Below, in pieces: positions 1-51,739 of a DNA stretch of 51,739 bases. The stretch covers positions 64,001 through 115,739 of the IMG/VR virus record IMGVR_UViG_2974604416_000001; one strand, 5' to 3'. Within the stretch, counting starts at the first letter, position 1, and each line of letters opens with the position of its first letter. Source of the stretch: a virus. Lineage: Duplodnaviria > Heunggongvirae > Uroviricota > Caudoviricetes > Demerecviridae. A program made the translations under genes and the position numbers. The notes under the pieces are model-generated. The model worked only from the letters and a program-made list of their open reading frames with translations, ran no database searches and had not been told where the DNA came from.

Positions 1-33
1 CCCTTGTGAGTTCGACCCTCACACCTTCCGCCA
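1..33 (+). tRNA. 3' fragment of a tRNA, probably tRNA-Ser, truncated by the window edge
   Basis: T-arm GTGAG-TTCGACC-CTCAC, then acceptor strand ACCTTCC, discriminator G and CCA. Anticodon is outside the window. Confidence 0.7.
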
Positions 34-111
34 AATTCACAGAAATCCTCATGCCCGAAGTTTCTGTGTTTTATGCCCGTACCCTATTAGTGCGGGCTAT
101 TTTTATTCAAA

Positions 112-187
112 GCTCCCTTAGCTTAATTGGTAAAAGCGCCTGGCTCATAACCGGTGGAGGTAGGTTCGAATCCTGCAGGGAGTACCA
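112..187 (+). tRNA. tRNA with CAT anticodon (Met or lysidine Ile2)
   Basis: Acceptor GCTCCCT/AGGGAGT, loop CT-CAT-AA, T-loop TTCGAAT, encoded CCA. Confidence 0.9.
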
Positions 188-201
188 AATAGTGAGGTTG
201 T

Positions 202-351
202 ATGTCTAGAACTAAAAAGAAACCATACACCAAAAGCAAGCGTTTTGATGTTAATTGCAGAAACCACGGTAGTTGTTCTTATTGCCGAAATAACCGGTTG
301 CATAAATTCAAGCAACCAAAAGAAGATTTAAATGACCTAATTGAGGAGTAA
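202..351 (+). CDS. small basic Cys/His protein (MSRTKKKPYTKSKRFDVNCRNHGSCSYCRNN...)
   Basis: GAGG RBS, 49-aa ORF ending TAA; below the ORF-track cutoff. Confidence 0.65.
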   Translation: MSRTKKKPYTKSKRFDVNCRNHGSCSYCRNNRLHKFKQPKEDLNDLIEE

Positions 352-353
352 TT

Positions 354-512
354 ATGTCTTGGGTTTTATTTTTTATTGCCGTAGGTTTTGCTGTTTGGTA
401 TCGTAAACTGTATATTGAAGCTGAGCGCTCAGCCCACTACTGGATTACTGCCACAGAAGAGTGGAAAGCTAAGTTCCATGAATTAGTAGCTTCGGTTACT
501 GAAAAGAAATAA
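354..512 (+). CDS. small membrane-anchored hypothetical protein
   Basis: GAGGAG RBS, hydrophobic N-terminus, TAA followed by a GC hairpin and T-run. Confidence 0.65.
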   Translation: MSWVLFFIAVGFAVWYRKLYIEAERSAHYWITATEEWKAKFHELVASVTEKK

Positions 513-608
513 GGGCCTTCGTGCCCTTTTTATTTCACCAAAATTTTTGTAAATTACCCAGTTTCTTGCTATAATATTAATATAAATTGATGAACAAGGA
601 ATTGCATA

Positions 609-737
609 ATGCTTGACTACTGCCCGATGTGTGGCTCCGAAGAACTGGAGCACTATATGAATGGTGAGACCTACTGCCTGAACTGCGGGCACACTCACGG
701 TGAAGAAGATGAAGAGGAGCAAGAATGGCCTTTGTAA
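609..737 (+). CDS. small Zn-ribbon protein (CPMC...CLNC)
   Basis: AAGGA RBS, two CxxC pairs, acidic tail. Confidence 0.6.
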   Translation: MLDYCPMCGSEELEHYMNGETYCLNCGHTHGEEDEEEQEWPL

Positions 738-970
738 TATTCTGGTTTCTCTTGGGTGTGGTTAGTTTCTGGTTCTTGCATGATTTTCCTGCTGAACCTA
801 GCGGGGCTGATAAAACCCAATGGAAGATACGTAGCAAACCTTTACGTATACTACTTAGGGTAAGCATGCTACTTGCGGGCCCTATATGGATGGTAATTGC
901 AGTAACTACCGGTATTTACCTAGGTGGAGAGTGGCTTTTTAAACAACTTTGGAGCGCGTTAACCAAATGA
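725..970 (+). CDS. hypothetical membrane protein
   Basis: 81-aa ORF with two hydrophobic segments, overlapping both neighbours. Confidence 0.6.
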   Translation: MAFVIFWFLLGVVSFWFLHDFPAEPSGADKTQWKIRSKPLRILLRVSMLLAGPIWMVIAVTTGIYLGGEWLFKQLWSALTK

Positions 971-1260
971 GAAAAGAAACGTATGAAATAGCTGAGGCCC
1001 CTGGCGGAGCTGAGCTGTGTTGCGATAAATGTGCGCATCCTATGCGTTCGGACGAAGATCTGCATACCTGCCTGAACTGTGGTAATCTCTTGGAGATGGA
1101 GTTTTAGTACTGCTCTCCACCGGAAGAGGGGGTTAACTTTGGGTTCGCTCGCCCCAACAAGTGGGAAATTGAAGAAGCCAAGAGTATGCTTGGTGATGGC
1201 AAAGCATGGTGTATTGTTGAAGGCAGCGATGCACAGTTTAGGTTGTATAAACTCTACTAA
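967..1260 (+). CDS. Zn-ribbon hypothetical protein with one in-frame TAG
   Basis: ATGA overlap with upstream gene; CDKC...CLNC; TAG at 1105-1107; frame stays open to TAA at 1260. Confidence 0.7.
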
Positions 1261-1272
1261 TAAGGAAAGTAA

Positions 1273-1518
1273 ATGAAGTATATCGACTTTAGGTTCTGTT
1301 CCCATATTTTTGCAGTAATTCTGGCTCTAGTATATGCGTGGGCTGGTGGTACTGCAAATGGACACACTATCACTTATACAGTACTAGGAGTTAAGCACGT
1401 CGTGGAAGGCTTTTGGGCTGTATTCTCTACCTATATGCTGATATGGTTTCTTATCGGTGGGGCTATTGAGTTTGTCGTTGACCTATTTAGGCCTCTAGTA
1501 AAATATATCAAGGGTTGA
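1273..1518 (+). CDS. hypothetical membrane protein
   Basis: AAGGA RBS, two hydrophobic helices. Confidence 0.65.
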   Translation: MKYIDFRFCSHIFAVILALVYAWAGGTANGHTITYTVLGVKHVVEGFWAVFSTYMLIWFLIGGAIEFVVDLFRPLVKYIKG

Positions 1519-1558
1519 GTCTTTAACTCTGAGCACTTGCGAGTGCTCTTTCTTAAAT

Positions 1559-1635
1559 GCTCCCATGATGGAATTGGCATACATACTAGACTTAAAATCT
1601 AGGTTCTGTGGGTTCGAATCCCACTGGGAGTACCA
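1559..1635 (+). tRNA. tRNA-Leu(TAA) with a short variable loop
   Basis: Acceptor GCTCCCA/TGGGAGT, anticodon arm CTAGA-CTTAAAA-TCTAG, CCA. Confidence 0.9.
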
Positions 1636-1707
1636 ATTCAATAAAATACTTATAGCCAACAACACGAAATTATGAGATAATATTCTTATGAAATCGGGAG
1701 AGCTTCC

Positions 1708-2070
1708 ATGAAAATGAAAAAAGGTATTTCAGAAGGTAAGTTTAAGCGTGTGTGTGAAATGCCAGACACCACTCTGCTTATCGCAACAGATATACGAGAG
1801 AGGCCCGAGCTGGTGATGTTTCACCACCTAGTCACTGTTAAAGGCGATTACACCGTAACCCATACGCTGATAGCTCGAAACAAAGGTTATTACTACTTCC
1901 AGTACAAAGACTGGACGGGGGAGTATAAGCACTATCGTACAGCTAAGGTTCCTGGGCATTTAGGCCTTGTAACTGGGATCCCACTTCTTATTAGTAGGGG
2001 TGGAAGAATAGAAGTTGAGCGTCCTTTTAAAAGTACCAGAGCTTTCGGGGCAAAAATAGAATTAGTTTAA
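1708..2070 (+). CDS. hypothetical protein
   Basis: 120-aa ORF downstream of a promoter-like GATAAT...AAATCGGGA motif. Confidence 0.65.
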   Translation: MKMKKGISEGKFKRVCEMPDTTLLIATDIRERPELVMFHHLVTVKGDYTVTHTLIARNKGYYYFQYKDWTGEYKHYRTAKVPGHLGLVTGIPLLISRGGRIEVERPFKSTRAFGAKIELV

Positions 2071-2080
2071 GCATTCGTAT

Positions 2081-2251
2081 GAATGCTTTGTCAGTGGTTG
2101 ACGAGATTGGATGTACTAGGGTTCGAATCCCTGTAGGCCTAGTGGTGGCTTAGTAAGTTGCAACCTTCCAGTCTCAGGGATAATGAGCATTCTCTAGGGC
2201 GGCCTGATCAGCTAGAGGCCCTTCCCAGCTCCAATCACTGACAAAGCGTTC
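2081..2251 (+). ncRNA. structured ncRNA with a tRNA-like T-arm inside a 20-bp closing stem
   Basis: 2081-2100 pairs with 2232-2251 with two G-U wobbles; internal AGGG-TTCGAAT-CCCT. Confidence 0.65.
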
Positions 2252-2269
2252 CTATTAAGGAGACACAGA

Positions 2270-2839
2270 ATGAAACAAGTAGTTATTTTAGGCAAATCGT
2301 GGCCTTACCTAATTTAGGAAAATGGTCACTGTTTATCGGAGTATACGGGAAAACCTATTAACTATTTTGTAAACTCGTAGGGATACCCACAATTTACATT
2401 GTTTAATAGTGGGAAAGTTGTAAAACCTCTGGTACACAGAGTACTATATGAAGTATTTATCGGCACTATACCGGAAGGTTTTGAGGTACACCACAAGGAT
2501 GAGAATCCCTTAAACTTCTCCCTAGACAACCTAGTACTTCTAAGTAAACAAGAACATTAGGTAGCCCATACTAGCAGGATGTATTTCTAGCACTGTACTG
2601 AGTGTGGCCAGGCTAAGTCTAGAAATATTAAACAAAAGTGCCCTACCTGTTAGAGCAATATACAACCGAAACTACACCTTACGTATCAAGATATAGTAGA
2701 CCTTTATCATAAACATAAATCGTGGATTAAGTAGGGTAATTAGGTAGGGCTTTCGGACAATGGATTAAGGAAGCGATTTATTGCCTTAGGTGGTAATCCT
2801 AAACAAATTAAGAGCTGTGCCCCCTCACCAGCCTCCTAA
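2270..2839 (+). CDS. HNH homing endonuclease, 7 in-frame TAG
   Basis: AAGGAG RBS; VHRVLYEVFIG...VHHKDENPLNFSLDNL HNH motif; open to TAA only if TAG is sense. Confidence 0.85.
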
Positions 2840-2899
2840 GCTGGAAGCATAATAAAAGAGGGAAGGAGCTGAGAGGTTCGATTCCTCCACAGTTCACCA
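2812..2899 (+). tRNA. non-canonical tRNA-like RNA; loop reads CCT in standard register; G3:U70 acceptor
   Basis: Acceptor GAGCTGT/ACAGTTC+A+CCA; anticodon arm CCAGC-CTCCTAA-GCTGG; T-loop TTCGATT; no D-arm before the anticodon arm. Confidence 0.8.
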
Positions 2900-2905
2900 A
2901 ATAAT

Positions 2906-2990
2906 GGGCGGTGTCCCCACATCGGTCTTCTAAGCCGATAGCATAAAAGTGGGAAGGAGCTGAGGGGTTCGATTCCTCCACCGTCTACCA
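2906..2990 (+). tRNA. non-canonical tRNA-like RNA; loop reads TCT in standard register; G3:U70 acceptor
   Basis: Acceptor GGGCGGT/ACCGTCT+A+CCA; ATCGGT-CTTCTAA-GCCGAT; same architecture as 2812-2899. Confidence 0.8.
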
Positions 2991-3011
2991 AATCAATGCA
3001 GGAGATAATGA

Positions 3012-3332
3012 ATGATTACTGTAGAGCAAATGCTTGGCATTGGCCGAGATTGTGGCCTCAACACCGTATATGAGGCGTGGAGTCAAGTACAAAGCCATTG
3101 GGATGCTTTCTTTGAATACGATAAGTTTGCAGAGCAGCAAACCGTACTCAACTATGAAATGTTTGAGAAAGGTCTACTGGAGTTGAACGAGGATGGAAAA
3201 ACTCGGTACAAGTGGCCAGAAAAAGATGAAACCATTGTGGATGCTATGACTCGTCTGGGTATGGCCTATGTAGAGCCAGATTGGGACAACAGTGAATTTG
3301 GTAACCCAGAGGATGGTGACGGTGTACTGTAA
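3012..3332 (+). CDS. acidic hypothetical protein
   Basis: AGGAGA RBS, 106 aa, TAA. Confidence 0.75.
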   Translation: MITVEQMLGIGRDCGLNTVYEAWSQVQSHWDAFFEYDKFAEQQTVLNYEMFEKGLLELNEDGKTRYKWPEKDETIVDAMTRLGMAYVEPDWDNSEFGNPEDGDGVL

Positions 3333-3582
3333 AGATTGTGGCGAAGTAATGGAAGGTGATGGTTTTAGTGTTGTAGTACATTGCCCTAATGCGGACTTTC
3401 TATTCTGGTATGACAAAGAGCCTGATGCCACCCCAGTGCACTGTGAGAATATGAACGAATGTTCTTACTGTAAGGGTACTGGGGAGGTAGAAGGAATCCC
3501 TATTGACGGAGGGCCTCACTATCGCTGGATGAGGCCCAAAAAGCACAAATGCTACAAGTGTAACGGCACAGGACACACTTAA
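3313..3582 (+). CDS. Zn-finger protein with DnaJ-like CxxCxGxG repeats
   Basis: CKDCG, CSYCKGTG and CYKCNGTG; start set at the ATG after GAGG. Confidence 0.7.
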   Translation: MVTVYCKDCGEVMEGDGFSVVVHCPNADFLFWYDKEPDATPVHCENMNECSYCKGTGEVEGIPIDGGPHYRWMRPKKHKCYKCNGTGHT

Positions 3583-3797
3583 TGAAAGTATTCTGCCACA
3601 GGTATAAGTGGGGCCATGATGGGAGGAGGCGAAAGCTGTTCTCCCTTCTGAACTCTGGCTCAGCCAAAATATTGGAAACCAATAAAGACGGCTGGTTATT
3701 TGACATAGATGGTAAAGTATACGGAGTCAATAGGCGTGGACAAATCTACAAAAGAGTTACTGAAAGTCAATCATCCTCTGTCGAAGGCACTGCGTGA
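3582..3797 (+). CDS. hypothetical protein
   Basis: TAATG coupling with the upstream gene. Confidence 0.5.
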   Translation: MKVFCHRYKWGHDGRRRKLFSLLNSGSAKILETNKDGWLFDIDGKVYGVNRRGQIYKRVTESQSSSVEGTA

Positions 3798-3939
3798 ATA
3801 CGTTGCGGCTACGTGGAAGGAGCCGTGGTTTGTTTCTTACGTGTTTAAGGAAGGTAACACACTACACTACCAAATCAGCAACGCATCTACCCATAAGTAT
3901 AAGAAACTTACCATGAAAGTACGTCATCTAAAAATTTAA
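3709..3939 (+). CDS. hypothetical protein (start uncertain)
   Basis: Ends just before a terminator hairpin; overlaps the previous ORF by 89 nt. Confidence 0.4.
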   Translation: MVKYTESIGVDKSTKELLKVNHPLSKALREYVAATWKEPWFVSYVFKEGNTLHYQISNASTHKYKKLTMKVRHLKI

Positions 3940-4068
3940 GCTGCGCCACAGACGCAGCTTTTTCTTTACCCTTAAAACGTTACGTGTAACAACGTAAATT
4001 AAAAATAAAGTAATCATTGAAGAAAAGCCCTTTTATTGATATAATATTTACATGAAATCGGGAAGGGT

Positions 4069-4398
4069 TTGGAGGCAAAAATGAGAGGTAAATTACAGCC
4101 TTTTACGTTGGATGACTGCGGATATGTTACTATTGAGATTCATGCTCCAGATACTACTATTCATCTAACCGAAGTTAAACTTAACTTTGTAGGTAGTCCA
4201 GATTCTATGCGACCTAGTGCCCGTCAGTTGGAGTACTGGGGTATTAGTGAAAAAGACTGGGATGCAAATATAATTATAGATGATAGCTGGTTTGGTGTTA
4301 GGCCTATTCAAGAAGTCTACCCACTCAAAACTATGGATTTTGAGTCCCAGGAATCTTACAACATTGCAGTTAAAATGGTGGAGAGTATCAATGCCTAA
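4069..4398 (+). CDS. hypothetical protein
   Basis: Follows a TATAAT...AAATCGGGA promoter; GGAGG precedes the ATG at 4081, which may be the true start. Confidence 0.7.
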   Translation: MEAKMRGKLQPFTLDDCGYVTIEIHAPDTTIHLTEVKLNFVGSPDSMRPSARQLEYWGISEKDWDANIIIDDSWFGVRPIQEVYPLKTMDFESQESYNIAVKMVESINA

Positions 4399-4732
4399 AG
4401 GTCTTTTCTTAGATGATGAACGTAACCCTCAAGATGTGACTTGGTTGCAGTACCCAGAAAATGTAGAGTGGACAGTAGTTCGTACATTCTCTGAATTTGT
4501 AAAGGCTGTGCAAAGCACTCCGTTCGGGGTACTATCGTTTGACCATGATATACAAGACTTCTCAAAGGGTTCCGAGATGACTGGCTATGATTGTTTGAAG
4601 TTCTATTGCAATTTCATAGACTTGCAAGGTCTAGCACTACCACGACTTGTAGTAGTTCATAGCATGAACCCTATAGGTAAGGTAAATATCATGTCCTACT
4701 GGAAAAATTTCTTAGAGGCAAAAATATCATGA
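4391..4732 (+). CDS. stand-alone receiver-like domain protein (cyclic-phosphate-processing receiver type)
   Basis: LFLDDERNP...SFDHD...VVHSMNPIG motif pattern. Confidence 0.65.
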   Translation: MPKGLFLDDERNPQDVTWLQYPENVEWTVVRTFSEFVKAVQSTPFGVLSFDHDIQDFSKGSEMTGYDCLKFYCNFIDLQGLALPRLVVVHSMNPIGKVNIMSYWKNFLEAKIS

Positions 4733-5751
4733 GTGTAGGATTTCTAACAGGCAAGTTCGCCCCGCTTCATACAGGTCACATTTATTTTATCAGCAAAGCT
4801 GCTACTATGGTTGATAAGTTGTATGTTGTCCTGAGTTATGATGGTAAACGTTTCAAAGACGATCCTAGGCTATCCCTAAAGAATCGGCTATTGTGGCTAA
4901 AGACCACTTTTAAAGATTTGCCACATATTACAGTTACTTTTGTTGACGAAACCGACTGCCGACCATACCCCGATGGTTGGAGCGACTGGGCAGCTCTGAT
5001 GAAGAGTGCTCTACTTAAATTTAACGTAACTAATGTAGATAAGATATTCTCCTCGGAGCCAGAGTACACAGAAGGCTTTAACAAATATTGGCCGGAAGCC
5101 GCGCATGTGCTGGTTGATGCGGAGCGTAAAGAGGTAAATATCTCTGCCACGGAGATTCGTGCCAATCCTTTTAAATTCTGGAGCTACATGCCTTCTATAG
5201 TGCGTCAGCATTATGTAAAGAAAGTATGTATCATTGGTACTGAGAGTTGTGGTAAAACTACCTTAACTAAATATCTTGCCAAGATTTACCAAACTTCATG
5301 GGTGGAAGAATACGGACGCAAGTTCTGTGAACAAGATATGTGCATGGATGAATCCCTGCTACAATTCAATGACTATGCACTAATAGCGTCTCGCCGGTAT
5401 GAAGATGAAGTGCAGGCCACTAAGACAGCTAACAAAGTCTTATTCGCAGACACCAATGCGTTTGTAACAAACTTCTACTGTAAGCTGTACGAAGGCAATA
5501 CTCACCCTCTTGTAGAAGAGTATGAGCTGTTAGAACGGTACGACCTGACTCTATTCTTAGATAGTGACGTAGAATGGGTAGCTGATGGGCTGCGTGTCAA
5601 TAAAGACCGGAGTAAAACAGACGACCTATTTAGGTCTATGCTAACTCTACGTAACATAGACAACTTTGGTAAGCTGATTTGTATTTCTGGAACCTACTCC
5701 GAGCGTTTGGAGAAGGCAATCAAAATTATTGACGAGGAGTTCTTCAAATGA
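4729..5751 (+). CDS. nadR: NadR-like NMN adenylyltransferase / ribosylnicotinamide kinase
   Basis: GKFAPLHTGH (HxGH), ISATEIR, and P-loop GTESCGKTT. Confidence 0.93.
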   Translation: MSVGFLTGKFAPLHTGHIYFISKAATMVDKLYVVLSYDGKRFKDDPRLSLKNRLLWLKTTFKDLPHITVTFVDETDCRPYPDGWSDWAALMKSALLKFNVTNVDKIFSSEPEYTEGFNKYWPEAAHVLVDAERKEVNISATEIRANPFKFWSYMPSIVRQHYVKKVCIIGTESCGKTTLTKYLAKIYQTSWVEEYGRKFCEQDMCMDESLLQFNDYALIASRRYEDEVQATKTANKVLFADTNAFVTNFYCKLYEGNTHPLVEEYELLERYDLTLFLDSDVEWVADGLRVNKDRSKTDDLFRSMLTLRNIDNFGKLICISGTYSERLEKAIKIIDEEFFK

Positions 5752-6464
5752 TCTATAAATTAGGGTATTTTGCTATACCGTATTTCTATGCGATCTACAA
5801 TGACGTTGCCACATTGCCTAACGGTCGTAAAGCTTACCTAGCGGCAATGCTTGCCACTATTGTAGGGCTCTCGATCTACTGGGGTGATACGTGGTACGGA
5901 ATGCTTAGTGCGTTCTCTGGTGTTATGTGCGTTGTGTTAGTTGCTGAAAAGCGGCTATCCAACTTTGGTTGGGGGTTGCTTAACTGCAGCCTGTACGGTT
6001 TTATCTCTTACCAGAATGGTTATTTTGGAGACATGACACTAAACTGGCTGGTCTATGTGCCCTTCCAGTTTATTGGGTTCTATCTCTGGAACCGTAGCTT
6101 GCAAGATGAAGTGGAAGTAACTTCCAAGTCCCTGGCTTGGTGGGATATTCTGAACATCGCTACAGCAACTGCGGTGGCTGTGTACATCGGACAAGAGATT
6201 CTGGTTAAGTTCGGAGGCAACCATCCGTGGCTAGACAGCTTTAACGTTGTTCTGTCGTTGGTGGCAACCGTACTGATGGCAAAAAGGTACGCTGAACAGT
6301 GGTTGTGCTGGATTCTGGTGAACCTCTCCGGTATTGCTATGTGGATTAAAGCCACAATGGCCAATGATGGGGAAGGTGTTGCAACTCTGATTATGTGGTC
6401 TGCTTTCCTCCTTAATAGCCTCTATGGTTACTACAGGTGGAAGACTACAGCAGAACGTGGTTAA
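5748..6464 (+). CDS. pnuC: PnuC nicotinamide riboside transporter
   Basis: Multi-TM protein with DSFNVVLSLVATVLMAKRYAEQWLCWILVN; coupled to nadR. Confidence 0.92.
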   Translation: MIYKLGYFAIPYFYAIYNDVATLPNGRKAYLAAMLATIVGLSIYWGDTWYGMLSAFSGVMCVVLVAEKRLSNFGWGLLNCSLYGFISYQNGYFGDMTLNWLVYVPFQFIGFYLWNRSLQDEVEVTSKSLAWWDILNIATATAVAVYIGQEILVKFGGNHPWLDSFNVVLSLVATVLMAKRYAEQWLCWILVNLSGIAMWIKATMANDGEGVATLIMWSAFLLNSLYGYYRWKTTAERG

Positions 6465-6572
6465 TATGTGGGGCTTCGGCCCCACATTAAAATAAAGTAA
6501 AAATTGCTTTGAACAGGTTTTCTTGATATAATAATTGCATGAAATCGAGAGAAGTTCTTCAAAGGAGTTTAT

Positions 6573-6863
6573 ATGTCTATAGAGCGTACTCACAAGTTTA
6601 CAATGATTGCTAAGCGTTTAGGCGTAGGTGCATGTAACGACTCAGTAGAAACGTGTGCGGCTGGCCTATCCACAATGTCGGTACAAATCAACCGTATGGG
6701 TGAGTTCTACCATGCAGATAAGTTTTTAGAGGCGATAGACGATATTATACTCCGTGCAAGCATTGATAAGTCTGGGTTAACTCCTAGCGATAAGTTCTTT
6801 TTAGGCATGATAAAAGATACTCTTATATTAAGGGCCTATCAAGAATTAACAAAAGACGAATAA
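6573..6863 (+). CDS. hypothetical protein
   Basis: AAGGAG RBS after a TTGCTT-17-TATAAT promoter. Confidence 0.7.
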   Translation: MSIERTHKFTMIAKRLGVGACNDSVETCAAGLSTMSVQINRMGEFYHADKFLEAIDDIILRASIDKSGLTPSDKFFLGMIKDTLILRAYQELTKDE

Positions 6864-6870
6864 TCTTAAT

Positions 6871-6946
6871 GGGTGTGTGTCTGAATGGTTTAGGTGCCGA
6901 ATTGCAAATTCGTGTCATGTCGGTTCGAATCCGACCACATCCTCCA
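6871..6946 (+). tRNA. tRNA-Cys(GCA)
   Basis: Acceptor GGGTGTG/CACATCC, U73, loop TT-GCA-AA, CCA. Confidence 0.9.
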
Positions 6947-6964
6947 AATTAAGGTGAAAGCAAG

Positions 6965-7237
6965 ATGGCTATTGAAAAAGTAGTTCGGTGTGATTGCAGT
7001 GACTGTTGGGCTGTTATAGAGCCAAATACTGGCTTTGCTGTACTGGGAAACATCCACAAAGTGGGCTCCGCCAAAGAAAGTATCGGAGTTTTCGATTGTG
7101 TGGGTGGTGGTGTAGTTGGCAACAACATAGAAGACGGTGAGGTTGTTCGCGCACTGTACTACTGCGACAACTGTATGGCGAGAATCTTGGGCTTCTCACG
7201 AGTACAAAACCGACAAGACTGTATAGGTTCACCATAA
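6965..7237 (+). CDS. Cys-rich hypothetical protein
   Basis: CDCSDC and CDNC motifs, 90 aa. Confidence 0.7.
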   Translation: MAIEKVVRCDCSDCWAVIEPNTGFAVLGNIHKVGSAKESIGVFDCVGGGVVGNNIEDGEVVRALYYCDNCMARILGFSRVQNRQDCIGSP

Positions 7238-7247
7238 GGAGTAACGT

Positions 7248-7397
7248 ATGCGTAAAGTACAAAAACGAGGCAAAATTCTTCGTAAAGCAACATATGCTGT
7301 GATTTACGGAGCATCCCCAAAGACTGTAGCGAAAACTACAGGCCTAGGCCTTCGTCGCTCTAAAGTACTGGCTAAATGCTTCGCCACTTCAAAGTAA
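7248..7397 (+). CDS. small basic protein
   Basis: AAGGAG RBS, 49 aa, Lys/Arg-rich. Confidence 0.55.
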   Translation: MRKVQKRGKILRKATYAVIYGASPKTVAKTTGLGLRRSKVLAKCFATSK

Positions 7398-7459
7398 TTT
7401 TTGCATTCAACTAAAATTTAACGTATAATATACTTATCAAATCGAGAGAGGAATATCAA

Positions 7460-8089
7460 ATGTCTAAAGAAATCACCCTGACCGAAGCTCTGGCAACCCT
7501 GAAAGTTCTGCGTGCCAAGCAAGACAACCTTGTCCGCACTGGTACTTTCGTTGGAGTATCGGCCCGCGATAAAGTTGGTTCCCAGGCTAAGGAAGTTGCT
7601 TCCGCGCAATTCCAGTCTGAGTTTGACCGCCTGAAAGCCTTCTCTGCGAAGATTCAGGAAATCGGAGCCAAGCTCTACGAAGCTAACTCCAAGACCACTG
7701 TAGTTGTTGCGGGCAAGACTTACACTCTTGCTGAGGCAATCTACCGCAAGGGCCACACTTCTGAGGAAGCAGAACGTATCCGCGTTTTGAAGGCTGCTCT
7801 GCAACGTGCAGAAGCTACCGCTGCTAAGGCTAAGGAAACAGCAGAAAAGCGTGCTGACCAACAAGTGGAAACACTTCTGGCTGGGCGTAACAAGGATACC
7901 GGCGTAGCTGACTTGGCCGTAGAAATGCGTACCAAGCTGATTGCGGACGAAAAGATTGAAGTCGTTGACCCTAACAAGTTGGCTGACTACATTCTGGCGG
8001 CTGAGGAAGATCTTGTATCCTTCTCTACCGAGGTTGATGTGGCAATTTCTCTGGTGAACGCAACCACCAAGATTACTGTTAACATTTGA
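7460..8089 (+). CDS. coiled-coil protein (ITLTEALATLK N-terminus, DIP1984-like), TAG-free
   Basis: Own promoter and GAGG RBS; Ala/Glu/Lys-rich helical sequence; codon usage suggests high expression. Confidence 0.85.
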   Translation: MSKEITLTEALATLKVLRAKQDNLVRTGTFVGVSARDKVGSQAKEVASAQFQSEFDRLKAFSAKIQEIGAKLYEANSKTTVVVAGKTYTLAEAIYRKGHTSEEAERIRVLKAALQRAEATAAKAKETAEKRADQQVETLLAGRNKDTGVADLAVEMRTKLIADEKIEVVDPNKLADYILAAEEDLVSFSTEVDVAISLVNATTKITVNI

Positions 8090-8112
8090 CCTAAGTGAGC
8101 CTCTTACGGGAG

Positions 8113-8422
8113 GCTCCTTAAACAAGCTCTCGAATAGCGAAAACACTAGATTTTGTCCCTTCTGGCTCTTGTGGGATAACAGGGCCAACCATTTACTTAA
8201 AATGAACTCATATATCATTTTTAGATGTTGATATCTAAACAACGGTATAAAGTTTAGAAACTTAAATGGTAGCGATTAAGCCTTAGGTATTATGCCTTAG
8301 CCTTTACGCTGTAGGAACTACAAGATTAGTAATTATTGAAATCCCAGACCTAAGTTTGTGAGGGTTGCAAATGACCTCTGTGTTTGAACTGGGCTGCTAT
8401 TCGAGGACTTGATTTAAGGAGC
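8113..8422 (+). ncRNA. ~310-nt structured RNA downstream of the coiled-coil gene
   Basis: 8113-8138 pairs with 8396-8422 (CTCGAATAGC/GCTATTCGAG exact; GCTCCTTAAA/TTTAAGGAGC); internal CCCAG/CTGGG, ACCATTT/AAATGGT and TTTAGAT/ATCTAAA helices. Confidence 0.65.
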
Positions 8423-8428
8423 TTTTAA

Positions 8429-8791
8429 ATGCTTTTCTATTCCTATGAAAAACTATATCTCCTCTAGAGGGGAGATTCAGATAAAATCATGTATCTGTTC
8501 AAGCGACTAGCCTAGAACAAACCTGATGCACTGTCAACCTTATCGGGCAATAACTGGATAGTAAACCCAACCGTATTTACTCTGACCAATTAGGATAGCG
8601 TCCAATGCGCTGAATTTTTGGGACTCCTCTCGTTTAGGCACTACGCAGAGTTTAAATGCACCGGCAAGACCGAACTTTCAGTTCGTGATTTGCCGAGTTG
8701 GATAACGTTATCAAGTTTAACCCCGTCACCCTTGTGGGTACTACGTGGAAATGAAATCATATTTCCAACAGAAAATCCACCCATCCTGTAA
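8429..8791 (+). CDS. homologue of the conserved T5 gene upstream of D11, 3 in-frame TAG
   Basis: MLFYSYEKLYLL*RGDSDK...AEFLGLLSFRHYAEFK resembles the recalled T5 protein; AAGGAG RBS. Confidence 0.8.
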
Positions 8792-8841
8792 TACCGCAAT
8801 TTGGTCATTTTATCCCTATCTTTGGGAACCGAGACATATAT

Positions 8842-9561
8842 ATGAGCATTAATAACTGGGGCACTGTAAAGGGCGAGAGCCAATCCGAAGGTCTGAACTA
8901 CGCAAAAATGGTTAGCGGCACTCCGCTTGTTTGCCGAATCGTATCTGGTGTGCGTCCGCGCTACCAATACTGGCTGACTAACTCCATTGGTCAGAAACTT
9001 CCGTTCGAGTCACTGTCTTTCAACCACGAAAATGAAAAGTGGATTCGTGGTGCCGTTGATCCGATTCGTGAAAAAGGTTTCACTGAATCTGATGGCAAAG
9101 GTGGTACTAAGCCTATCTCTTCCAAGCGTGCATACGCATGTGTTATTATCAACCGTGCGACCAACCAGCTAGAAGCTCTTGACCTGAAAAAGTCTATCTT
9201 CGATGGTGTTATCAAGTTCATGCAAGAATCTGACGAAGGTTACGCTAACCCGTCCGAGTTTGAACTGGTTATCGACAAGACTGGTCAGAAGTGGAACGAA
9301 GTTAAGTACGCCGTTAACGTAATGGCTACCTTGAAAGCTAACCGCGATAAGGCTGCCGTTAAAGCTCTGCACGAACAGGACGAAGCCCTGTTGGCCAACC
9401 TGAAAGACCCTATGGAGTACTGGCCGCGTCAAACCGCTGACGAACAGCGTGTAGCTCTGGAAGAGTTCCTTGCTCGTACTGCTGATGAAGCCTCTGGCAA
9501 TTCTGCAGCAGGCAATGCCGGTAACGGTGGCGCTGACGAAGCAATGAACGACCTGGACTAA
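8842..9561 (+). CDS. D11: T5 D11-like single-stranded DNA-binding protein, TAG-free
   Basis: RIVSGVRPRYQYWL, LDLKKSIFDG, acidic tail; synteny with D12-D15. Confidence 0.85.
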   Translation: MSINNWGTVKGESQSEGLNYAKMVSGTPLVCRIVSGVRPRYQYWLTNSIGQKLPFESLSFNHENEKWIRGAVDPIREKGFTESDGKGGTKPISSKRAYACVIINRATNQLEALDLKKSIFDGVIKFMQESDEGYANPSEFELVIDKTGQKWNEVKYAVNVMATLKANRDKAAVKALHEQDEALLANLKDPMEYWPRQTADEQRVALEEFLARTADEASGNSAAGNAGNGGADEAMNDLD

Positions 9562-9603
9562 TAAATTAAGGGGGCTCTATGCCCCCTTTCTTTTAGGAGA
9601 AAA

Positions 9604-10575
9604 ATGAGACTACTGTTCACATAGGACTGGCATATTAAATTAGATGTGCCAAAAGTGCCAAACCACTGGCAGATAGATAGATTCCATGCAATGGTTGACG
9701 AGCTAAACTCCGTACCTGATATAGATATGATTGTAATTGGCGGCGATTTGCTAGATACTGCAAAACCTAATGCCAAAGAAATCGAGCTTATGTTTGCGCT
9801 ACTGGCTAAGCTCAAGAGAAAGACAATTATCTACAGCGGCAACCATGAAATGACCAACGACAAAGTCCTGGGTAAATATAGTTGTTTGCATAATTTCTAG
9901 GACGAGATTAATCGTGGAAACCCGTTGGTGGAAGTTGTCTACTCATACCGTAGTAACGAGTTTGATGTGGTTGGTTATGAAGAAATATCTAATAAGAAAC
10001 TGCATAAAACCCCAACGTCAAAGCTGTGCCTTACGCATGTTCGTGGAGAAATTCAACCACACGTTAAGTGGGAGATAGACCCCAAGTTCTTTGAACAATA
10101 CGAACTTGTACTAACAGGAGATTTACATAGTCATGAGAATACTCAAGGAAAGTTTATCTACCCTGGCTCACCTCTAGTCACTTCCTTCCATAGAACCCGT
10201 GCTACAGGCAACGGTTATCTTGTAGCTGACACAGATACGTTAACTTGGGAGTGGTTTCCGCTAACGCATCTACCACAACTAATACGTAAAACTGTAAGCT
10301 CTCTGGAAGAGATGGTTGAGACTAATCACGACTGGACTATCTATGAGGTAGAGACAAATGTCCTACAATCTAAGGATATTAAGAAAACCTAGCTCTTAGA
10401 TAAGAAGATTGTATCTGGATTTGCCAAGGAAGCCGTACTAGACCTGCAAGGGACACCCATGTCCTAGGAAATGCAGCTGTTCCTGACAGATATTGCAAAG
10501 TTGCCCAAGCAAGACGTAGACAGGCTAGTAACGCAATTTAATGATTACTAGAGGAAATACGATGAAAATACTTGA
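9604..10575 (+). CDS. D12: SbcD/Mre11-like nuclease subunit, TAG-recoded
   Basis: FT*DWH, GGDLLD, GNHE, GDLH and YPGSP metallophosphoesterase motifs; continuous to TGA with TAG read-through. Confidence 0.9.
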
Positions 10576-12433
10576 GCTAGGCTTTGAGAACATGCTGTCC
10601 TACAGGGACAAAACTTCTATCAATTTTTAGGAGCCTGGAGTTACTGTGGTTACTGGCCCCAATGGCGCAGGTAAGTCTAGTATTCCTACTATCTTGGAGG
10701 AGTTGCTGTATAACAAAAACAGCCACGGACTAACCAAGTAGGAAATCCCCCATAGATACAGTGAGTCACCACACTATAGTGGTTACGTAGTATTTGTTTA
10801 GGATGGTGATACCTACAAAGTTGTAAAGACTGTCAAGTCTACATAGAAGCTACAACTCTTTAAGAACGGTGAGGATGTAAGCTCACATACCGCTACGCAA
10901 ACGTATTAGTCCATTGAGCAAATCATTGGTCTTGACTTTAATACGTTCTCCAAACTGGTAAACCAAAGTATGGATTCTAGTCTGGACTTCCTATCAGCTA
11001 CTGACTAGAAACGAAAAGAGTTTCTAGTATCTCTACAAAACCTTGAAAGATACTACGAAGTAGAGGAATCTATAAAAGCGGACAAGAAAAAGGTTGATGC
11101 TCAACTAGCTTAGGCAAGTGCTCGTGTAACTACCTAGCGAAAGTGGCTGCAATCTTTGGATATCCCTCCGATTATGGAATTAGTACCTGAGCCAACTACC
11201 GAGGAAATTGATCTGTGGAATGCTGAGATTTAGCAATGCCGGCAAGAAATGGGCGAAATCAAAACCCAGCTAAACTACGCAGATTCAAATAACCAACGTA
11301 TCTCTGCCCACAAATAGAAAGTGGCCAGTGCAGTTGCATAGGTCAACAGGGCTAAGCAAAATGCGATTCAAAAGTTTATTGACTGCGCCCAACCACCAGA
11401 AACTTCCCAACTACCAAAGATTACGTATGACCTTGGATAGTTGTCTAGTCGCATGGCTGATATTAAATAGAAGCATGCAAAACTAAAAGCAGAAGCGTAG
11501 GTAACTCAGTGCCCAACCTGTAAATCTTCTCTTGATAGAAGCTAGACTGTAAAACTAGCCAATGAACTGGCTTAGGAGTATAAGTAGCTTAAAGCAGAAG
11601 CTGAGCAGTTGCAGGAATCCAAGCAATTCATGGAAACCTATGAGCAATACCAAAAAGCTCAAGTTGAAGTGGAACGTACTACTGAAGTACTAAACCAACT
11701 GGAATCTGAGGATGTTGGTGAGTCTGTAGATGTAGCAGCGTTACAAGAAGCTACTAAAAAGCTGGAAGCTCAAATCAGGGTACTGGAAGTAAATATCTCC
11801 CAAAGGACAAGGGAAGTATCCTAGGCCCGTCGTGCTAACGACGAAATCAGAGCAAGTAATGCGGCTCGTGAATCTAAACTGGAACAGGCAAAGTAGTACA
11901 AAACCGACCTAGAGGAATCTGAGTAGATAGAATCTGAACTATCCTAGAAATCTTAGGACTTGGGACTCCTTTAGAAGAGTACCAAAGACCTAGTAGGGTA
12001 CAAGATAGAATCAAACATTAAAGTGTTTGAATCTCTTATCAACCATAATCTTTAGGAGCTTAGCGATGGTCAGTTTGGTATCGGTTTTGAGCTGGATAAG
12101 ACAAAGCTCGGTGTTGTAGTTTTTGACCACGGCACTAGGGTCTCCCTAAAAGCTCTTTCTAGCGGAGAAAAATCGCTGGTACATGTAGCGACATTACTAG
12201 CTATACGTGACACTATGGTGCACAGTTATGGTGAAGACCTCAACCTTCTCTTCTTGGATGAAGTTATTTCTGTTCTAGACCCAGAAAAGAAAGATGTTCT
12301 GGTTAGCTTACTGCTTAAAATCACTAATATGTCTATATTCTTGGTATCACATGGGTATAGTAATCAACTAACTAAATCGTTGTTAGTAGAAAAGCACCCC
12401 GAAGGCTATTCTACTATTATTCAGGAGAGTTAA
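10562..12433 (+). CDS. D13: SbcC/Rad50-like ATPase, more than 20 in-frame TAG
   Basis: Walker A GPNGAGKS, CPTC zinc hook, LSSGE signature, Walker B LFLDE; 624 codons. Confidence 0.92.
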
Positions 12434-12435
12434 TT

Positions 12436-12891
12436 TTGGGAAATCCAGCATAGGCCAAGGGCACTCGTTTTGAAACGTAGATTGCCAAAAAGCTAACTGA
12501 ATTGACTGGAGTGAAATACGTGAGGGTGCCCCTGTCTGGGGCATCCCAATTTGCCAAAGGAGACCTTATGGTTGACTTGCGAGAGGGGAAGCTATCGAAC
12601 TTCTGTATCGAGTGTAAATCCTACGCAGATGACCAAATAACAGGGAATCTACTATACCCAGGCAAACAAGTATTTGACCAGTGGGCAGAACAAACCTTTC
12701 GTCAAGCAAAGGATATGAATGCAAAACCGATGCTAATTTTTAAGAAGGATCGTGGCAAGCCAATCGTGGCTATAGACTTCGAGGTGGAAGGCGTGTAGAA
12801 CTCCATGAAAATCACACGTCCTTCTGGCACACTTTATCTTTATCTATTTGACGATCTCATTCCGATCATAAAAAATACCTTATATAAATAA
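12436..12891 (+). CDS. D14: T5 D14-like PD-(D/E)xK Holliday-junction resolvase-type endonuclease
   Basis: TTG start; KG..FE, RVPLSGA, KGDL, IECK, LIFKKDRG; 3 TAG. Confidence 0.82.
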
Positions 12892-12904
12892 ATGAGGGAC
12901 TGGT

Positions 12905-13387
12905 ATGTGTATTGTTAACAAAGATTAGGAGACAGAAGAAATTCTTTAGTTATAGAAAGCCAAGTTAACGTATAACTAGGAGACTGGTATACTTAACTGG
13001 ACTTGTGGGACTAAGAGACCCTAGGGTTCTTTAAAAAGTTCTGGATATATAAGAGTAACTATCAAAGGTAGGCAGTATTTCTAGCATAGGCTAGCTTGGG
13101 CCCTCCACTATGGTTACTGGCCAAATGGAGTAATAGACCACAAAGATAGGGTTAGATCTAATAATGCAATAGATAACTTAAGAGATGTAACCCAGTAGGA
13201 TAACTCCAAGAACCAAGGTAACCGAATAAACACTACTTCTGGACATATAGGAGTATCCCGGAATAAGAACACAGGTAAGTTTGAGTAGTACAAACATATA
13301 AAATACAAGAAAATTTATCTAGGCAGTTTTGATACCTTAGAATTGGCTATAGCTGCTAGAGCAGAATAGGACACCTTATACAAATGA
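12905..13387 (+). CDS. HNH homing endonuclease with AP2-like C-terminus, TAG-recoded
   Basis: YF*HRLAWALHYG...IDHKDRVRSNNAIDNLR...SGHIGVS...IYLGSFDT. Confidence 0.88.
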
Positions 13388-14310
13388 GTTATGAAGAAAT
13401 TGATGATCTGGCCCCGAAACAAACCCTATGGGATAAAGCATTGGCCAGAAAGAATGTTAACGGGAAAAACCTCCTAGTTGTGGATATGAATAACCTTGCG
13501 TATCGCTACAAACAACGCGGCCAAGTAGATTTCTAGGAAGATATGATTCGCACCGTAGAGTCTCTAGCAAAAAGCTACTCGGCACTACATATTGTGTGTG
13601 CGTGGGATCACCGCTCCTCTTCTTACCGTAAAAGCATTTATCCTGGGTATAAGGGCGGGCGTAAAGAGAAGTACAAAGACCAAACCCCAGAGGAAAAGCT
13701 TCAAGCAGAAATGTTCTTCAACGGGTTAGATGAAGCATACCAGCACATGGTAATCCACGAAAAGAACACAGGCTTTGTTACCAATTTCAAATTTGAGTTT
13801 GTAGAAGCGGATGACCCCATTGCACTAACTGTGCAAGTTATGGAACCGTTTGTAGACCACATTTGGGTTATCTCCACCGACCAAGACTTCTGTCAGCTTA
13901 TCTCTAACAAAGTAAGTCTTTTTGCATATAAGTCTCGTAAAGAGTTTACCTTAGACACGATGTTTGAATATACTAACGCAGACTCAGGTGAGCAGCACCT
14001 ATTTATTAAGTGCCTGCAAGGTGACTCAGGAGACTCCGTTCCAGGGGTTCCAGACGTAGGGCCTAAAAGGGGTTATGGCCTAGCTAGAGAGTATGGAGAT
14101 ATCTTCTCCCTGATTGCGGCGCTACCTATTGAAGGCAAACAAAAATATATCGTGAAGTTAAATGAGTTCGGGGCTAGTAACCTAATGCTGAACCTAGAGC
14201 TGATGGATTTAAAGAGCTACTGCGCTACAGCCATTGCATTCCCTAATCCTGCAAACCTAGACTACATGTTTGATAAGCTTGAGAAAATTAAGGAGATCTA
14301 TAATGTTTGA
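13384..14310 (+). CDS. D15: flap endonuclease / 5'-3' exonuclease, one TAG
   Basis: LLVVDMNNL, YKGGRK, EADD, STDQD, GDSGDSVPGV. Confidence 0.93.
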
Positions 14311-14785
14311 TGAAGCACCTATGCCTTTGCTCTACTCCGTAGATAAACCGGAACTTGAACCCGTAATTGGTAGTGCTCAAGCTGCTGGTATGGATTTGCG
14401 ATGCAACCTGAATTTGCGCAAAGACCAACCATTCCTAATACTCAAGCCAAACGAAAATGTTACCTTCGGTACTGGTATTCGTGTTGTGATTCCAGAAGGT
14501 TGGGTAGGTTTGGTAATGCCACGTAGTGGTCTTGGTTTTAAGTACGAGGTTGTACTAGCTAACACTACTGGAGTTATCGACTCCGATTACCGTGGTGAGA
14601 TTATGGTTAAGCTGGTTAACCGTGGTAAGCAGGACATGATTCTGGAGCAATATGACAGAGTTGTTCAGATGGTGGTAGTACCCCATTGGTACATGAAACA
14701 TATCGAGAAAGTAAGTCCAGAGGTTATTGCCTCCTACGGAACTGACCGTGGTGAGGGTGGTTTCGGACATACAGGAACTAAATAA
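14303..14785 (+). CDS. dut: trimeric dUTPase, TAG-free
   Basis: AGMDL, PRSGLG, GVIDSDYRGEI, RGEGGFGHTG. Confidence 0.95.
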   Translation: MFDEAPMPLLYSVDKPELEPVIGSAQAAGMDLRCNLNLRKDQPFLILKPNENVTFGTGIRVVIPEGWVGLVMPRSGLGFKYEVVLANTTGVIDSDYRGEIMVKLVNRGKQDMILEQYDRVVQMVVVPHWYMKHIEKVSPEVIASYGTDRGEGGFGHTGTK

Positions 14786-14814
14786 AAGAAAAGGAGCCCT
14801 AGGGCTCCTTTTTT
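14786..14814. terminator. bidirectional intrinsic terminator between convergent early and late units
   Basis: A-run, GGAGCCCTAGGGCTCC inverted repeat, T-run. Confidence 0.8.
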
Positions 14815-14815
14815 G

Positions 14816-15355
14816 TTATACACGATTTTTAATCCAACCGTACAGGAATCTTTCATTCTTAGGGTTCTTTTCAGAGATCTCCAAGTAATGAGTTCCTTGT
14901 GTGCAGCGCACGGCTAGTAGGAGAGTGTCCTAGGAGCCACGCTACTTAATGAAAGCATTAAGCTATCCCAGAGTAGACGGACCAATCTTGCCGTCTACAG
15001 CCTGGTCAGCGTAGTACTTCCCACCATCATTAAACGCATTTAGCCAACGCTGGAGCATCTTAATAGATGTTGCGGTACCCTAGTTGATACCAAAGTCTAT
15101 CAAGTCCTCCCCAAGCTTGGCGTCAATGTCATAAATCTGGTCTAGCTTAGGTTTCTTAATATACTCCCTAGCATAAATATCTTTGGCCGTCTGGAGCGGC
15201 AGAGCGCTCATATGGCCAGTATAGCCATTGGCACGAGCAACCTATTCAGTTATTCCGTATTTAGTCTAACCCCCACTATCGTAGGGGTCATTTCCATACT
15301 AACCTTCAAGATTGACTACGTGATCAATAACTTTATCGTAGTCTGACTGCTTCAT
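14816..15355 (-). CDS. GH108 lysozyme (probable endolysin) with peptidoglycan-binding domain, 7 TAG
   Basis: LEG*YGNDPYDSGG*TKYGITE*VARANGY...VDGKIGPSTL...FLYGWIKNRV. Confidence 0.88.
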
Positions 15356-15403
15356 ATTATACACTCCTGCTATTACGCTAGTTGTTTAAAGCGGACCAAT
15401 TTG

Positions 15404-15808
15404 TTATATAAAGTTCAACGCAGCGGTTGCAGAATAAACTATTGTCCCACCCTCAGTGGCAGCGAACTCGTAAGTTTGAGATCGAACTGTTCCCTTGTTT
15501 GGATTTAATACGCCACGTTGCACACCATCTACTTGGTACCACCGAGCCTCTGTGCAGTTGATATATGTGATCCCACCATTTCGTATACGCACCCACGCCA
15601 TACCATCGAAAATTGGGTAAGATTTAACGGTTGTACCATCTATATAAGTGTAGATTGTCTGCTTGGTTGATGCATTATAGCTAAACGTCGCATATGGCGG
15701 TGTATTGTTTCCAGTGACAACGGATTGTATAGAAGCAATCTTCTTAAGACTGGCCATACCAGCCAGTCTAGACACTAAACCAGTAGTGCCCAGACCCGCA
15801 TTAGACAT
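15404..15808 (-). CDS. tail-fibre-associated hypothetical protein, TAG-free
   Basis: 134-aa ORF immediately downstream of the fibre gene. Confidence 0.7.
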   Translation of the reverse strand: MSNAGLGTTGLVSRLAGMASLKKIASIQSVVTGNNTPPYATFSYNASTKQTIYTYIDGTTVKSYPIFDGMAWVRIRNGGITYINCTEARWYQVDGVQRGVLNPNKGTVRSQTYEFAATEGGTIVYSATAALNFI

Positions 15809-15872
15809 AATTTGGGAGGCAGCCCCACCCCCACCAAATTCTGTGTTAGCCTATGATAACCAAAAGGGTACA

Positions 15873-18800
15873 TTAGGTACCATTTATTAGCCTCCTTAAC
15901 TGGTCTATCTCATCCTTCAACTCTTTAATGGCCTCTACAAGTAGGGCATTCACAGCAGAATTAGAGATTGTCAAAGTTGTATCTTCGGCCTCCTTAACGG
16001 CTTCTGGGAGTACCATTCTCAAGTCTTGAGCAATCAAACCCACTTCGCGGCTTACGACATCTGAATCGGTAATCGATTTGTGCTTGTTGTAAGAATAAGC
16101 TTGGAGCTTAGTTACTTTATCAACTGCACCTTCAACTCTGACCAAATCAGATTTCATTCGACGATCTGAACGGATATAGACATCATTGAAGTTGCCGTTA
16201 CCAGGACTGTTGAATTCACCACTACTACCGTTGAATGTCCATGCCTTGTTCTGGTTACCAGCACCATCCATGAAATGTAAGCAATACACTCCTGGGCTAG
16301 CACCTGCATTAGACAGATGACCTAATGTGTAGTACCCGTCATAACCTTCGGTATCATGGAAATACATACTGAATGCTGGAGCCCAAGAAGAACCTTGGTG
16401 AGCTACCTTAGCATGGTAAACACCTTGGCCTCGACGCCATACACCACCTACAGTGGTACCGTTGTAAACACCTTCATTCATACTAGGTGGAGTAGCAGAT
16501 GTATGAACTGAACCGTTCTGCTTGATACCAAACCAGTTACCTTCTTTATGTCGAATTCTTAGGTAGTCTTCATCGGACCACATCAGAGAACGCTCAGTAC
16601 CGTTAGCTCGACGGAACCATACATGTTGGTTCGCGTTATCAGAATAACCAAGGTTGAATACATTACTCTTGACAGTTAGTGAAGTATTTACAGTGGTTTC
16701 GGTTGCGTCTTTATTGATTTCAATGACATTCTTATTCCATACACCGGAGTCAGTCCAGTTTGCAATAGAGAATTCATTGCCAGTACCTTTAAGAACACCC
16801 CATTTGTACTTCGAACCATCATTGACGTTGTTTAGATAAAATCCGCCTGCCGATCCGTTTGTACAAGTAAAGTTCTGTTGAGTAGCAACTCCTGTTAAGA
16901 ATGTCGATTCAGTCGGGCTATTGAAATCGATTACTTTACTCGCGGTTCCATCAATTTTAACTGAGATATATGGTTTAGTTGTGTCAGTTGGTGCTTCAAG
17001 ACCTACCCAGTTTTTACCATCTGGACTTTCGGCAATAACTGCTTGCTTGGCATAAAAAAGGCCAGTTAAACGGCCGCCTGAGATTGGAAGCGCTCCAACA
17101 TCGTTTGCGGTTGGGTTGAAACTTTGATGGTAAATTCTTGAACCTGTGCCTATTCTCCAATCATTTTCGCCATAATATCTCAGTGCATATGACCAAACAG
17201 GATCTGTTCCAGTTGGTAAAATTGGTGCAATTTCAGAATAAGTTGAACCGCCGCCGATATGAATACCGCCAGCATTATTTGCTTTACTACGAATAACCCC
17301 ACTCGTTGCGTTAAGTCTAGGGACATTCAACTCACCGGTCATGGTATCACCGGATTTATTCACTGCACCAACGTCTGCCGCAGTGGGCTTTCTATCTGTA
17401 GTATATACGTACCCATTAGCTGAATGGTCTAAGTTTCCACCAAACCTTAACTAACCAGAAACATCAACACCCAAGTACTAGGTCTGAGTAGCAGAGTACT
17501 TGTACCCAATACCTACTTGCTAACCCCTTTCAAGTGTTATAGGTGCGGCATTGTTAACCTGAACAGATAACTGGCCAAGCAGTGTACCACCACCGTCATG
17601 AAGAATCTTCTTAGAGCCTATTCTCCATGTGTTGTCATTGTAATAGCGTAGTCCTTCGTCGTAATTGTAGCCAGCCTGTCCCGCAGCTTTACCAGCAATC
17701 TCGGCGTAACCCTAGACGTTCCCACCCAGAGCTAGACTACCTACATCAGTCCTATCTTTATTTACAACAACAGTAGACTGCGTCTCCACCCCTGCACGAC
17801 ATACCATAGTGTTGCTAGAATAGAAGTGGTTACCTGGCTGGAATTCTGCAAGCAGCCTAGTCTTAGTACCGACACCAGCCTATGGGTTTGTAACAGCCTA
17901 CGAAAACACTGTAGTGCCGTAGGACATATCCAAGCCTGTACAGGCAACGTTAGCGCTAGCTCTTACACGCACGTTTACAGGGAAAGCACGAGCTTCGACA
18001 TAGATAGCATAAGCTGTCTATGCTTCTGAGCTGCCAAGGATAGAATGAATCTACCTCTCGTTAGAGCTGTATATAGTAAATTGACCGTATACGTAAACTC
18101 CAGTATCCGACCAACCACCATTGTGGATTTGACCATCAAAGGAACAGTAGTTCATCGGGTCTGCTCCACCACTAGACCTTGTTTCCACAAACAAGGAATG
18201 GTCAGAGCCATAGTTAGATACTACAATTGGATAGTACTTACCTGCCACTACTCCCTAAGGTGCTTGGATTGTTACGGTTTTTAGGGATTGCTCATCAATT
18301 ACCTACTTGGTGTATGTACCTACATCCTCGGAAGTTACAGTGATATCAGCATTCAAGCGCTTGCCATTAACTGTACGGGTATCAGGTACTGCTCCTAAAG
18401 CTCCTGGGGAGGTGTTACCCTAGTGGTATACTTCGTTACCTCTTACTTTAACAGCGTTAGCAGAGATATCTAGGTCACCCCTACTGGTGGTGCCTATTGT
18501 ATTTGTTACAGTAAACCTTACATCGTTATCTAAAGTACTATTTTCGGCATGAAAATCTAAAATGCGGCCTACTTCCTATACCCCGTCAGAACCTACTCTT
18601 AGTAGTTTACCTACTACATCCTAGTAGTTACTACCAGTAGGTAGTAATGTAGTAGAGATAGCGCCGATTTCTGCTAGCGTCCAAGAAACATCAGCAGAAC
18701 CATTAACAGCTTTAGCGGTTCCCCCTATGGTTAGGTTACGTGAAGTACCCCAGTTCTAGGTAGTAATATTAGCAGTACCATCAAAGTTTGTTCCATTGAT

Positions 18801-20903
18801 AGTTCTAGGAGTTACTAGCTTAGTTGCGGACACAGCGTTAGCTGTTGCTGTAAGCTTAGTAGCTGCCAGGTCATAAGCTGCCTTTACACCTGCTGTAGTA
18901 GCATAGGTTGTAGTAGAGGCATCATTGGTCTAAGAACTGGCACCCCAGTTGTTAACCGCGCTAAGACCTACATCTGTCTTAGTAACAACAACGGCTCCTG
19001 TACGCCCGTTTACAGAGGTAACAGAGTCTGTACCGTCCATTTTAAACCATATAGAGTTTAGGTTATCCCAATGTATATAGTCGCCAACTTCGTACTATAC
19101 ACTTAGTATGGTACCAGCCTAGGTTATGCGATAGAAGTCCTAGGTTGAACCTGTTGGTGTGGGTGGTACAGTGCCTGCCTATGCCGACCAGCCTCCACGC
19201 CATACGAGCTGACCACTAGCAGTTTGAGCAGACTGTGCTGCCTTAGCAGCATAGTGCAGTGCTGAATACAGACCCCCAGAAACTACAGAGTTTTCTGGGT
19301 TAGCTGCCCATTTTTGTGCAAGAGTAGCACTGTTCGTTGCTTCAGTTGCCTTGGTAGTAGCCGTAGACTAAGAACTAGCAGCAGCAGTCTAGCTAGTAGA
19401 GGCTTCGCCAGCTTTTGTTGTGGCTGTAGTCTAAGACGCAGCAGCATTGGTCTAACTAGTAGAGGCTTCTCCTGCTTTTGTTGACGCAGTAGTCTATGAG
19501 GCCGCGGCGTTAGTCTAACTAGTAGAAGCCTCCCCTGCCTTTGTAGAGGCAGTAGTCTAGGATGTGGATGCTGCAGTCTAGCTGCCCGAAGCACTAGTCT
19601 AGGAAGTCTAGGCGGCGTTCTTGCTAGATAAAGCGTTAGTCTCAGAAGTCTAAGCGGCATTTTTGCTTGCTAGAGCAGCCTAAGCACTGCTAGAAGCTTC
19701 TGATGCTTTAGTTGTTGCTGTAGTCTAACTAGTGGAAGCAGAGGCCTAACTCTACTATGCCTACTGCGCGCTGCTATCAGCCTAGGAGGCAGCAGCCCCT
19801 GCATCACTCTAACTTTGCTAAGCCTAGGTCTAGGATGTTGCGGCCTATGATGCTTTTGTGGAGGCAGTAGTCTATGATCCTGCCGCTGCTGTCTGGCTAT
19901 TAGCAGCGTTAGTCTAAGAAGTCTAAGCCTAGTTTTTGCTAGCCTATGCATTGGTTTCAGAAGTCTAAGCTGCATTCTTGCTTGCTAATGCAGCCTAAGC
20001 ACTGCTAGAAGCCTCGGATGCCTTGGTTGTTGCAGTAGCCTCGCTGGTGGAGGCTGAAGCCTAGCTCTACTAAGCCTACTACTTGCTAGTGTTTGCCTAA
20101 GATGCAGAATCTGCTGCATCACTCTAGCTCTACTAAGCCTAAGTCTAAGAAGTTGCAGCTTCCCCTGCCTTGGTACTGGCTGCAGCCTAGGAGGTGGATG
20201 CTTCGCTTGCTTTGGTGCTAGCAGTGGTCTAAGAAGCCTAAGCTGCATTTTTACTAGCAAGCGCGTTAGTCTCAGAAGTCTAGGCTGCATTTTTACTGGC
20301 TAGAGCCGCCTAAGCACTGTTGGAGGCTTCTGTTGCTTTTGTAGTAGATGTAGTCTAACTATTAGCGGCAGCAGTCTAACTACTATCAGCATTAGTCTAA
20401 GAAGTCTAAGCAGCGTTTTTGCTAGCTAGGGCATTAGCTTCAGAAGTCTAGGCAGCGTTTTTGCTTGCCAAAGCAGCCTAGGCACTACTAGAAGCTTCTG
20501 ATGCTTTAGTTGATGCTGTAGCCTAAGAACCCTATGCCGCCTATTTGGACGCAGCAGCCTAGTCCCTAGCCTATATTACATCCTACAGAAGGTTATAATC
20601 TACATCTTGCAGCTAGGATTGATCCTAAATGATTTGGTTTAAGGAGTAGTTGTTCATAGACTGGGTAACAATAACGTTACTAGCTACAGTCCTATACTAG
20701 GTTTCATCCTAGAAACGTACCTTAAATACGTAAGTACCAACGCCTAGAGAGGATGAGTAGTTACCTGTCTAGTTGGTTATGACGGAAAACTTAGTTCCTG
20801 CCAGCACCTCAGTTGAAGTACGAGTCTACTCAAAAATGATCTCAGCATTCTATATTGCAGACCCTTGTGGTGATTTAAGAATACCACTTGTATTAATTGC
20901 CAT
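15873..20903 (-). CDS. long side tail fibre (~1676 aa) with Ala/Ser/Thr repeats and C-terminal intramolecular chaperone (S74-like)
   Basis: Fragments at 15873-17363 and 18051-18248 share a frame with the ATG at 20903; TKASEA/TSETNA repeats; DVYIRSDRRMK chaperone motif. Not every intervening codon was checked. Confidence 0.85.
19330..20570 (-). repeat. imperfect coding repeats (TKASEA, SKNAA*TSETNA) in the fibre shaft; very TAG-dense
   Basis: Repeated units visible at DNA and protein level, with dozens of TAG including tandem TAG-TAG. Confidence 0.85.
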
Positions 20904-21166
20904 TACTACCTCGCTAGTAGCCCCTCAAGGGTAAGTGTGGCGTCTGTTGGAGAAATATAAACGCCACATCGTTGTAATCTTTTTAAACTTTTACTATCAT
21001 ACAACGAAATATCATAGATGCCAATAGGTAATTGAAAGTCGTATGTACCATCCTGCTAAATGGCCTAAGTACCAGCAACTTTTTCTAGCTGTAGAGCCCC
21101 AGAGTTCTGGGGCTCAATCAATACTAAAGTTATACTGGTATTAGTAGTTCCGGTTATCCTGGCCAT
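20903..21166 (-). CDS. small tail protein (fibre attachment/collar position)
   Basis: AAGG RBS; ends TAG-TAA, overlapping the fibre ATG. Confidence 0.65.
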
Positions 21167-21167
21167 A

Positions 21168-23270
21168 TTACCTTATGTGTATGAAGCCTGAGGCTAAGTC
21201 TATCTTCATCTTGTAGGTACCTTCTGGGTTCGCAGAAAGCTACGCAGCCCTATCATAGATCACATTTATACCTGCTTTCTAGAAAAAGGCTTGGTCTGCT
21301 ACCATTTTCTCGCCTCTAATAGTGCCGTTGGCAATAATGTCACCATGAACCATTAAAGCGGGCTAAACCCAGGCAGACCCATTCCACATCCTTGTCCACG
21401 CAACCTAAGGGTTATTCACCCTATACTGGGTGAGGCAGTCATAGATTACCGGCTAAGAGCCGAAGGTGTTAATAAAGAACTGGTTAGCCTTACTAACGTT
21501 AAAGTCTGTAGTATCATTCTCTATAGAGTTCTAGTAAATCCCAGGACCTCTACTCCCTTGAGCTCCATTAGCTCCAGGAGGGCCTTGAATACCCGGAACC
21601 CCCTGAGCACCATCAGAACCTGAGAATTGAACTGGAGTTGACCAGCTGCCCCCAGATATTAGCTGATTCAATAGCGGGTCAATAGTACCTGTACTCACCC
21701 ATACCTTTTGTGTCTAAGGATTGAACGCCGGAGGGCTGGTTGACCAGCCAGAGGGCGGATAGGCTGTTGCTGTTGGCTTAGCTGGTGCGCTCTACGCTGC
21801 CTGGTAGATAGGTACTACAGACTTACCTTTAAGTGCGTCTGTTAGTGAGGTATCACCTCCAGGGGTACCAATAACTACATTACCCTAAATCTTTAGCGTA
21901 GTACCATCCCAACGCATATACTGTGTTGAGTTACCTAGGTCAAACAAGAACTTACCTGCACTGTTATAACCCATCCAAATACCTTGGTTGGCATTACCAA
22001 ACTAAGGTTTCTCTTGCGAGTATAGTGCTGGTGGGGTTCCAGAAGTATTTGTAAGTATAAAACTAGCCGCATTTATAACGTCAGTAATAATTCTACCGGA
22101 TACGTTAAAGATATTGTTTACCGCATCAAAAGAGAAAGGAACTTTACCTTGAGCATCCGCAATACCTATTGATAGGTTACCAGTAGCCTAGTCTAACTTG
22201 AAGGTCTGAACTCTCTGCGCACCAGTACCTTTGTACTAATTTACCCCATAGTATCCAACCTCTACCCCAGTTTCTTTAGTGAAATTGTCAGTAATGGGAG
22301 TGCTAGTAGTTATGCGCATAGTGGCCACGTCGGAATACGTAGTCATGGTCCCATCATTTGGCCCCCACTAGGTCGCTACTACCCGCAGCTTGAATTCGAT
22401 ATCAAATGGGAAGTTTACTAGTATCTAGGAAGGTGTACTGGATGTGTTAACTTGTTGGGCACCTGTCCAACCACTGTCGTTAAACTTAGCTGTTGGTGTA
22501 TACTCTATAATGAACTGTTTGATCTGCTAGCCATTTGCCCTAGCCCAGTCCCATGCCACTTTAACATCATAGCGCTCAACGCCATCCTTAATCTTCTATA
22601 CAGCGAACCTGATACCTGTAGGCTTACTTGGAGGTATCTACATGTACTGTACCGCAATACTAGACGGGTACTGGTACCACTAAGACTGTTCAATAGTTAC
22701 TCCATCAGGCAATCCAATATTCCCGCGTATACGGAAGTTATAAGTGCCAATAGGCATTATTAAGGATATTGGAGAGGTTACTTGACCGGAGTAACAGCTA
22801 CTCCATGTAGTGTCAGAGGTAAGTTTGTACTGAATTTCAACAAAGTCCGCATCACCCTAGCAGGTGAAATTAACTGTGGGGTTGCTAACCCCTACCTCCA
22901 CCTAGGTGGCGGTTACAGTAATATTAGTAAGGGTAGGGGCTTTTTTAGTTCTCAGACTAATCGGGTCTGAAATATTTATGCCAAACTTAGCCTATAAAAG
23001 CTCTGGGTCAATCATCTGGTCGTAAAACTACCCCTTAACAGTGTAAGTGGTGTCCTAAGTAAGTCCAGGAATAGTTACGGAAGTATATCCTAGCTGTCCT
23101 GGGTCTGTTACCAGCCATTCTTTAACTTGAACCTAAGATGCATTGTAGACCCAAAAAGCCTTACCAAGCAGGTCAGTATCCATATTAAAGGAATGCTGTA
23201 TATATAGTTTAGTATAAGACTATACCCCATATATATTTACTAGTTTCTCTGGTGCTACGTTATTAATCAT
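21168..23270 (-). CDS. pb4: T5 pb4-like central fibre protein with FN3 repeats
   Basis: MINNVAPEKLVNIYG...YIQHSFN N-terminus resembles recalled T5 pb4; 701 codons. Confidence 0.78.
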
Positions 23271-26134
23271 TCCAATTCAGTCCACGTAACTGACTACTCA
23301 CCCTTTGAGCCCTCGGCCCTAATCCGTATACGATACTCTCTGTACACCCCCAAACCCCCAGTTACTGTTCTGTAGTCCTATTTCATATCCTACAGTAGGT
23401 AGTTGAAGTTATACAGTTTAGTAAGTCGCAGACTTCTTACTATAGTGTTAGCCTAGTTATAAAATTCTATTACGTAGTAAAGTGGTTGTACAAACTGCTC
23501 ATCTGGAGTCTTATCCCAAACCAATTGTAAGTAACCACCCTAGAATACCGAAGCCTCACCGGGAACCCTATTCAAGGCCCTAAAACCCGTTACTGGATTT
23601 AAAGACTTAGCTGGATTTATAAGAACACTCAATACCTAGGGTTTGCTTCGTACGCCGGTACCTAGAACCTACCGTACCTCAAAGGTATAGTTACCTTCTT
23701 CCAAGTTTATAAGGGGCAAGGAAACCCCACTAGCCTCAGGGTCAGCTTCGACTACATACGGGTCGGTTTTACCACTTTGGTATACTGTGTAGTACAACAC
23801 ACCAGTACTCAAGGAGGGCAGCCACTTAAGAGTACCGTTTAACCCAATAGAGTCCTAGGCTACAGATACATGCGGGAAATACTGTAAGTTCCTTGGTGGA
23901 AGCACGTTGGTAGAGATACCAGGTATTTGGTTATCACTATTATCTGTTTGTGGGGAGTTAACAAATACGTCCTACTCGTACTCCTTGAGTTTCAGTGTAA
24001 CCCTTCCCTGCTAATCTGTAGATACGGACTCCACAAAAAAGGTTTTATTAGAGTAGTTGTACCTATTGTACGTAAGAGTTACAGGGTCATTAGGTAGCAA
24101 GTAGAACAAGTCCTAATCTGGGCGAATATTGTCTAGCTCCCTAGAGTATCTGGACTTCTTGAGTTCCCTAGCGGCCATGCTCCTAGCAGTATAGTAGTTA
24201 GTTATGCCTGCAAAAGCTAAGTTTAACTTTTTCTCACGCATACTATCCTGTTGTAGGTAGTTTGCATCGTAGAAGCTAACCTGTATCTGGTTCCACATAT
24301 TAGCAGGGTCAGAGATAGCTGCCCCTACCGTATTATACTTGGTGCGACCAGTACTATCAGTTATTTTGATACTTCCATCAATTGTCTAGTCTAGATTTAT
24401 ATTCTAAACCGGCTATCTATCTACTTCCTAGGTTAGGAAGTATTGACCATTAAAGGTAGTCAAAGAAGCCTGACCCTGAGTGAGCATCACACTAAAGCAG
24501 TCAAAAACTGGATTAGCTGTATCAATTACCCAGTTGGTCTGTACAGAAGCCCTATTGCCAGGCTACGGGTTATCCCAGTTTAGGTATCTCCAGAAAGGCA
24601 CCCAGATAGGGTCATAGCTAGTATCTACTGTATCATACTATTTTGCTACCTCTAAGAAGCTATTTAGGTCTATCTAGTTAAGTGGAATCTACTACCCAAA
24701 TATGGCTGTTGCGTAGTCTAGTAGTTGCCAAGCTAGATTAGAAGAGGACTTGGTTTCAGTAGGTACTAGGGAGTCATTGTAGGTCTTTATCTTACGCCCC
24801 TTTACCTCAAACATAACATCTGGGATGTTATTCCTAGCTTCGGTGATTTCTACCTTCATCACAACGTACTAAGTATCTAAAAGCATGAAACTACTGTCCC
24901 AATATTCCGGGCCAATATTGTTAAGGGATTGTAGGTAGAATTCCCCTCTCTAAGCCTTACCCACTAGGACACTTGAAGCGGTCTGGTTTTTAAGACCATG
25001 ATAAACCCAAAATTGGATAGTACCATCGTCATCTTTCAATATGTAGGATTGACCGTGGACGCTAGGCCCAGAGGCACCTGCTACAGGGTTTCCGCTGGCG
25101 TCTACTGCCAACTTGTTCATGGTGTCACCATTCACTCTCTTACGACCAAAACACACCCTACCTTCATCATCCTTATCATCAATACAGATTAGAGGCTTAT
25201 CATCAATGTGAATATCTAAGAAACCTTCAATCTCACCTTCGCATACAGCATACACAACCCATACAGTGTTCGGGTTATTTTTATCAGTGTCTGCAAAAAT
25301 AGGGATACCACCTACAAACTGGGTTCCATAGACTACTGGCAGGTATTTAGCAGCTAGGTTGAATGAGAGGTCCACGGATTTTTCTACAGTTTCGTAGTAT
25401 TCCACTAAGTTCATGTTCTTGCCGCCCATTAAACCAGCAAGACCACCCCTTTTGGAGGATTGAATCTTGTATCGCTTCTCTTGCTATTGGTACTTAGCCA
25501 ATATCTGGGTGGATTTATCCGCATGAAAGAAACCTAAGTCATTTGCGTACTCTGGTCTCTTCGCTGCCCCAGAGGGTATTAGAGTACCGTCTGGGCCTGT
25601 TACCAGCTATCTGTGGCTGGCATCATTAGTGAAACGACCCTATACACGTTCGAAGTCGTAGAAGTCATTGGTGCATACCCAGGTAATAGAGGACTCCCCC
25701 AGAGAAGTGTCTCTTTTATCACTTATTGAGCCTCCTTGGATGTTTCCACGGAACCAGATCACTGGAACATTACCAGACATTATAGGCTCAATCTAACCCT
25801 ACTGATTGATATATGCTTGATGAATAGTTACTTTCTTGCCTTGAAGTGAGTGCCCATCCTGTAGAAATAGGGATAACTGCACGGTGTCTAGTCCAGTAGT
25901 AACTATATTAATCTGGGAACTAGATAGTTTCGTTGTTTGGGTATAAGAAGAAATGGATTTTAGGATACCCTACTTGTAAAGGTTACCCTTAAAAGTTATA
26001 TCTGTCTAGTAGTCTGTGCAGTATAGTTTAGTAGTACCACCCTAAGTAGGTAGTTCCATTTCGACTAGGTTAGCAACCTTCCTATGTGGGTTCTACTAGA
26101 AAAACTACTACGCAGTAGGTAGTACATTACGCAT
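23267..26134 (-). CDS. pb3: T5 pb3-like tail tip / baseplate hub
   Basis: FNLAAKYLPVVYG...GIPIFADT...VYAVCEGEIEGFLD; 956 codons with many TAG. Confidence 0.85.
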
Positions 26135-26739
26135 TATATTGCCTCTCTTAGCTCAAGGGTCGCCCCCTCACTATAAAATCCATCAGAGTTAAATGTTGGA
26201 GAAGAAAGAGGGGTTGACCTATCTTTAAAATCCATACTGAACCTAATCCCAGTGAACTTAACAGTATTCGCCGTGGTAACGGCGGTACGTAGGGCTGGGA
26301 AGAAGTCTATGATTACATTGCTCCCGCTAATTCTGAAATCAGTAATTCTATAAACTTTTTTGTGGTTAGAAAACTGCAACATCATACCCTTTTTAGGGGT
26401 AGATACCATACCCGCCTACGGAAGAGTTACTGAAGTCTAGGTTGACTACTACACTGTGTAGCTATTTAACTTAAACGTGTAGTCCTCGTACTGCGGTAGC
26501 CATACCTCTAGTTTTTCATTCAGCTAGAGGGTTTTATCTATTGCCTAAGCCAGGATATTATATTCGGAAGGCAGCAAGTCAGAATATCCTAGAGTAAGTT
26601 CCCAGTAGTGTTCACCGGAAGATACAGATATTGATTTAGTATTAGGCATCCAGTCCTGAAAAACGGGCTACACGGATACTAACTCTGAGGATGAAAACCC
26701 AGGAGCCCCCGGATTATTGATTGGATCTGGTAACAACAT
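26134..26739 (-). CDS. pb9: distal tail protein (Dit)
   Basis: MLLPDPINNP N-terminus; position between tape measure and pb3. Confidence 0.8.
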
Positions 26740-26861
26740 TGTTAGCTCCTAAATAGGGAATTAGACCCTTAATAAGTATAGTTATATGATACGCTATAGA
26801 ATAATAATTGGCAACGATTTTTAAAAAGTAAAAAGAAAGGAGGGCAATTGCCCTCCTTTAA

Positions 26862-29800
26862 TTACTTCCTATACATAGAGTAACCTTCGCTGTTAAGCTG
26901 GTACTCCATACTAGAGGCAAAAATCTGACCATTCTTTTGCAAGTATGATTGAAGGCTTTCGCTATCCAATGCCTGTATAGTAACATTAAAGTTGCTACCA
27001 AAGTTGCCACCGCCGCTGGCCTGATTCTACGCGGTAATCATTCCCGGAGTATCAAAAGCCACAACTTCCGGCCCGTTTTCCCCAACAAGAACTTGGTGGT
27101 TAGCTGGAGCGCGGTTACCTACAGCGCGAGGCTTGAAGTCAGAAGCGTTACCAACCCCATTACCTCCTTGAATGTACTAAAGCTCCCCTGCGGAGGCGCT
27201 CCTAGAAACATCAATTCGGTTGTCTCGCTCTCCTAGAGATAGAGAAGGTACGGAAGCTTCCCCAACACTAGCAATTGCACTACCAGACTGCTAGGACTTG
27301 AGTGCCTACTAACCCATTAACTAGGTAGTGGCAGCCATAGCATAACTTACTGGAGGGGGCAATGTTGCAAGAGCTTGGGTTATACCCATAGCAGTCTGCA
27401 TGACAATCTGCTCCGTCTAAGCCTTCTTCTGCGCCGCAGCCTTTTCGGCCTCTAGTTTCTGAATTTTCTTCTTAGACTCTTCGGATTTACCATCTCGCTC
27501 CTTTTCAGCAGCTATTTGTTGGTCAATACCTGAAATAGTTTGTTGAGCAGCCATATTCAACATGGAAGCTACGGTAGACATTCCCTAAGCTGCTACCTGC
27601 TACCCTGTCTACGCACCTTCACCCATCTAATGGAAGGCTAGCCCCAGATTAGAGACATTAGCAATCATATCAGAAAATGCTGGGTTATAAGACGACAGCT
27701 CTGAGAATGAGCGGTTGATTGCATCCATTGCTGTTTGCAATTCCTACTCTTTCAGCTACTAGTCACCTATTTGGGTTGGTCCCTGCATTAGTGGCACTGA
27801 GCCCTAACTACCTAAAGCATCCATACCTAAGTTACGGTATTTGACAGCCTCGGCTTGTTTCAGGTTCTACTGCTCTACCAACAAATCACGGAGTTCCCTA
27901 TTCTGCTAGGTTATCGCCTATTGACTAACTTTTTCTGCGTCTAGGGCCTATATAAACTCCTGCTTCTACCTAACTTGCTCATTAATTATGTCTAGCTCAG
28001 TTAAGCCCATTTCCTTACCGCGCAGCTAAATCTCATCCGAAGTCCTATTTGCTAGCTACTCCATCTAAGATTTATTAGAAGCTATGATATCTTGCTTCAA
28101 CCTTAGTATTTCGGCTTCCTTCTATAGCTCTTCATCCTTGGTTGCTCCGTACTCCTTAGCCAGTTTTAGTTGGTCTCTCAGTATTACCAACTTAGCCTCA
28201 TTTAGCAGTATATCGGCTTTGTTATTTTCAAATCTATCTGTAGCCAAACTTTTTAGTGTCTGCTCTTCCCTTATATACTCCTACTGATTGGTGCGAATAG
28301 TTAGTTCTCGTTCCTAGATTTGCTTTAATAGTGAGCGTCTAGATTCTAGCAACTGGTTAAGCTGGAGATTAGCCTAGGCTTGCTCTTCTGGCCTAGAGAT
28401 ACCCCTGTTAATAGAGATCAGTTGCTTCTGCTACTAAATCTGCTAGTTAAGGAAGTCTAACTGCTATTTCATAGGATCGGCATTGTTAAGCGTAGCTTGG
28501 ATAGCCTAGGACTCCTATAGTGCAACATTTCGTTGAGCAATTACCTCATTTTGTTGCTAGGCCAGTTTTAAGTTTTCAGCCTGTAGGTTAACTCTCTCCT
28601 ATTCAAGGGAAATAATTTCCTCTTGGCTAAGCAAGTTTCTAGTAGCACCCTTACCTTCGGCTACAGAACCCTACTATAGTTCCTAGTTAATAATACGTAG
28701 TTTTTCAGCGTTTAGAGCCCTTTGCTGCTCTACTCCCATAGAAAACTGAGTAGATTTGGCAATATTAGCCTCAGAAAGCTATTGAGACCTTTTCTCCTTA
28801 GTTTGTACCAGGGCCAACTCGTTGGACTTTTGCAAGTAGTTGTTTAGCTGGTCTTGGGTTTGAAGTCCTTGCTCCTACAACTTAACCTATATCTGCTGTT
28901 GTATGTTTAGATCCTACTACCTACCCTTTTCTGTGGTAAGGTCTAAGCTCTTACGCTACAACATAAGGTTGTCAATAGTCTTTTTAGTGCTTTCCAACCC
29001 AGCAGCGTACTGCTCAATAGCAAGAGCTGGGGATTTTACACTGGCATCAAAAGCCTATACAACTTCTGGGATAGATTTGGCAAGCTGCTGCACTTCACGG
29101 AAAGTATTGGCTAAGAACTGCAATTGCTGGTTGTATTCTTGGGTGCCACGCTTCTAGGAAACTGCTGCACCGTAGTTAGCTTCAATTTGCTTCTTAAAGT
29201 CATTCATAACCTTTTCAAGGTCTTGTATCACAGCCAGCTGCTTAGCATTCTCTGCCCTAGCAGTCTTGTTTACCTGACCATATTTCTGCTCGGCCTACTA
29301 GGTCTACTATAGAGCTACATTGTATTGCTCTTTCAGCCTAATAAGCTCTTCCTCTGCGAGTAGTAAGTCTTCGGAAGAGTTAGCTTGCAGAGTTGCCTAA
29401 GCCAAGAAGTTCTTATTTGCAGCCGCGGTAGCCAGGCTTTGATTAAGCCTCTACACACGCTCAATGACCTTGTCTACCTACGACTCTTCAAATAATGTGT
29501 TGAAATGCTACGCCATTGGCGTAAGGAATGACGCTAGCATCTTTTGACCTGATTTAGTTGTCTGGTCAATATTCTACGCGAACTTCTCCCATTCTGTAGC
29601 AGACATTTCTTTGTCTAGATTACCAAATCTCTTAGCAGATTCTTCGATTACCGCATTAGCATATGCTTGCTGCTTCTGATACCCAGTCAGCGCAGTCTAG
29701 GATACCCCCAGAGTTCTCTAGTACTTATCGTAGGCTTCGGTAAGACGGACAGTAATACCTAGTTCATCCAATAGTTCAATTTCAAGCTTAGAAACACCAC

Positions 29801-30686
29801 GAATAATACGGTTTAGTGCGTCGTCAAGGTCTACGCCAAGAGCTACAGAAGCCCTACGTGCGGCCAAGGTAAACTGGGATACTTGGTCAGAGGTGAACCC
29901 GTATGCTGACGCTTGGGCAGCTTTCTGCATAGCACCTTCAAAGCTTACAGCATACCCTGTTGCCTCAACCATAATATCGGCCAAGTTAGAGATTGATACA
30001 CCAGTCTCTGCACCTACCACCTGGTTTATCTTTTCTAGCCTATTTAGTCTGTCACCAGCAGCTAGTTGGTTGTATGCCTCTGTAAGTGCGTAAACGTTTG
30101 CAGCAATAGTAGCATAGATCATTGGTAGCGGGCCAGCTATCTTTGCCAAGTCCTAGAATGCCCTTGTACCACCTTTAGTACTTCTCTAAGCTCCTTCAAT
30201 ACCCTTAGAAGCCCTGGCCTAGGAATCTCCAACTCCGCTTAGACCTTCTTGCATCTTCTCAGTACTAGTAGCGGTCTTTTTAGTCTGCTAGTCAACCTTC
30301 CTTAGTGGATCAAGTAATCTTTCTAGAGTAAGAACTACTTCGTCATTGCCTTGCTTAGCTATGTGGGTGTACTCCTCAAAAGAGGCTGAAAGTTCACTAA
30401 TAGTTCCTTCTACATCCTGTATTGCTGCAACCACCCCATCGAAGTAGTCCTACATGTTAGCCCCAGTACCTATAGTTTCTAGGGTATTAGCTAAGCCTCT
30501 AGACAGCTTACGAGCCTCAGTTAGGGCCGCGTTGGTGACGTTTATCTGCTCATTAAGCAGTTCTGTACCTGCAGCAGCATCTTCCATCCTATCACCCAGC
30601 TAGGTCTACTATTTTTCTGCCTACTTTAGAGCTCTGCTATTTACCTTAATAACTAGCTCTTCAAGTAGTTTTGGATTTTTTGCCAT
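26862..30686 (-). CDS. pb2: tape measure protein (~1274 aa), heavily TAG-recoded
   Basis: Long helical protein; ALNRIIRGVSKLEIELLDELGI motif; start and stop in frame. Confidence 0.85.
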
Positions 30687-30766
30687 AATTACTCCTATAA
30701 AAATAAAGCCCTGAGCCAAAGTAGACTCAGGGCCCCGACAAAAGAGTTTCGGAAGTGTGGAGGAAC

Positions 30767-31190
30767 TTATTTGTTTACGGGTGCTACGCGGTTTTTCCTG
30801 GCCTGCTTAGAGGCAATTTCTCTCGCACGCTTAATAGGCTCTTCATCGATGATATTTATCATTTCCAATACCTACACCCTAGAATCCTCTGGAACTTGGT
30901 AAATATCTAACAAGACCTTTAAATTGTTATAGTCTTTACCAGTATATATGGGGGCGGCCATTCCTGGTACTAGGTAGGTGTCCTGCATCTGATTATAAAT
31001 CTCTATCTAGGTCACCGCTTCGTAAGATAGTTCGGAGAAGTCTATTGGTTTTTTGCTCAAGTCAGGTTCTTGGCCTAACTCTTCACAGACTAACAAGTAT
31101 TTCTCCCATGTTAGTCCCAATTTAGCCTTCTAGGTTAGGTATCTACGAAGATTCTCCCTCTAATCATGCAGTCTTTGTTTCTCGAAATCG
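30767..31190 (-). CDS. downstream tail assembly chaperone segment (gpT-like), probably reached by frameshift
   Basis: Open frame with no clear start of its own, overlapping the end of the upstream chaperone in the +1 frame. Confidence 0.6.
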
Positions 31191-31568
31191 GTCTACGTTG
31201 TGTACCACCTAGGACACCCAGTCTTCAAAGGGCTTCCAGTTCTCATATAGGAAAAGAGCATTTTCTTGACAAAACTCTACTTCTTCTTCCAAGTCCTAAT
31301 CTTCATCAACTAGCATCCATTCCTAGACGTGTTTCAGTTTAAGCCCTTTCCAGCCCTTTATCGCTGACTTTACAAAGTTTTCTGAAAACTTTTCCTAGCT
31401 AAACTCTTGGTGAACTTTGTCACCGTCCACGACGGTTACATAACCACTTCTCAAGTTATTAGTAGTCTACTTCCTACCTTGGTAGGCCAGTTCAAACTCT
31501 ACTCCTGGGAATAGTTCCCAGTCGAAAGCCTTGATTTTTTCTACTTTTACTTTATTCTACAGTAACAT
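31164..31568 (-). CDS. tail assembly chaperone (gpG-like)
   Basis: GGAGG RBS; AIKGWKGLKL motif; 135 codons. Confidence 0.75.
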
Positions 31569-31569
31569 C

Positions 31570-32451
31570 TTAATCCTCCTTCGGGCCTATTATTTCTATT
31601 GTATCTGTGGCCCTAAAATCCCAATAAAGGGTATTAACTGACTAAATATTCTATCTCTTGGTGGCTAATCCATTAACCTACCTAACATGCAAACCAGACT
31701 GAGAAACCTCGAAATCAGTGTACATGCTATCCTACATTTCTAGTCTTTCTTTAGTGACGTATTCTTGTACCACTCCACCAAGGTTCGATTCACCAACTAT
31801 TCTAGCGCCCTAAGGCACAATCACGTCAGTGTTAAAGCAGTTTACTTGTGAGAGTTGTGTGTACTAGCGCTGGAAGGTGACAGACTACCCAACCTAGGAG
31901 GCTTCGTACCCGGATAGCTGTGTAACTACTGGGCCGGGAAGCATGTGGTCTCCTTGTGGTTCTAAAGTAGCACCCGATAGAACAGAAGTGTCCTACTGCT
32001 AGAGCGTCTTTGCAGATAGTGTAATAGTGATTTGGCCTACTTTATCTAACTAGAAAGGTAGGTCGATACTTTCTACCTAGCATCCTGTTAAACAGAACTA
32101 CCCACCAGCAGAAACAACATAGATGGTCGCCTCCCTCTAGGAATCACCTAACTTTTCTGGGTAGCTTAGAACTAATCGTCTAGGCTCATATTCATGAAAT
32201 CCTGCCATTCTAAAGAATACTGATTCTCTGAAACCTTTTGTGATATAGGTTGTTAGAGTTATAGAGAAGCTTGAGTACTCTCTGGCTTGTAGCTAAGGAG
32301 GACTATAACCAAATATGGTTTTCCTATTTGGGCCCTACTGCCTTATTGAAGTGTCACCAGATAGCTCAGTAACTGCGTCTAGAAGAAGCCACTGGCCTTC
32401 AAAATTTAAGGCTATCTTAGAATCATATAGAATTAGTGGGTTTCTAGTCAT
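31570..32451 (-). CDS. minor tail / baseplate tube protein (T5 p140-like)
   Basis: 294 codons with TAG read-through; synteny after the major tail gene. Confidence 0.7.
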
Positions 32452-32496
32452 TATCAGTGTCCTTTAGAATGTGAGGGCCGAAGCCCTCACAGAGTA

Positions 32497-33636
32497 TTAA
32501 ACTGGAGTAACAAATCCTGTTGTCAGGAATTGGTCAATCTTGGTACGGTTAAGGTTTGGAGCCATGCAGAAGCGAACTTCGTCACCTGTAGACATGTCAG
32601 TACCCATACCCTTAAATTCGATGTTAAGACCCATCGCATCTTCGGTCTGCAACTCAGGTACGGATAGGTGAGCATTCGGTAGATGCACAACAATACCAGG
32701 AACCATGCTAGTTGCGTAGTAACCACCAATCATCAACTGGATCTTGAAGGAGTTGACAGAGCCAGTCATCTGTGATAGTAGCTTCCAAAGGTCGGAGGAA
32801 CCGTTGGCAACGTCATTCAAGTAGCACTCTAGGCTACCACTAACATCCAAGCCGCCAGTAAAGTATCCGATAGGACGGTCAACACGGTTTAGAGTGTTAG
32901 GTGTCAGATAACTGATGTTGTTGGAGATAGTGATGGTAGCTGCTGTGATGCCAATCTGGTCGTAGGTCAAACCGCTAGGCGCGTTATTGACAACTTTCAG
33001 AATGGATAGCTTGTTCTTAATGTAAGAGTTTTGCAGCCTTACGAACTCAGCGTCAGTGATACCGATAGTAGCTGGGTCAAATGGTTGAGCTGCTAGAGGC
33101 TCAATAAGGCCAGCGTTACCAGACCAGGTAATACGTGCAATATCACTAATATCTACAGAGATTTCAGCAGTATTAATCTAAATATCCGCCGCCTTAAACC
33201 AAATAGAGTCAACCAGCATATACAGGTGAGCCTTAGATAGTTCGTGGTACTGACTATCTTTGAAGGAAACCACTTGGTTCATCTTGTCTTGATAAACACC
33301 CTTTTCTTTGGTACCCGGTACAAAAGGGGAACCAGAGGCTAGACAGTGCCACAGAATCTAGTCTGGGGTACTAATGATTGCACCAACATCCGCAGCCTAG
33401 ATAGGTAGGATGTAGTTAGAGAATGACCACTCACCCGGGTCGATTGCATCTGTAAAACGACGAGCACCACGGATAGGCTTTGGTCCAGCCTCATCTAGGG
33501 TGATGTCAGTGTTAGTAGAAGTTTGACCGAAGCTCAGGTCATCCCCTACTAGGATTTCAAAGGTATTTGCCTTAGTGAACCCAGTTGTTACTGTGGACAC
33601 AAATACCCTGGTGTTACGAAGTAACTGAACGGCCAT
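32497..33636 (-). CDS. pb6: major tail tube protein, few TAG
   Basis: MAVQLLRNTRVFVST, RGARRFTDAIDPGEWSFSNY, YLTPNTLNRVDRPIGYFTG. Confidence 0.9.
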
Positions 33637-33646
33637 TTATTTCTCC

Positions 33647-34123
33647 TTAGATAATTCTACCATCTTCACAATACTTGAGAGTGATAGATAATTCACCAAT
33701 GGCTATAGGTCTTAAAATACCTTCATCGGTTGTAAGTCCGCTTAAGTTGTCGATAGCTACGTACCTAGTTTCGGTGGAGCCATCAGGATTACTAACAGTA
33801 TATTGTATACGCTCTGGCGTATCAAGAACTTTTTTAAGGTCTCTCAAGAGTAGCTGTATTTGTCGCTCTGAATCGTACTCGTCCTTGTAGTAAGCCCTAA
33901 CATACACCCTTAGAAGAGTCCAGCGTACGCCTCCAGGCTGATATTCATACTCCTCTGGCCCCTAGGTGATAGTAATCATAGGGAAGGAGGTTACTTCTTG
34001 GGCTAAGTAAGACTTAGTTTGTACGTTGTTATAGATGTTATGAAAATACTTAACACCTACGTTTTCCTAGCATAGCTCGGTTTTTACCTTGGCTGCTAAG
34101 GCTTCGCAAATATCTACTGACAT
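33647..34123 (-). CDS. tail terminator (T5 p142-like)
   Basis: FPMITI...TDEGILRPIAIGE; 159 codons. Confidence 0.78.
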
Positions 34124-34869
34124 TATCTCCTCCAATGTTGCTTGATATCAATCTTATATCTAGTCAGGCCTAACTGGGCTGCCTATTTCTATAGCTATTC
34201 AGTGATTAGTTTTTGTGGGTTTCTCTAGTTGCTAGATAGCCCTCTGTACCTAGATACCTGCGGGTCGAACACTGAGTAAGGACGAACCATATAAGTAAAA
34301 AACACAGATAAAGTGTTATTCTTAAGAACTAGGGGCTTCAAATCCACACTATACTATAACCTACCTGTGCGGTATACTAGACCAGAGGTGCCAGGACTTT
34401 TCATTTCAGCTACTACATTAGAAATGGTGGCTAACTTAAGGGCGTTTCTAAGATTTACTTCGGAAACGAACCTACCTTTACCATCTCTAAGGCCTGAATC
34501 TGATTTTTGTCCTCTGTATCTGCTATACTTACCTATATTAGTAGATATAACCTACTTCCTAGTTATAGCCCTAGACTATGGCTACATTCCCATAGCCTAT
34601 AAAATACGGTTCATAACATCTAAGTCCCCAGAAATAATAGCAGCCTAGACATTATCTACCAACTGCTCTGTTATGCTGGGGTTATCTTTAACTTGGGTTT
34701 TGAAGCTAAAGCTCACACTTGCTATGGATTCTTTAGGGTCTCTGGAGTCACCTAGCTTTATGGTCTCTGTTATCCTTAGATTACCATTATCCCTAGCTAG
34801 TGCTTCGTTAGACTCCTCTGGAACTTCTAGCTGTTTTACTAGTTTATCCGTAAAGAATTTACTCTACAT
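34123..34869 (-). CDS. tail completion protein (T5 p143-like); codon 2 is TAG
   Basis: YRTGRL*YSV, YMVRPYSVFDP, N*RNPQKLITE*L*K*AAQL. Confidence 0.82.
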
Positions 34870-34871
34870 AA

Positions 34872-35381
34872 TTATTTCCTATATAGGTCTAGGATAGATT
34901 TTACATGTGACGGTAGGTAGGAGACCTTATCGAAGTTAATCGCTTCTCCACCCTAGGAAATCTAAGACTTATATTCTTGCTTGTGGTAAAACTTCACCAG
35001 TTCCATCACAGCCACTTTAAGCGCTGCTAATCCTGGGATTTCCTAATTGGCTGCCGTAGTGCACACCAATTTAATAGACCCCTGAACTTCCTTAGATAGC
35101 ACAATCATGTAACCTCGCATAATGTTGGCGGTTACGTCAGCTAGGTTACCATTCACGTATACTTCGGTTATCTAAGAGATCCCTTCTTGGTCAATAATCA
35201 TTCTGTTATTTGGTAGGGGTAGATAGTCCTGTACCTCTACGGTTCCCTATGTGACCTCTTTTATGTTGGTATAATCCTACACAAAGGAGTTCTACATTTC
35301 AAGTAGATTAGTCAATTTCTACTCATCTTGTGGAGTAGTAATGGACATATACTACTTTAGTTCTGATAATGTTGCAAACAT
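34872..35381 (-). CDS. head completion / head-tail connector protein
   Basis: GGAGG RBS; LPSHVKSILDLYRK C-terminus; 170 codons. Confidence 0.78.
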
Positions 35382-35445
35382 TTTACCTCCTTTAGATAAA
35401 AAGAAAGGGAGGGAGATTTCTCTCCCTCCCTATTAGGAGTCACTA

Positions 35446-36825
35446 TTAAGCGGCGTACTTAGCAGACACAACACCGTTCGGGAACATGCGTTGCAGGTTC
35501 AGACGCTGAGTTGCGTAGTAAGCATCACGTTGCTTACCCGCTTGACGCTCTTTCTCAACAGTCAGTTGACGCTGACGTGGAACTACGAAGTTGTCGGTGT
35601 AAACGATAACAGCGTATTCTTTCTCAGCAGCCTTAGCTGGGAAGTACTCGGAGATAACTACTGGCATACCGTAGATACGACCAACTTGACCTTGAAGCTT
35701 AACAGAAGCTTCACCAACTTGGTTAACATCTTGCCACTCAGGATCTTCCAGCAGGTCGTAGTAAGCGTCCAGGGAAACAATCAGAGTCAGCTTGTTAACG
35801 TTGTAGCCGTAACGGCCAAGGTGACGACGCAGCTTGGAGATTTCCAGTGCAGTAACCTTAACAGAACCGTCAGCCTTAGCTGGGGTGGCAACAGCACGAC
35901 CGTCATCAGTAGCGAACTTCAACAGACCAGTAGGAACACCTGCACCGGTACCGTTCATGAATGCGTTCTCAATCGCCTTAGCGTGAGCTTCGATCAGGTG
36001 ACGACGCAGGATAGGAAGCAGAGGAAGAACAGCATCTTCTTCAGTTTCGTCGGTCATGAAGATCTTAGCAGCCAGTTTGAAGGTGCTGAAGGTCATTTCG
36101 CCAAGGGTAACTTTGATTTCGTTACCAACAGTTGCGTCAGTACCAAAGGTGGAGTTGTCTACCCAGTTGGCAGTACCAGCTTCTGGGTCAACCAGCATGG
36201 TCAGGGTCTTGGAGTTCATCGGCAATTCGGTGAACAGGTTACCTACAACCAGGGCCTTCTGGATATCACGCAGCAAGTTGGTGGAGAAAGTGGTTTCGTA
36301 GTCTTCGCTAGAAACTTGGATAGAAGAAGAACCGTTAACGGCCTTCAGGTGGCTCTAACCGTACTTGGTTTCAAACAGGCTCTTCTCAGTCAGATAAGAC
36401 AGGAATACCACGTTTTCAACTTCACGGGACAAGTCCTCGGACTTAGCATAACGCAGAGCACCTACGTTCATGGCTGGTAGGCCGGTACGAGCAGCAACCA
36501 GTTGGTTGATTTCGCCAGCTTGTGCCTTAACTTGCTCCTGCATAGCTTCCAGAGCGTCGGCGAATGCTTTGCCGCTTTCTTGCAGCTTAGCTTCCAGAGT
36601 CTTGATGGTTTCGTTAGCAGCTTCAAGAGACTTACGCTGTTCTCCGGTAGCACCTTCGATAAGAGCCTTGATACGCTCTTGTTCAGCCTTCTCTTTAGCA
36701 GCCTTTTCCTCGGCCTCCTTCTACGCCTTCTGAGTATCGTTCAGAGTCTTTAGAGCGGTAGAGATATCGTCAAGACCAAGCTGGGCGCGCAGAGCGGTAA
36801 TATCAATGTTTTGATTCTCGTTCAT
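35446..36825 (-). CDS. pb8: HK97-fold major capsid protein with N-terminal scaffold domain; only 2 TAG
   Basis: Closely resembles recalled T5 pb8 (VKLQGQVGRIYG, ERQAGKQRDAYY); TAG at codons 35 and 157. Confidence 0.95.
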
Positions 36826-37463
36826 TTCACAGATTTCCTTAAGCACCCAAGCTGACGAGCTAGTTTTACAATTTCTGGCTCAACAGGGGCAATTTGTGTA
36901 TTTTGTTTTGTGGAAGTAGGTTCTTTAATCAACTTAGCTTTTAACTCTTCACGGTTTTGAACCCCGAAAGACTTAGCCAAGTTAAACATGGAGTCTTGGT
37001 TACACGGGACAGAAACTACAGAAAGCTCAGTCATTTCTATCTCAGTCATAAGAAAAACGTCAACATCGGGTTTGTATTCCCAGTCCAAGAGACGGAATCC
37101 AATGGAGAATGCTTTCAGGATATTTTTCTTAATCTACTGGAATACAGCTGGGATTGTATTAGAAATCCTCACTCGAACAAAGAGACCTTCGTCTTTTACT
37201 TCCAGAGACTCAACTATGCCGATAGGCATAGAGTGGTTGTGATACGCTAGTACAATAGGATTCTTTCTATAGTTAGAAAGCTAGGATTCTTTTTCCCATG
37301 TACTACGTGGAATCAAATCGCCAGCCCTGTCAACGGTTGTGGTGTTGGCCATACCTTCAATTATGATATCGTCTTCATCACCACCTTCTGGTGCGGCTTT
37401 GATTACGGAGTTAATAGAGAAGTCTATAAGACCCTCTGCTCCCTTAAAGCGTTCATCACTCAT
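36822..37463 (-). CDS. prohead protease
   Basis: EGMANTTTVDRAGD, NPIVL*YHNH, FSIGF, ELSVVSVPCNQDS. Confidence 0.9.
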
Positions 37464-37746
37464 CTTTCTTCACCATTACTTTAGGAGGTGGAGTAGGCTT
37501 GACAGGCTTAGCCGTAACAGGTATTGCCTTGGTAGGCTCTACAGCTTCGCGTGTTTCTGCGTACTTCTTAAACTCTTCTTCCAGTTTCTGGAATGCTTTA
37601 CCTAGTGTAGGCTCACAGTAAATGCCTTTCAGCATCGCTGGAGTTACAATGGATTCAGTCTATCTAGTAGCGAAGAATAGGTGACGTGGAGGGAGCTTTT
37701 TACCGAAAAGCTTAACCAGCTATTCAAGTTTGCTTTGCTCAATCAT
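37456..37746 (-). CDS. hypothetical protein with Pro/Lys-rich tail between portal and protease
   Basis: 97 codons, 2 TAG, overlaps both neighbours. Confidence 0.6.
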
Positions 37747-38984
37747 TTGTCATCCTCGTTTGCTGGCCTGCCACCTTCTTGTCCTGAAACTCCGGTACCA
37801 GAACCCTAGATATTCTAAGGAACCCTGATTTGAGTTGTTTCTGGCAGTTTCAGTGCGGAAAGCCCTAACATAAGTCTACCCTCGTCTGCAGTAATCAACC
37901 CGTTATTCACAAGCTACGTTACACGGGTAGCTTCCTTCTGAGTATCAGGTGAGAGAGCAAATACGTCCGAAGTATCTAATTCGAAGCTATAACCGAAAAA
38001 CGCAGAAAGCTAACCGGTAAATTTCTTTAGGTTTGGTAGAATCGTTAAACTAAACATCAAGTCAATATTCGGCCTAATGTTAGCATTGTTCCCACCCTCA
38101 AGAAGGATAGGCGGAACTCCCATCTATGTACAGATTGCCTCGTTATGGGCTTTCTTGTCTTCATTGATACCTAACTGACCCATATCAATCTGAGCAGTAT
38201 TTTTAGCTTTTAGTCCCCCATCAAGAATCATGGCAGAGTTCATGAACTTACCGTTCTTGGTGTTGAAATTCACGTTGATGGTATCAAGTAGCTTGTCCTT
38301 GAAAGACTTACTTAGTACAGATTCGGTTTCTAAGATAAGACCCAGCATAGTACCATTATCTAGGTAACGCTCCTTGAAAGAGCTTAGCTTGTCTTTTCTT
38401 ATGATATCATTTTCCGCAGCCTTATAGCGCGAGTTCGCGCTGATGGCTGATGCCCCTACCCCATGAGTGTAAGAGTTATCCTTAATAAAGATAACTTCAT
38501 CAGTACTTAAACGACGGTCTCCAAACATGTAGTATTCTACAATGTTGTTACTGCCGGAGTACACCTTGACTTCCGTTTCTGGGATGTGGTAGAGGGCGGT
38601 GCCATCCCATACCGCAAATGCTCTGCCACCCATCCAGTAGTCGGTAAGTAGTAGTCTCCAAAAGGAGTTAGCATCTTGGAATAGGTTTGGCTTAATTTCT
38701 AGTAGCTTAGCTAGGGTGGCCTTGCTTGCAGTACTATCTTTCCGATTCATCTCAGATAGGCCCTTAGCTAGAGGGGTTACGTTGAGCTTTTTGCCAACAG
38801 TAATCTTTACCTCAGCCTAGCTATCAACTAGTATGTTTACGCACCTGTTGAAAACTGGGTCAAGCTTATAGGAGTCTGCCGCTGTTCTCTTATTAGGAGT
38901 AGCGGTTTCACCTGTAGGCTCTTTATCTTTGATATCTGACTGCACTGGATTCTTTTTGGTGAATAACCAGCTTTTAATATTCAT
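37743..38984 (-). CDS. pb7: portal protein
   Basis: IFIKDNS, ILDGGLK, GGNNANIRPN, VP*NI*GSGTGVSGQEGGRP. Confidence 0.92.
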
Positions 38985-38995
38985 TCGTTATCTCC

Positions 38996-39421
38996 TTAGC
39001 ACTTAAATCTGGAGAAGCGACCCTAAGAAGCCTAGGTGTGGGAACCTGACTACTTGTCATGTTGCTTCTGAACCCAATTACGTTGGGCATCTGCTGTATT
39101 AAGGAGAGGAGTCACACCATAGATTCTGTGCAACTCTTTGTGGTGTCCCTAGCAAAGAGTTACTGTGTCATCAACTAGTTCGTACCACCGCTCCTTATAA
39201 ATCTCTTCCCGGATTGAAACACACTCGTCTTCCGTTTCCGGCTAGGGCAAGTTATTTGCAGTGATAAACTAGTCCACAACTAGTTTAACAGAGTGATAGT
39301 GGTGTAACTCCAATTCTTGTTCAGAGGAACAAATGGCACAGCATTCCTACTTTTTGTAGTTCTACTTAATACCATCGCGTACGTACTTAACGACGTCACG
39401 CTTCTTAGTGTTAGCAGCCAT
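38996..39421 (-). CDS. T5-like HNH-fold nicking endonuclease next to portal
   Basis: CAICSS...LELHHYH...VTLC*GHHKELH. Confidence 0.75.
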
Positions 39422-39508
39422 GGGCTCTCCTCATTTCTATATAAACATGATATGCTATAGGTTTGTATTTGTAAAGATGCGTTTAAAAGTTCACTGGCAC
39501 AGACTAAA

Positions 39509-39910
39509 TTAGAAGGTGTACTTCCAGTGAAGGGTTAAAACACTGACCTTACCAGAGGGTATCCAGCCTATAATAGAGGTAATAGGGCCGGTTCTATATC
39601 CTAGCTCAAACTGCCCCATAGGTAATAGATCGTACTTCATGGGTGTGTCACCATAACCAGTTACTGCACCAACTTGTACGCCCTAATAAACGTCATCAAA
39701 CCACCAACCATAGCTCTTAGTAACCATCACGGAAGGTTCATAGTAGGAGTTATTAAACTATACAACACTCCAACCATCGTGTTCATACCCAACAGTTAGA
39801 TTGCGCTCATTAAAGTGTCTGGTCTCATTCTTGTAAGTGTACTCTCTAGCCCCGATGTGGTAAGAGAAGCCCCCTAAAACTAGGGAGCTCTATAAAGTTA
39901 ACTATAACAT
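39509..39910 (-). CDS. putative small outer-membrane beta-barrel (PagP-like), 4 TAG
   Basis: Hydrophobic N-terminus, GGFSYH...FNE.N...FNNSY...VGAVTGY, amphipathic strands, C-terminal WKYTF. Confidence 0.6.
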
Positions 39911-39913
39911 AAA

Positions 39914-41206
39914 TCACCTTACGAAAGTATAAATTGCATATCTAAATGCGTCCGCTACGTGAGAGTACTCATCGTGTAGGGGTCTTGGATCACGGCTGGG
40001 GTCGATTTCTGGGTCCCACTGATAGTTACGCAGCATCATAATATGCTTAGTACAGTTGTCTAGAACGAATAGTTTATCCTGCTGGAATAGAGATTGGATA
40101 TACTCGATACTATCAAGAGTAGATTTCTTCTACTTGATACTCTAAATATCATGCAACATCTACAAGTCAGCAGCAAACTGCGCGGCAGCGTAGTCTACAA
40201 ATACCATGTCAATCCCATACTTGTCCATTAGCTTAGTGAAGTTCTCAGCATGCTGCTAAGTAGTAAGTCGAGCCTACTCGTACTCATCACATACATAGAA
40301 TACATCTTTCTAGCCGTGGTACAGCAGACAGCTACCAGCAGTACTATCGGTATAACCGTGGTCAATACCCATAATGAATTCGAAGGTACCATCGTACTAG
40401 GGAAGCTATGGGACAACATGACGCTCCTGGTCGAAGCAAGTAAAAATCTGAGTTTCGAAAACGTCGAAACATGCCTCATACTCTTGTTTAAACTTAGCCG
40501 GGGAACAAGTTCTTCGGGCTTCTGCAATAACCGATTCTGGTACACGAGGGTTATCTCTATACGTACCGTGGATGGAGGCCCAACGACTAAGTTCTTTATC
40601 AGTACCTCGGTCATAAAACTTTCTAAACCAATTATCCCCACGAGGGGTACTAATAAACAGCTACTTACTATTCATTTTGTCCAACATTGGGCCAATTTGT
40701 ACGTCGAAGGTATCCCCACCCCGCCTATCAATCTAGGCCTCCTCATATATTACTAAATCGTAAGAGCGTCCTACTACAGAGTCTGCACGGTTTACAGAAC
40801 CAAGCTTGAAGAAAGAACCATTCTCAAGTTCAATTTCTTTATCTTTAGCGTTCTCTTTAATAGTCTCTACACCTGAACCCTTAAGAAGCTTCTTGATTTC
40901 ATCCCACCCGATATTAGCAATACTATAGTTGGGAGCCATTACCAAAACCTACGCACCAGGTTCTAGTAATTTTAGAAACTAACATGTATAAGCTATAAAA
41001 GACTTACCTACACGTCTGGATACGCAACAAGTTAAGTAACGGCAACGGGGGTCATTTAACTAGTTAATAATACCTATCTGTACTTGATTAGGTTCTACGC
41101 CTATTACATCTAGGTAGTTTTCTACTGGAAGCTAAAAGAAACGTTCATCAACGGGGATGTACTTGTTTAGCTCCTAGTATGTAATCCAATCTCTGGTTAC
41201 CTGCAT
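39914..41206 (-). CDS. terL: terminase large subunit
   Basis: SRRVGKS Walker A, YEEA*I Walker B, K*LFISTPRG, GIDHG, HDEYSHVADAFRYA. Confidence 0.95.
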
Positions 41207-41925
41207 ATAACCTCCATGAGCAATTGCTGGCTTATATCTTGTATTTGAGTAGCAGATAAATCAAAAAATTCAGTGTTACCATTATTTACCAGTGGGTTGT
41301 ACTTATTCTCAACACTATACTTTTTATGCAACTCCTTTTCTCTAAGTACCTACTAACTACCAAGGTTATACACCCCCAGTATTGATAGATTACCGCCTAT
41401 ATTTAAGATTCTCTATTTAAGGTTGTTAGTTACCCCTATCTTAGTAAGTCCGGTGTTATTACATTTTAGTAGGTATAAGAAATTTGACTTAGCGCCCTAC
41501 TAGCACTAGGGACACCCATGCCCAAGGTTAATGTGGTTAGCTGGAGTGATGCTAAAAGGTCCATGTTTTCTACATATAATGGTAATCTTTGTTTTACTCC
41601 TAGAATATATTGAACCCTAATAGTCATAAGTATCACCATGAACCTATCGCTACTTGGCAATAAATAACTCCTGGGTATCCGGTTTTACTCCGTGAACCTA
41701 GCAACTAGGGCAACCCTATCCCTTCATATGATTACCGGGGGAAACCTTAAATATACCATGTATCTTACACTTAACTGACTATAGGGTTTTTGAATCTGTA
41801 TACACAAACTCGGAGTAGTCGTATTTTTCACCATGCCTAGCCATGAACTTCTGGACCTAAAGTTCTGTTTTTCGTTCTATTGGAAGGTAGGGGTTTATTC
41901 TGCCGTCTGAGTATAATTCTTTCAT
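41197..41925 (-). CDS. homing endonuclease: two zinc-binding (CxxHG...GCPxC) repeats plus GIY-YIG-like domain
   Basis: HGEKYDYS, CKIHG, GCPSC, LYLL...KIGVT...GNTEFF; about 11 TAG. Confidence 0.82.
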
Positions 41926-42383
41926 TTCTTTTTACCGTTGATGATTTTGTCAAGCAACTAATTGTAGTTCTCCCCCCCATTTATCTGGATGTTGGTGGTG
42001 TTATTGTTTTGAATGAGGTTTGTGGTTTCCTAAAGTTTCATCGACATTTGGAGTTCCTACATTTTCATCTTATGCTATTTCTCAAGTAATGTAACAATAT
42101 CCATATCTGGTAGCATGCCTGTTTCTTCCATTTCTTCGATTTTAGCATTAATAATTTCATCCAACAAACCAAACATCCTGTCTCTATTTCTAAAGCCAGC
42201 TTCCTAAAACTGCTGGTCTAGGAGGGCCTTAACCGGACGTTGTGATAGGAAAGCAGACACATTTTCTATAGGCATGCCTAACTAGGTGGCTGTTTCCTTC
42301 ATTGAACACCCATTTGACAGATAGGTATTCATAACAGTAATAGCCTCCGGGGAGACTTCTAAGGGTACTAATTCTTTGGCCAT
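41922..42383 (-). CDS. terS: terminase small subunit
   Basis: [34 protein letters not shown]; GGAGG RBS. Confidence 0.85.
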
Positions 42384-42716
42384 CGTATTTATCCTCCAAC
42401 CTTTAAAGGTTAACTTTATTAGAGTATACCGTGATAAGAAGTGAAGTACAACTCATTTTTTATTTTCGTGGGGTTCGTGAAGCTCCGTGGGGTGGCGTGG
42501 CGTTGTGTGGGATTTCGTGCAATATCGTGTGGTTAGTGGTAAACGTGAATCTCCCGTATTTCTCCGTTGACGTGCGCTCTAAAGCACTTTCCAAAAATTT
42601 CAAGTGTTACACATGAAAAGGGGCCACTATATGGCTAAATGAGAATAAGTCTCATTACCGCCCTGGGGGCTCAAAGGAAACCGGCCCCCTTCGGAGCCGG
42701 TAAAATTAATTTGACT

Positions 42717-43364
42717 TTATTCGGTTCGCATGATAGGCCCAAAAGTCAGAGCATCATGATCATCTAGCATAGGCAAGGATTCATCCGGCATCATGTCAAA
42801 ATCATCCTGCACCTGTTGATCCAATGCCGCTTGCATCCCTTGGCGGAAAGCAAGATCCAAACGCTCGTTTATAGTCTTGGCGTCAAAAGTAACCACACCA
42901 AGGGAAGCAGCAGCAGCCAGCACGCCATCATGATCATCATATAGATGGATCACTGTTTCGGTGCGGGTGGCTTTGAGATGCTGAAGCCATGCTGATTTAT
43001 AGGCGGCATCACCCGAGCGCATGATAGCCTGCGCCATCTCAGGCGGAAATGCTTTGTGAAGGCGATCACGGCTGGCAATGAGTGCAGTCTTTAGGCCATG
43101 CTGGCGCAAAAATACATAATCGCTTTTCCGCATAAACCGAGCCGTGCAGATCCCGACACTCTCCCCCTTATCTATCAGGGCTTTCATGTGGTCAGCCAGC
43201 GGGAGCAAACGATCCGCCATGATCTTGCTATGCTGGCAAGCCTCGGCGCGATAGCGGGGGAGATTTAGATCCCCGTTAGCCTCAAGGCAAGGGGCTACAC
43301 GGTGAAGGGAGTCGATGGCCGTCCCATCGAGATCAAACAGGTGGAGGATCCTATCTTTAAACAT
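42717..43364 (-). CDS. dmp: HAD-family 5'-deoxynucleotidase (pre-early), TAG-free
   Basis: FDLDGT, CTAR, YDD motifs; T5 synteny. Confidence 0.85.
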   Translation of the reverse strand: MFKDRILHLFDLDGTAIDSLHRVAPCLEANGDLNLPRYRAEACQHSKIMADRLLPLADHMKALIDKGESVGICTARFMRKSDYVFLRQHGLKTALIASRDRLHKAFPPEMAQAIMRSGDAAYKSAWLQHLKATRTETVIHLYDDHDGVLAAAASLGVVTFDAKTINERLDLAFRQGMQAALDQQVQDDFDMMPDESLPMLDDHDALTFGPIMRTE

Positions 43365-43432
43365 TTTTGTAAATCTCCAAAATGGGAATTGAAATTGCGC
43401 CCGCCAAGGGCTAGGCGCAATTTATTGCATAA

Positions 43433-45013
43433 TTACGCAATGATTTGCATGGATCCATCATTGCAGATCACGGCGTGAGAGTGTGACCAACTGGATGCCC
43501 CCACGTTGTAACCCATATCAAACGAGCCAGTAACACCGGACACAATAACACGCTTCCCGTTTTTGTATCCGCTGTGAGAGTGGCCGATAGCAAACGAGCC
43601 CCCGAGACGCTCAAAGGCTGTATAGCCGCCGCGAGCCCCGTTAATGCCGCAGTCGCCATGATTGGACAATTCTACGCCATGAACCACAAAAGGCTCGTCT
43701 CGGTTCAAAAACTTGATCCGGTTGTAATCGAGATCCGGCGCTACCAGTCGCAAAGCACGTTCAAGCGGGATCTGATTATCCTTGCCGCCTTCTAGCGCGG
43801 TCTGGTAGCGGGGCTTTTGCAAGTCACACCAAAGGGGGAGATTGATCGGGTCTTGGCGTGGGTCGGTTTCCTCAAGCCAGCGATCCAAGGCGCGATCGTG
43901 GTTTGAGTTAACGATCACGATCTGGGCTTCGGTATCGTCCAGCAGGCTTTGCAGCACTCCGGCGGCGTCGTCTACGTCATCGGCCACGGTGCGGCCCATC
44001 TGGGAGGCCAGGAACAAGCCGGATCCCCGGTTGTGGTGGTTGCGGCTGGTGAAGTCGTGGAGATCGTGCAGCACTACAAAGGCGGCGGCGGTCTGATTGC
44101 AGAGGGTGATCAAATTGTTAAACTCGTCCCCGTCCAGCTTTTCGGAGTGGATGTCACCTGCCACGATCACGGCGTCCCCCATAGGGTCAGCAAAACCAAA
44201 CTCATTGATCGGCATCCCTCGATAAAATCCGCAACCTTGGCTATCCAATTGAACCTGATCAAAGGTGCCGTCATCATGGATCACTGTGAACCCAATGATA
44301 TGATCGGCGCTTGCTTCGGCTCCGGCGCGGCCTGCTTTATAGCGGGGTTCGCAAAGGGTGCCAGTTGTTAGCGCCCAACGTTCCGGCATACCTTTAGCGC
44401 GGGGGAGGGATTCGGCCTGCTGTTTGGGGTGCGGTAGCACGGTCAAACGGCGATCACCGGACATCAGCCGCGCATTGCTGATCGGCTTTTTGGCGGTCGG
44501 GATAACGTCCCCATTAAGGATCAGAAGGTTGTTATCATCACCGATCCAGAGCGGCGCGGCTTCGGTTTTAATGATCATATGATCCGCCTCGTCAGTCGGT
44601 TGGATCATATAAGAGCAAGCAACGGGCAACAATTCAGCATTAAGGCTGGCAGCCAACATTCTGGCGGTCGCCATAGCGGGGGCGCAGATCGGCGCGTTAT
44701 TCTGGACGCTGAAAACAATAAAAGATCCGGCCTCTACTTTGGGGGCGGTCTCGAAATGCTGATTGCTGGAATTGAAAGTGGGTTCGGCTGGCTCCTTTTC
44801 TTCTTTTTTCTTGGCGGCCTTGATCGGCTTAGTTGCATCGAGATATGCGATAATATCAGACACACGTGAGCCCTTAAACATGCGATCCGCGATCTGATCT
44901 GCTACCTTCTGGCGGCTAGTTGCCAACTGTTTGCCGTAATAGTTGAGATCCAAAGCCATTTTTGTGATCTCGGTTTGCTGGGATTCGATGAAATTAAATT
45001 CGGTTACTTTCAT
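43433..45013 (-). CDS. A1: A1 pre-early protein (host DNA degradation / second-step transfer), TAG-free
   Basis: SVQNN, GDIH, HDLHDF, SNHD, SNHGD.G.NGARG, GHSHS; start set at MKVTE with GAGAG RBS. Confidence 0.88.
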   Translation of the reverse strand: MKVTEFNFIESQQTEITKMALDLNYYGKQLATSRQKVADQIADRMFKGSRVSDIIAYLDATKPIKAAKKKEEKEPAEPTFNSSNQHFETAPKVEAGSFIVFSVQNNAPICAPAMATARMLAASLNAELLPVACSYMIQPTDEADHMIIKTEAAPLWIGDDNNLLILNGDVIPTAKKPISNARLMSGDRRLTVLPHPKQQAESLPRAKGMPERWALTTGTLCEPRYKAGRAGAEASADHIIGFTVIHDDGTFDQVQLDSQGCGFYRGMPINEFGFADPMGDAVIVAGDIHSEKLDGDEFNNLITLCNQTAAAFVVLHDLHDFTSRNHHNRGSGLFLASQMGRTVADDVDDAAGVLQSLLDDTEAQIVIVNSNHDRALDRWLEETDPRQDPINLPLWCDLQKPRYQTALEGGKDNQIPLERALRLVAPDLDYNRIKFLNRDEPFVVHGVELSNHGDCGINGARGGYTAFERLGGSFAIGHSHSGYKNGKRVIVSGVTGSFDMGYNVGASSWSHSHAVICNDGSMQIIA

Positions 45014-45092
45014 TTGATAATCTCTCACTTGAGGTAATTGATTAACCGGATGGCTAACCAGAGAAGGGGACTCAAAAAGTCCCCTTGACTTG

Positions 45093-45530
45093 TTAGGCTT
45101 CGAGATCTTCATTGCCAATCGGGCGGCCTTGCAGCAGGGCCAGCAGGGCCAGCAGAGCCGGACGGCCAGCATGTTCAAGGCTGGCGAAAATTTCGGCGGC
45201 ATTGTCGCCCACGGTCGGATCCTTCTTTACGATTTCATCAGAAATCAGGCTTGCCAAAACTAGCTTTTTCTGGCGGGTGCCGCCAGTGGTGCCAGCGGTC
45301 GATTTCGCCTCGCCTTTGATATACTCGCCCAACTGGGCCAGCTTTTGACGAACAGACCGATCACTTGCCGCACCTACTGAGGCGGCCAGATCCATCAGGA
45401 ATGGCTTGGAGTTAGCCGTTTCAACCTTGCCTTCATCCTTTTCGATCTGGGCCTTGTAGGCGGCAACAATAGCGGCGGAGTTCTTTTCATCCCATTTGAA
45501 GGCTTTAGGGGCGTTTTTATTGGTAGTCAT
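45093..45530 (-). CDS. A2: A2 pre-early DNA-binding protein, TAG-free
   Basis: FKWDEKNS...ANS...VGAASDRSVRQKL resembles recalled T5 A2. Confidence 0.85.
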   Translation of the reverse strand: MTTNKNAPKAFKWDEKNSAAIVAAYKAQIEKDEGKVETANSKPFLMDLAASVGAASDRSVRQKLAQLGEYIKGEAKSTAGTTGGTRQKKLVLASLISDEIVKKDPTVGDNAAEIFASLEHAGRPALLALLALLQGRPIGNEDLEA

Positions 45531-45616
45531 AATTTAGATCCTTATCAATTGTTAACCCTGATATCAAAGCAGGGCGGGCAAACATTGCCCGACAATATGC
45601 CCTATAAAAGGGCATA

Positions 45617-45745
45617 TTAGCAGGCCAGTTTTCGCATTTCAAACTCATATGCAGCAATGGCAATCAATCGCAGACGTTGGGAGACAGTCAGCAGATCGTG
45701 CAACTGGATATAGGCTTGCAGGACATTATCACAATTTAGTAACAT
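45617..45745 (-). CDS. small pre-early hypothetical protein
   Basis: GGAG RBS before MLLNCDNV; 42 aa. Confidence 0.5.
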   Translation of the reverse strand: MLLNCDNVLQAYIQLHDLLTVSQRLRLIAIAAYEFEMRKLAC

Positions 45746-46180
45746 GATATTACTCCGGTTAACGGGACTCGGTGAAGGGCTCAAATTGAGCCCTTGGGCT
45801 AGTCTCGCCTCGCTGCCAGTTTTTAAAAGAGCTTTACAATGGTCGATCCCTTTCGGGGCCAAGGGGAAGGGGCGGGGGCTTGGATTCTTGCCTTGCTTGC
45901 CTTCCAGTGGTTTCCATTTTACGGAAACCGGATTTCATGTCAAACACTTTTTTCAATCTTTTTTCTAGCTGGTGGCTGGTGCCGCCGCTAGTGGTCTGGG
46001 GAGTTGCCCCGTTCCATGTGATAAATATTGCCAGCCCTAAAAATTTAGATCAACAAAAGTTTTTGCTAGTAACGAGTGATTTTACTCATCTAGGGCGGCG
46101 CTATTGGTTAATGAGACGGGCGCACGCGAATATTTGAACAACTGGCAAAAGTCAATACACCAAAAAATAAATATTTGGAC

Positions 46181-46700
46181 TTATCCACAATTACCAGGCC
46201 AGGCTGTGGATAAGTTGCCCACCTGCATATCCTTAAAGATAAAACAACCCCCACTTATCCACAAAATGGCAAAAAGCCTGTGTGTTCTTTTACCCCAAAA
46301 TGCCGTGATGCAATAGTTGGAGGGGTGGCAATACCCTAGTGGCCTGAACGCCTCAAAATGCGTTATAGGGCGTTATAGAGCGTTATATTTGAGGCACACC
46401 TTTGACGTGCACAAAATTCAAGAAGTGTGCCAGAAAATAAATTTGACAAAAAATTTATTTTGTGATCCTAAAATTCTTGGCATGGAACTTGCTTAAAACT
46501 GGTATTGATAACCATTATCATTGTTGCTTTATACCGGAAAAAAGAAACAATGCGAATTTGTCGCATTTGCGAATGATTTTCATTCTTTTTTGCTAAAAAT
46601 TCACGTTTTTTGCATGTTTATTTATGCAATAAAACTGCATAAATAGCATCCACAGACCCATTTGGACTTATTCTTTTATCCACAACCAAAATGTGGATAA
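46181..46700. promoter_or_regulatory. cluster of five perfect DnaA boxes
   Basis: TTATCCACA at 46181, 46255 and 46676; TGTGGATAA at 46205 and 46692; a sixth at 48368. Confidence 0.8.
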
Positions 46701-46799
46701 CTCTTGATTTGTTGCGGTTTTGTTAATGGCACGAGTCGTGCATACGTAATAGGCGGATTTTGGAGCGTTTCTGTTAACAAAAATTTAACAGAAAAACCA

Positions 46800-46815
46800 C
46801 TGTATATCCATACAG
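46800..46815. promoter_or_regulatory. LexA/SOS-box-like palindrome
   Basis: CTGTATATCCATACAG fits CTG-N10-CAG. Confidence 0.65.
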
Positions 46816-47223
46816 GGTCTTTTGTCTGTATAACTTACTAACAGGGCCAAGAAGGCCTCTAGATCGCGCTGTATTGAATAGTTGGGGGATCCCCTTTATT
46901 ATAGGTCTAGGCCGTCTCGCTCGTTTAGAGCGATTTTGGCGGGATGAGAATGGTTATCATTTGACCGCGCCGCGCGAGGGGGTGACGTGCTACAAAATAT
47001 GATCCATACCTGGCAGGAAAGCACAAGAAAATAAATTTAAATTATTTTGCAGAAAAGCCTTGACAAGCGCAGTTTTGACTGCGCCGCTTTGGGGTTTTGT
47101 CTTTAGTCTTTAATGTTTAGTCTTTGACTGCGCCGCTGGCACGTCACTGGCGTGCTACAAAAATTGTTGCCTGGGCTGGTGGATATGATAAGATAGGGAT
47201 CCTAGTAATAGAGGATTAACAGC

Positions 47224-47403
47224 ATGAAAACTAAAGCAGTGATAGCCGCCCACTTGCAGGCAGGCCAACGGGTCTTTATAGACAGCCGTTTTTATTTAAT
47301 TGACAAGGTGGCCAGGAACGGGCATTATATAGATCTGGAGGTGCAGGGGGCTTTTTACCCTGTATGCTTGCCCATTAACCAGACTGTGAAGGTTCGGCAA
47401 TGA
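47224..47403 (+). CDS. pre-early hypothetical protein
   Basis: GAGG RBS, 59 aa, ATGA coupling to the next gene. Confidence 0.65.
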   Translation: MKTKAVIAAHLQAGQRVFIDSRFYLIDKVARNGHYIDLEVQGAFYPVCLPINQTVKVRQ

Positions 47404-47702
47404 AAAAAGATGTAAAAACTCTGATTAAACGCTTGACTTTGTTGGTTCAATTTACCAAAATAGGTAAGGGCTGGATTGCGGTGGATGGGGATGGGACAAC
47501 AAGAGTTTATGAAAACAGGCCAGTTTTTCACCCGTCAGGTGAGTCTGAATCTCTTGACTACTGGGTAAGACACCAAAGTGGTGTAACGTGGATCTCCGAC
47601 CTTGATTGTCTGCCCTTGTCTATGGTCTGCCCGAGCTTGACAAGCAGAGAGGCGCTTTTCTATACTGATGGGGAAACTGTATGGCTGGTGGAGACTAGAT
47701 AA
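47400..47702 (+). CDS. pre-early hypothetical protein
   Basis: 100-aa ORF, coupled. Confidence 0.7.
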   Translation: MKKDVKTLIKRLTLLVQFTKIGKGWIAVDGDGTTRVYENRPVFHPSGESESLDYWVRHQSGVTWISDLDCLPLSMVCPSLTSREALFYTDGETVWLVETR

Positions 47703-47855
47703 ATGATAATCCATATCATTAGTTGTGTTCTGTTACTACTATCTGGTGTCACCTGGGACACTAAGGGATGGGGTCTGGTTTTAAAGGTTATTTTTTATAT
47801 CGTCGCCATATATAATGGTTTCGAGGCATATCGTTTTTATATCATGGGGGCTTGA
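47703..47855 (+). CDS. small membrane protein
   Basis: 50 aa, two hydrophobic stretches. Confidence 0.55.
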   Translation: MIIHIISCVLLLLSGVTWDTKGWGLVLKVIFYIVAIYNGFEAYRFYIMGA

Positions 47856-47935
47856 TAGCGGCGCGGTGGTTCTGGTAAACTAATTATGTGGTCGGGGATA
47901 GGCCCCGACCAAAATCCTAAATTTAGAGGTGAGTT

Positions 47936-48172
47936 ATGCAAAAAGTTTCTTTTGTTCAAGATGGCGCTTTGGTTGTGGCTCCGGCTAACTATGGCATGAT
48001 TGATTCTTCCATTGGGGGTCAATTGGCACGAAAAGAGCTGCCAGAGGCTGACGGGCGCACCAGCCGTGGGCTGGCGGCAATCAATGACCTGCGAGACCGG
48101 ATCGGCGGGTATATGAAAAAATATGCCAAAGGCCAGTTGAGCCCGTCCTGGGGGCGAGTCGTAATTGGTTAA
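47936..48172 (+). CDS. pre-early hypothetical protein
   Basis: GAGGTGAG RBS, 78 aa, TAA. Confidence 0.7.
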   Translation: MQKVSFVQDGALVVAPANYGMIDSSIGGQLARKELPEADGRTSRGLAAINDLRDRIGGYMKKYAKGQLSPSWGRVVIG

Positions 48173-48329
48173 CTCCTAGCCAACCCCCTGTAGCACGTTA
48201 CTGGCGTGCTACATTTTTAGCCCTCCCACAGACCCCTTAACTAAAATACACCCCCACCCCCATCACGCGCTTACAGCGCGATTCAGGGGCCTTCTAGGGC
48301 ATACCAGATAATCCACTACCCGACTGACC

Positions 48330-48345
48330 CTGTATATCCATACAG
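48330..48345. promoter_or_regulatory. second identical LexA/SOS-box-like palindrome
   Basis: CTGTATATCCATACAG, identical to 46800-46815. Confidence 0.65.
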
Positions 48346-48490
48346 TGTTAGCAAGCTGTTAGTATCCTGTGGATAACTCCAAATAACTCTGTATAGGCAT
48401 TAAGCAAGTTTCATGCCAAAACTTAATTTTTTAACAAAAAGATGATTATGCTGGGGATTGAATGCGAATTATTATCATTCGCATTCGAGG

Positions 48491-48620
48491 GACGTCTAGA
48501 TGTTTAGACGGCTAGAAGTCCAGATGTTTAGACGGCTAGATGTTTAGACGGCTAGATGTTTAGACGGCTAGATGGATGGACGTCTAGATGTTTAGACGGC
48601 TAGAAGTCCGGATGGCTAGA
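48491..48620. repeat. five copies of the 16-mer AGATGTTTAGACGGCT
   Basis: Copies at 48498, 48522, 48538, 48554 and 48586. Confidence 0.9.
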
Positions 48621-49383
48621 GGGTCGGCCACCCCTCCTGCGCCTTAGTACTTATCCGACAAGTACTTTTTCGATGTATTACAAGTGTCAAGTACTTATTC
48701 GATATAAGTAGAAATTCGACCAGGGTCGCGTAGCAAGTTTTATTTTGTGATATTTGGGGGGATGAGGGGGATGAGGTGAGATTTGGGGAGGCTTAGGGGA
48801 TTTCGCCGGTAACAATGGCTTCGCCATTGAATTCGGCGGTAGGGTTGAGAAAATTTACAGGGTCGGCCACCATACCCTCCGCCGCTACGCGGCGTCTTAT
48901 AGAAATATGGTGTGAGCTGGGGAAATAAGAAGTAGAAATTCGATATAGTGAAGTAGAAAAACGACTGGGATGCTTTGGGGAAGTAATGAGATATGAAGTA
49001 GAAAAATGAGGAGGGAATTAAGAGGATTTATAAATAGAAAAAGGAGAAGGATAAAGACGGATATATATCCTTCTAAACCCTTTCTCCTAAATTGATAGTA
49101 AATTTTAAATATAACTGTAGCCTTTTCTATTATGTGAAGTCTCGGGGTGGCTCCAAAGGACCGTGATATAACAAAAACTCTGAGCGCTTGTCTTACCATG
49201 GATTCCATTCCCAGAGGGCCCCTTCCACTCAGAGCTGAGTTTTTTATCACTGCCACCCCAGCCTTCTTGAAATATCTGTTCTTACAGTATTATCTTATCA
49301 TAGCCCCGAGATATGTAAAGTACTTTTTACATTTCCATAGGTTTTAATGTGTAAAAGTAATAACCGCCCCCTAAACCGCCCAC

Positions 49384-49908
49384 TTATAGTGAGGGCATAA
49401 TTGCTGTTCTGAGGAAACTTTCCAGATTAATCTTATAGTACTTTACAGTTTTAGGGTTGTAATATGTTGTCAGTGGCTGGAAGTATTCCATAATTATGGG
49501 AAACGCTTCCCAGCTTCTGTATTCTCCTTCTACGGTAAATTCCTCAGTAAGCCTAAGTAATTCTTGTTCTTGGGCATAAGCATTTGGAGATAGCTAGTAG
49601 AAAATCAACGAGCATCCCAGCTTTTTCGCTCTTACCCTTGGATCTACAGAGATACCGATTTTAAGACAATCTCGCTTATAATCCACCATGAAATAAAGTT
49701 TCTGTAGGTGGTTATTACTCCAGTATTCTTCAGAACACTTTGGACATGGGATTTGTCTTTTTAAATGGGTAGAGGTGTCTTGGTAGAAATCCCCATGATA
49801 TGGGCACACAAATCGTAGCTATCCAGTAGGTTCTTCTGGGATGTAAGAATAATCTAAATAAGTCCCAAACAATGTCTGGGACTTTTCAATAAACTTAGCT
49901 CTTTTCAT
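49384..49908 (-). CDS. zinc-binding plus GIY-YIG-like endonuclease, 2 TAG
   Basis: CPYHG...PCPKC, LYFM...LKIGIS. Confidence 0.75.
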
Positions 49909-49909
49909 A

Positions 49910-51061
49910 TTATAGGTCCATATTAGAAATAACCATGCTGTCTTGAGCATCTTCTTTCAGTGAGTTGCCTTGCCTAATCATGCTATCCGTTTGAGAATAA
50001 TGCTTGGGAACCTCAAAATATTGTATCGCGAGTTCGGGGGAATTCTTTCTCCCAGCTAACCACTTACCATACCTCTTCTAATGTAGTTTGTTGATTAGAG
50101 ATACGAGTTCTTTTCTATCTGGAAGTTTGGCTATATTAGCGTGTGGAGTTGTCCTTTCAGTTTCCCAGAGAAATGCTGATAGTAGCGTGAGAACTGACAC
50201 ATTAGTTGGAACTGTGCCACTCCCAGTACCATGCGGTCTTAGTTTATCTAGAACCCAGTTACCAAACTTAATACGGTCAAAGTCTATAACAGTTTTGGCT
50301 CGTTCATCTAACACCACTGTTTTAGCTGATACCTCTCCAGGGAAATTGAACGGTACTTCGTATGTAATCTCCTTGATTTCTTTTACCACCTTACTAAGAA
50401 GGAACCCGTGTAGTGGCTGTCCAAAGAAACGGGTTAGCTTTCCTCTCTCGCAAGAAAGGGCTCGCCCAACCCCAGCGGGGCTGGATACGGCGACAATGCC
50501 AGCATACTCCCTTATCTGTTCAAACAGGAAATCCATATCAAAGCGGTATACAATCTTGTATTTAGAATACCAGCGCTATCTCAGGAATAATGGCATAACG
50601 TCAGTATGCACATCCCTTGCGGCCAACTCACCGAAGTCTCTCATTGCTTCTTCGATGTTGGGGATAATACCATTAATTACTTGGTATTTAGTTACTGACT
50701 TATCAACTAGGATTGGGATAGTTACGTCAGATTTCTTTTCATTTACTAGCTTAAGAGCAACGTTACTACCTTCCGGCAACGGGTATTCATCTTGCGGTAG
50801 AATAAAGTTGTAGATAGTTTCCGGAATGTCGGAAAGCTCTGCTTTCTCTCCTCTATCCTACAGCCATTTAGCTGCGAAAGCCTACTCCAAGTCCAAGACA
50901 TTACCATACTTTAATGCGGCATTGTATACAGCATTCTTATACTCTGGTAATATGTTCTAAAAAGGCAGGAGCCTATCTGCCTCTTGCACGTCAAAACCTT
51001 TAAAGATCAAATCATTGATTGCCTATCTGGCTTTACTGGTTGGGATTCTATATAATATCAT
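49910..51061 (-). CDS. hypothetical protein (~383 aa), TAG-recoded
   Basis: Fragments 50078-50536 and 50576-50779 join in one frame; coupled to both neighbours. Confidence 0.75.
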
Positions 51062-51738
51062 TTTTGGAGTTCCTCTATTAGTTCTTTAACTTGTTGTTCG
51101 GATAGCCGGAAAAACTCTGTGCCACCACTAACAACATTAGGGTTAAAAATTCTAAACTATTGATATCTTTTATGTAATTCCAGTTCTAGTTGTCGCGGAT
51201 TCTCTAGCGTAATATGGTGTAGGTATTCCAGGTTACCACCTATCTTAGATATTCTCTTGTCTAAGCTATTAGTGATACCTATTTTTATTAATCCAGTATC
51301 TAAGCATTTTAGTATGTATAAAGTATTTTGGTTAGACACCTGACACTTTGGGCATCCATGACCCCTTAAATGGTTGTTAGGAGTTTGGAAGAAGCTACCA
51401 TGTTCTTTACAAATTATCTCTACCTTAGTGCAATTATTTATATACACAGTATTGCTATAGTCATAAGTCTCATCATGTACACCTATAAACTCTTGTATGC
51501 AATTAACGGAGACTTTCTTTCTATTACCCTAGCAGCTAGGGCACCCTTTTCCAGCCTGATGATTTTGGGGTGTCTGAAGAAATTCCCCATGCTCTTTACA
51601 TATAATTACTATTTTTTCTCTTGCGGTTTTATACGCTACTTTGGAGTAGTCATACCTATTTCCATGGACTTCCTGAAACTTCTAAATGTACCACTAATTT
51701 TTTATATCTTGTGGCTAGGACTTCGATAGTAACCCAGT
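51058..51738 (-). CDS. zinc-binding repeats plus GIY-YIG-like homing endonuclease (5' truncated)
   Basis: HGNRYDYS, CKEHG, GCPSC*GN, LYIL...KIGIT, GGTEFF; open to the window edge. Confidence 0.82.
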
Positions 51739-51739
51739 C

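Follow-up and report, generated by a model that had tools for sequence, protein, structure and literature searches.

Two tandem tRNA-like genes that join a G3:U70 acceptor pair to the anticodons CCU and UCU raise the question of which codons they read, with which amino acid, and whether they decode at all. They lie in the window, i.e. the whole 51,739-nucleotide stretch of DNA analysed here, which comes from the 115.7-kb contig of a phage that uses TAG as a sense codon. The initial annotation regarded them either as unconventional alanine-inserting amber suppressors or as alanine-charged AGR readers that mistranslate host proteins. The genes, their parts and the reading frame that runs into them are listed below in window coordinates.

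2111-2839, plus strand: HNH_3 homing-endonuclease reading frame with 10 in-frame TAG codons
2812-2899, plus strand: gene 1, 88 nt with encoded CCA; anticodon CCU, candidate AGG reader
2812-2819, plus strand: gene 1, acceptor 5′ strand of 8 nt, partner 2888-2895
2814:2893, 2896 and 2897-2899, plus strand: gene 1, G3:U70, A73 and CCA of the acceptor end
2822-2826, plus strand: gene 1, P2 5′ strand CCCUC, partner GAGGG at 2858-2862; the helix encloses the anticodon arm
2828-2844, plus strand: gene 1, anticodon arm with a 5-bp stem and the 7-nt loop CUCCUAA (2833-2839), CCU at 2835-2837
2846-2848, plus strand: gene 1, P3 5′ strand AGC, pseudoknot with GCU at 2868-2870
2849-2857 and 2863-2867, plus strand: gene 1, A-rich linker and D-loop-like AAGGA
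2873-2887, plus strand: gene 1, T arm with a 4-bp stem and the loop UUCGAUU
2906-2990, plus strand: gene 2, 85 nt with encoded CCA; anticodon UCU, candidate AGA/AGG reader
2906-2913, plus strand: gene 2, acceptor 5′ strand, partner 2979-2986
2906:2986, 2908:2984, 2987 and 2988-2990, plus strand: gene 2, G1.U72, G3:U70, A73 and CCA of the acceptor end
2916-2920, plus strand: gene 2, P2 5′ strand CCCAC, partner GUGGG at 2949-2953
2921-2939, plus strand: gene 2, anticodon arm with a 6-bp stem (including A2921:U2939) and the loop CUUCUAA (2927-2933), UCU at 2929-2931
2940-2942, plus strand: gene 2, P3 5′ strand AGC, partner GCU at 2959-2961
2954-2958 and 2964-2978, plus strand: gene 2, AAGGA and T arm with the loop UUCGAUU

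The two genes are 89% identical. ARAGORN called no tRNA at 2812-2990, and Rfam RF00005 (tRNA) matched neither gene even at E<=10. The Rfam tRNA-Sec model scored 28 bits on gene 2, under its cut-off of 47, and the Rfam scan also gave a 15-nt match to the tmRNA T-arm. Both genes possess canonical features in the anticodon arm (7-nt loop, U33, purine 37) and at the 3′ side (UUCRANY T loop, discriminator, CCA), and their anticodons differ solely in wobble base 34, in the manner of isoacceptors. The gap between the acceptor and the anticodon stem is 8-10 nt long, comprised of a 2-nt linker, the 5-nt P2 strand and an A, and no D-arm hairpin is found there. A gap of about 9 nt and a conserved segment 3′ of the anticodon arm had already been described, and both were seen again.

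Other structural readings were inspected and set aside. No cloverleaf was recoverable from the sequence by removal of an intron-like segment. A tmRNA-like or minihelix reading is at odds with the intact and conserved anticodon arm and with a G3:U70 pair that is not family-wide, and a tRNA-Sec or allo-tRNA reading with the absence of both a D-arm and a variable-arm hairpin from the genes. Single-sequence minimum free energy folding gave two differing and weakly supported folds (z -2.7 and -1.7), and the fold was therefore taken from covariation instead.

A search of relatives for covariance yielded 40 distinct member sequences, 85-89 nt long, which were aligned with MAFFT (alignment A3) and conform to one fold. 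Throughout these 40 members, 99.4% of helix cells are paired, compared to 79% in shuffled sequences and ~40% with the 3′ partners shifted out of register; both sides are changed in 16 of the 26 pairs. All eight pairs of the acceptor stem covary. The initial annotation was right about G3:U70, A73 and CCA at the acceptor end, while the stem it gave as 7 bp is extended by an eighth pair which itself covaries (G:C in 35 members, A:U in 4, U:A in 1). The T stem has 4 bp, and the usual 12-bp acceptor branch is thus kept in an 8/4 split. The linker that follows the acceptor strand starts with U in 31 of 40 sequences. CCA stands at a fixed position in 40/40, although the search pattern had ended in the T arm, and U73 occurs in 8/40.

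Two helices take the place of the D-arm. The 5′ strand of P2 (CCCAC and variants) leads via one A into the anticodon stem, and its partner (GUGGG and variants) is located 3′ of the anticodon arm. This 5-bp helix is 100% paired in the 40 sequences, with changes on both sides in three of its five pairs. Covariation hence upholds the earlier proposal that the usual D-arm is missing and that the 5′ segment pairs behind the anticodon arm, including the compensatory change between CCCTC/GAGGG in one window gene and CCCAC/GTGGG in the other. The 3-bp helix P3 joins the trinucleotide 3′ of the anticodon stem with the one two bases 5′ of the T stem. As A3 misplaces P3 in 12 shorter members, P3 was counted by anchored parsing, and its two strands match in 40/40 members. 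Four forms occur, AGC/GCU in 28 members, ACG/CGU in 7, ACU/AGU in 4 and ACC/GGU in 1. The AGC/GCT pseudoknot put forward as a possibility is in this way borne out, and since P3 crosses P2, what results is a true pseudoknot core. In 39 of 40 members AAGGA follows the 3′ strand of P2 and precedes that of P3, and GGA is invariant in it. Judged by its sequence, this segment may plausibly replace the A14...G18-G19-A20 portion of the D loop. The window genes carry every feature of the family, i.e. the 8/4 branch, P2, P3, AAGGA and an NCU anticodon.

We have also addressed the register of the anticodon. In the anticodon stem five of six pairs covary, among them the loop-closing pair, which is U:A in 19, C:G in 13, U:G in 8 and unpaired in none of the 40 members. 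Loop sequences are CUUCUAA (34 members), CUCCUAA (3), CUUCUAC (2) and GUUCUAA (1). The covarying closing pair fixes a 7-nt loop and with it the anticodons CCU and UCU, as annotated for the standard register, and it contradicts the 9-nt loop that would have exposed U-CUA-A in gene 2. The CUA noticed one nucleotide further 3′ is present in letters, but the special meaning attached to it does not hold: these are C35-U36-A37, generated by any NCU anticodon that is followed by A37.

A covariance model built from the family (R1) gives members 96-109 bits and ordinary tRNAs <30 bits. Over the whole genome it returned exactly two matches, gene 2 at 100 and gene 1 at 96.3 bits, and the next score was 23 bits. 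Members were located by pattern scans in IMG/VR contigs, metagenome contigs and one Pasteurellaceae genome, and by BLAST in about 340 GenBank phage records. By host, the BLAST records include 304 from Vibrio phages (mostly ~114 kb) and 31-32 from Acinetobacter phages (T4-like Lazarusvirus and the jumbo phage ME3), together with E. coli phage Av-05, Salmonella phage Arash, one Salicola phage and one Aeromonas phage. The family accordingly ranges over T5-like, T4-like, Vequintavirinae and jumbo phages. The extra CCU copy is otherwise found only in L046, L059 and the near-identical metagenome contig L057, which contains an identical copy of gene 1. The Pasteurellaceae copy sits in a prophage-like island among toxin-antitoxin and Bro/antirepressor genes, and as a member turned up in just 1 of the 151 genomes of this bacterial family, it is mobile cargo there.

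None of the GenBank records inspected carries a tRNA annotation for a family member, and our literature search found no published description of the family. In some of these records a 90-nt “hypothetical protein” is annotated opposite a rewired tRNA (L013:2991-3080, minus strand; L131:4614-4703, minus strand, in Maestro), an artefact that hides the gene. Vibrio phage D260 also holds an 83-nt tRNA-like gene with encoded CCA (L116:6333-6415, plus strand) that scores 29.6 bits with R1 and does not reach the Rfam cut-off for tRNAs; it is perhaps a non-standard tRNA of another kind.

Reading of TAG in this phage was examined independently of the gene pair. In the late-type genes of the window (8-42 kb), open reading frame cover rises from 0.22 to 0.93 once TAG is read as sense. 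A conventional tRNA-Ala(CUA), the presence of which had been named as evidence against unconventional suppressors, was looked for elsewhere in the genome and found: a cloverleaf tRNA(CUA) at genome positions 60691-60765, adjoining tRNA-Ala(UGC), with G1-C72, G2-C71, G3.U70, G4-C69, A73 and CCA. For codon meaning, 19,297 columns were aligned against the standard-code phage T5. In TAG columns T5 has Ala in 24% (background 8%) and Gln in 5%. Alanine in these columns and a normal tRNA-Ala(CUA) indicate that the TAG code already has its reader. Family members were likewise looked for in phages without recoding, and carriers open under the standard code include Arash, Av-05, Meroveus and ME3 (cover 0.84-0.95). 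Moreover, Av-05 and D260 possess the rewired gene without a tRNA(CUA).

The tRNA(CUA) itself is not confined to recoded genomes. It was observed in the standard-code phages Arash (L110:5174-5248), Meroveus (L113:9591-9665), ME3 (L115:12348-12421), ZZ1 (L130:2130-2203) and Maestro (L131:2437-2511), and the acceptor stems checked in the first three lack G3:U70. In Acinetobacter phages it is found near a small gene for an RF-1-domain protein / peptidyl-tRNA hydrolase.

The same codon test was applied to arginine. T5 has Arg in 44.6% and Ala in 1.9% of AGA columns, Arg in 46.7% and Ala in 3.6% of AGG columns, and Arg in 49.9% and Ala in 3.9% of CGN columns (AGR versus CGN, Fisher p 0.26 and 0.42), a comparison that gives the meaning of AGR under selection and not the tRNA that reads it, for which host tRNAs could suffice. 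AGR columns match Arg just as CGN columns do, and AGR therefore stands for arginine in this phage. ARAGORN lists 34 tRNAs in the genome, the sole arginine tRNA being ACG, with no AGR reader among them; CCU and UCU anticodons occur only in the rewired pair. Across other phages the rewired gene and canonical tRNA-Arg(UCU) show a complementary distribution. Arash, Av-05, Meroveus, ME3, D260 and Maestro have one rewired gene each and no canonical tRNA-Arg(UCU), whereas in T5 and ZZ1 the canonical gene is present and the rewired one absent. ZZ1 is T4-like and a sister phage of Maestro, and the tRNA clusters of the two match. We argue from this pattern that the rewired gene takes the role of tRNA-Arg(UCU).

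Demand for such tRNAs differs among the genes of the phage, as assessed in genes with T5 homologues. Of the Arg codons, 51% are AGR in TAG-containing genes, against 21% in TAG-free ones. From TAG-free to TAG-containing genes, the AGG share of Arg codons goes from 5.8% to 24.9%, the AGA share from 14.9% to 25.6% and the ATA share of Ile codons from 7.7% to 26.5%, with CTA up too; this rise of rare codons is partly a general drop in third-position GC, and the AGG increase exceeds that of AGA. Gene by gene, the AGG share is correlated with the density of TAG (rho 0.60, p 2e-5). The extra CCU copy fits the AGG demand of TAG-containing genes. The phage brings its own tRNAs for most of TAG, AGG, AGA, ATA and CUA, and the TAG-containing genes look like a “dialect” leaning on phage tRNAs.

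Identity elements were compared with published bacterial sets. The alanine set consists of A73, G2-C71, G3.U70, G4-C69 and G20, G1.U72 being described as an antideterminant against E. coli AlaRS, and arginine identity of A20, C35, U/G36 and A/G73 (PMC9976931). G3.U70 and A73 are in both window genes. Gene 1 further has G1-C72, A2-U71 and C4-G69, and gene 2 has G1.U72 and C4-G69, so that G4-C69 is absent from both and neither contains the full alanine set. The arginine elements C35, U36 and A/G73 are present in both, although the U73 of 8/40 family members departs from A/G73. A20, the main determinant of E. coli ArgRS, has no placeable position in a fold without a D loop. The invariant GGA was considered as an arginine-specific mark and dismissed, because it also appears in 6 of the 34 ordinary tRNAs of the phage. 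Position 3:70 is occupied across the family by G:U in 18, C:G in 11, G:C in 6, A:U in 4 and U:A in 1 of 40 members, a variability that makes G3:U70 the mark of a sub-lineage and not of the family. No significant association of G3:U70 with a weak 1:72 pair was detected in the family, because G1.U72 is common throughout it.

These observations bear on both functions originally proposed. Charging of the pair by AlaRS via G3:U70 and A73, wholly or in part, would make AGG or AGA ambiguous and lead to deliberate mistranslation of host proteins or to a statistical proteome. Such charging has points in its favour, as both genes carry G3:U70 and A73 (gene 1 also G1-C72), other tRNAs accept alanine once G3:U70 is transferred to them (PMC9976931), Ala is inserted in E. 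coli by allo-tRNAs that carry G3:U70 (PMC5389517), and for its tRNA-Ala(CUA) the phage already depends on the AlaRS of the host. We nevertheless hold it to be improbable: AGR aligns with arginine as CGN does and with alanine below background, and with AGR being half of the Arg codons in late-type genes, alanine at these codons would harm the phage first. AlaRS identity deduced from G3:U70 is further weakened by the variable 3:70 pair, by the lack of G4-C69, by the antideterminant in gene 2, and by the occurrence of the G3:U70 acceptor in standard-code phages and on the canonical tRNA-Arg(UCU) of T5. A variant restricted to gene 1 is conceivable since it combines G1-C72, G3.U70 and A73 without the G1.U72 antideterminant. 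Its sequence would then permit charging by both ArgRS and AlaRS, and in this TAG-to-Ala phage AGG, with its four-fold enrichment in TAG-containing genes, would be read as Arg or Ala late in infection. We give this variant a slim chance; if true, it would represent a second, partial alanine recoding via a non-cloverleaf tRNA. Amber suppression, with CUA read in a shifted register or from a 9-nt loop, draws on the CUA in both loops and on a genome that reads TAG as sense, but it is very improbable in view of the origin of that CUA, the fixed 7-nt loop, the isoacceptor-like difference at base 34, the conventional tRNA-Ala(CUA), and the carriers that use the standard code or have no tRNA(CUA).

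The genes could also have no part in decoding. As tRNA mimics they might draw off host defence nucleases that target tRNAs (as a decoy or sponge), have a regulatory role, or serve as a signal for transcript processing. No tRNA known to function on bacterial ribosomes has such a fold (PMC11551756), T5-type tRNA regions hold other stable tRNA-like RNAs of unknown function, and the genes are fitted tightly between protein genes. We consider mimicry unlikely, given that the anticodon loop, U33, A37, T loop, 12-bp branch and CCA show the conservation of a functional tRNA, that the distribution is complementary to that of canonical tRNA-Arg(UCU), and that a CCU/UCU pair matches the AGG/AGA enrichment of the phage. 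Decay into pseudogenes, by rearrangements near homing endonucleases, would explain why standard tRNA finders miss genes that an HNH gene abuts; this is hardly credible for 40 distinct sequences from unrelated phage lineages with compensatory changes in every helix and invariant functional loops.

Taken together, sequence comparison points to the two genes being, most probably, the phage's own AGG/AGA-decoding elongators, tRNA-Arg(CCU) and tRNA-Arg(UCU), with a non-cloverleaf core. The pair would be transcribed with the flanking genes and then processed. The 8-bp acceptor and 4-bp T stem keep the 12-bp acceptor branch, the strand leaving the acceptor passes straight into the anticodon stem with the partner of P2 placed 3′ of the anticodon arm, and the GGA loop and P3 probably take over the elbow contacts that a D loop would otherwise make. 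ArgRS is expected to charge the pair via C35, U36 and A73, and possibly the A after GG, and the charged tRNAs would supply arginine at the AGR codons concentrated in TAG-containing genes. G3:U70, which the T5 tRNA-Arg(UCU) has as well, would be a lineage trait and not a working identity element.

The neighbourhood of the pair suggests how such genes could move. The HNH_3 frame overlaps gene 1 by 28 nt, and its stop codon is a TAA inside the anticodon loop. Seg- or HNH-type endonucleases also adjoin family members in Meroveus, Maestro and L009, and we infer that flanking homing endonucleases offer a route of spread between unrelated phages. No promoter or terminator was found beside the gene pair, which is packed tightly between protein genes. 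Just downstream (window 4280-6464, plus strand) is a run of TAG-free genes encoding a cyclic-phosphate-processing receiver domain protein, a NadR-like cytidylyltransferase with an AAA_28 kinase, and a PnuC-type NMN transporter.

Because standard finders miss the family, phage tRNA counts, as well as conclusions that a phage has no AGA reader, would be wrong for hundreds of genomes. The fold would provide a compact natural scaffold for asking which features of the tRNA core ArgRS, EF-Tu, RNase P and the ribosome require. The gene pair also appears as a part of a wider pattern, in which TAG-containing genes are written in TAG, AGG, AGA, ATA and CUA.

Among known systems, the closest in role is canonical tRNA-Arg(UCU) of T5 and ZZ1, which has in common with the rewired family the anticodon UCU, the T loop, the encoded CCA and the slot in the tRNA set. 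It differs in having a 7/5 branch and a normal D hairpin and in being found by ARAGORN and Rfam, whereas the window genes have the 8/4 branch, no D hairpin, P2 and P3, and fall below the Rfam tRNA cut-off. The T5 gene (NC_005859, 40773-40847, minus strand) shares the CUUCUAA loop with gene 2 and G3.U70 with both window genes; the ZZ1 gene is without both. With G2-C71, G3.U70, G4-C69 and G73, this T5 tRNA combines the majority of the acceptor elements for alanine in a model phage that uses the standard code. The genome's tRNA-Ala(CUA) is likewise phage-encoded and has G3:U70, A73 and CCA, but unlike the window genes it is an amber reader with a normal cloverleaf, the full alanine set and a true CUA.

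Acceptor branches of similar design are known from (8/4) tRNAs and allo-tRNAs, present in phages and bacteria, some of which combine G3:U70 with non-alanine anticodons (PMC5389517). In (8/4) tRNAs the 12-bp acceptor branch is split 8/4, as in the window genes. Allo-tRNAs keep the D-arm and have a long variable-arm hairpin. The window genes, on the other hand, have neither a D nor a variable-arm hairpin, and the segment 3′ of their anticodon arm pairs back to the 5′ segment. Loss of the D hairpin itself has a parallel in D-armless mitochondrial tRNAs (reviewed in PMC7609411), which resemble the window genes in lacking this hairpin and in having a UCU anticodon for AGN-type codons. In mitochondria these tRNAs are flexible and reduced in size, with short T arms and adapted mitochondrial factors, whereas the phage form has its full length of 85-89 nt and a normal T loop, and structured helices replace its D-arm.

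According to PMC11551756, all known bacterial tRNAs are cloverleaves, and a D-armless tRNA is accepted by E. coli HisRS, EF-Tu and the ribosome. The engineered “mini HisT” described there is D-armless like the window genes, but it is a synthetic deletion that depends on a pnp mutation for stability and has no pseudoknot. Set beside it, and by the evidence of conserved sequence, the widespread and unannotated phage family looks like a natural exception, functional with the bacterial machinery.

Follow-up and report, generated by a model that had tools for sequence, protein, structure and literature searches.

UAG is very probably read as alanine, through a phage-encoded tRNA(CUA), in T5-like phages of the genus Shenzhenvirus

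Background

Reassignment of UAG in phages has been described in crAss-like, Lak and other gut phages using translation table 15, in which the codon means glutamine (Ivanova 2014; Borges 2022; Peters 2022; surveyed in Cook 2024, PMC11210395). The Shenzhenvirus phage considered here shares with these a standard-code host, TAG codons in structural, lysis and packaging genes, a phage tRNA(CUA), a part of the genome that is TAG-free and gene ends that are TAA or TGA. It differs in that TAG would mean alanine and not glutamine, the tRNA(CUA) having AlaRS identity, in that it belongs to the cultured T5-like viruses and infects a gammaproteobacterium, and in that some early genes (D12-D14) also carry TAG. 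The recoding of this genus is already known, as Cook et al. (2024, PMC11210395, Table S1) assign the Shenzhenvirus genomes MG676224, MG676225 and MK318083 to table 15, and the first-pass annotation of this DNA, which announced a new viral genetic code, went too far in that respect. A literature search did not find a paper giving alanine for TAG in these phages, and it is the alanine meaning that appears to be undescribed.

In the nuclear code of Pachysolen tannophilus (code 26) CUG means alanine; there, as proposed here, a tRNA of alanine identity has taken over a codon because AlaRS ignores the anticodon, although that change is sense-to-sense and belongs to a cellular genome. Amber suppressors of the tRNA-Ala(CUA) type were reportedly engineered by Hou and Schimmel and by McClain and Foss in 1988; like the phage tRNA they combine G3:U70 with CUA, and they insert alanine at UAG in E. 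coli, but they are laboratory constructs, whereas the phage tRNA occurs in nature, along with a genome written to suit it. Allo-tRNAs with G3:U70 have also been described (Mukai 2017, PMC5389517), and the T5 record carries a note on tRNA-Ala. A metagenomic phage tRNA, tRNA(CUA)-151, gave alanine at UAG in E. coli extract, being the one of 29 tested tRNAs to do so whilst the other 28 gave glutamine (Seki et al. 2025, bioRxiv 10.1101/2025.10.30.685624); both it and the tRNA reported here are natural phage-derived tRNA(CUA), and no genome-level code was inferred by those authors. UAG is reported to mean alanine in some chlorophycean (Sphaeropleales) mitochondria (Hayashi-Ishimaru 1996), where codon and amino acid are therefore as here, but these are organelles with a reduced translation system and their own release factor repertoire, whereas here a virus would impose the code on a cell whose own code is standard and which retains RF1.

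Recoded genes of the phage

The window analysed is the whole stretch of 51,739 nt at positions 64,001 to 115,739 of IMG/VR record IMGVR_UViG_2974604416_000001. The phage has T5 gene content and order and belongs to the genus Shenzhenvirus (Demerecviridae), with 96.5% nucleotide identity to AhSzq-1 over 5.9 kb; the T5-specific Pfam families pb4, pb9, p140 and p143 are present, as are homologues of dmp, A1 and A2. It is a cultured-type phage whose relatives in the genus form plaques, and its host, Aeromonas, is a standard-code gammaproteobacterium, as had been presumed.

Translation of 8429-42383 with table 11 gives only fragments, the longest ORF being 496 aa, whereas with TAG read as sense single ORFs cover entire T5 proteins (Pfam matches and ORF translation). 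D12-D15, the endolysin and every tail, head and packaging gene are intact only when TAG is read through, just as the first-pass annotation had claimed for many essential genes, and amino-acid conservation continues across the TAGs of conserved essential genes, the pattern of a reassigned codon. Summed over ORFs, the span 8429-42452 has about 380 in-frame TAGs, spread over about 31 genes. The recoding was originally placed at 8429-42383 and is found throughout that region, but it is genome-wide, with further TAG-bearing genes at 916-1728, 2111-2839 and 49910-51738. GenBank records of Shenzhenvirus are likewise fragmented; under table 11 their coding capacity is 58%, and reading TAG through raises it to 86%.

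The plus-strand genes of the span begin with one for a 120 aa protein of no family (8429-8791, 3 TAGs), followed by a D12-like SbcD nuclease (Metallophos; 9604-10575, 5 TAGs), a D13-like SbcC/Rad50 ATPase of 630 aa (10541-12433, 24 TAGs), a phage PDDEXK endonuclease (12436-12891, 3 TAGs), an HNH endonuclease (12905-13387, 9 TAGs) and a D15-like flap endonuclease (13384-14310, 1 TAG). On the minus strand lie an endolysin with GH108 and PG_binding_3 domains (14816-15364, 7 TAGs), which a spurious plus-strand ORF at 14813-15346 overlaps, and then the L-shaped tail fibre (phage_tail_N and Peptidase_S74; gene at 15873-20924, with an ORF of 1676 aa at 15873-20903, 84 TAGs), the straight fibre protein pb4 (21168-23270, 25 TAGs), a pb3-like baseplate hub of 955 aa (23267-26134, 34 TAGs), the distal tail protein pb9 (26134-26739, 7 TAGs), the tape measure protein pb2 of 1285 aa (26862-30719, 66 TAGs), the baseplate tube protein p140 (31570-32451, 16 TAGs) and the tail completion protein p143 (34123-34926, 12 TAGs). 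The pb6-like tail tube protein, a high-copy protein, has only 3 TAGs (32497-33636, minus) and the major capsid protein, the highest-copy protein, only 2 (35446-36879, minus). Also on the minus strand are the prohead protease (Peptidase_S78; 36822-37463, 2 TAGs), the portal protein (37743-38984, 6 TAGs) and the terminase large subunit (39914-41206, 15 TAGs), followed by a T5orf172/MUG113 protein with a treble-clef zinc finger (41197-41925, 13 TAGs), which is inserted between the terminase genes and is a probable homing nuclease, and, as the last TAG-bearing gene of the span, a homologue of the T5 gene at 107,937-108,401 in the small terminase position (41922-42452, 6 TAGs).

The distribution of TAG follows gene class. 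All 21 late genes contain it, as do part of the early genes, whereas the pre-early block on the minus strand (42717-45530), comprising dmp (42717-43364), A1 (43433-45226) and A2 (45093-45530), has none; neither has a plus-strand early module at 4280-6464, which encodes a cREC_REC protein, a NadR-like NMN adenylyltransferase/kinase and a PnuC transporter. Overall 52 of 117 genes lack TAG, where 6.9 would be expected to.

As had been claimed, genes end in TAA or TGA: the 136 called genes use TAA 98 times, TGA 38 times and TAG never, and in all 28 genes aligned to the end of a T5 orthologue TAA or TGA comes within 0-8 codons, with no TAG in the tail. T occupies +4 at 53% of real stops and at 18% of in-frame TAGs, which in this resemble sense codons; the +4 context of the in-frame TAGs showed a slight G/A excess but no strong anti-termination signature. 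The fragmented genes annotated in the relatives' GenBank records might suggest that the TAGs are untranslated, because genes are broken or assembly or base calling has erred, or that they are passed only by low-level programmed read-through. This is extremely improbable, as about 40% of TAG sites remain TAG when the genomes of Chinese, Indian and Korean isolates are compared, conservation passes through them in plaque-forming phages, no gene ends in TAG and there is a dedicated, perfectly conserved tRNA(CUA).

The amino acid at TAG

The TAG-masked alignment to homologues proposed in the first-pass annotation was made by tblastn against T5 and Salmonella phage smaug, with X placed at TAG, and gave 616 TAG columns. 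Alanine fills 24% of these, three times its background of 8%, and glutamine 6%, so the columns are not dominated by glutamine; the maximum likelihood residue is alanine, with serine 108 and glutamine 181 ln units below it, in a test whose leave-one-out control recovered 59 of 59 sense codons. It counts against alanine that its share in T5-like homologues is 24-26% at TAG columns but 35-45% at GCN codons. The non-alanine columns in T5 are mostly Ser, Glu, Lys and Gln; Glu, Lys and Gln are single-step neighbours of TAG, which Ser as a class is not. As only about a quarter of columns are alanine and the rest mostly single-step neighbours, the majority of TAGs came up at variable positions and not from ancestral alanine codons.

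Deeper alignments agree in making alanine the likeliest residue in D13 and pb3. Among 110 distant terminase homologues 5 of the 15 TAG columns are 81-100% Ala (110 sequences at residue 158, 101 at 49, 98 at 359, 95 at 349 and 89 at 182); among 101 distant D13 homologues Ala stands at residue 102 in 83 and at residue 156 in 88, and all 20 representatives of pb3 have Ala at residue 422. Other residues stand at a few well-conserved TAG columns, namely terminase residue 25 (Lys) and D13 residues 123 (Lys, 87 of 101) and 505 (Ser, 75 of 101). If TAG is alanine, the TAG-rich proteins contain 12.8% Ala against 9.3% in T5; a gene-by-gene alanine balance against T5 orthologues (a drop in GCN where TAG rises) gave small slopes for all residues and does not discriminate.

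Eleven of the motif sites first cited for alanine were looked up. Ten have TAG at the position given, the site at 34227 giving no return, and 7 of these 10 are Ala in T5/smaug. With X for TAG, they are FTXDWH at 9622 in the D12-like nuclease (SADHH), YEEAXI (DEAAI), NSKXLF (NSKALF) and KSTXK (KSTAK), both sites of VPXNIXGS in the portal (37815 and 37806; PANVAGS), and YFXHRLAW at 13082 in the HNH endonuclease, where most HNH paralogues of T5/smaug have the Ala of AHRL. CPSCXGN is Ser and ITTXNWG has no T5 alignment; GGXTKYGIT (15266) lies in the endolysin.

Comparison of genus members shows GCN as the most frequent partner of TAG, apart from TAG itself (148-152 sites), with glutamine third. 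GCN is at least two mutations from TAG, whilst Tyr, one step away, is almost never a partner. More distant relatives (66-72% terminase identity) are likewise TAG-recoded; of two such relatives, one has alanine as likeliest residue, and in the other Ser and Ala are almost level, Ser leading by 0.8 ln units.

That TAG means glutamine here, as NCBI table 15 has it and as holds for other recoded phages such as the crAss-like ones, is very unlikely. In the literature no phage TAG reassignment other than table 15 has proteomic support, table 15 is where Cook et al. 2024 (PMC11210395) file MG676224, MG676225 and MK318083, and public protein collections show Q at the TAG sites; real glutamine codons in the same analysis, however, have columns of 29-30% Gln and 5-6% Ala, and no conserved TAG column of terminase, D13 or pb3 is dominated by glutamine. 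The within-genus glutamine partners are accounted for by CAG to TAG being a single transition.

The phage tRNA(CUA)

A search of the rest of the genome, as first suggested, found a tRNA(CUA) at genome positions 60,691-60,765, 3.2 kb upstream of where the window starts and immediately 5' of tRNA-Ala(UGC), but matches neither to RF1/RF2 (PF00472, PF03462) nor to AlaRS (PF01411), positive controls being used. This tRNA folds as a canonical cloverleaf, with 69.5 bits for the Rfam tRNA model (RF00005), and has G1-C72, G2-C71, G3.U70, A73 and a GGGA D-loop, in which G20 was assigned from alignment with tRNA-Ala D-loops; judged by its sequence it carries the complete AlaRS identity set (G3:U70, A73, G2:C71, G20). 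It is 100% identical in five Shenzhenvirus genomes whose proteins are ~70% identical, and is absent from T5 and smaug. ARAGORN labels it tRNA-Pyl on the anticodon alone, a label rejected in view of the canonical cloverleaf. Its anticodon arm resembles mycobacteriophage tRNA-Trp(CCA) and BLAST aligns its body with mycobacteriophage tRNA-Trp; Trp identity was rejected on A73 in place of G73, U35 in place of C35, and Trp being the rarest residue at TAG columns. A further point against glutamine is that the tRNA, with A73, G1-C72 and G3.U70, is without the GlnRS set, which is G73, a weak 1:72 pair and G3-C70.

GlnRS or LysRS can partly mischarge CUA-anticodon tRNAs in E. coli, which may lead to some heterogeneity at TAG. 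An ambiguous TAG, or one meaning another small residue, mainly alanine with a sizeable Ser, Gln or Lys share from mischarging or near-cognate host tRNAs, would fit the second place of serine in every likelihood ranking listed (T5/smaug, D13 and pb3), the conserved Lys and Ser columns and the lower alanine content of TAG than of GCN columns. We regard it as improbable: the tRNA has no long variable arm and hence no Ser identity, second place for serine is what an alanine substitution spectrum predicts, and G3:U70 is invariant across 22 members of the tRNA family. One mutation separates TAG from the Lys, Gln and Glu codons and from Ser TCG; at sites that tolerate alanine, TAG is therefore expected in such columns.

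Taken with the columns, the TAG/GCN interchange and the deeper-branching relatives, which make four independent lines in all, the tRNA supports the original claim for alanine, and on this genomic evidence UAG has very probably passed from a stop signal to an alanine codon in the phage. Because the anticodon is not read by AlaRS, the host enzyme should charge the tRNA(CUA) with alanine, which would then be put in at UAG in competition with host RF1, whilst TAG has been cleared from every gene end and termination left to TAA and TGA. In T5 the pre-early genes sit on the first-entering DNA; being TAG-free, they would be translatable before the tRNA gene arrives, and the 21 late genes, with some of the early ones, would depend on the tRNA. 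How RF1 is outcompeted matters because an ORF with 84 TAGs requires near-complete suppression, and the fact that no anti-RF1 factor was found in the phage genome counts against efficient decoding of ORFs with 66-84 TAGs, and so against the proposal.

A wider tRNA family

A scan of IMG/VR with the exact 25-nt anticodon-arm pattern gave no match, and the wider family was searched for with a degenerate pattern. An unrelated viral contig of 135 kb also carries an Ala-type suppressor tRNA of this family, as do 48 metagenome contigs. In 22 distinct family tRNA(CUA) sequences from other contigs 3:70 is always G.U, 73 is always A, and pairs 5:68 to 7:66 covary. Most family tRNAs have the CUA anticodon and some UUA, G3:U70 and A73 being present in all; for contigs with Ala-type tRNA(UUA), ORF statistics did not discriminate TAA recoding in DNA of 24% GC. 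The metagenomic family tRNAs often adjoin a TAG-rich phoH, and the lineages so far are the T5-like Aeromonas phages, the 135-kb virus (32% GC) and many AT-rich metagenomic contigs. We lean slightly towards UAG as alanine being a distinct, recurrent phage code, in which one conserved suppressor tRNA family of alanine identity serves unrelated lineages. TAG makes up 3-7% of many genes in the genomes of these lineages, which would imply some means of neutralising or outcompeting host RF1.

Implications

The fragmented GenBank records of the genus and the large protein collections, which bear glutamine at each TAG, need re-translation with alanine and, if the code is recurrent, public databases mistranslate the proteins of all these lineages with glutamine. 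The tRNA(CUA) is a possible tool, as a natural and efficient-looking alanine amber suppressor. In contrast to gut metagenomic phages, a plaque-forming phage on an easily grown host is a tractable bench model for the way in which RF1 is overcome in an ORF with 84 TAGs, for recoding as a gate on late genes and for the genetic isolation of a phage. Alanine would be a second stop-to-sense meaning in phages, and one that AlaRS biology predicts, since AlaRS is blind to the anticodon.

Genome and relatives

The source record is a single viral record of 115,739 bp, of which the window covers 64,001-115,739. Over 5.9 kb the window shares 96.5% identity with Aeromonas phage AhSzq-1; identity is 93% with AhP_Mru1 and 74-76% with Akh-2 and vB_AdhS_TS3. 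These four phages belong to the genus Shenzhenvirus (Demerecviridae) and have Aeromonas hydrophila or A. dhakensis as isolation hosts. With Pfam the T5 gene set can be recognised in the window in T5 order, including replication and nuclease genes (the SbcCD-like D12/D13, a PDDEXK nuclease, HNH endonucleases, the D15 flap endonuclease and dUTPase), a GH108 endolysin for lysis, tail genes (L-shaped fibre, pb4, pb3, pb9, tape measure, p140, tail tube and p143) and head and packaging genes (capsid, protease, portal and terminase). The record is permuted, with the pre-early block (dmp, A1 and A2) placed at 42717-45530, and a self-BLAST of the whole record found no terminal repeat; a long terminal repeat of the T5 type has probably been collapsed during assembly.

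In-frame TAG codons and gene ends

The first-pass annotation had held that T5-type genes are complete only when TAG is read as sense, and this was borne out, as under table 11 they appear in pieces and with read-through they are whole. In-frame TAGs number 84 in the fibre, 66 in the tape measure, 34 in pb3, 25 in pb4, 24 in D13 and 15 in the terminase, and about 380 in total across 8429-42383, the span where UAG had been proposed to encode alanine. The same splitting of genes is seen in the GenBank annotation of relatives, for example AhSzq-1 has two "portal" and two "capsid" CDS. The accompanying observation that every gene end checked avoids TAG also stands: all ends are TAA or TGA, the 28 ends that were anchored by orthologues all agree, and the usual +4 T bias is present at real stops and absent at in-frame TAGs. 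It is nearly certain that TAG is a sense codon in this phage.

Reading through TAG also yields many spurious antisense ORFs (115 versus 40 when ORFs of 100 aa or more are counted). At 14813-15364 two read-through ORFs overlap on opposite strands, and family support exists only for the one on the minus strand, a GH108 and PG_binding_3 endolysin with 7 TAGs.

The amino acid inserted at TAG

TAG was translated as X, which leaves the search for the residue free of bias, and the proteins were compared by tblastn with T5 and Salmonella phage smaug, both of which use the standard code. Ala occupies 24% of the 616 TAG columns against a background of 8%, followed by Ser, Glu and Lys, with Gln at 6%. 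In a likelihood test that matched the TAG column profile to those of the individual amino acids Ala was best, ahead of Ser by 108 and of Gln by 181 ln units; a leave-one-codon-out version of the test, used as a positive control, recovered all 59 of 59 sense codons. Ala is still first in columns where T5 and smaug agree, and likewise in columns with identical flanks. The individual sites cited in the first-pass annotation fared less evenly: ten are TAG codons where it placed them, but the lookup at 34227 was empty, and seven of the ten align to Ala in both reference phages.

Deeper alignments point the same way. At terminase residue 158, a TAG in the Walker-B region (DEAA), every one of 110 homologues with at most 57% identity has Ala; for the TAG residues 49, 359, 349 and 182 the Ala counts are 101, 98, 95 and 89 of the 110. 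Ala is also the most likely residue at TAG in D13, where residues 102 and 156 are Ala-invariant columns, and in pb3, where residue 422 is. A few conserved TAG columns are Lys or Ser rather than Ala, as would be expected if those sites tolerate Ala, since a single mutation separates TAG from codons for Lys, Gln and Glu and from the Ser codon TCG. Between members of the genus, whose proteins are about 70% identical, TAG is retained at 40% of sites; where it is replaced, GCN is the most frequent partner (148-152 sites), despite a distance of at least two mutations, while Tyr, a one-step neighbour of TAG, is almost absent. Taken with the features of the tRNA described below, the homologue columns and the likelihood test support the original proposal, and TAG very probably means alanine.

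A candidate decoder tRNA

The genome has 34 tRNA genes, and the search for one with anticodon CUA outside the window found a single gene (L011:2691-2765, genome 60,691-60,765), with a tRNA-Ala(UGC) starting 6 nt downstream. Its acceptor has G1-C72, G2-C71, G3.U70, G4-C69 and discriminator A73, the D-loop is GGGA as in bacterial tRNA-Ala, the anticodon loop carries A36-A37-A38, and the canonical tRNA fold scores 69.5 bits, the top score among the neighbouring tRNAs. The gene is 100% identical across all five genus members, whereas the adjoining tRNA-Ala(UGC) is variable, and it is absent from both T5 and smaug.

AlaRS recognition is independent of the anticodon, and host AlaRS would therefore be expected to charge tRNA(CUA) with Ala; neither a release factor nor an AlaRS gene was found in the phage genome, so that charging would have to fall to the host enzyme. 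The anticodon arm resembles that of tRNA-Trp(CCA), hence the molecule may combine a Trp-like arm, from which CUA is a single mutation away, with an Ala acceptor and D body. A TrpRS identity is ruled out by U35 and A73.

Two tandem tRNA-like units were also observed at 2812-2898 (+) and 2907-2990 (+), each with an acceptor stem of 8 bp that includes G3:U70, followed by A73 and CCA, and with a normal T-arm but no ordinary D-arm, and with anticodon-like loops that read CCU and UCU (Arg type). ARAGORN made no call on them, and the only Rfam hit was a weak one to tRNA-Sec, at 28 bits and below threshold. They might be allo-tRNA-like RNAs charged with Ala, or tRNA-like RNAs that do not decode, such as those of T5.

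Distribution of TAG among genes

TAG is unevenly distributed, with 52 of 117 genes (at least 80 aa) free of it compared to 6.9 expected at a uniform rate. In the late block (15873-42452) all 21 of 21 genes have TAG, a total of 326 or 3.7% of codons, and the early region is mixed, with D12-D14 rich in TAG and DNA polymerase, NadR and PnuC without it. The latter two, a NadR-like NMN adenylyltransferase/ribosylnicotinamide kinase and a PnuC transporter, form a TAG-free module of three genes at 4280-6464 (+) together with a cyclic-phosphate-processing receiver domain protein; the module resembles a set for NAD+ salvage by the phage.

The homologues of the T5 pre-early genes dmp, A1 and A2 have no TAG. 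In T5 these are carried on the first-step-transfer DNA and their expression precedes entry of the remaining genome, with the tRNA genes in the later DNA. As pre-early expression would precede entry of the tRNA gene, the lack of TAG here would be a necessity and not mere preference. Within the TAG-bearing genes TAG is sparsest in those for the highest-copy proteins (0.4% in the capsid, 0.8% in the tail tube) and densest, at about 5%, in those for low-copy proteins (fibre, tape measure and p140), a trend that would fit a per-codon cost of competition with RF1.

Two paralogues with T5orf172/MUG113 and treble-clef zinc-finger domains, at 41197-41925 (-) with 13 TAGs and 51058-51738 (-) with 5, are probably homing nucleases, and one of them is an insertion between the two terminase genes. 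The HNH genes at 2111-2839 and 12905-13387 are TAG-rich, and since both types bear TAG the mobile nucleases are written in the code of the phage.

Related tRNAs beyond the genus

The pattern used to scan IMG/VR combined a D-arm of the Ala type with the anticodon loop CUCUAAA and set no constraint on the 3' acceptor strand. It matched one contig, IMGVR_UViG_3300002494_000025, an unrelated viral contig of 135 kb and 32% GC. Its only RNA genes are a tRNA-Ala(UGC), a tmRNA and, beside them at 118731-118806, the homologous tRNA(CUA), which has G3:U70 and A73. In-frame TAGs, 5-41 per ORF, occur in dozens of its ORFs, with 41 in an ORF of 2504 aa, and in its PhoH TAG falls at Ala, Gly and other small-residue columns.

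A further 54 tRNA(CUA) genes, of 21 distinct sequences, were found on 48 metagenome contigs. Including that of the phage, 22 of 22 distinct sequences have G3.U70 and A73 and the pairs 5:68 to 7:66 covary, while the other tRNAs in the same loci have G.U at 3:70 in only 3 of 52. On many of these contigs long ORFs appear only with TAG as sense, on several of them ORFs of 800-1850 aa, and phoH with 10-28 TAGs is often near the tRNA(CUA). Across at least six lineages Ala is the most likely residue in the phoH TAG columns, just 4.4 ln units above Ser, and TAG occurs at several positions where Ala makes up 70-85% of the residues among 111 standard-code PhoH proteins. It is suggestive, though not settled, that UAG encodes Ala beyond Shenzhenvirus in contigs with a related tRNA(CUA). 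Five of the metagenome loci (L082, L091, L094, L106 and L109; 24-27% GC) have 1-3 copies of a tRNA with a UUA anticodon (ochre type) beside the CUA tRNA, likewise with G3:U70 and A73.

Relation to known recoding and to annotation

Recoding in Demerecviridae has been described as sporadic and as raising coding capacity from 58% to 86%, and MG676224, MG676225 and MK318083 were listed as table 15 (TAG read as Gln), the amino acid at TAG being left unexamined (Cook et al. 2024, PMC11210395). When metagenomic phage tRNA(CUA)s were assayed in E. coli extract 1 of 29 inserted Ala, a reassignment termed infrequent with citation of algal mitochondria and Mukai 2017 (Seki et al. 2025, bioRxiv 10.1101/2025.10.30.685624). 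A literature search found no paper describing a phage code with UAG as Ala. The earlier suggestion of a new viral code very probably holds for the amino-acid assignment but not for stop-codon recoding in phages, which was already known; this phage is a culturable case of that recoding, very probably with a new assignment.

Large protein collections place Q at every TAG in the full-length proteins of relatives (P0001-P0010, P0241-P0259), and genes that are whole there appear as fragments in the GenBank records of the genus. If TAG is Ala, both the Q translations and the GenBank fragments are systematic annotation errors.
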